Positions 1 to 37,161 of a DNA stretch of 37,161 nucleotides are shown here, one piece after another. The stretch is taken from positions 1 to 37,161 of the forward strand of contig JAHHIK010000086.1 in NCBI GenBank assembly GCA_019358935.1, in the 5' to 3' direction. How positions within the stretch are numbered: position 1 is the first letter of the stretch; every line of letters begins with the position of its first letter. Below the pieces are notes generated by a model. That model ran no database searches. It was not told the origin of the DNA and worked only from the letters and a program-made list of their open reading frames with translations. Source of the stretch: Tolypothrix carrinoi HA7290-LM1 (GTDB taxonomy: Bacteria > Cyanobacteriota > Cyanobacteriia > Cyanobacteriales > Nostocaceae). Position numbers and translations under genes: made by a program.

Positions 1-88
1 CCCCACTCCCTCATCTCCCTCATCTCCCCCCACTCCCTCATCTCCCTCATCTCCCTCATCTCCCTCATCTCCCCCCACTCCCCACTCC
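1..88. repeat. STRR-type tandem array (CCCTCATCT / CCCCACT units)
   Basis: Directly visible 9-mer and 7-mer tandem units downstream of the GNAT gene. Confidence 0.9.
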
Positions 89-583
89 CTACTCCCCACC
101 CCCCAATTTATTCAACGCTTCTTCTGTAACCCGACAAATTCGCCAATCATCTAAAATAGAGGCTCCCATGCTGCGGTAGAATGCGATCGCAGGCTCGTTC
201 CAATCCAAAACACTCCACTCTAACCGTCCACAATTTCTTTGCACGGCTATTTGAGCTAATTTTGTCAACAAAGCTTTCGCAATACCTTTTCGCCGATATT
301 TCGGTAAAACAAACAAATCTTCTAAATAAATTCCTGGTTTGGTGAGAAATGTGGAATAATTATGAAAAAACAGGGCAAAGCCGACAGCTTGCCCTGCATA
401 TTCTGCTAATATCGCTTCAATATATTTATTAGAGCCAAATAAATGCTCTTTTAGAGATTGAGCATTACCAGTGACGGCATGAGATAATTTTTCATACTCT
501 GCCAACGCCTGAATTAATTCAAACAGCACAGTGCAATCTGCTGGTTCAGCAAACCGCAAATTCAAATCGTTATCAAAAGTCAT
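89..583 (-). CDS. GNAT family N-acetyltransferase (diamine/spermidine acetyltransferase-like)
   Basis: YLEDLFV..YRRKGIAKALL acetyl-CoA motif; LEWSVLDWNEPAIAFY motif of SSAT-like GNATs. Confidence 0.9.
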   Translation of the reverse strand: MTFDNDLNLRFAEPADCTVLFELIQALAEYEKLSHAVTGNAQSLKEHLFGSNKYIEAILAEYAGQAVGFALFFHNYSTFLTKPGIYLEDLFVLPKYRRKGIAKALLTKLAQIAVQRNCGRLEWSVLDWNEPAIAFYRSMGASILDDWRICRVTEEALNKLGGGE

Positions 584-713
584 TAGTCAATAGTCCAAAG
601 TTAATAGTCCAAAGTCAATAGTACGATGACCGTTGACTCCTAACTCCCGTACAGACGTTTTGGTTCCTTTTGTCTCTACTTTTAACTCCTAACTCCTAAC
701 TCCTAACTCCTAA

Positions 714-1883
714 CTACACCAACCAACCTTTCAAGCGTTTAGCTATGTGAGGACGCCGCAATTTTCGCATGGCTTTGCTTTGAATTTGTCGCACTCGTTC
801 GCGAGACAAATTAAACATATTGCCTACTTCTTCTAAGGTATACGGTTCGCTGGTAGTCAAACCATACCTAAGAGAAATTACGTCTTTTTCTCGTGGTGTT
901 AAGACATCACCCAAAACTTCCCAAATCTCCTGACGCATCATGTTTTCATTCATTTTTGCTTCGGGAGATTGATTATCTTCGTCTTCTAGCAAATCCATCA
1001 ATTCCGTGTCTTCTTCTTTACCGACGCGGTGGTTGAGAGAAAGTGCTTGCCGACGTAGTTGTTGTAGTTGGCGTAGTTGTGGCAAAGGTATTTCTAAAAC
1101 TTCTGCCATTTCCGCTTCAGTGGGATTGCGACAAAGTTTTTGTTTAAGTTCGCGTTGCGCTTTTTTAAGTTTGTTAAGTTTTTCAACAATATGGATTGGT
1201 AAGCGAATTGTCCGCGCATCATTAGCGATCGCTCGCGTAATTGCTTGTCTAATCCACCAATAAGCGTATGTCGAAAATTTATATCCCTTATCTGGATCGA
1301 ATTTTTCTGTAGCGCGATTTAACCCCATTGCCCCTTCCTGAATTAAATCTAGGAAAGGCACTCCGCGATTGAGATATCGTTTCGCAATTGACACTACCAA
1401 CCGGAGATTTGAGCGAATCATTTTCCGCTTCGCTACTCTACCTTGATACAAGCGACTTTCTAGTTGCTTTTCGGTCATTTCTAGTGAGGATGCGACTTTT
1501 TCCTTACTAGCTTGTTCACCCAATTTTTCGCTCAACGAAGCTTGTAATTCCCTTACTTCTTCATTAAACCGCACTCGCCGCGCTAATTCTACTTCTTCGT
1601 CGGCTTTAAGTAAAGGATAACGCGCCATTTCTTTAAAAAACGCGCCGACAGCATCATCATGCTCGGTTTTATTATATCCGGATGGTCGCGCTGCCGCCAT
1701 TTGATCGCCATCGCGTTCATCTGTTTCTACTAAAGTTTCCGCGATCGCGCTATATTCATCTGCTACTGCTTCTAGTTCGAGTGGTACTTCACTCTCTACA
1801 GCATTTTCTACTAGTAATTCCATTGTTCCCAATTCAGCAATATTCATAGTTTCCTTAAGAGATTGTTGCTTTGTTTGGTACAT
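714..1883 (-). CDS. sigE: Group 2 sigma-70 factor, SigE-like; likely start MYQTKQQ at 1883
   Basis: Regions 1.2 (DAVGAFFKEMARYPLL), 2 (NLRLVVSIAKRY, KFSTYAYWWIRQAITRAIA) and 4 (TLEEVG..SRERVRQI). The sigE name is inferred from the priA-kdp neighbourhood recalled for Anabaena. Confidence 0.85.
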   Translation of the reverse strand: MYQTKQQSLKETMNIAELGTMELLVENAVESEVPLELEAVADEYSAIAETLVETDERDGDQMAAARPSGYNKTEHDDAVGAFFKEMARYPLLKADEEVELARRVRFNEEVRELQASLSEKLGEQASKEKVASSLEMTEKQLESRLYQGRVAKRKMIRSNLRLVVSIAKRYLNRGVPFLDLIQEGAMGLNRATEKFDPDKGYKFSTYAYWWIRQAITRAIANDARTIRLPIHIVEKLNKLKKAQRELKQKLCRNPTEAEMAEVLEIPLPQLRQLQQLRRQALSLNHRVGKEEDTELMDLLEDEDNQSPEAKMNENMMRQEIWEVLGDVLTPREKDVISLRYGLTTSEPYTLEEVGNMFNLSRERVRQIQSKAMRKLRRPHIAKRLKGWLV

Positions 1884-2541
1884 AATTAAATGACAGCTGC
1901 TTTTTATTGAGGTTTGGTAGTTTTCCCAACAGAACAAATGCACCTGTCTTACAGCAAAATATAGGTTTCTGCTAATGTCTCATTTAACGCGACATTCAGT
2001 CTGTATCTTTCATTTCATACTTCCTGTTACATATAATTCAAAAATCAATACTGGTATTTGCACTTGGAAATATCTACTTGCATCAACACATATATTCCTC
2101 ATTATGTTTGTTTATTAGCAAATCTGTGAAATTTTCAAACTTTATCAACCTTAACAAATATAAATATTTTTCGTAATCATCCTTAAACCTTAAATCTTCC
2201 TATATTTTTCTCTACCTTTTTATTTTTTATGCCTTCCTTCTTGGTTAAATACTTCAGAGTCTTCTTTTTGGTGTTAATGCAACCGCCGCCAACTTCCGAA
2301 TGAAAATACTAATATGTCTTCCGTCTAAACTTGAGCTATATTTCTGTTGAATTACAGCATCCCATATACTGAAAGGGCTGAATATCTATCAATAGGTGGA
2401 AAAGCCCTATACCTTACTTAGTATATGGAGACAGCTTTTAGAAGTAAGCGAAGATGATTTGATTTTTTTTTAGATCGGACATTAAATATTTATTTGCGTC
2501 TGGAGTTGAGATTAGTTTGACCGATAAATTACATAAGAGGA

Positions 2542-2583
2542 AACTTATCAAGTATTATAAGGGATAAAAGTATTGCGAAATAC
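2542..2583 (-). promoter_or_regulatory. Putative NtcA-activated promoter (GTA-N8-TAC, N22, TAN3T) directed toward the sigma factor gene
   Basis: GTATTGCGAAATAC at 2570-2583; on the minus strand TAAGTT (2547-2542) lies exactly 22 nt after TAC. Confidence 0.55.
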
Positions 2584-2675
2584 AATTTGTCTTAATAAAT
2601 GGCAAAAGTTAAAGTTAATTTAGAAGAGTGAATTCTGACCAAACACGTAAATAACAGTCTATTAATTCAAAAGCT

Positions 2676-5345
2676 ATGTATAGTAATGGCGTAAGTTTAT
2701 TTCCATTGGTAGTAGCCGAACCGAGTAGTCCATACGAATCGGGCAAAGCTGTTGAGCGGTGGGTCGAAGTGCTGGTAGACTTTGTTGACTATTCAAAAGA
2801 AGTAACAGAAGAAGAAAAAGAGGAAAAAGAAGAAAAACTGTATACGTATCGAGTCCCAGATGGGTTAAATGTAAAACCCGGAGATATTTTAAGTGTGCCA
2901 TTTGGGGTACAGCAACTAGGAGCGATCGCTATTCGTTTGCTAGCAGAACCGCCAGCCAAACTAGCACAGGAAAAAATCAAGGAAGTGGCAGATGTTGTCC
3001 AGAGAGATTTTTTTGGAGATAACTACTGGACTTTGATTGAACGGGTTTCAAAATATTATTACACACCATTAATAAAAGTGGTACGCACAGCGTTGCCACC
3101 TGGGTTAGTAGGGCGATCGCAGCATCGCCTTCGCCTCAAGCGAGAAAACATTCCCAACGGTGCAGAGGAATTTCTTGGTTCAACAGCAGCGCGTCAAATA
3201 CTAAAAATGCTTGAGTCTCAAGCGGATGGGGACTATAGCTTCAAATACCTCAAGCCTAAGGTAAAAGGATTTCGCAGGGGAAAGGAACAATTACTCAAAC
3301 GCGATTGGGTGGAAAGTTATGTGGAACTACCTAGTTCCCCTCGTCCCAAGATGAAACCAGCAGTGACACTAATAGATGATGGGTTTTACATTGATTTAAA
3401 CAAGCGTCAGCGAGAAATTTTAAAAGTACTACGCGATCGCGGTGGTGAATTTTGGCTTTCGGAATTTATCCAAATATGTAAAACAAGTATTTCCACCTTG
3501 AAAACGCTGGAGCAAAAAGGCTGTATAGTCATTGATGAGCGCGAAGTATTAAGAACCGAAAGTGGTCCGGTTGTAGTCGGCGACCAAGCGAAATCATTAA
3601 CACAAGCTCAATCGCAAGCGTTAGCGACAATAAATCAACTAAATGGATATGCTCAAGTTTTATTGCATGGAGTAACAGGTTCCGGAAAAACCGAAGTATA
3701 TTTGCAAGCGATCGCACCCCTACTCAATCAAAATAAATCCGCCCTCGTTTTAGTTCCAGAAATTGGACTTACACCGCAATTAACCGATCGCTTTCGCGCT
3801 AGATTTGGTAACAAAGTCAGCGTTTATCACAGTGCCCTAAATGACGGTGAACGTTACGACACCTGGCGACAAATGCTCACAGGAGAACCACAAGTAGTCA
3901 TCGGCACGCGAAGCGCCGTTTTTGCACCTTTGCCAAACTTGGGTTTAATCATCTTAGACGAAGAACACGACAGCAGCTTTAAACAAGACTCACCCATCCC
4001 CACCTACCATGCTCGAACCGTCGCGCAGTGGCGAGCCGAATTAGAAAATTGTCCCTTAATTTTAGGTTCCGCTACCCCTTCGTTAGAAAGTTGGTTGAGC
4101 GTCAGGGAAGGGAGAGGGGGACAAGGGGGACAAGGGGCACACGGGGCACAAGGGGGACAAGGAGGACAAGGAGGACAAGGGGGACAAGGAGGACAAGGAA
4201 GCATCTTTTCTCCCTTGTCTCCCTTGTCTCCCCCCTCCCCCCCCTCCCCCCCTCCCCCCTCCCACTACCTCCCCCTGCCCGAACGCATTTACTCTCGTCC
4301 TTTACCGCCGGTGGAAGTGGTGGATATGCGACTAGAGTTGCAGCAGGGAAATCGTTCTATATTTAGTAAGTCGCTACAATCGGCTTTGCTAGAGTTACGA
4401 GAAAGGCGACAACAGGGAATTTTATTTATCCATCGTCGGGGACACAGTACTTTTGTATCTTGCCGCAGTTGCGGATATGTGCTGGAATGTCCTCATTGTG
4501 ATGTTTCGCTAGCGTATCACCATACTGAAGAGGGTGCGCCGCAATTATTGCGCTGTCATTACTGTAATTTTGCGCGATCGCATCCTCAAAATTGCCCCGA
4601 ATGCAGTTCGCCTTACTTAAAATTCTTTGGTAGCGGTACGCAGCGAGTCGCCCAAGAATTAGCGCGACAGTTTCCCGAATTGCGTTTCATTCGGTTTGAT
4701 AGCGATACCACCCGCAATAAAGGGGCACATCGCACGCTGTTAACTAAATTTGCTAACGGTGAAGCTGAATTGTTAGTGGGTACGCAAATGCTCACCAAAG
4801 GATTAGATTTGCCTCAAGTCACATTAGTCGGGGTTGTTGCGGCTGATGGCTTGTTAAATTTATCAGATTATCGTGCCAGCGAACGCGCATTTCAAACTTT
4901 AACCCAAGTAGCCGGACGTGCTGGTAGAGGAGACGATCCTGGTAAGGCAATTATTCAAACTTACACACCAGAACATCCAGTAATTGAAGCAGTGCAAAGG
5001 CATGATTATGAGTCTTTTATTCATCCCGAATTAGAACAAAGACAAGCTTTAAATTATCCTCCTTATGGGAGATTGATTTTATTGCGCTTAAGTAGTCTAG
5101 ATGCAATAAGCGTGCAAAACGCCGCGCAAATCATCGCTACAGCTTTGAATTCAAAAGAGGGATTTGAAATATTGGGACCCGCACCCGCGAGTATTTTAAG
5201 AGTAGCAAATCGTTATCGCTGGCAGATATTAATTAAGTTTGCTCCCGATGCTTTGCCACAATTGCCAGATTGGGAAGAAGTGCGATCGCTTTGTCCTTCC
5301 AGTGTTAGTTTAACAATCGATGTAGACCCATTACATATGATGTAA
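2676..5345 (+). CDS. priA: Primosomal protein N' (replication restart helicase) with an in-frame low-complexity insertion
   Basis: GVTGSGKT Walker A, VPEIGLTPQL, DEEHD, GSATP, four CxxC zinc motifs, QVAGRAGR, IDVDP C-terminus. Confidence 0.97.
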   Translation: MYSNGVSLFPLVVAEPSSPYESGKAVERWVEVLVDFVDYSKEVTEEEKEEKEEKLYTYRVPDGLNVKPGDILSVPFGVQQLGAIAIRLLAEPPAKLAQEKIKEVADVVQRDFFGDNYWTLIERVSKYYYTPLIKVVRTALPPGLVGRSQHRLRLKRENIPNGAEEFLGSTAARQILKMLESQADGDYSFKYLKPKVKGFRRGKEQLLKRDWVESYVELPSSPRPKMKPAVTLIDDGFYIDLNKRQREILKVLRDRGGEFWLSEFIQICKTSISTLKTLEQKGCIVIDEREVLRTESGPVVVGDQAKSLTQAQSQALATINQLNGYAQVLLHGVTGSGKTEVYLQAIAPLLNQNKSALVLVPEIGLTPQLTDRFRARFGNKVSVYHSALNDGERYDTWRQMLTGEPQVVIGTRSAVFAPLPNLGLIILDEEHDSSFKQDSPIPTYHARTVAQWRAELENCPLILGSATPSLESWLSVREGRGGQGGQGAHGAQGGQGGQGGQGGQGGQGSIFSPLSPLSPPSPPSPPPPSHYLPLPERIYSRPLPPVEVVDMRLELQQGNRSIFSKSLQSALLELRERRQQGILFIHRRGHSTFVSCRSCGYVLECPHCDVSLAYHHTEEGAPQLLRCHYCNFARSHPQNCPECSSPYLKFFGSGTQRVAQELARQFPELRFIRFDSDTTRNKGAHRTLLTKFANGEAELLVGTQMLTKGLDLPQVTLVGVVAADGLLNLSDYRASERAFQTLTQVAGRAGRGDDPGKAIIQTYTPEHPVIEAVQRHDYESFIHPELEQRQALNYPPYGRLILLRLSSLDAISVQNAAQIIATALNSKEGFEILGPAPASILRVANRYRWQILIKFAPDALPQLPDWEEVRSLCPSSVSLTIDVDPLHMM
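4105..4263. repeat. In-frame GGACAAGG(A/G) array followed by a complementary CCTTGTCT/C-rich array inside priA
   Basis: Translates as GQGGQG...[12 protein letters not shown] after the GSATP motif. Confidence 0.9.
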
Positions 5346-5478
5346 ATATCGCATTCAGTTGAATATTTATCGTATATCAATACCTTGTAGAGACGTTCCG
5401 CAAAGAACGTCTCTTCTCGTAGTGGGGACTTTAGTACCCAAAAATCGCTCGCGCGATCGCCTGGTTCAAATTTACTAA

Positions 5479-5594
5479 TACAGCAATTTTCATGTATTTA
5501 GACCACACTTTTCTTCCTTTCTTTCTTCCTTTGCGCCTTTGCGCCTTTGCGTGAGATAAAAATAATGTGGTTCATTTAGGTGAAAATCGCTGTA
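5479..5594. mobile_element. Degenerate TA-flanked MITE (112 bp between the TA dinucleotides)
   Basis: TACAGCAATTTTCATGTATTTAGACCACA versus the reverse complement of the right end TACAGCGATTTTCACCTAAATGAACCACA (22/29 match). Confidence 0.6.
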
Positions 5595-6005
5595 AGTTTA
5601 TTTTTGCGTACTTACTTTTTTTCCCAAAATCTTGAATATGCAATATAATTTTTCGCTACACCTTCCTGACTTGTTATCATCGCCAATAATACGTGTAAAC
5701 TTATACTAAAAAATAATGTATCTAATTTGACAAAAATCTCAATTATTCTCTGTTTGAAAGTAACAAATGTAAACGTAAACAATATGATATGGAAGATAAA
5801 TGAATAGAAGTAAAATTTAAGTATTCTTGTCGGACAGTTCAAAAAATCTCTGAAAATTAGTAATAACACAGAAGAGGAAATCTAGTATAAAAAATTGAAG
5901 TGATAAAAAATATCGCGGTTTAACCGCCAAATAAAATTCACACTCCTGTTAAATTTAATCTTTCAGCATCGGCTTGTAGGTACTTGAAAAAAGTAAAGGA
6001 AATAC

Positions 6006-7703
6006 ATGGTACAAGGTTTGTTGCAAATTGGGCTAACGCTCTGCATTGTTATAGGAATAACTCCGCTTCTGGGTAAATACATAGCGCGTGTCTTCTTAGG
6101 AGAAAAAACGCTACTTGACTTAGTAATGCAGCCTGTAGAGAGACTTATTTATACATTAGCAGGTGTCCGCAAGCAAGATAACATGACTGGTTGGCAATAT
6201 GCGCGGGCAATACTGTACAGTAATTTTGTTATGGGCGTTTTCGTATGTCTGTTAATAGCGCTTCAGAAATTCTTGCCTTTCAATCCGACGCGGTTAGGAA
6301 TGCCTACTTGGGATACAGTGTTACACACTGCGATTTCATTTCTGACAAATACCGATCAGCAACATTACGCCGGCGAAACAACCTTAAGTTATTTCAGCCA
6401 GACAGCAGCTTTAGGCTTTTTGATGTTTACCTCAGCAGCGACGGGGTTAGCGGTAGGAATAGCCTTTATTCGCGGTTTAACAGGTAGACCTTTGGGAAAT
6501 TTTTACGTTGATCTGACTCGTGGCATCACACGGATTTTACTACCAATTTCGGTGATTGGAGCGATCGCCTTACTTTTAACAGGTGTACCGCAAACATTAG
6601 CTGCACCGCAAGTTGTCAGAACCCTCGAAGGAAGTACGCAGTACATCGCCAGAGGTCCGGTAGCATCATTTGAGATAATCAAACAACTAGGCGAAAATGG
6701 CGGCGGTTTTTTTGGAGTTAACTCAGCACATCCCTTTGAAAACCCAAATGGCGTTTCTAATTTAATCGAAGAAATCGCCATGATTTCGATTCCAGCGGCA
6801 TTGATTTATACCTACGGTTTATTTGCCAACAACACCAAACAAGCTTGGCGGCTTTTTTGGATGGTATTTGTAATTTTTGTAGTTTTAGTTTGCATCACAG
6901 TCGGCGGTGAACTGCAAGGAAATCCTTTAATTAATACTGCCTTAGGAACAGACCAGCCGAATTTAGAAGGCAAAGAAATAAGATTTGGCTGGGCGCAAAC
7001 TGCATTATGGGCAGTCATGACCACTGCAACTATGTGCGGCGCTGTCAACGGTATGCACGATTCTCTCATGCCGGGTGGTGGCTTTTCAACCCTTTTCAAC
7101 TTATTTTTGCAGATTATTTGGGGCGGTCAAGGAACAGGCACCGCTTACTTATTCATTTACCTAATTCTCACCGTATTTTTAACTGGGCTGATGGTGGGAC
7201 GCACCCCTGAATTTTTCGGACGCAAAATAGAAAAGCGAGAAATCGTCCTTGCTAGCATAGTTTTGCTGGTTCATCCAATTGTAGTTTTAATTCCCAGCGC
7301 GATCGCCTTAGCTTCCCCCAACACTTTATCTGGAATTACCAACCCAGGTTTTCACGGTATCTCCCAAGTAGTGTACGAATACGCTTCAGCTGCGGCTAAC
7401 AACGGTTCTGGGTTTGCAGGGTTAGCTAATAGCCAACCTGCACCTACAGCTTTATGGTGGAACTTAAGTACCTGTGTGAGCATCTTAGTAGGACGCTACG
7501 TACCAATTATCGCCATCCTACTTTTAGCTGACAGTATGGCACATAAACAAACAGTGGCAGAAACCCCCGGTACCCTAAGAACCGATTCTCTGCTATTTAC
7601 TAGTGTTACCGCTGGAGTAATTCTGATTTTAGGAGTACTGACATTCTTCCCCGTTTTAGCATTAGGTCCGATCGCCGAAGGATTTAAACTCGCAGTCCGG
7701 TAG
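6006..7703 (+). CDS. kdpA: K+-transporting ATPase subunit A
   Basis: [43 protein letters not shown] motifs; multi-TM. Confidence 0.97.
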
Positions 7704-7767
7704 CTAGAGATGGGGAGACAAGGGGACAAGGGTTTTTGAAGAGGGGGAAAGGGGAAAGGGGAAAGGG

Positions 7768-7812
7768 GAGGCAGTGCGTTGCGTATTTTCCCCCCGTTGT
7801 AGCACCTGCCGT
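7768..7812 (-). repeat. 45-nt ACG...CTC inserted element (copy 1)
   Basis: Minus strand ACGGCAGGTGCTACAACGGGGGGAAAATACGCAACGCACTGCCTC interrupting a GAAAGGG array. Confidence 0.7.
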
Positions 7813-7831
7813 GAAAGGGAAAGAATTATTA

Positions 7832-7981
7832 CCAATGCCCTATGCCCCATGCCCAATGCCCAATGCCCAATGCCCAATGCCCAATGCCCAATGCCCAATG
7901 CCCCATGCCCAATGCCCCATGCCCAATGCCCCATGCCCAATGCCCAATGCCCCATGCCCAATGCCCCACTCCCCACTCCCC
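7832..7981. repeat. STRR array (TGCCCAA/TGCCCCA)n between kdpA and kdpB
   Basis: About 20 heptamer units visible. Confidence 0.95.
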
Positions 7982-7987
7982 AAATAC

Positions 7988-10093
7988 ATGAATCCCGTAG
8001 CAACTACTTCTAAAAATAAACCTCCACGTTCTCTCAAGAGCGATCGCCGTCAATCGCCGAAAAAGTCTAAAGTAAATAATAAAGGACTTTATCTAAGAGC
8101 AGTTAAAGATGCTTTTGTCAAGCTCAATCCCAAATATGCAATCAAAAACCCAGTCATGTTTTTGGTTTGGGTAGGCACAATTATTACTCTTTTAGTCACG
8201 ATTGATCCTTATTTATTTGGACAAGTCCCAGGCGAGAATTTACAACGTTTTAACGGCTTGATTACCGGGATTTTATTCTTTACTGTCTGGTTTGCCAATT
8301 TTGCGGAAGCCGTCGCGGAAGGACGCGGTAAAGCTCAAGCTGATGCTTTGCGCTCAACTAAGTCAGAAACTCTCGCCAGAAAACTCTCCCCTGATGGCTC
8401 AATTACCGAAGTACCTTCCACCAGCCTCAGACAAAGTGATACTGTATATGTAGTTGCAGGTGATATTATTCCCGCCGATGGAGAAGTGATTATGGGTGTC
8501 GCTTCGGTGGATGAATCGGCAATTACTGGCGAATCTGCACCAGTATTGAAAGAATCAGGCTCGGATGTTGCTAGTTCAGTTACTGGCGGTACACGGATCA
8601 TTTCCGATGAATTAATTATCCGAATTACAGCCGACCCAGGTAAAGGCTTTATTGACCGGATGATCGCTTTGGTGGAAGGTGCAGAACGCAGCAAAACACC
8701 GAATGAAATTGCTTTGACGGTGTTATTGGCAGTTCTTACCTTAGTGTTTTTATTTGTTGTGGTGACATTGCCTGCGATCGCCTTTTATGTCAAAAGTTCA
8801 ATTAGCGTACCAATTTTAATTGCTTTGTTGGTGGCATTAATCCCGACAACCATCGGCGGTTTGCTGAGTGCGATCGGTATTGCCGGTATGGATCGAGTTG
8901 CCCAATTTAACGTTATTGCCACTTCCGGACGAGCAGTAGAAGCCTGCGGTGACGTTAACACCTTAGTTCTCGATAAAACAGGTACAATTACTCTTGGCAA
9001 CCGCTTGGCAGAAGAATTTATCCCAATCAACGGTCACTCAGTCGAGGAAATTGCCAGCGTAGCTTTGGCAGCTAGCGTCTTTGATGATACACCAGAGGGA
9101 AAATCAATTGTCCGGCTGGCTGAAAAGTTCGGGGCAAAAGTTGAATTTGACCGCAATCAGTCAGAACCCGTTGACTTTTCCGCCAAAACGCGCATGAGTG
9201 GTACTAACTTACCAGGTGGATATCAAGCGCGGAAGGGAGCAGTAGGAGCAATTCAAGGATTTGTGCGTTCCCGTAACGGACAAGATTCCCCAGAACTTAA
9301 CGCTGCTTACGAACAAGTTTCCCTACAGGGAGGTACACCCTTAGCCGTTTGCCTAGATCGGGAAATTTACGGCATCATCTATCTTAAAGATATCGTCAAA
9401 CCCGGTCTTCGCGAACGTTTTGACCAGTTGCGACGCATGGGTGTGCGTACCATCATGCTGACCGGCGACAACCGGATTACCGCTTCTGTAATTGCTACTG
9501 AAGCTGGAGTTGATGACTTTATTGCCGAAGCAACACCAGAAGATAAAATTTACGTTATTCAAAGCGAACAGGCAAAAGGCAAACTTGTAGCGATGACGGG
9601 AGACGGTACTAACGATGCTCCCGCTCTTGCTCAAGCGAATGTCGGGGTAGCAATGAATACTGGTACTCAGGCAGCCAAAGAAGCGGCAAACATGGTAGAT
9701 TTGGACTCCGATCCCACCAAGCTAATTGATATCGTTTCTATTGGTAAACAATTGCTGATTACTCGTGGAGCGTTGACTACATTTTCCCTCGCCAATGATA
9801 TTGCTAAATATTTTGCGATTATCCCAGTGCTATTTGCTACTGCTAATTTGCAAAGTTTGAATATTATGAAATTGACCAGTACTAATTCTGCAATACTGTC
9901 AGCGTTGATTTACAATGCTTTGATTATTCCGGCTTTGATTCCTTTGGCGTTACGGGGTGTGAAGTTTAGACCGCTAACTGCAAATAAATTGCTACAACGT
10001 AATATCTTAATTTATGGGTTGGGTGGGGTGATTGCACCATTTATTGCGATTAAATTGATTGACATGTTGATTACGGTGGTAGGGTTAGCGTGA
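7988..10093 (+). CDS. kdpB: K+-transporting P-type ATPase subunit B; likely start ATG 7988
   Basis: [25 protein letters not shown] phosphorylation site, [13 protein letters not shown]. The upstream ORF extension is repeat-derived. Confidence 0.97.
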
Positions 10094-10225
10094 GGCTTGA
10101 TTTTTTGATTGTAGAGATGTTGTAGTTAATGTCTTTACAATTAAGTGCAGTAGCAAGAGAACGAACCGCGTTCGCGGAGCGTCTCGAAGAGAAGGGCGCA
10201 AAGGACGCAAAGAAATAAGAAAGTT

Positions 10226-10492
10226 ATGAAAAGAGTTAATTTAGAATATAAGTTTTTAGCAATGGATGCAGTGCAGGCAATTTTGTTTGTTTGGTGGCGA
10301 TGGTATAAACAAAAATTGCCGCTCGTTCTTTTTATCGTTCTGTGTTTGAATTTGTTAGTTGCTCCAGTTGTTTATGCTGCTGATGGCAATTTGGAACGTC
10401 GTTCGGCTTGGGCGATCGGCGTTTTAGGATTTGTAACTGTGGCACTTATAATTTACTTATTTGATGTCATTTTTCGCCCCGAACGCTATTAA
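10226..10492 (+). CDS. kdpF: Small hydrophobic Kdp subunit (KdpG-type with a KdpF-like C-terminus)
   Basis: Two hydrophobic segments; C-terminal LIIYLFDVIFRPERY resembles KdpF; lies between kdpB and kdpC. Confidence 0.75.
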   Translation: MKRVNLEYKFLAMDAVQAILFVWWRWYKQKLPLVLFIVLCLNLLVAPVVYAADGNLERRSAWAIGVLGFVTVALIIYLFDVIFRPERY

Positions 10493-10543
10493 TTGGGCAA
10501 CCGACAAAATTAAAGTAAATATTAGAGGTTTTAAACAAATTTT

Positions 10544-11149
10544 ATGTCTATTGTGAGAGAAGCTATCAGAGCAATTCGCATTACTTTGGTTCTCTGGTTG
10601 CTGACAGCAATTATTTATCCTTTATTTATTCTTTTGATAGCTCAAGTTCCCTTGCTTCAAGAAAAGGCTAATGGCAGTATCATCTATAATTTCAAAGATG
10701 AACCAATTGGTTCGGCTTTGATTGGACAACAGTTCAGAGATGAGCGCTATTTTCATGGTCGTCCCAGTACGGTGAGATACAGCCAAGGAAAACAAGCCAA
10801 ACCAACCGGCATATCTGGCGCCAGCAATCTCGCTCCCAGTAATCCAGAATTGCTCAAACGAATTGTAGAGCAAGCAAATCAACTCAAAGACGAGAATATT
10901 CAACCACTCGCCGATTTAATTTATACATCTGGTTCGGGTTTAGACCCACATATATCAATAAAAGCAGCGCGGGAGCAGTTAGATCGAGTTGCTCGCGCTC
11001 GTAGTGTCCGCGAAGATGAAATAAGTCCTTTACTTGATAAGTATACTGATAAAAGATTTTTAGGGATTTTTGGAGAGCCTGGAGTTAATGTTTTGCGATT
11101 GAATTACGCTCTCGACCTCCAAGAACTTAATCGCAGGCAAAATCAATAA
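10544..11149 (+). CDS. kdpC: K+-transporting ATPase subunit C
   Basis: GSALIGQQF, YFHGRPS, SGASNLAPSN, SGSGLDPHIS, VNVLRLNYALD. Confidence 0.97.
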   Translation: MSIVREAIRAIRITLVLWLLTAIIYPLFILLIAQVPLLQEKANGSIIYNFKDEPIGSALIGQQFRDERYFHGRPSTVRYSQGKQAKPTGISGASNLAPSNPELLKRIVEQANQLKDENIQPLADLIYTSGSGLDPHISIKAAREQLDRVARARSVREDEISPLLDKYTDKRFLGIFGEPGVNVLRLNYALDLQELNRRQNQ

Positions 11150-11156
11150 ATGATAA

Positions 11157-11546
11157 TGGTTAGTGGATAGTGGTTAGTGGATGGTGGATGGGGGATGGGG
11201 GATGGTGGATAGTGGATAGTGGATAGTGGTTAGTGGTTAGTGGTTAGTGGTTAGTGGATAGTGGTTAGTGGATAGTGGATAGTAGATAGTAATTAGGTTA
11301 ATCAACAACCAACAACCAACAACCAACAACCAACAACCAACAACCAACAACCAACAAACAACAACTCACAACCAAAAACCAACAACCAACAACCAACAAA
11401 CAACAACTCACAACCAAAAACCAACAACCAACAACCAACAACCAACAACCAACAACCAACAACTCACAACCAACAACCAACAACCAACAACCAACAACTC
11501 ACAACCAACAACCAACAAACAACCAACCACTCACAACCAACAACCG
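11157..11546. repeat. Bipartite STRR array: (TAGTGGT/GGATAGT)n then (AACCAAC)n
   Basis: Directly visible heptamer arrays between kdpC and kdpD. Confidence 0.95.
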
Positions 11547-11547
11547 T

Positions 11548-12708
11548 ATGAACACTAAACTTTCAAATTCTGGAAGTTATTATCCTATACGTTCGGCGCG
11601 GCGGGGTAAACATAAAATATTTATTGGTATGGCTCCTGGTGTGGGCAAAACTTACCGCATGTTGGAAGAAGGACATGCGCTCAAACATGAGGGAATTGAT
11701 GTTGTTGTTGGGCTTTTGGAAACCCACGGACGTAAGGAAACGGCACAAAAAGCGCAAGGGTTGGAAATCATACCCCGTAAGGAAATTCCTCGCGGTGGAT
11801 TGACTTTGACGGAAATGGATACCGATGCAATTTTAGCGCGATGTCTAGCGACAAGCCGCTACGCGTCTACGCCTCAGCTAGTATTAATCGATGAACTCGC
11901 ACATACCAATGTCCCAGGTCAAGAGCGCGAAAAACGCTATCAAGATGTAGAAATCATTTTGGCAGCAGGCATTGATGTATACTCCACAATGAATATTCAA
12001 CATTTGGAAAGTCTCAATGACCTGGTAGCGCGAATTACTGGGGTGATAGTACGAGAACGAGTTCCCGATCGCATTTTAGATGAAGCAAATCAGATTGTTG
12101 TTATAGATGTAACACCAGAAACTCTGCAAGAACGCTTGCGAGAAGGCAAAATTTATGCACAACCAAAAATCCAACAATCCCTCGATAATTTTTTTCAACG
12201 CCGCAATCTGATAGCTTTGCGGGAATTGGCTTTGCGGGAAGTCGCAGACAACATCGAAGAAGATGCGATCGCCTCCACCCCCGCAGGACAATTCTGTAAT
12301 ATTCACGAGCGGGTTTTGGTGTGCGTATCCACCTATCCCAACTCAGTACAACTATTGCGTCGAGGGGCTAGGCTTGCTAATTATATGAATGCCCCCATTT
12401 TTGCTGTATTTGTCAAAGAAAAAGACCGCTTCCTTACCAAGGAGGAAAGTTTATATATTGAAACTTGTGAGAAACTGTGTAAAGAATTTGAAGGTACGTT
12501 TATTCATTTCAGCAGTAATGATGTGGCTAGTGCGATCGCAGAAGTCGCGAAACAATATCGCATCACCCAGATTGTAATTGGCGAAAGTCAGCGAACGCGC
12601 TGGCAAATACTCTGGAAAGGATCTTTAACACAAACGTTAGTCCGCTTGCTCAAAAACGTTGATTTACATATAATTGCCACTGAGAAAAACAATAGCACTC
12701 AGTTGTAG
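11548..12708 (+). CDS. kdpD: Short KdpD (N-terminal KdpD domain plus USP domain; no TM or histidine kinase domain)
   Basis: [39 protein letters not shown]-like C-terminus; stops at 386 aa. Confidence 0.93.
11843..11869. mobile_element. 27-nt small dispersed repeat inserted into a HIP1 site within kdpD
   Basis: GCGAT[GTCTAGCGACAAGCCGCTACGCGTCTA]CGC; removal restores GCGATCGC and the sequence DAILARSPQLVL. Confidence 0.8.
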
Positions 12709-12785
12709 ATACGAACGAGCAATTACCCAAATCTTTTTGTATCTCCACTTTAATTAAAAATCCAAAATCTAAAATCCAAAATCGA

Positions 12786-14048
12786 ATGACTTATGTAATC
12801 GGTTTAATCAGTGGTACCTCGGTAGACGGTATAGACGCTGCCTTAGTAGATATTTCCGGCACAGATTTGGATCTGAAAATTGAGTTGTTAGCAGGTGAAA
12901 CATATCCTTACCCAGTCGAACTTAGAGAGCGAATTTTAGCAGTTTGTGCTGGAGAGAGCATCTCAATGGCAGAATTGGCAGAATTAGATGATGCGATCGC
13001 GATCGCTTTTGCCCAAGCTGCCCAAAATATCCAAAACGGTCACAAACCAGCTTCTTTAATTGGCTCCCACGGTCAAACAGTTTACCACCGACCACCTGGG
13101 GGAGAGGGGGGGACAAGGGAGACAAGGGAGACAAGGGAGACAAGGGGACAAGGGGAGAATTCTCAATCCAAAATCACGCCACGTGCTTCAAGTCGGCGGA
13201 GCCGCCCAACGCAGTGGCTCCAAAATCTAAAATCCAAAATCGGTTACAGTCTACAACTCGGACGCGGTGCTGTCATTGCTCATCTGACAGGCATTACCAC
13301 TATCAGTAACTTTCGCGCCGCTGATATTGCCGCAGGTGGTCAAGGTGCGCCCCTCGTACCTAGAGTAGATGCCTATTTGCTCAGTCATCCTCAAGAAGGG
13401 CGTTGTATTCAAAATATCGGCGGTATTGGTAATCTTGCTTATATACCACCTCGTCGTGACAACTGGCTCGAAAAAATTCTCGGTTGGGATACAGGTCCAG
13501 GAAACAGCTTATTGGATTTGGCTGTACATCATTTAACTGCTGGTGCGAAAACATACGATGAAAATGGCGACTGGGCAGCCAGTGGCACACCTTGCCATCC
13601 ATTAATAGAACAATGGCTAAATCAAGACTACTTTCATTTACCGCCGCCTAAATCCACCGGTAGAGAGTTATTCGGCGTTGCTTACCTGCATCAGTGTTTA
13701 AAAGACGCAGAAATATATCAACTCAGTTCTGCCGACTTGCTGGCAACTCTTACCGAACTAACCGCAGCTTCAATTGTTCACAATTACCGCACCTTTTTAC
13801 CGCAAATGCCACAGCAAGTATTTTTATGTGGTGGTGGTAGTCGCAATCTTTATTTGAAACATAGGTTGCAGATTTTGTTACAATCAATCCCCGTATTAAC
13901 CACAGATGAAGTCGGGTTGAGTGCCGATTTTAAAGAAGCGATCGCCTTCGCAGTTTTAGCTTATTGGCGAAACTTAGGCATTCCCGGCAACCTACCAACA
14001 GCCACAGGCGCCAGTCAAGAAGTTCTTCTAGGAGAAATTAATAGGTAA
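12786..14048 (+). CDS. anmK: Anhydro-N-acetylmuramic acid kinase with an in-frame repeat-derived insertion
   Basis: [60 protein letters not shown]. Confidence 0.96.
13176..13220 (+). repeat. 45-nt ACG...CTC inserted element (copy 2), in frame inside anmK
   Basis: ACGCCACGTGCTTCAAGTCGGCGGAGCCGCCCAACGCAGTGGCTC within an AATCCAA/AATCTAA array. Confidence 0.8.
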
Positions 14049-14049
14049 T

Positions 14050-14250
14050 GGGTAATGGGGACAAGGGGGACAAGGGGGGCAAGGGGGACAAGGGGGACAA
14101 GGGGGACAAGGGGGACAAGGGGACAAGGAGGACAAGGAGGACAAGGAGGACAAGGAGGACAAGGAGGACAGAGGTAAATTTTGACTTTTAACTCCTAACT
14201 CTTAACTCCTAACTCCTAACTCTTAACTCCCCACTCCCCACTCCCCATCC
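14050..14250. repeat. Bipartite STRR array (GGACAAGGA/G)n then (TAACTCC)n
   Basis: Directly visible. Confidence 0.9.
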
Positions 14251-14302
14251 CTTAAACTGCGGCTATACTGTACTTAATTTGCCAAGGCAAGGATCGTACA
14301 AG

Positions 14303-14749
14303 GTGGCTCATACTTTTTTATTAGAACCAGGACGCTGGACAATGCAAGGAAATTGGCTGGAACGTAACGGAATGCCAATCAGCGTCAAGGGTATGACCTT
14401 GGTAGCTTGGAATCGAGATAACTGGTTCACGATGGCAACAAAGTTGATATTTCCAGCTAGCGATCGCTCTGACATTTCTTTCCTCTACAAAGGGTGTCTT
14501 CATGATGGAGAGCGTCAGTATACTTTTTTACTACAACATAATGTTTTGGGGCAGGTTGAAGGTGAAGGCTGGATTGCTCAAGATACAATTGTGCAGCGTT
14601 ACTGGGTATTAAGCGATCGCCAACGTCGTAGTGGCTTTGAAACTTTACACCGCATAAATAATGATAGCTACTACTTAACCAGTGGCATCCTTGCGGGTCA
14701 TTTTTTAACTAGCACAATGGAAGCCAGCCTAGAGCGTCAGCCTACATAA
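14303..14749 (+). CDS. Hypothetical protein, predicted beta-rich; likely GTG start
   Basis: Open frame of 148 aa with protein-like composition and two HIP1 sites. Confidence 0.75.
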   Translation: MAHTFLLEPGRWTMQGNWLERNGMPISVKGMTLVAWNRDNWFTMATKLIFPASDRSDISFLYKGCLHDGERQYTFLLQHNVLGQVEGEGWIAQDTIVQRYWVLSDRQRRSGFETLHRINNDSYYLTSGILAGHFLTSTMEASLERQPT

Positions 14750-14938
14750 TTGGGCACTGGTTAAGGGTTTACATTTCCATATTCCTTAAGCGCGATCGCA
14801 TTTTAGCAGAGTCTGTTCGTCAGACATTGCTTTGTTGAGCAATTAACAGTATAAACACTGTTAACTTTGTAAAAATTTTAAAGTTAAAAATATAAGTGAT
14901 ATATTCCTCCGACTAGTTTACCCAACCAGGAGCATTGA

Positions 14939-15595
14939 ATACCCGTAGGTCTGCCTGAATTCGTTGAAAATCCCGAAAACCGCTGCCCAGTTATTTTGTT
15001 ACTCGATACTTCTGGCTCTATGTACGGTCAGCCAATCCAAGAGTTAAATTGAGGGCTTGCGGCTTTCAAAGAAGATGTACTGAGAGATTCTCAGGCATCG
15101 TTGAGTGTAGAAATGGCGATCGTCACATTTGGACCTGTGCAGCTAACCCAAGACTTCACAACCATTGACCAGTTTACACTACCCAAGCTCGAAGCTAGTG
15201 GTGATACTCCGATGGGCGAGGCGATTGAGTACGCTTTGGATTTGTTAGAATATCGTAAATTTACTTATAAATAAAATGGCATTCTATACTATCGCCCTTG
15301 GATATTATTGATTACCGATGGAGCGCCAACCGATAGTTGGCAGTATGCAGCACAACGGCTGAAAGAGGCAGAAGCACAGCGCCGAGCCTTGTTTTTTCCC
15401 GTTGCTGTGCAGGGTGCAGATATGAACACCCTCAGACAAATTGCTCCGCCAGAACGTAGCCCTATAATGCTGAATGGCTTGGATTTTCGTTCTTTATTCG
15501 TTTGGCTCTCTACTTCCATGAAACGGGTTTCCAGCGGCAAAGTAGGGCAAGCTGTAGCCCTCCCATCTGTGGGATGGGGTCAAATTACCACCTAG
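14939..15595 (+). pseudogene. vWA-domain TerY-like protein, inactivated
   Basis: AGGAG RBS then ATA in place of a start codon; single frame [23 protein letters not shown] (MIDAS DxSxS), TPMGEA, ITDGAP; in-frame stops TGA 15050-15052 and TAA 15272-15274. Confidence 0.88.
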
Positions 15596-15611
15596 AATTT
15601 AAGGAGATTTT

Positions 15612-15905
15612 GTGGCTTGGAGAGCAGTTGCGCGTTTTGAGATCGGAACCAGTCATGAAAAGCAGCAGATGCTTTGTCAAGATTTTGGGGATTATCGCAT
15701 ATTGAATGATGTGATTGTCGGGGCTGTTGCGGATGGTGCTGGTAGTGCCAAACATTCTGATGTTGGGGCTAAGTTGGCAGTTGAGACGGTAGTTGGATAC
15801 TTGAGCAGAATTGATAAATATATCCACAAGCGGAAACGTTGCTGGGAAAGATTCTCGCAGCCATCTAAAGAACAAGCTAAAAGGCTATTTGCAAAGACGG
15901 GATAG
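15612..15905 (+). pseudogene. PP2C-like phosphatase of a TerY triad, N-terminal fragment only
   Basis: GTSH...CQD and AVADGAGSA motifs; ends after 97 aa without the DG/DD C-terminal motifs. Confidence 0.85.
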
Positions 15906-18073
15906 TTTGGCAAAGCGATCGCAACGGCTATGTAGCAAAAATTTACAAAACATCGCCAAAACTTGAGCATGTGCAGAAGCTAGAGGTGATGGTAGCGCAT
16001 CCAGCCAGAGAGCCAAACTCTCACCTCAACCATATTTCTTTTGCTTGGCCCAAGTCGCTGCTAAAAAATGCTAAAGGTAATTGTGTTGGTTTTTTGATGC
16101 CAGCGATCGCAAACGCTAAACAACTTATAGACGTTTACAATCCCCAGCGTCGTAAGCAGCAAAAACTTGAGGTAGATTGGCGTTTTCTCCATACAACAGC
16201 GCTGAATATCGCTTCAATTATCCAAGCAATTCACGCTGAAGGCTATGTATTGGGTGACATAAAGCCGACAAATATTCTTGTAAATAATCGCGCTTTGCCT
16301 TCGATTATTGACACAGATTCTTTTCAGGTTCGCAATCCCATCACAAATAAGATTTATCGCTGTGGAGTTGGTTCTGAAGGCTTTACACCCCCGGAACTGA
16401 TCGGAAAAGATTTCTCAACGATTGACCAAACGCAAGTACACGATCGCTTTCGCATAGCTCTGATTATCTATCATTTATTGTTTGGCGAAACTCCTTTCAA
16501 GGGAAAGTATATAGGGACGGGGGATGCATCAGAAGAACCTGAAGAACGAATCCGTCGAGGGTTATGGCTTTATGAACCAAACAATCTTATTCAGCCAGTA
16601 GCAAACACGATTCCTCTTAATATTGTCCATCGAGAGGTTCAGCAATGTTTTCTCAAATGCTTTAATAATGGGCATACACAACCTAATTTACGCCCAAGTG
16701 CAGGAGATTGGGTTAAAGCCCTAAAAATTGCTGTCAATGAGTTAACTGTCTGTGGAAAGTTTGATAGTCACTACTACAGCCGAACTTACGGCAATTGTTA
16801 TTGGTGCGAAAGAGAAAAGAAACTTGGAGTTGATGTTTTTCCTGGGGTTGCAAAACCGCAACTACAATCTAATGTTGCTGCACCAACTACCCAAACTAAC
16901 AATACAAGTATCAATCAAGTTAATGTACAAGTAGCTCAATCTTCTAACATTCCACTGATTGCAAATACTAATCAGGTTAATGCACAAGTAGCTCAATCTT
17001 CTAACAAAGCTAATAATTGTGAATATATTTTTAGCTTAATTTTCTTGGTTTTCTCAAATTTATTTATTATCAGCTTTACTCTACAACATTATACATCAAT
17101 GATTCTACAACACTATACATCAGATATAGGGATTTTTAATCTTATTAGCTTGATAATTTGGGCTTTATTAGCATTTATGATATGTATAGTAGGTGCTGTT
17201 GAAGACCCAGCAAAATTATCTTATGTGTCCAAAACTAATCTTGCAATAACTGTCCCTATCCTTGGAATTATTAACTGCTTTATAAATCCCGAATCTTTTC
17301 TCGCTGGATGGTGGTTGGTCTTTTTCATAGGTTTTGTAGTTACAGGCATATCATTACCCCAAGAAACTGCAAGCACTAATTCCACATTAAAAGTGTCACC
17401 AAAGCCTGCACTAATAAAAATCATTGAAGTTTTTACTATCATTTCTGTACTTGGATTAGCAGGATACACATATTCGACACGAGTATCCCCTTTTGATATA
17501 ACAGCTTTTACAACAGTTGTACTTCAACAAGATTTCAAGAATCATGATATTGGTAACTGGGTCTTCAGTGAAAACGCTGAGATAAAAGACGAAGCTTTAT
17601 TTCAACTCGTACCTGATAGAAATATAAGTCGATGGTCTAGCTGGGATCATTATGGTTCTTACAATTTGACACGCTTGCAAAATGTTGATTTATCAGCATA
17701 CGTTATAAAAGTAGATGGTCCTAATAGTGAAAATGTAAATTTTGGTTTAATTGCAAGAAGTGACAATAGTAACTTTTATTATTTAATGATTAATGGAAAT
17801 GGAGGTGTTGTATTCGGAAAACACCTGGCTCAAAATTGGCTCGACGAGGTAAAAGATATTAAGAATTCAGCCGTAAACACAGGTAACAGTATAAATCGAT
17901 TAAGAATCGTTTGTCATAGCAATATAATTACTGGATATATTAATGATAATATAATTGGAAGTTTTGAAGATAACTCAAATACCCACGGCAATATTGGATT
18001 TATTTCTTCAGGAGGTGATCCTGATGGTGCTGCTGTTTATTTCGACAATATACTTTTTAAATTTGAGCAATAA
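15902..18073 (+). pseudogene. TerY-triad (YegI-like) Ser/Thr kinase with zinc ribbon, TM helices and a C-terminal beta-rich domain; 5' end deleted
   Basis: Frame begins IVWQSDRNGYVAKIY upstream of GTG 15971 with no start codon or Gly loop; GDIKPTNILV, DTDSFQ, FTPPEL, CYWC; about 5 hydrophobic segments. Confidence 0.8.
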
Positions 18074-18122
18074 TATTTTTATAAATAATAATAGCAACCA
18101 GATAAAATATAATCGAATTTTA

Positions 18123-18353
18123 ATGATTATCTTAATTGACGCATTATCTCAGCAAGGAACTCAGGTTTTTTATTTAAATGGTAGAGAAATTTCGAGTAAA
18201 GAAACCTTTTTAAGAAAAGCTGCTGAAGCAATGAATTTTCCCGCTTACTTTGGGGTTAACTGGGATGCGTTTGATGAATGTATCACCGATTTAACATGGT
18301 GTCCTGCTGAAAGATATGTCTTATTGTATGACCGTCCAATCTTCAATTGTTAA
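18123..18353 (+). CDS. Barstar-family protein, probably C-terminally truncated
   Basis: FPAYFGVNWDAFDECITDLTW matches the barstar signature; 3' end overlaps the convergent PIN gene. Confidence 0.75.
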   Translation: MIILIDALSQQGTQVFYLNGREISSKETFLRKAAEAMNFPAYFGVNWDAFDECITDLTWCPAERYVLLYDRPIFNC

Positions 18354-18743
18354 ATTCGGAATTTTGCTAAAATCCTTATGGTTGCGTGTAACTACGATAC
18401 CATCAACCGAGAGAGCGATCGCGGCAATTCGTAAATCTCGCGTACCAACACGGATTTTTTGACGAACTAAATCTTGATAACAACTGTAAGCATCCTGGGT
18501 AAAATCTAGCACGTTAATGCTCTTGAAATCGTCCAATGTATCCTGTAACTTTATGTAAGCTGATACTAATGCGTCAGGCGAGGAAGCCCTTCTGATAGTG
18601 TCAAGCCTTCCTCGCAGTTGTTCTTCTGCTGTGATGATTGTTGTAGCAATGTCTTGAGGATTAACCGTATTAATGCGCTGGATTACAACAGGATGCCCTC
18701 TTTGAAGAAGAGATATATGATCCGTATCTAGTATCCACATCAC
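18321..18743 (-). CDS. vapC: PIN-domain (VapC-like) toxin
   Basis: ILDTDHIS, TAEEQLRG, DLRIAAIAL, VTRNHKDFSKIPNL acidic PIN motifs. Confidence 0.9.
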   Translation of the reverse strand: MMWILDTDHISLLQRGHPVVIQRINTVNPQDIATTIITAEEQLRGRLDTIRRASSPDALVSAYIKLQDTLDDFKSINVLDFTQDAYSCYQDLVRQKIRVGTRDLRIAAIALSVDGIVVTRNHKDFSKIPNLTIEDWTVIQ

Positions 18744-19117
18744 TTGACTTCATCCTCGGCATCAAGTTTACGGTAATATTCTTCCATTTCGGCATCTAGT
18801 TCACGGCGATCGGCTTCTATATATGCCAGCATCTCATCAAATTGCGGATCGTCTTTATACTTACCAGCAAATTTCATCCAGGGATGTTCGGCTTTGGGAG
18901 GTTCGATTTTCATAGAGACGATTTCGGCTTTAGCCAAACGCTCAGTCAAACGCTCATATAAACTTGTTAAAGCTTCTTCTTTAGTAGCACCTATGGCTTG
19001 ACAATCTGGCAAACCTATCACTGTCGCAAGAACCTTACCATCTTCTTGATTTTCAATTAGCACATCGTAAGTAAACTCTGAAGGCTTTTTGCTTGGAGTC
19101 AAAAGAGATAAATTCAT
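18740..19117 (-). CDS. HicB-like antitoxin
   Basis: VLIENQEDGKVLATVIGLPDCQAIGATKEEAL HicB-like fold; HPWMKFAG tail; 4-nt overlap with the PIN gene. Confidence 0.75.
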   Translation of the reverse strand: MNLSLLTPSKKPSEFTYDVLIENQEDGKVLATVIGLPDCQAIGATKEEALTSLYERLTERLAKAEIVSMKIEPPKAEHPWMKFAGKYKDDPQFDEMLAYIEADRRELDAEMEEYYRKLDAEDEVK

Positions 19118-19297
19118 TTCTATTGTTTATTTCAAAGGTTATCTTGATTCTACCTGACAAAAAGGTATATCACGCCGCCTTATTCTTGGGCAAAATAAAG
19201 GGATTTACGCGCTACAAGCGATCGCTACAATAGCTTTCAAGAAGTAATTTAGTAGCTTTGAGCAAAATGATTTTGCAAAGTGAAAATCGCAAAGCTC

Positions 19298-19331
19298 AGA
19301 ACCCCGGTTTCGCAGGAGAAACCGGGGTTCT
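19298..19331. repeat. Perfect 14-bp-stem palindrome (REP-like)
   Basis: AGAACCCCGGTTTC-GCAGGA-GAAACCGGGGTTCT. Confidence 0.75.
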
Positions 19332-19604
19332 TGTTGTTCACGCTCTTATGCGCGGATTGCTATAGTTACATTTGTCTCTTTTTCTCTGCCGATAGTGACA
19401 AGCATAGGGATAACAACCAAAAATTCCTAATGACTAATAATTATTGGGTGAAGATTGGGCAAAATAAATCCGAGTCAAAGCTCCCAATAGTACTAAACAT
19501 CAAAGTAAATATACTAATTGGTTTTTTTGATTCAACTTTCCAACCCGTATACTTACTTATCCAACGGATAGGTATTACACCCAATTATAGTTTTATTAAT
19601 TTCT

Positions 19605-21167
<1,563 letters not shown>

Positions 21168-21581
21168 GTGAATATTAATTTTTGTAAACAAAATATGTAA
21201 CTTGCAAGATATCGTTATAAAAAATATAAATAGTGAAGTTAAAAATCGATGAGCGCAAAATGTGGTTGGATTTACGCTGCGGTTTGCTCTCTTTGAGAAT
21301 CCAGCGAATGAATGTAAGTAAAAACGTGTGATTTTGGCTCTGGGTGCTGCAAAACAAATGTGATTAATTTGTTTAATGCACATGCAAAGCTAACCTCAAA
21401 ACTACAATCAGTTGAAACTACATCAAGAATGTAGTTATAATACTTTTCTGGTTGAGTTTTCGCTCTTTTAATTGTGTGATTTGAGTTGCCTATCGAGTTG
21501 ACGCCCCAAACATCCCCAGCTTTTTTCCTCCTTGGAACCGAGCAAGAGAAGGAGGTCGCCCACTGCGACACGAGAACTACT

Positions 21582-21779
21582 CTATGCCATAGCGGAACCT
21601 GAATCTAAGCCCCACTGATGCTTGAGAAGCTCTTTATAAGTTGCTTCACGCACTACCATCTGTTCGTAAAGCTTAACCAAAAAGTCTTGAGCTTGTTCGT
21701 GGCTCATGTGCTGCACTTGAGTAGCAAATGAGCGGATATTGAATTGCTGTTCCAAGGATAATTCGATTGGCTGACTCAT
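21582..21779 (-). CDS. nblA: Phycobilisome degradation protein NblA
   Basis: LSLEQQFNIRSFATQVQHMSHEQAQDFL...LLKHQWG is the NblA signature. Confidence 0.95.
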   Translation of the reverse strand: MSQPIELSLEQQFNIRSFATQVQHMSHEQAQDFLVKLYEQMVVREATYKELLKHQWGLDSGSAMA

Positions 21780-22137
21780 AATTAACTCCAAAAGACAACG
21801 AATACAGGTTATGTCGTTTACAGAAGCCCTAGACGGTTAGTAGATGGACATGGAACTGTCGTGCATTTGTTCCTCCATATTAAAAAAGATAACAATTGTT
21901 TGACAGGTTGCCCATACTCCAAGTTAGGTATTTTTTTTGTGATTTATCTTGCATCTACACCTACTGATATATAACTCAAGTCTGTTGAAGCAGATTTCGG
22001 AAATACTCAGAGGTTTGCAGGTGGCAATGGTATAACTTCCTTTTTTCGTTCCGGGAAAACGAGAGGATTAAAGGCTGTAATCGTGAATTATATTCGCGAT
22101 ACCAGAGAAAGTGCAAGATGTCAATTAACCAAATTAG

Positions 22138-22178
22138 ATAAATTTAGCCTTTGAAGTAAATCCAGAGGCTAAATTTAT
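22138..22178. other. 13-bp perfect inverted repeat upstream of nblA (terminator or operator)
   Basis: ATAAATTTAGCCT-N15-AGGCTAAATTTAT. Confidence 0.5.
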
Positions 22179-22244
22179 TTGTATCAAGTTGTAATGAAAA
22201 AAAAAGCTCAAGCTGAACAAAATGTTGAGTATATCTACTAACTG

Positions 22245-22391
22245 GGGAATGGCTAATGGGTAATGGGGAATGGGTAATGGGGATTTTCTTCAGGAGAAAG
22301 GGGAAAAGCTTAATTACCAATTACCAATTACCAATTCGCAATGCCCAATGCCCAATGCCCAATGCCCAATTCCCAATGCCCAATTCCCAAT
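22245..22391. repeat. Bipartite STRR array (GGGTAAT)n ... (TACCAAT/TGCCCAA)n
   Basis: Directly visible. Confidence 0.85.
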
Positions 22392-23117
22392 TTAATCGAG
22401 TGCGACGATGACAATGGTGATATTATCGTGTCCGCCTTGCTCTTTTGCGGCTTCAACTAAAGCGATCGCAGCTTTGTCAATTAAAGGGCTTTGTTGGAGG
22501 TAATAAGCAATTTTTTCATCGATAAGTTCTTCTGTCAGACCGTCACTGCACAATAGCAAGCGATCGCCTGATTGAATATCCAATTGTCTTACATCAACTT
22601 GATGCAAGTCTTCACGTCCCAAACAGCGCGATAAGACATGACGGAAGGGATGATTGCGGGCTTCATCTGGGGTGATGTCACCAACTTTAATTGCCCGTGC
22701 TACCCAGGTATGGTCTTCAGTTATCTGGGCTAATTTGGAATCGCGGAAACGGTACAATCTCGAATCGCCAACGTGAGCTGCCCAAGGTGGCTCTCCAGAG
22801 CGAAAAATCACCGCTACAACCGTTGTCCCCATATCAGCGCGTTCTTGGTGATCTTGCTGATCGTGCAAAATTGCATCATTTGCTTGGTTTAAAGCTTCCT
22901 CTAGCAATTGGGCGCAAGGCTTAGAAGAATCCCAATTTGCTGACAAATATGCCTTAATTTGCCCAGTTGCAATGCGACTTGCTTCTTCACCTCCCGCATG
23001 ACCACCCATACCGTCAGCAACGACGAAAAATCGCCCTTCTGGGTCAATATAGTAAGCATCCTGATTATTAGAACGAATAAGTCCGGGGTCACTAACACCG
23101 GTAAAGTTAAGTTTCAT
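22392..23117 (-). CDS. PP2C (PPM) Ser/Thr phosphatase; likely start MKLNF
   Basis: [45 protein letters not shown]. Confidence 0.95.
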
Positions 23118-23136
23118 AAAATTTTGCAACCAACAA

Positions 23137-24873
23137 TTAATACATACGGTCATTACGGTCGAGGCGTAAAAGCAGGCGAATCAGCACAACTGAGACTCCG
23201 GCAGCAATTAAACCAGGAAGCAATGCTAACCATACATAATGATTCACTAAGAGAATCGTAGCAGAAACAGTAAATCCACTGATAATCAGAGCATAGCTCA
23301 TTCCTAGCTGAATATTGCTTTGTCGGCGCAGCAGGCGATCTGTTTCAGGCGATCGCACGCGTACCCGCACATCTCCCCGTTCCAGTTTTTCTAGTGTATC
23401 TTCTAATCTACGTGGTAGTCCTAATGCCGTACTGCTGACTTGAGCTGCTTGCCGACTTAATTCATTGAGAAAACTATTGCCATCATTACCATTCATATTC
23501 GTCATAAGCTGCATTGCGTATGGTTTGGCAACTTCCATAAAGTTAAATTCGGGGTCTAAGCCTTTACCAACTCCCTCTAAAGTAGAGAAAGCTCGCATCA
23601 CAAAAGTGAAAGTTGCGGGAAATCTAAATGGCTGATCGTAAGCTATTTCATAAAGATCGTCACTAATTGATGCCACAGACTGATTCTCAAACGGCTGATC
23701 CATGAAATGATCGAGCATATACTGGACACTGCGTCGCACAGGTCCCATATCATCCACTGGTGCTAATGCTCCCAAATCGATGAGAGATTGGACAACGCGA
23801 TCGCCATCTTTAGAAGCAATCCCAAACAACGTTTCCATTAGTCCATCACGAATGTTGGACTTAATTCGCCCCATCATCCCGAAATCGTAGAAAATCAAAG
23901 AACCATCCGGACTGACAGCAACATTGCCAGGGTGGGGATCGGCATGGAAAAAGCCATTATCGAGCAACTGGTGCAGATAAGCTTCCGCACCTTGACGAGC
24001 CACAGCTTTGCGGTCTATACCCGCAGCTTCTAAAGCTTCGTATTGACTTATTTTAATACCTGGGAGATACTCTAGAGTCAGCACTCGCGGCGAAGTGTAG
24101 CGCCAATATACTCGCGGCACCTTCACCCAATCGTAGCTGCGAAAATTGCGGCGAAAAGTATCCGCATTGCGACCTTCATTGAGATAATCAACTTCTTCCC
24201 AAAGAATGCGGCAACACTCTTCATAAATACCAATCCAATCTCGTCCGCGTCCCCATTTAGGATGATTTTGAAAGTAACGTGTAATCCCTTTGAGAATTTT
24301 TAAATCAATTTCAAAAAGCTTCTTGAGTCCAGGACGTTGCACCTTGACAACAACAGATTCCCCCGAATGCAACACAGCTTTATGAACTTGTCCCAAACTA
24401 GCCGCAGCTAAGGGAATCGGCTCAAAACTGTGAAATAGTTCGGGAATTTTCTTGCCTAGCTCTTGCTCAATAATCGCTTCTACCTTCTCATAGCTAAATG
24501 CCGGCACTTTGTCTTGTAACTTTGCCAGTTCCTCGACATATTCAACCGGGAATATATCAGCACGAGTCGAAAAAAGTTGTCCAACTTTAATAAAAGTTGG
24601 ACCCAAATCTAACAGGGTAGTGCGAATCCAAATCGCTTGTGCCTTGCGTCTGGCTGCTTGCTTTGTCTCACTCACTCCACCTGGATAACTCCAAGATTTG
24701 TTGTAGAGCCAAAGCCTGAACATCAAAGTCAAGACAAAACCCCAAATGTCTACAAAGCGCCGTCTACTAGAGTAGTTATCGCGATTCCAACGGTATGCTT
24801 TATCTGAATAACCCTTTTCCATATGCCGTGTATACCGCTGGTTTTTGACTGAATTACCAGGAAGAAAAGACAC
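23137..24873 (-). CDS. ABC1/AarF/UbiB atypical kinase
   Basis: LGPTFIKVGQ, AAASLGQVH, VKVQRP, FFHADPHPGN, DFGM; C-terminal TM pair. Confidence 0.95.
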   Translation of the reverse strand: MSFLPGNSVKNQRYTRHMEKGYSDKAYRWNRDNYSSRRRFVDIWGFVLTLMFRLWLYNKSWSYPGGVSETKQAARRKAQAIWIRTTLLDLGPTFIKVGQLFSTRADIFPVEYVEELAKLQDKVPAFSYEKVEAIIEQELGKKIPELFHSFEPIPLAAASLGQVHKAVLHSGESVVVKVQRPGLKKLFEIDLKILKGITRYFQNHPKWGRGRDWIGIYEECCRILWEEVDYLNEGRNADTFRRNFRSYDWVKVPRVYWRYTSPRVLTLEYLPGIKISQYEALEAAGIDRKAVARQGAEAYLHQLLDNGFFHADPHPGNVAVSPDGSLIFYDFGMMGRIKSNIRDGLMETLFGIASKDGDRVVQSLIDLGALAPVDDMGPVRRSVQYMLDHFMDQPFENQSVASISDDLYEIAYDQPFRFPATFTFVMRAFSTLEGVGKGLDPEFNFMEVAKPYAMQLMTNMNGNDGNSFLNELSRQAAQVSSTALGLPRRLEDTLEKLERGDVRVRVRSPETDRLLRRQSNIQLGMSYALIISGFTVSATILLVNHYVWLALLPGLIAAGVSVVLIRLLLRLDRNDRMY

Positions 24874-24899
24874 TCTAAGTCCTAAACTGTTTTTAATAA

Positions 24900-25053
24900 T
24901 TGTTAGTGGTTAGTTGTTGAGTTGTTAGTTGTTGGTTGATAGTTGTTGGTTGATAGTTGTTGGTTGTTGGTTGTTAATTATCCTAATAACTACTAACTAC
25001 TAACTACTAACTCCTAACTCCTAACTTCTAACTCCTAACTCCTACTCCTACTC
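24900..25053. repeat. Bipartite STRR array (GTTGGTT-like)n then (TAACTAC/TAACTCC)n
   Basis: Directly visible. Confidence 0.85.
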
Positions 25054-25383
25054 CTAACCTGCAAAATTGCTGCGATATCGTTGCAATTCGGCTCTTAACA
25101 GGGCAATATCTGCTCGCAATTCATCAATCGTTGCTTGCACATCAACTGAAGTAGAACCGGTTTGGCTGCTTGGTGTGGTGTATGTACCAGCACCGGCTGC
25201 TTCTGCGGCTTGATTTGCCCGCTCTAGAACTTCTTCTGTAAAGGAGCGCAACTGCTCTCTGGCTTCGGCATCAAATTTGCCAAGTTCACTCAAAGCATCG
25301 GTTATAGCGACTTCTACGCGCTCATTCAGGATTTCCGCTACCGCTCTACCAACGAAAAAGGCTTGCACAAGGGGGTTACTCAT
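25054..25383 (-). CDS. Conserved cyanobacterial coiled-coil hypothetical protein upstream of the ABC1 kinase
   Basis: AFFVGRAVAEIL...IDELRADIALLRAELQRYR; co-oriented with the ABC1 kinase gene. Confidence 0.85.
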   Translation of the reverse strand: MSNPLVQAFFVGRAVAEILNERVEVAITDALSELGKFDAEAREQLRSFTEEVLERANQAAEAAGAGTYTTPSSQTGSTSVDVQATIDELRADIALLRAELQRYRSNFAG

Positions 25384-25806
25384 AAATTTTTGTTACGCTC
25401 ATCCGCAAGAGAATTATAGCTTGCCTGTCTGCCTTACTGCTTCTGCTTTTAGTACTGGGCTTTTGCGGAGCGAGAAATTTAGCGTTAGACACTTCTGCTG
25501 AAGATAGCATTGCTTATCAAATACCAAGGCGAATGGAGAGCTTATTTATATCCTAATGGCTAGCGGAAGCAGGCGAAACCAAAACTATTGCTGTAATGTA
25601 GTAAATACGGATATCAATATCGATAATTTATCAAAATCAAAATTTTTTAGGTATTTTCGCTGACAGAGAGGGAAACCTAGACGGAAAGCCTTATAGCAGT
25701 TGGCTAAAGTAGCAGCAAGTCAAGAGACATCACCTAATTATAACTTGGACAAAAATCTTATTTGAAACAAACAAGCGAACTATAAAAAAGATATAAGGCA
25801 AATGGG

Positions 25807-26127
25807 ATGGATATCTTTACGATAATTTTGGTACCATTATTGCTAGGAATTTTTACCAACAGATTAGATGCTATTCTAATCGCTCCCGCAGTTGAAAAGG
25901 TCTTGAAGCGCATCAAGCAAGATGACAAGCAAGTCAATCATCAACTTGAAAAAGCCTTGAGACTTTGTTTCCTCTCAGCACTCCAAACTATAGCCAGAGA
26001 ATGCCACAAAGAACTGATTGGTTTTTCTCCTGTGCAACGCTACCGAATTAGTGGCAAACCTGGAGAGCAGTTTAGTCTCCATATTCAGCTTGGTGAAGCC
26101 AATATTATACGAAATTTTGTAATTTAA
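25807..26127 (+). pseudogene. Probable deletion chimera: helical N-terminus fused to a DUF1822-like C-terminal tail
   Basis: Tail ISGKPGEQFSLHIQLGEANIIRNFVI resembles DUF1822 C-termini, which commonly precede CHAT genes (recalled). Confidence 0.5.
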
Positions 26128-26147
26128 CTGCCTGCAAGAGGTCAGCA

Positions 26148-28723
26148 ATGGGCAAGTTAGTTGTAATCAATTTAATAGAGGGCAATTTTGAGAAGGGTTT
26201 TTCTGTCTCCTTGCAGATTTGGACAGAAGGCGATCGCCAATGGATTGCTGCTGCCAAGGGCAAACTGCCTCCAGCGGTAGAGCTGCATGAACACTATAAC
26301 AATTGGCAGTCACGCTATCGCAGCCATGTGTCAGGCAGAAATTCTACTCGAATCAGCGTCACGGGAGGTACTGATGCTTCTATCATCACTGACATTAAAA
26401 AAGCCAGCAAACAGTTAAAGTCGAGTCTTAATGACTGGCTCAAAGCTGATTCTAGTTTTAGTCACATCCGAGAGAAATTGTTCCAAAATCTGAAGAATGA
26501 AGATGAGGAGATTCGGGTCATATTTGAAACTGAAAATCTGGAATTACAACGTTTGCCTTGGCATCTTTGGGATGATTTTTTTAAGAGGATGTTTGAAAAG
26601 TATTAGATTTGACAAAGAGACCTAACCCTCCTACCCCCCTTCCCTAAGAGGGAAGGGGGGTTTCAAAGCCTCTCCCCCTGTGGGGGAGAGGTTTGGAGAG
26701 GGGTCTTTTTGTATACTTTGCGACTTTTCAAACATCCTCTAAGCATTACCATCGGGCTGAGGTTGCTTTGTCTCTACCAGTGAAAAAAGGGCAAATAGCG
26801 TCTAACAGCGATCAAGTCAAAGTTTTAGCAGTTTTCGGCAAAGATACTAGAATTAATACCAAAAAAGACTGGCTGATGTTGGAAGAACGATTAGCTCAAG
26901 ATTCCAACGCCTTGCTAATTAATATAAATAAACCTAAATTAGACGATTTATGTGACCAGATTGATAAACATAAACCCCAGATACTCTTCTTTGCTGGTCA
27001 CAGTCGTAGTGAAGATGATGGAGAAAGTGGTTTTATTGACCTTAATGACGATGAAACCATAACGATTGATGATTTAGAACCTGACCTGAGAAAAGCTGTT
27101 AAACGGGGTTTGCAACTGGCTATTTTTAACTCTTGTGATGGGTTGGGAATAGCACGGCAATTAGCACAGTTGCATGTCCCAAATATTATTGTTATGCGAG
27201 AGCCTGTGCCGGATCAAGTAGCACAGATGTTTTTGCAACGTTTTTTAGAAGCATTTGCAGCAGGAAAGCCTTTACATCTCGCAGTGCGGAGAGCAAGAGA
27301 AAGGATAAATCGTTTGGAAAATCAATTTCCTGGTGCTACTTGGCTGCCAATGACTTTTCAAAATCCGGCAGAACCACCGTTAACTTGGCGATCGCTTGGT
27401 GGTGTGGAAATAAAAAGGCAATCCAATCAGTCTGCTTTTCCCAGTGAAGAGTCTAACATGACTAACCAAGGTTCGATAGCTTGGCTGAATACTGAAGTCG
27501 GCAGTTATTCCCCGCCAACACCACTGCCAATAAGAATGCAGAAGGTTACAATTATTTGTAACAAAGGTCATCAAAATTCCTCTGACAATCGTTTTTGCAT
27601 CCACTGTGGTGAGGCTTTAAATCAGCAGTGGATAAAACTTTCAATTACTTGTAGTCAAGGACATGAAAATTCTCGTACTAGCTCTTTTTGTAGTTACTGT
27701 GGTGAAGATTTGAAAGGTGGAACTAATATCATTTTACCTACTACCCAGCCGCAATTACCAGCAATTCAACCTGAAACTGAGTTGCCACCAAAAACTCCGA
27801 TTAATTCGGAGGTTTCTAGTAAGCGAAGAGCTACAGTAATAGGAAACCTGTTAAATGAACGCTACAGAATTCTAAAAATCTTGAGTAAAGGTGCATTTAG
27901 TGAGACTTTTATCGCAGAAGACATAAATTTACCAAGTAATCCTCAATGTGTTGTGAAACAACTTAAGCTCATGACAAATGATCCACAAATTTGGAAAGAG
28001 GCAAGAAGATTATTTTTTAAAGAGGCAGAAGTTTTGGAAAAGTTAGGAAAACACGACCAAATTCCGGTAATTCTAGCTTACTTTGAGGAAAATTATGAAT
28101 TCTATTTAGTTCAAGAATATATTGAAGGTCACACTTTAACTGAAGAAATTTATCCTGGAAAGCGATTAGCTGAAACTCAAGTTACTAGCATTTTGCACGA
28201 CATTCTCAAAATTTTGGAGTTTGTCCATCAGCAAAATATTATCCATCGCGATGTTAAACCCTCAAATTTAATTAGACGCAAGCAAGACCAAAAGTTAGTT
28301 TTGATTGACTTTGGGGCTGTAAAGCAAATTCAAAACTCAACTATTGAAGATACTATTATTATTGGCACTCCAGCCTATATGCCTAGTGAGCAAATGGAAG
28401 GTAAACCATATTTTAACAGCGATATATATGCTGTGGGTATTATGGCTATCGAAGCACTCACTGGAATATCACCTCGCGAACTACGGCAAAATTCTAATGC
28501 AGGTGAAATATTTTGGCGGGACTATGCACAAGTTAGTGATGAACTAGCAGCTATTTTAGATAAGATGGTGTGCTATGACTTCAAGCAAAGATATCAATCA
28601 GCTACGGAAGTTTTACAAGCTTTGAAGGATATGCAAAGAATTGTGATTTCACCGACTGTCATTACTCCTAATCCAACAATTATATCTGGGCTTAAATCAT
28701 TTTTTAATGGTTTAAAATTATAA
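26148..28723 (+). pseudogene. CHAT domain + double zinc ribbon + Ser/Thr kinase, interrupted by a MITE (805 aa once repaired)
   Basis: Removing 26585-26742 joins LPWHLWDDFFK to HYHRAEVALS; FFAGHS and FNSCDG CHAT motifs; two CxxGH..FCxxCG units; HRDVKPSN, DFGAVK. Confidence 0.9.
26585..26739. mobile_element. 155-bp MITE with perfect 17-bp TIRs and a TAA target duplication
   Basis: GAGGATGTTTGAAAAGT ... ACTTTTCAAACATCCTC, TAA at 26582-26584 and 26740-26742; internal GC hairpins. Confidence 0.92.
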
Positions 28724-28897
28724 ATAGAACCGCTGTGCCAGTAGTTAATAGTATACGCTCGCTCTCCTACTTCACACGCAGATAATCTTGCATTAAAAAA
28801 TTTTAAGCCTTAGCGCGACAGCATATGAATTCTTAATTTTTTCAAATACTTTCTCTTGAGAGAATATCATTAAAAGTAAAAAAAGGAGATTATTTAT

Positions 28898-29122
28898 ATG
28901 CTTTACAAAGCAAATATTATTATCGAAAAAGATGAGTATGGATATTATGCTTCTTGTCCAGAACTTCCTGGATGTCAATCTCAAGGAGATTCTTTAGAAG
29001 AGGTAAGAGAAAATATCAAAGAAGCAGTTGAACTTTATCTAGAAACTTTATCAGAGTCAGAAAAACAGGCACTTTTAAACAAGGAAATACTAACTATGAC
29101 TTTAGAGGTACAAGTTGCCTAA
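28898..29122 (+). CDS. hicB: HicB family antitoxin (short form)
   Basis: YYASCPELPGCQSQGDSLEEVRENIKEAVELYLE. Confidence 0.9.
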   Translation: MLYKANIIIEKDEYGYYASCPELPGCQSQGDSLEEVRENIKEAVELYLETLSESEKQALLNKEILTMTLEVQVA

Positions 29123-29351
29123 ACAACCGCGTCTCAATGCTAAGGAAGCGGAAAAACTCTTATTAGATGCTGGCTTTATCCAGATTAGAAGCAAAGGCAG
29201 TCATAGAGTTTATCGTTTAGAGGATGTTAGGGTTGTGATTCCTTTTCATTCAGGCAAAGTGTTACATCCAAAGATAGTTCAACAGGTTATGCAAGCTATC
29301 AAACCTACTGACAATGATATTGTTGAAGACACTTATGATGATAGTCAATAA
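29115..29351 (+). CDS. hicA: HicA family mRNA interferase toxin
   Basis: GFIQIRSKGSHRVY...VVIPFH; overlaps the hicB stop. Confidence 0.9.
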   Translation: MPKQPRLNAKEAEKLLLDAGFIQIRSKGSHRVYRLEDVRVVIPFHSGKVLHPKIVQQVMQAIKPTDNDIVEDTYDDSQ

Positions 29352-29367
29352 GCAAGTAAGTGCATAA

Positions 29368-32091
29368 TTATGTATTATTTATACTTGGATAACGTTGTCC
29401 TAAAAACTCTTCAGCCTTAGCGCGATCGCTTACAACTCCATCCAATGTAGCAGCAAGCAAATCATCCAATATTTGCCGAAACTGCGGTCCCGGTTTATAC
29501 CCCAATCTTTTTAAATCATTGCCATTCAAAATCGGCTGAACGTTAGCCCATACTGTCAAATATTGCCAAATTTTCCCCCTTACTACTCGCTTACTTCGCA
29601 CCGCAATTAAAATTAACATTGGCAAATCATACTTTCGCAGCAACTGCACTACTTGACTGGGACGCTGGAAAGTTAATAATAATGTCATTACCTCAGCTTC
29701 AGCAAATGTTAAGTTTTCTAACCTTTTAATACTATCTTCTTGTAATTGCAGATTTTTTGCTACCTTACCGCGATATTCTGGTGTTAGATGAGCGATGATA
29801 GCTTCTAAACGCATTTGCCAATGAATCAAACTTTGCTGAGTGTCAAATCGTCGCAAACAGCGTTCTAATAAACGTAATTGCCGCAATAATTCTTCATCTA
29901 ATTTTAGTGTAGGATGAATGCATTGCAACGCCCCTAAATTATCGAGCAACTGTAAAGCATCTTTCCAATAAGGTGCTTCTAAGATATGCTTTAATTCGGC
30001 TTTGAGTCGAGTTTGTAAAGCCGGAGTTTTGCTATTTTGTTGTGCAGTGCGATCGTAAATGCCACTGTTAATCGCATAACGAATATACGCTTCTGTTTGC
30101 GGTTCAATTTGAAATCCAAAGCGTACAGCAAAGCGTACACCGCGATAAATGCGTGTCGGATCTTCGATAAAACTGTTGACGTGTAAAACGCGAATTTGCT
30201 TGGCTTGTATATCCAGTAAACCGCCGAAAAAATCTAGTAATTCACCAGCGCGGGGAGAAGTTAATCGTAGCGCGATCGCATTAATCGTAAAATCTCGTCG
30301 ATACAAATCTTGACGAATCGAACTCGCTTCTACTTCCGGATTCGCCGCCGGATAAGGATAAAATTCTGTTCTAGCAGTAGCGATATCCACCCATAACGAA
30401 TTCAATTCTGGGTCATTATGCCACAGCAAAGCCGCAGTTTGAAAAGCGCCATGAATTTCTAAGCGTGCAGTCGAATAAACTTGCTGTAGTGATGAAGCTA
30501 ATTCTACACCAGCACCGACATCTGCTGATTTGTGAAAGCCATCAACTACCATGTCAATGTCTTTAATCATTAAAGCACCTGCGGATTCTTCAGCTAACAG
30601 CAAATCCCGCACTGCACCCCCAACTAAATAAAGATGCCAACCACGTTTTTCTGCCTCTTTTGATGCTATACTAAGCAGCTGCCAAAGTTGTGGCGCAAGT
30701 TTATTTTGCAATTGTTCCCCATAGGAAAACAAAATCTTGTCTCCTTGTCTCCTTGTCTCCTTGTCTCCTTGTCTCCTTGTCTCCTTGTCTCCTTGATGTA
30801 ATTCCCGCAAAACATCAGTGCGGGTGACAATTCCCAATAATTGCTTATCTTGCAACACTGGTAAGCGTCCGATATCATATGTCACCATCAGCGCTTCGAT
30901 TTCGGGGAGTGTCGTATCTGGTGTAATTGTCTTGAGATTAGTTGTCATGTAGCCTTTAACTGGTGCATGACTAAAGCCGTGATGCAAAGCAATATCCAAA
31001 TCTCGACGCGAAATTATACCTACTAACTGTGCCTCGGCATCGACGACAGATAAACCAGAATGCCCGTAGCGCAACAAAATACGCTGTGCTTCCTCAATTG
31101 TAGTTTCTGGACGGATGGTGCGGACTGGAGAGGACATTAAATCTCTCGCTGTGGGAGGATGAGGAATATTAGCTTTTATGCTGTCAAGAAGTTGGTTTAA
31201 TATGACTTGTGGATCTACTCCGCGCAGGTTGACCGATGTAGCTTGAGAATGTCCGCCACCGCCTAAAGGTTCAAATAATTCGTGAAGATTAACATTCTTG
31301 ATTTGCGATCGCCCAATCACCGTTAACCGCGATTCGTTTTCCGCTGGATATTCATTTGCCAGCAGTAAAGCATCAATTTCGGTTAACGTCATTAGCTGCG
31401 AGGCAAGACTTGATAATCCAGGCACAAATTTATCTGTTTTCAGAATCACCCAGGCGATCGTATATCCCCGTATGCATACAGATTGCAATTTGTCTATAGC
31501 TTGAGTTAACAATTGCTGCAATTGTAGGGATAAACCCGGATCTAGATACTCAGCAATTACCGACAAGCTAGCGCCTTGTTGCATCAACCAAGCCAAAGCT
31601 AAAGCATCTCGCGCAGTGCTAGAGTCAAAGGTGAGAGAGCCAGTATCAACATGAATACCCAAAGCCATGACAGTGGCTTGGGCAGGAGTGAGGGAAATTT
31701 CTTGCTGTTGTAATAGTTCCACCATTAAAGTGGTGGTGGCTCCGACAGAAGAAATATGCGCGACCGTGGCGGGAATATCTGATTCTTGCGCGATGTGATG
31801 GTCATATACTATGATTTCTTTAAGGTGGGGTAAATCTAACCATTCAGCAGCTTTACCCAGGCGATCGCGTTGTTGCGTATCCACCACACTTAAAGAGCGA
31901 ATTTTTTCTGGATTGACCGAACGCCGTTCAATCAACGGATATTCATCGCGATGCAACGCCAAAAAATCCCGCACAGGTGGATGAGAACCGCCAGTCAGCA
32001 CAATCAAGCTTCCTGGTAGCAAGCGCGTTAGCCCTACCGCCGCTCCTAACGCATCAAAATCAGCTGTAGTGTGGCAAAGAATTAAATCCAT
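29368..32091 (-). CDS. DHH-DHHA1-CBS-nucleotidyltransferase (A-adding tRNA nucleotidyltransferase / poly(A) polymerase family)
   Basis: DFDALGA, YDHH, GGGGHS, paired CBS domains, [28 protein letters not shown]. Confidence 0.93.
30736..30795. repeat. (CTTGTCTC)x7 in-frame array in the CBS-NTase linker
   Basis: Encodes [20 protein letters not shown]. Confidence 0.9.
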
Positions 32092-32479
32092 AGTTAAGAG
32101 TCAATAGTCAACAGTCAAGAGTCAAGAGTCAAGGATCAATTTTTAGACTAATGACTAAATGCTTACAATTGCTACTAGCTTACAACTGGGAAAGATTTTA
32201 AGTGTTGCCCTTTAACTAATCGCCTTCTTTTTCCTCCTGGGCGCAGCGCTATTGAGTTGTTAGTATGAAGTGGTTTCGCATTCATTTGATGGTAGTATTT
32301 CAATGGTCGATGACCCACCCACACGGCAGTCAACAAAGGTAACAGTAGCGGTACGACGCTTACCACGGTAACTATCGTGAGAAAAGGGGAATGGGTTTAC
32401 CCCCTGATTCTTGACAATCATGGTGAACCTCGTTAAAAAACAATATCTGCCGAGGGTGTGCAGGGCGGCTGCCTGTGGA

Positions 32480-32627
32480 ACGGCACATGCTTTAACGGGG
32501 GGAACCCCCCTTCGGGTTCGCTCCTTGCCGGCACGAGGGAAAACGCCACGTGCTTCAAGCCGGGGAACCCGTCCAACGCAGTGGCTCCCCTCCCTTTCTC
32601 GCTGGTCTCACCGCAACGCAGTGCCTC
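32480..32627 (+). repeat. Three-level nested small elements (45-nt > 58-nt > 45-nt)
   Basis: Outer 32480-32508 + 32612-32627; middle 32509-32542 + 32588-32611; inner 32543-32587. Confidence 0.75.
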
Positions 32628-32844
32628 CGCTGTGTAAGACCATCATCGTCTTGAGTGACGAATTCCTAGAAATAGGGATGCCTAACGTGGCAACGGCGGT
32701 TTATAAGTGAAACTCGCTCATACGAATAAGACCGTCCCTGATTTCAATGAGTTTTGGGAGAACCAAAATCGAGTGCGCGATCGCTTTGGGGTACTTCCAC
32801 GATATTCTATCTTTAGTATTTAGCTGTAAAAGTGAGAAGGAAAA

Positions 32845-33033
32845 ATGACCATTATATTTCAAGCTGCATTAGTCGCGCTGGTTGCGTTGTCGTTTGTCAT
32901 GGTTGTTGGTGTTCCGGTAGCTTATGCCACTCCGCAAAATTGGAATGAGTCGAAAAAGCTACTTTGGATCGGTTCTGGAGTCTGGTTTGCCTTAGTGTTT
33001 TTAGTTGGTCTATTAAACTTTTTTGTGGTATAG
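32845..33033 (+). CDS. psbZ: Photosystem II protein Z
   Basis: 62 aa, two TM helices, [13 protein letters not shown] motif. Confidence 0.96.
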
Positions 33034-33079
33034 ACGACTCCTAGTCTGCGCTGGCAAATAGTATAAATATTTGCTTCAT

Positions 33080-33370
33080 CAGAGGGAGAGGGGGACAAGG
33101 GGACAAGGAGACAAGGAGGACAAGGGGAGGACACTTCTGTGCGGGGGTGGAGGAGTAAGGAACGTGTCCGTGGACAAGGAGGACAAGGAGGACAAGGAGG
33201 ACAAGGGGAGGACACTTCTGTGCGGGGGTGGAGGAGTAAGGAACGTGTCCGTGGACAAGGAGAAATTTCTTCCCCTGCTTCCCCCTCCCCCTTGTCTCCC
33301 TCCTCCCCCTTGTCCTCCCCCTCTCCTTGTCCCCCCCTCTCAAGAACTCTCCCCCTTCCCCCCATCTCCC
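33080..33370. repeat. GGACAAGG array containing two identical 45-nt elements (33127-33171, 33208-33252), followed by a C-rich complementary array
   Basis: 81-bp tandem duplication; minus strand of the unit reads ACGGACAC...GTGTCCTC. Confidence 0.85.
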
Positions 33371-33448
33371 AAACTTTCCTGCTGCTCTACTTTTAAATAA
33401 GAAATGTATATTGGCTGATATGTATAGTTGATTGATTAAGAGGCAGTT

Positions 33449-34024
33449 ATGGCAGTTTTCGAGGGAACTTTTACTCAGACAGAACCTTTGCGGTTTGCAG
33501 TGGTTATTGGTCGATTCAATGACCTCGTTACCAGTAAGCTGCTAGAAGGCTGTCAAGATTGCTTGAAACGCCACGGCGTAGATGTCAATCCTCAAGGAAC
33601 TCAGGTGGATTATGTTTGGGTTCCCGGCAGTTTTGAAGTGCCAGTAGTGGCTCGTCAGCTGGCGCTTTCTCAAAGATATGATGCAATCATTTGTCTGGGT
33701 GCTGTCATCCGAGGGCAAACGCCTCATTTTGATTTCGTATCCTCTGAAGTAGCTAAAGGTATTGCCGCTGCTGCCTTTCAAACTGGCGTTCCGGTAGTTT
33801 TTGGCGTTTTGACAACGGACACGATGCAACAAGCTTTAGAAAGGGCAGGTATTAAGAGTAATTTGGGTTGGGAATACGCCATGAGTGCCTTGGAAATGGC
33901 TAGCCTCATGCGGAATTTGCGCTCTAACCTGGCAGAGCCATATCGCAATTCTCAATCTTTGCCTCCCTCTTTTAAAAGTGCCAGCTTAGGTGAATTTGCC
34001 GCCGAGTCACAAGAACACGTCTAA
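33449..34024 (+). CDS. ribH: 6,7-dimethyl-8-ribityllumazine synthase
   Basis: [42 protein letters not shown]. Confidence 0.97.
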
Positions 34025-34084
34025 GGGTGTCAAGAGTCAAGAGTCAAGAATCTTTTGATTTTTGACTTTTGACTAATTAAGGTG

Positions 34085-34116
34085 TTGACAAACTCTGATT
34101 AATGTGAAATTATAAT
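34085..34116 (+). promoter_or_regulatory. Possible sigma70 promoter for tRNA-Gly
   Basis: TTGACA (34085) and TATAAT (34111), but the 20-nt spacer is atypically long. Confidence 0.4.
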
Positions 34117-34131
34117 ATTTATATGCAAGTT

Positions 34132-34203
34132 GCGGGTATAGCTCAGTGGTAGAGCGTCACCTTGCCAAGGTGAATGTCGCGCGTTCGAATCGCGTTACCC
34201 GCT
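34132..34203 (+). tRNA. trnG: tRNA-Gly (GCC), CCA not encoded
   Basis: GCGGGTA/TACCCGC acceptor stem, TCACC-TTGCCAA-GGTGA anticodon arm, GTTCGAATC T-arm. Confidence 0.98.
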
Positions 34204-34476
34204 TTTGAAGAAAGTAGATTCATCGCATTACGATCTAAAACCTTTATTGTAGAGACGTTCCGGACCGAATGTCTCTACTTTTGCTATTTACCTGAAACAA
34301 AGATTGGCTCAATTAAAGTGATTTTGGTGTAGTTTTGCTTTTATATAGCTGAACTATTGCACCTTTGCGGCAATGCCCTTATTGAAATATGTGGCATCCA
34401 GACATAAGATATGGGCATCAAGTGCAAGATGTCAGCTTTGGCAAAAGTCTCGAAAAAAAAGTTAAACGAGCAATTC

Positions 34477-34758
34477 TCAACAAGTATGAGGTAAGAAGGT
34501 TTGGAAGCTTTCAACAGCAGGCTTTTCGGCTTCAGCAACCAAGGTGTTTATTGCGAGTTGCATGAGTTTTAAGCGCTGATAGTCGCTTAAATCTTCGCAG
34601 TAATCCACCGCTTCAACTGGCAGCTCGTAAGTTAACTCTCCGTCGTCCGCTAGATAGCGAATGCTCTCTTCTGGCATCATCAAGGCTCGCGAGAGCAGTT
34701 CGATTAGGGAGAGCAAATCTTGATCGTCAAGGGTGTCTATTAGTTTTTCGTTATTCAT
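34477..34758 (-). CDS. Hypothetical acidic protein
   Basis: 93-aa ORF with GAGG upstream of ATG; internal pseudo-repeat LDDQDLLSLI / LSDYQRLKLM. Confidence 0.65.
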   Translation of the reverse strand: MNNEKLIDTLDDQDLLSLIELLSRALMMPEESIRYLADDGELTYELPVEAVDYCEDLSDYQRLKLMQLAINTLVAEAEKPAVESFQTFLPHTC

Positions 34759-35110
34759 TCCTCAAGGTGTTGGTTGGGGTTGTTCGGGCGCAAATCTCTT
34801 ACTTCAACTGCTGGTTTGAGCGCGTATTGCAAGCCTTGCGTTGCTTGTACCTGTCTTCCTAATTTTTCGGTAGCAAGAATCCGTTCTTTGCGGGTTGTTA
34901 GAGAATTTAAGCTCCTGGGAAAATTCTAGAGCGTCTCGATTTTATCGAGAACGCTTACCTCTGTTATGTTGATGGTCATCAACGCGATTTGGAAACTCGC
35001 TTGCTTGAAAGCAAGCAACAGAAAGAAGCCTTTAAAGCAGCAGTTCAGGAACTAAAGCAAGAGATATACGATTTAGTTTCCGATAGCGAGCAATCCAAAC
35101 AAAACGAATA

Positions 35111-35145
35111 GGCCGTCCCCGCCTTTTGCGGTAGGACGGCTTTTT
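35111..35145 (+). terminator. Rho-independent terminator
   Basis: GGCCGTCC-CCGC/GCGG-GGACGGCT hairpin followed by a T tract. Confidence 0.65.
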
Positions 35146-35230
35146 GATGGGTGCGGTCACTGTGAGGAGTGTGCGATCGCGCTCAATGACTAACGCCCAA
35201 TGACTAACGCCCATTTAACCAACCAAAATT

Positions 35231-35482
35231 ATGGAACCAAGCCAGGAGATAGCATTTTTTGAGGCTGCCAAAGTCAGCAAACTAGCCCAAGCAACTGAAG
35301 AAGCGGCACTTGAGCTAAGTGGATTCATCGACTTTGTTCAGCATCACAACCCGGAAGTCGATAAAGTCACCGCTACTCTGACTGCTGCATTTTGCTTGCA
35401 TTATCTGCGTACTGCTTTTCTAGAGGAACCAGAGATGATGCAGCAATTGAGGGTGATCGCACTTCGATTTTCTCAAGGATAA
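35231..35482 (+). CDS. Hypothetical helical protein
   Basis: 83-aa ATG ORF followed by an AAAAGCC...GGCTTTT hairpin. Confidence 0.65.
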   Translation: MEPSQEIAFFEAAKVSKLAQATEEAALELSGFIDFVQHHNPEVDKVTATLTAAFCLHYLRTAFLEEPEMMQQLRVIALRFSQG

Positions 35483-35611
35483 AAAATTAAAAAGCCCCCC
35501 AGAACTTTAGCAAAGACGGGCGGCTTTTATTAAGTTGATTGAACTACAGGTACTTACGTATCTGCTTAATCGGTTCACAAACCACTTTCAATCACGCTCT
35601 TAATCGCTCTT

Positions 35612-36060
35612 TTGACACTCTCCGCCCTAAAAGTGCGGAGATTCTTGCTTCATCCGTCCTCTCTAGATACCTAAATGCAGGCATTTAGACATCCCCGTTT
35701 GGATACGTCCACTCATAGTACACGGACTGCCCGACCGCGTTTGAAAAGGTTTATTCAATTTCTTGCTTTACTCCCACGTTTGTGAGCCACTGCGGTGAAG
35801 CAGTCCCCTCAGGAGCGGTTCCCGTCGATGGGGGACTGCTGAACCCGAAGGGTGGACGGGTTCCCCGGCATAAAGCAAGTGGCGTACAAGATTCAGGATT
35901 TTTACTACCAGGGTTCTGGATCAGGAGTTGTCCACTAGACCTACTTCGTTTTTTATGTGCGCTTTACCGCTATATTTCCATAGTCGCACAATACTGCGTT
36001 TTTGTCCCTAGTTTTTTAAAGTCGTCCTAGAAGGACGAGGCTTTAAACCCATTTTTTTCG
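35612..36060 (-). mobile_element. Non-autonomous IS200/IS605-family element (449 bp, no tnpA/tnpB)
   Basis: Minus strand: TTAC|CGAAAAAAATGGGTTTAAAGCCTCGTCCTTCTAGGACG left-end hairpin; right end GAAGCAAGAATCTCCGCACTTTTAGGGCGGAGAGTGTCAA ending in TCAA. Confidence 0.8.
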
Positions 36061-36122
36061 GTAAGAAGAATGCAAACTTCTGCAATCACGCACTTACCTT
36101 CTACAATCATGCACTTACAATT

Positions 36123-36674
36123 ATGCCATATTCTGCCAACAAAACTGTTTATAGTGTAACAGCTTGGACAAATAAACACGATGAATTCTGTCTAGAACAC
36201 GCTCTCACGCCATCCGCTAAACTCCTCTGGCAATGGCTTACATATGGCGGTGAAAACAAAGAATTAGAGCCTGACTTGCAAGATGAATTTAACAAGTGGG
36301 TAGCCGAGAAAAGGGGTAGACCTTACGACCCCAAGACAATAAAAACTGCCATCAAGCAATTAGATGACTGTGGTCTAGTCAATATAGTGCGTAAATTTAG
36401 TGTGAAAATATACATACTGTTTCTACGTCCCTTAGACTGGTTAACCCCCAGGAAAAAACCCCGATATTCAGAACAATTTTCCAATTTATCTACCTCAAAT
36501 GCTTGTGCAGCCGAAACGGGGGTTAACAACAACAACATTATTCTTTCTTCTGGTGATGGTGTTGAGGATAAGGAGTTGCAAAAACGGGCTGAGATAATCA
36601 GACTTTGCGAGCAGTACGGCTATAAAGATTATCCCAAGGCAATTTTTACTCTTTCAAACGCCAATACCTACTAA
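36123..36674 (+). CDS. Putative winged-helix DNA-binding protein of mobile-element type; C-terminus possibly truncated
   Basis: LTPSAKLLWQWL...YDPKTIKTAIKQLDDCGLV HTH-like pattern; last codons overlap the IS630 remnant. Confidence 0.6.
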   Translation: MPYSANKTVYSVTAWTNKHDEFCLEHALTPSAKLLWQWLTYGGENKELEPDLQDEFNKWVAEKRGRPYDPKTIKTAIKQLDDCGLVNIVRKFSVKIYILFLRPLDWLTPRKKPRYSEQFSNLSTSNACAAETGVNNNNIILSSGDGVEDKELQKRAEIIRLCEQYGYKDYPKAIFTLSNANTY

Positions 36675-37022
36675 CTCGTCTGCCAAAAGCTGCATTGTCC
36701 AACGAGTACGCCCCTCCAGAGGAGATGAACAAGCAGTAGCTATCAGAAATGCTTCTTGCTTACCATCGAGTTTGCGAGGCTTGGGTGGATGCGGCCTATC
36801 CTGAAGGGCAAAGTCTATGCCTCCAGTTACAAATTTCTGACGAGTGCGTTCGACAGTTGAGACGTTGACTTTAAGCGCTGAGGCGATCGCCTCATCTGTT
36901 TTAGCTTCACTTGCCCTTTCTGAGAATATAGGCGCGGGTGATTGTTCGCGCCTTACGCTTACCTGTTTTTATTAGCGACCGGAGTTGAGATTCCTCAACC
37001 TCACTCAAATCCACAATGTATT
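36654..37022 (-). pseudogene. IS630-family transposase N-terminal HTH fragment (frameshifted, truncated, intron-interrupted)
   Basis: YIVDLSEVEESQLRSLIKTGKRKARTITRAYIL, +1 frameshift near 36915, then ASEAKTDEAIASALKVNVSTVERTRQKF...LIATACSSPLEGRTRWTMQLLADELV. Confidence 0.85.
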
Positions 37023-37161
37023 GTTAGAGTCGATGGGTGGTATTATCCACCGCACCTCTCTGTTCGATCCGGACGTGCCCGTTTCCGTGCATCCGGCTCT
37101 CGATATTCTTAAGGGATAACCCTTTTGCCCATGTGTTGATAGTCGTGACAGGATTCGTGTA
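37023..37161 (-). mobile_element. 3' end of a group II intron (domains V and VI); the rest lies beyond the window
   Basis: DV GAGCCGGATGCACGGAAACGGGCACGTCCGGATC (37099-37066, AGC triad, GAAA loop); DVI with a bulged A before CTCTAAC; ends in AC. Confidence 0.92.
37109..37161 (-). CDS. C-terminus of the intron-encoded protein (HNH endonuclease tail), partial
   Basis: HESCHDYQHMGKRVIP* immediately upstream of domain V. Confidence 0.8.
   Translation of the reverse strand, partial: HESCHDYQHMGKRVIP

Follow-up and report, generated by a model that had tools for sequence, protein, structure and literature searches.

The window, the whole 37,161-nt stretch of Tolypothrix carrinoi HA7290-LM1 DNA that was analyzed, contains seven copies of a short non-coding element, which we call type A. 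The original prediction had placed seven 45-nt copies here, and this was confirmed after scripted removal of nested inserts: all seven intervals start with ACG, finish with CTC and measure 45 nt with 5/5 outer pairs. A group II intron fragment is also present in the window. The first copy (7768..7812, minus strand) is located in a CCCCTTT heptamer array in the kdpA-kdpB spacer. The KdpB profile match begins at residue 109 of the long open reading frame, which places this copy upstream of the gene. Only one of 14 ortholog loci could be aligned with it; that locus has a different array, and no empty-site ortholog was obtained. The second copy (13176..13220, plus strand) is inserted in frame within a CCAAAAT array in the variable loop of anmK (12786..14048, plus strand; anhydro-N-acetylmuramic acid kinase, NF007143 above cut-off), the frame of which is intact. 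The insert was missing from all 15 relatives recovered; in two of them the array is present as a single, uninterrupted unit.

The remaining copies lie close together. An outer element on the plus strand (32480..32627, consisting of 32480-32507 and 32611-32627) is split by a 58-nt element (32508..32610, plus strand) with a small CCCTTCGGG hairpin leader, a core hairpin and a TCA end, and this is itself split by a further 45-nt copy (32543..32587, plus strand). An exact empty site for the outer copy was found in genome G272, and five empty hosts of the kind occupied by the inner copy are present elsewhere in the genome. Two identical minus-strand copies (33127..33171 and 33208..33252), which have a 6-bp outer stem, are located 81 bp apart in a single 9-mer array that is element-free in G272. 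They are probably one insertion copied by array duplication, in which case the seven copies represent six events. The last copy (35784..35885, minus strand) is interrupted by a 57-nt element (35796..35852, minus strand) that follows its base 33. It occupies a repeated non-coding host (35612..36064), which may resemble a gene-less IS200/IS605-type derivative; a paralog of the host, 97-100% identical, is exactly empty on contig C34. None of 14 ortholog loci aligned with this copy. The two inserts previously described only as nested are members of a sister type, type B, of 55-58 nt, which has a core in common with the 45-nt element. A search for free copies of the 11-12-nt hairpin, into which type A might have inserted to form type B, gave just 0-2 matches per form. 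The inner hairpin noted originally is intact in four window copies (5-6 of 6 pairs), decayed at 7768 (2/6) and absent from 33127 and 33208 (0/6).

The genome carries about 370 family members; copy counts are pattern-based rather than derived from a covariance model, and decayed copies escape them. ACG…CTC 45-mers in which all five outer pairs are Watson-Crick number 260, while the same pattern at 20 other lengths between 36 and 59 gave 4-16 each, which excludes chance; counts were otherwise raised only at 46 (51), 47 (21) and 48 nt (23). Among 366 copies, which range from 41 to 48 nt, 285 are 45, 42 are 46 and 15 are 47 nt long. The length is therefore modal, not fixed. Ends vary as well: AC..TC was found in 289, GC..TT in 25 and AC..TT in 13 of 359 copies, and 107 of 111 otherwise-ended copies have G..T. 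A second end type, GCG…CTT, thus exists, and both it and the 46/47-nt forms have been propagated, contrary to the proposed fixed length and termini. The suggestion that a length divisible by three lets the element persist in genes fared better, since long open reading frames hold 35 of the 300 such copies but only 2 of the other 66 (p = 0.04); it does not describe the 66 of 366 copies of other lengths. A scan of the family detected the element in 143 of 161 Nostocaceae genomes and also on a plasmid of N. punctiforme PCC 73102. No head-to-tail dimers were found in the genome, no copy had a gathering-level match among Rfam covariance models, and no description of the 45-nt element was found in the literature searched, a set outside which the key SDR (small dispersed repeat) paper and most subscription papers fell.

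Insertion is precise. In addition to the empty sites in G272 and on C34, copies of IS3 were found filled or empty at two element sites in G231/G191. The flanks of 82 of 165 contexts, many of which are repeats, were found exactly joined elsewhere in the genome; joining with a 1-nt duplication was seen for 13 and with a 2-nt duplication for one. These data bear out the claim that insertion occurs without target duplication. The target is one-sided, the cut being followed by CYCWW: in the 165 contexts position +1 is C in 151, +3 is C in 153, +4 is W in 135 and +5 is W in 143, and T occurs at -1 only once. A CYCWW-like motif recurs beside 126 copies from other genomes. The hosts are repeats, genes, other mobile elements and the family's own copies, with 60 contexts in arrays, 54 nested and 51 other.

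No element base strictly tracks a target base. A reading of target position -1 by pair 4:42 was considered and rejected: the link was strong in this genome (mutual information 0.33), weak elsewhere and absent in the second carrier family (in other genomes, 13 G4 vs 17 C4 with G at -1, and 15 vs 81 with other bases). An IS608-like guide with zero linker was likewise abandoned; the published geometry differs and no variants bearing on it were found. A streak of 21 plus-strand copies, at first suggestive of replichore bias, disappeared once the full list was considered. No lagging-strand bias was seen in two single-contig genomes with unlocated origins (54/89, p 0.42; 26/44, p 0.92), where rearrangement can erase the signal.

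Covariation was assessed in 46 distinct copies from many genomes, with shuffled and slid alignments as controls. Paired cells amounted to 94.9% vs 71.1 +/- 1.2 in shuffles, and the covariation score was 0.533 vs 0.141 in shuffles and no more than 0.095 in slid controls, in agreement with the covarying stems originally noted. Two-sided changes occur in 10 of 14 pairs, a count reached by 135 of 500 shuffles. Sequence is nevertheless held at five outer-stem positions and at the ends: G3-C43 and C5-G41 are constant throughout the alignment, and A6-T40 is essentially invariant across GTDB, with one family member among 120 matches having another base there. The element is therefore not purely structure-encoded, and that part of the original description holds only in part. 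Taken individually, copies have just a small folding advantage over shuffles (z from -0.7 to -2.0 in eight folds), so that the structural evidence is the covariation and not stability.

The two strands are not equivalent. With DNA parameters, 207 of 215 copies fold more stably on the GAG…CGT strand, and the irregular columns on that strand are G-T or G-A; column pair 16:32 is G-T in 189 copies and Watson-Crick in 15. The terminal two bases are unpaired. When joined on this strand, every end type yields a GNRA loop, the predicted joint being C(GN|RA)G. This fit depends on transitions, the most frequent class of mutation, and the coupling of the ends is accounted for just as well by a terminal wobble pair. 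The target motif, the better-folding strand, the predicted joint and the type B sister are additions of the present analysis.

Multi-copy carriage is limited to two families among those searched, and we compared it with candidate mobilizers. The genome has seven Y1 genes and one RAYT, none with the element at its flanks, and Y1 gene flanks in G000 and five other carriers have no likeness to its ends. Orphan-half and leader scans for an autonomous parent gave no element ends around a gene among the matches listed. In the second carrier family RAYT was found in 0/5 genomes, one subclass-1.2 Y1 in 0/5 and the other in 1/5; all three are also present in non-carriers. Y1 genes in that family belong to unrelated subtypes, with no more than a fragment in one carrier. 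Some Y1 match was found in 5/5 carriers checked, reverse transcriptase in 2/5 and IS110 in 1/5. Y2_Tnp gave no match in this genome, nor any in the control. Among the transposases, reverse transcriptases and recombinases tested, none has a distribution that follows the element; the mobilizers originally proposed (reverse transcriptase, IS110, RAYT) fail in this respect.

The reading that we prefer, at a probability of roughly 40%, is that of a gene-less mobile hairpin, which would be excised as a single strand of DNA, circularized and reinserted before a CYCWW-like motif by an HUH-type enzyme acting in trans. We infer mobilization in trans through a single strand, and see no reason to prefer RNA to ssDNA. 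The ends are exact, two bases beyond the 5-bp stem on each side, and the stems covary, whereas bulge, internal loop, ends and three of the outer pairs stay constant. The GAG…CGT strand would be recognized, which puts the target, WWGRG, 5' of the cut with the polarity of IS200/IS605. After cleavage at its two ends, this strand would form a dumbbell circle with the new loop C(GN|RA)G; insertion would follow by opening the circle within that loop and joining it to a nicked target. Recombination may swap inner hairpins, giving rise to the outer-by-inner mosaics observed and to type B. Precise, duplication-free and strand-specific transposition, a single-stranded circle and a bulged hairpin are the established HUH pattern (PMC3201880, PMC8266576). 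A cognate enzyme or parent element was not found in the genomes searched, and this was counted against the HUH assignment. Four contig sets, a kind of data that says little on this point, contained no circle or excision joint, and no 45-nt skip was among the matches listed.

The 45-base single-stranded dumbbell circle with its C(GN|RA)G loop, reopened at the middle of the loop, might instead be inserted by an inherited enzyme outside the known transposase groups, a proposal that we regard as doubtful. Heterocyst-forming cyanobacteria and a related family would have this enzyme, and the element would offer it one recognition hairpin and an inner module that can be swapped. That the mover is a clade-specific chromosomal host enzyme, either topoisomerase-like, a structure-specific nuclease with ligase, or a recombinase of folded ssDNA comparable to integron integrases, appears unlikely. 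The cuts are symmetrical, 2 nt from the stem, restriction to two families among those searched would be expected of an inherited host function, and none of the mobile-element enzymes tested tracks with the element; however, no candidate gene was found, and the two junctions share no core, although site-specific recombinases need one.

Host recombination, gene conversion or template switching between repeats, with hairpin ends as switch points and no dedicated enzyme, is distinctly unlikely. Outer and inner modules do occur in many combinations with the two outer arms coupled in 125/126, loop inversions and scrambled junctions were found among copies, one window pair (33127/33208) is an array duplication, and arrays or family members make up 114 of the 165 contexts. 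Against such an origin, exact insertion is also seen in unrelated hosts without flanking homology (IS3, the hosts of 32480 and 35784, and the 51 other contexts), and an enzyme is suggested by the short motif common to the targets and by the invariant ends.

It is improbable that the element is a small rod-like or circular RNA turned into DNA by a reverse transcriptase, whether from a group II intron, a DGR or a retron. The G-U and G-A pairs and the GNRA loop are RNA-like, and the window has its intron fragment, but RVT_1 was not found in 3/5 carriers, one of them with 15 copies, orientation to transcription is balanced (65 vs 66), and both ends are exact, without duplication or tail. An IS110 bridge recombinase acting in trans, or the internal loop itself as guide, is highly improbable: IS110 insertion is likewise duplication-free, but Transposase_20 was not found in 4/5 carriers, no covariation links loop bases to the target, a shared core is again lacking, and steric constraints make a double-stranded circle of 45 bp implausible.

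How non-coding elements of fewer than 50 bases move is a question dating from the description of SDRs. For this family the ends are mapped, a strand is likely to be the active one, and a target motif, natural end variants, a predicted circle junction and filled/empty allele pairs are available, which makes the question directly testable. An enzyme capable of scar-free insertion of short hairpins with a variable interior would be new genome-editing chemistry; if the dumbbell circle with an inherited enzyme is correct, it would be a minimal form of such insertion. The family also steadily supplies cyanobacterial proteins with in-frame insertions of 15 residues.

Comparison with known systems places the element near several of them. 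It resembles IS200/IS605 in the lack of target duplication, in a short target that lies only on the 5' side of the cut when read on the strand that folds better, and in a bulged hairpin whose structure is held while its sequence is largely free (PMC3201880, PMC6006769). IS608 is cut 19 and 10 nt from its hairpins and has a 5' guide for each end; the element has one hairpin, not two, is cut 2 nt from the stem, and differs in that no guide tetranucleotide or parent with tnpA was found. It is similar to REP/REPIN-RAYT systems (PMC8266576, PMC3733652, PMC3116915) in its hundreds of short, mostly intergenic bulged palindromes and in a domesticated HUH enzyme as possible mover, but has no GTAG or CGTC tag and occurs as single units, not doublets. 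The RAYT of this genome is flanked by its own GTAG REPs and not by the element, and no proximity to REPs was seen (6/236 vs 31/1079). With its unpaired terminal bases and duplication-free insertion the element also departs from TIR-type MITEs.

The element also resembles the SDRs. Elhai et al. (2008) reportedly described SDR1-8 of Nostoc, of 21-27 nt, as multi-copy repeats dispersed in Nostocaceae, with heptamer arrays, self-nesting and compensatory changes in a shared structure. The clade, location in heptamer arrays and mini-elements, self-nesting, covarying structure and precise insertion are common to both, and the non-coding, self-nesting, SDR-like behavior originally predicted is supported. 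At 45 nt (type B, 55-58 nt) the element is about twice the length reported for SDRs. Nostoc small dispersed repeats are cited in PMC4390886, PMC3116915 and PMC3733652. One SDR may be a part of the 45-nt element.

The seven copies of the original prediction (starting at 7768, 13176, 32480, 32543, 33127, 33208 and 35784) are present in the window sequence as claimed. Each measures 45 nt once nested inserts are excised and has five of five outer pairs. Copies 33127 and 33208 are identical, lie 81 bp apart in a single array, and that array is without the element in genome G272; the window therefore represents six events. In the whole 7.96-Mb genome, of which the window is contig C86, 260 45-mers of the form ACG…CTC had five Watson-Crick outer pairs, compared with between 4 and 16 at any of 20 other lengths; counts were also raised at 46, 47 and 48 nt (51, 21 and 23). 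Iterative excision gave about 368 copies of this element (type A), 283 of them 45 nt long, and at least 66 of a sister element (type B). The latter consists of a small CCCTTCGGG hairpin leader, the type A core and a TCA end, and is mostly 55-58 nt long. Type B accounts for both of the window's nested inserts. No copy matched Rfam. A type B element was also seen where an IS605-type tnpA with a broken frame begins (L458, contig C39 of G479).

The core pattern of both types matched 143 of the 161 genomes from the same family, up to 247 times per genome. Of 121 genomes in the order, 18 had the type A pattern, as did 15 of 251 in the class; in the order-level search it was multi-copy only in its own family and one other, in 4 of 5 genomes there (the second carrier family). 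Named matches were mostly Nostocales, one being a plasmid of N. punctiforme PCC 73102. A 66-kb viral contig, IMGVR_UViG_3300036045_000523, held four copies among the loci examined (L133, L138, L140, L141); its variants are typical of the second carrier family and one copy is in frame in a portal-like gene.

Read on the ACG strand, the element opens with 2 free bases. Positions 3-7 then pair with 39-43 in a 5-bp stem and, past a single bulged base at 8, positions 9-11 pair with 36-38 in a 3-bp stem; further in come an internal loop bearing CAA on each side and a 6-bp stem capped by a loop of 3 bases. At the 3′ end 2 bases are again free. The predicted covariation was confirmed with 46 distinct copies, four from the window and the others from other genomes. 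Paired cells amounted to 94.9% (71.1 +/- 1.2 when shuffled) and the covariation score was 0.533, against 0.141 shuffled and at most 0.095 in slid controls; the tool warns that such controls are inflated by relatedness of the copies. In this set two-sided change at 10 of 14 pairs is not unusual, as 135 of 500 shuffles reach it, and G3-C43, C5-G41 and A6-T40 do not vary. Scanning GTDB for different bases at 6/40 returned 120 matches, one of them a family member, versus about 7000 stretches of the normal form. Folding of single copies is only modest (z -0.7 to -2.0). Among 126 unique copies, the best corrected mutual-information pairs were 4:42, 10:37, 7:39, 9:38, 12:35, 19:29 and 17:31.

Sites lacking the element were identified for several copies. 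The host of copy 32480 is present in G272 with 148 bases cleanly missing, copy 35784 has an exact empty paralog on contig C34, and five empty hosts match copy 32543. The host of the 148-nt nest is a non-coding stretch of about 570 bp (approximately 32215-32790), also found in G272, which splits the upstream gene by comparison with four further genomes in the genus and resembles a mobile element devoid of genes. Across the whole genome, exactly joined counterparts existed elsewhere for 82 of the 165 flank contexts, versus 13 with a 1-base and one with a 2-base duplication, in agreement with the lack of target duplication already noted; many of these contexts are repeats, so precision is demonstrated more than independence. 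In two genomes of another order (G231 and G191; L001-L005) an IS3 has two element sites, filled or empty depending on the IS3 copy. The IS3 has an A-run followed by a hairpin, likely its frameshift signal; element copies lie at the 5′ foot of that hairpin, one per strand, and the element variants differ between the two genomes.

The target is one-sided, past the cut: in the 165 contexts C occupied +1 in 151 and +3 in 153, W occupied +4 in 135 and +5 in 143, and T was seen at -1 once. The same motif was found in 126 copies from other genomes. Exceptions were some REP sites and the IS3 sites, where the target is AAGAAG or AAAAAG and not CYCWW. Type B inserts before CC (+1 C in 68/68, +2 C in 64/68). 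Self-nesting may arise because the element's own CAA loops offer target-like sites. Head-to-tail dimers were not found, though each right junction looks like a target.

Of 215 unique copies, 207 fold more stably on the GAG…CGT strand under DNA parameters and 209 do so under RNA parameters. On this strand the irregular columns hold G-T at 16:32 (189; Watson-Crick 15) and G-A at 12:35 (148; 53) and 18:30 (91; 109); few independent events lie behind them, so their support for this strand is moderate. The ends vary together (359 cores: AC..TC 289, GC..TT 25, AC..TT 13), and 107 of 111 other-ended filtered copies in a GTDB sample were G..T. Five further genomes gave ACG…CTT 20, ACG…CTA 2, GCG…CTC 2 and eight single ATG starts. 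The GCG…CTT type has a different site preference (+1 C in 23/59 vs 70/101, p 2e-4) and retains +3 C (54/59) and +4 W (58/59). On the GAG…CGT strand the joined ends are predicted to read C(GN|RA)G in every case; an A-C / G-T terminal wobble pair would explain the coupling equally well.

Most copies are intergenic. The proposal that a 3n length aids survival in genes holds, since 3n copies are overrepresented within long ORFs (35/300 vs 2/66 others, p 0.04). Copy 13176, in anmK, was in none of the 15 relatives recovered out of 23 loci, two of which carry the same array with one unit. The surrounding loop (13090-13240) is a hot spot with a different repeat insert in almost every relative, always in frame: 9-mer and 7-mer arrays, REP-like palindromes and, in one, a type B element. 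Heptamer arrays of the genome contain other precise inserts of 22, 24, 28 and 33-34 nt, some of which may be classic SDRs or REPs. Elsewhere in the window, a VapC-like PIN gene overlapping an upstream 125-aa ORF of no family lies between kinase genes (18321-19117), likely a toxin-antitoxin pair, and the contig end matches a group II intron 3′ domain (37023-37101, minus strand; RF00029, 52.5 bits).

The genome's single RAYT lacks flanking copies of the element, as do all seven of its Y1 genes. The RAYT (G000:C1:32407-32859, L190) bears its own GTAG REPs, inverted on either side; an 8-base word recurs in their arm and in the most frequent type A arm, probably by chance. REP-like sites were not enriched near copies (6/236 vs 31/1079). 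Two single-contig genomes showed no half-genome strand bias (p 0.42, 0.92), and orientation to transcription was balanced (65 vs 66). A chosen panel of 52 genomes comprised 12 high-copy and 16 zero-copy genomes, 5 of the second carrier family and 19 outgroups; in it RAYT matched 21 and two subclass-1.2 Y1 genes 13 and 27. The originally proposed RAYT and the 13-match Y1 were in none of the five second-family genomes, the 27-match Y1 in one, and all three in non-carriers too; the genomes are drafts searched with one query each, so these absences are not proof. The 27-match Y1 was in 11/12 high-copy, 6/16 zero-copy and 9/19 outgroup genomes.

The ends, covariation, target motif and empty sites are observed. 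We put at roughly 40% the probability that the element is moved by HUH-type chemistry, which cuts and rejoins single strands (PMC3201880, PMC8266576, PMC6006769). Its exact duplication-free ends, target 5′ of the cut on the preferred strand and bulged hairpin fit such chemistry, as does a length too short to form a double-stranded circle. The preferred strand, with the short target 5′ of the cut, would be the active one, a circle the putative intermediate and an HUH-kind enzyme the candidate catalyst. A Y1 match of some kind was present in all five carriers checked, drafts again searched with single queries; one match is a fragment, and these Y1 genes are of unrelated subtypes. A host enzyme that is inherited and uses some other chemistry is unlikely, though foremost among the alternatives. 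Many combinations of outer with inner modules are seen, while the 3′ arm is predicted by the 5′ arm in 125 of 126 copies, from which we infer that copies recombine among themselves. Recombination alone ranks next and is improbable. Doubtful, and below it, is an RNA/RT route, RVT_1 being found in 2 of 5 carriers. IS110, with Transposase_20 in 1 of 5, is very improbable.

Membership of IS200/IS605 is ruled out by the single hairpin, the lack of guide and parent, and the cut spacing: IS200/IS605 cuts 19 and 10 nt away, whereas just 2 nt separate the element's cuts from its stem. The literature searched, in which the original SDR paper figured only through citations, yielded no account of a 45-nt family; the examined passages of a paper on trnL P6b (PMC4476775) report side-loop insertions and name no such family. 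In its behaviour the element resembles the Nostoc SDRs, at about twice their length, and an SDR may be part of the 45-nt element.

Follow-up and report, generated by a model that had tools for sequence, protein, structure and literature searches.

The 3' end of a group II intron next to a decayed IS630 element in Tolypothrix carrinoi HA7290-LM1

The window ends in the 3' part of a group II intron that belongs to a common cyanobacterial lineage; this intron was quite probably reverse-spliced, a single time, into codon 4 of an IS630 element that was probably already frameshifted. Most likely, one mobile element landed in the wreck of another, as a one-off and ordinary event. The window is the whole stretch of DNA analyzed, namely the entire contig C86 (37,161 nt) of the Tolypothrix carrinoi HA7290-LM1 assembly (G000; 7.96 Mb, 184 contigs). 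As each contig is at least 10 kb long, repeats are under-counted in this assembly. The named homologues come from Nostocales-type cyanobacteria.

The intron 3' end and its lineage

Of the intron, the window contains no more than the 3'-terminal 139 nt (37023..37161, minus strand; the end of domain IV, domain V and domain VI), clipped by the contig end; the 5' boundary, EBS1 and RT ORF lie beyond it. The Rfam model RF00029 matched 37101-37023 (minus strand) over its full length, with 52.5 bits (gathering score 40) and E 1.1e-7. The stretch of domains V and VI was folded at -33.2 kcal/mol (z = -4.03), a value equaled by 0 of 200 shuffles. Domain V (34 nt; 37066..37099, minus strand; RF00029 and fold) carries an AGC triad and a GAAA tetraloop; within the triad, the G is opposite A, not U, a variant also present in the sister introns L004, L010, L013 and L017. 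Domain VI (37026..37061, minus strand) has a bulged branch-point A at 37030 (position -8) in the fold, and the intron terminates with AAC at 37023, an AY 3' end. This 3' end is in register with those of 13 complete relatives. The domains V and VI that the initial annotation had placed on the minus strand, ending at 37023, were therefore borne out by the Rfam match, the fold, the bulged A and the terminal AAC. The feature stands at a contig end and was present in one sample only, as an assembly artefact or a chance resemblance would be, but this explanation is extremely improbable against an Rfam E value of 1e-7, a folding z of -4 and a junction exactly at the canonical intron end; contigs of the sequencing run X1 (probably the same sample, so not independent) also break the IS at the same base.

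The intron-encoded protein (IEP) is represented by its last 16 codons and stop (37109..37159, minus strand), the end of the En/HNH region, with the reading-frame tail HESCHDYQHMGKRVIP, in frame and intact. Among 120 listed proteins homologous to the C-terminus of the sister protein, 98 contained the motif HESCHD. The identical 16-residue tail ends 4 of these 98 proteins (RT-maturases, 325-528 aa), all 4 with RVT_1 and GIIM, which confirmed the earlier call of an IEP tail preceding domains V and VI. The label ‘HNH-bearing’ rests on relatives, as the last 70 aa of the sister protein on contig C51 matched Pfam HNH with E 0.004, below the curated cut-off.

G000 contains 23 RF00029 matches. The closest complete intron, C51:4505-2257 (L091; 2249 nt), is 85% identical to the window intron at the 3' end and encodes an open ORF of 525 aa with RVT_N, RVT_1, GIIM and a weak HNH match. 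Its protein is 76% identical to the intron protein of the PCC 7120 alpha plasmid and 34% identical to that of N.sp.I4, from which it is separated on 100/100 branches in the tree. The window intron belongs to a common cyanobacterial lineage with an RT-maturase-HNH protein of ~525 aa. The class of this lineage is likely CL2B/IIB2, as compared with the published description of CL2B: this class is described as having a short, En-bearing cyanobacterial protein (PMC8919778), which the C51 sister fits with its 525 aa and weak HNH match.

For targeting in relatives, 30 loci were fetched; 13 introns passed the filter as complete, and the other 17 loci, which were incomplete or unresolved, were left out. 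The EBS1 loop, ~320-330 nt into the relatives' introns, paired with its own 5' exon at 6/6 positions in 10 of the complete relatives and at 5/6 in 3, and among non-cognate EBS1/exon pairs (n = 156) there were 7 at 6/6 and 52 at 5/6. Each of the 13 is at a different site, and the lineage appears to retarget through EBS1. The fetched loci gave 43 distinct 3' ends of this lineage; 42 of them have non-IS630 exons, the window holding the sole IS630 one, and the +1 base is A at 29 of the 43.

Several side observations were made on the other introns of G000. The C51 intron splits a gene of TPR-like look and is 99% identical to a partial copy in genome G009. Its 5' region holds a dispersed repeat of ~45 nt with many matches across G000, and similar-looking repeats occur in the window; nothing was found in the G000 repeat matches or the window repeats that ties these small repeats to the intron RT, which the initial annotation had speculatively named as their candidate mobiliser. 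Nested arrangements were seen at C84:4738-1, where a tnpB element lies in a C51-type intron and in turn contains two introns, the first complete (605-aa frame) and the second present as its start, at C67:3173-1, a twintron-like decayed intron within a C51-type intron, and at C174:287-1, a twintron-like intron start within another intron's RT gene. The 3' ends of group II introns number 23 in G000; at least 8 of them directly precede a TnpB C-terminal domain (PF07282), and 3 more are tnpB-like by eye. Ends at or near tnpB were recorded at C151:342, C146:16758, C123:23135, C27:120, C66:48169, C84:346 and 116, C70:42092 and C125:126, and also at C65:48405, C93:103 and C31:411. Several intron lineages occupy fixed, conserved tnpB motifs, with one identical intron in at least 4 different tnpB genes. 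These tnpB sites are the recurrent IS-homing of G000, and arguably more interesting than the IS630 case.

The IS630 remnant and its surroundings

The 3' exon is an IS630 remnant (36657..37022, minus strand) of 366 of 1220 bp, which begins at base two of codon 4 in orfA and takes in the HTH region. Its reference was a complete intron-free IS630 element in genome G016 (1220 bp, with terminal inverted repeats), 97.3% identical to the window over these 366 bp. The alignment to this element starts at the first base 3' of the window intron, so that the intron 3' end falls between bases one and two of orfA codon 4, in sense orientation. Translation of the 3' flank gives YIVDL..., and 36657-36968 matched HTH_32 with E 5.6e-15. 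The G016 element has the features of IS630, i.e. an orfA (142 aa) with HTH_32, an orfB matching DDE_3 and terminal inverted repeats; its orfB carries a break of its own. Of these features the window retains part of orfA only. The initial annotation had described the first codons of an IS630 transposase in the same orientation, and the empty G016 allele now specifies these as codon 4 of orfA.

The right ~765 bp of the window IS630, with orfB/DDE and the right terminal repeat, are missing. In addition, a frameshift lesion lies in orfA at ~36914..36921 (minus strand; three-way alignment). With neither an intact transposase nor both ends, the element is a remnant; the earlier description of a frameshifted and truncated host copy thus held, with the frameshift at ~36921-36914 and the end at 36657. 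The same frameshift is present in a decayed intron-free allele of genome G195, which at two further sites agrees with the window and differs from G016. The orfA frameshift therefore likely predates the intron, as far as these alleles can date it. The G195 allele (L094, G195:C6) also gained three small insertions of ~29, 12 and 135 nt. As the host is frameshifted and has lost its DDE part, splicing could not yield a transposase, and the suggestion that transposase expression depends on splicing does not apply at this locus, the frameshift being common to an intron-free allele.

The remnant adjoins the 5' stump (183 aa) of a conserved hypothetical gene of ~295-308 aa (36123..36674, plus strand), from an unannotated cyanobacterial protein family, which is cut at the IS remnant; most of its 21 homologues are 294-310 aa long. 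The C-terminal half of this gene was not found in G000, and the stump protein had no Pfam match. Its Atlas neighbours were HTH_36/RepA_N at 0.94-0.95, and as a lead only, the gene is possibly one for a replication-initiator-like HTH protein. A tRNA-Gly(GCC) gene is located at 34132..34203 (plus strand), and the decayed segment with the IS and the intron comes after it, from which we infer an integrated island behind tRNA-Gly(GCC).

Small repeats were also noted in this part of the window. A stretch of 164 bp (35901-36064) is identical to C34:44904-45067 of G000, has shorter relatives elsewhere, and resembles the end of a small IS200/IS605-type element. GC-rich small dispersed repeats lie at 32479-32631 and 35784-35896 in opposite orientations, and an exact 72-nt duplication is part of a set of short tandem repeats at 33082-33339.

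Occupancy of the IS630 start and the missing 5' half

The orfA start is well conserved among IS630 relatives, which would offer plentiful targets to an intron whose EBS were tuned to it. Such dedicated retrohoming, in which the intron spreads among IS630 copies and its splicing limits the transposase, is unlikely in view of the survey of occupied and empty sites. It has a precedent in RmInt1, described inside ISRm2011-2 (PMC4496777; PMC4238363), and other introns of G000 recur at fixed tnpB motifs. Left-end matches numbered 134 across 71 genomes chosen for holding the IS family, and 58 of them, from 22 genomes, ran uninterrupted through the site; the remainder were mostly short terminal-repeat matches. 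Four left-end matches ending near the site were all inspected, and all were empty. G146:C355 stops 7 nt past the site and shows little more than that the site is empty there.

Junction patterns were mismatch-free and covered one genome per species, so that an occupied site in a further strain of a species would escape them. Among 389 family genomes, 7 had a match: G000 itself (IS630), 4 with sister introns elsewhere, and 2 by chance. One further match, also by chance, came from 401 phylum genomes. Hence no second occupied IS630 start was present in the 389 family or 401 phylum genomes at mismatch-free stringency, and the window was the only occupied one. The exact junction 17-mer had 9 matches in genome contigs, and a degenerate junction pattern had 12 in metagenome contigs, with no intron among either set. 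In a plasmid collection, 37 records matched, none with at least 80% query coverage, and the 30 listed matched either the IS or the intron part, never both.

Within G000, related IS630 copies on contigs C90 and C118 are empty at the site, and no other copy above about 75% identity was found in the assembly. Of 14 listed sequencing runs, 13 carry a small share of the window's words and X1 alone carries most (91% of the sampled words present). No RNA run was among those listed, which bears neither way on expression. X1 is a metagenome and probably the source sample, and it is consequently not independent support. Four of the 14 runs were aligned to the complete G016 element. In X1, a related IS630 contig (record 6, at ~3.5 times the depth) keeps the empty-allele spacing across the site, though it may derive from another organism given the metagenomic source. 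Over the remnant itself, X1 showed one contig depth and no empty near-identical allele. The initial annotation had pictured a retroelement homing to a multicopy IS; neither the multicopy state nor the homing was upheld, and the repeated occupation of one IS site that marks IS-homing of the RmInt1 type was absent from the genomes searched. That the window's own host IS630 is unable to make a transposase also speaks against retrohoming that limits the transposase.

The other half of the locus was searched in G000 and X1. The G000 contigs lacked both the IS left end and any intron 5' end behind an IS630 start. The intron 5' ends at contig ends (C24, C56, C84, C85, C145, C148, C166 and C174) each follow an exon that is not an IS630 start; C174, weighed as the partner, was rejected because its exon is another RT gene. 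In X1, record 7 covers the 3' exon at a depth of 536 and continues for another 42 letters towards the intron. The IS left end (L002 1955-1868, 1 difference, depth 486) is contained in record 8 to within 2 nt of the site, where 24 letters not fitting the IS follow. Binned X1 depth on the G016 element was 536.1 across the remnant and implied zero at 1866-1867, the two bases before the site. The uniform depth over the remnant and its loss at the site indicate that the IS subtype is single-copy and interrupted in X1, and an IS left end at matching depth whose alignment stops at the site supports a true insertion. The 2-nt offset of record 8 would be explained by the G195 exon variant.

These X1 contigs bear on the reading that only a 3' intron fragment or a recombinant is present, with a truncated or different element upstream and the IS630 start not joined to an intron 5' end. 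The missing 5' end in G000, the frequency of fragmented introns in that genome (C67, C84), the 3' fragments described in T. elongatus (PMC2882425) and the visible decay of the locus are in its favour, yet it is very unlikely, because the left end in X1, at matching depth, aligns up to 2 nt from the predicted site and no further, the contig break is explained by a repeat, and the protein tail is intact and in frame.

Distances from intron ends to nearby G000 contig ends gave further information on the repeat. With the shared exon prefix, they sum to 127 in 6 of 13 cases and to 126 in 2; the others did not fit. For C86, 139 = 127 + 12, and for the X1 contig, 42 = 30 + 12, where 30 assumes an assembly with 31-letter words. 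These sums suggest that the sample holds a second copy of the intron, differing at position -12. A second site with ~8 exon bases in common, possibly another IS630 start, would be compatible with the length of the X1 5'-exon contig (record 8). A second copy is a further point that favours retrohoming, which is set against the empty sites above.

Proposed course of events and known systems

In the preferred reading, a one-time landing in an already decayed IS630, the whole intron would be ~2.2 kb long and would encode an RT-maturase-HNH protein of ~525 aa, as expected from its relatives and from group IIB biology. A group IIB RNP is described as finding DNA by EBS1/2/3 pairing, reverse-splicing into it and being reverse-transcribed, and EBS drift as opening new targets, often IS elements (PMC2882425, PMC8643678). 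Here, EBS1 and EBS2 of the RNP would pair with the A-rich exon immediately ahead of the site, and EBS3 would pair with the +1 A; the intron would reverse-splice into the sense strand, and the RT would then copy it. Since EBS drift would alter the target of the lineage, the IS start is likely just one of the places in dispensable DNA where an insertion is tolerated, and not a dedicated homing site. The host segment would itself be dispensable, next to tRNA-Gly, and a deletion, earlier or later than the entry of the intron, may have taken the right part of the IS together with the neighbouring gene's end.

The natural target of RmInt1 of Sinorhizobium meliloti is ISRm2011-2, an IS630-family element (PMC4496777), and RmInt1 was proposed to limit ISRm2011-2 transposition through poor splicing (PMC4238363). 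Like the window intron, RmInt1 is a group II intron that lies within an IS630-family element and points in its sense direction (PMC4496777, PMC4238363, PMC4615759), and with this published case even the full reading of the initial annotation has a precedent. RmInt1 is described as lacking an endonuclease domain and as homing to ISRm2011-2, whereas the window lineage has an HNH-like tail; the window site is at orfA codon 4, the host is dead, and there was no recurrence in IS630 among the genomes searched. The intron of Nostoc sp. PCC 7120 plasmid pCC7120alpha (NC_003276, RT WP_044523747.1) is of the same lineage, with the same GTGCGATTCG start and an 80% identical 3' end, but sits in another intron's RT gene and not in IS630. 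The TeI introns of Thermosynechococcus elongatus, like this lineage, are described as retargeting by EBS divergence and landing in IS elements and other introns; they are IIB1, whose IS target is ISEL1 of the IS200 family (PMC2882425). N.sp.I4, a chloroplast-like cyanobacterial IIB2 intron (PMC8643678 Table S3), has a 5' start similar to this lineage, but its protein has ~590 aa and only 34% identity to the C51 protein. The supplement of PMC8643678 names no host genes for its cyanobacterial introns. The literature searched, mostly outside subscription journals, gave no account of a CL2-type intron sitting at an IS630 start.

A farther-reading proposal, which is unlikely, is that this endonuclease-bearing cyanobacterial intron retargeted to the IS630 orfA start codons, conserved across many IS630 copies in the family, with a second copy already there. 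It would borrow IS transcription behind the promoter and start codon, and would switch off the active copies it invaded. As it stands, the locus is a further example of a group II intron lodged in a decayed insertion sequence, and is a reminder that such introns break assemblies. If a recurrent homing site were true, it would be a second, independent pairing of an intron with IS630 beside RmInt1, at another position and with another intron class, and would provide a natural test of whether introns restrain the spread of IS elements.
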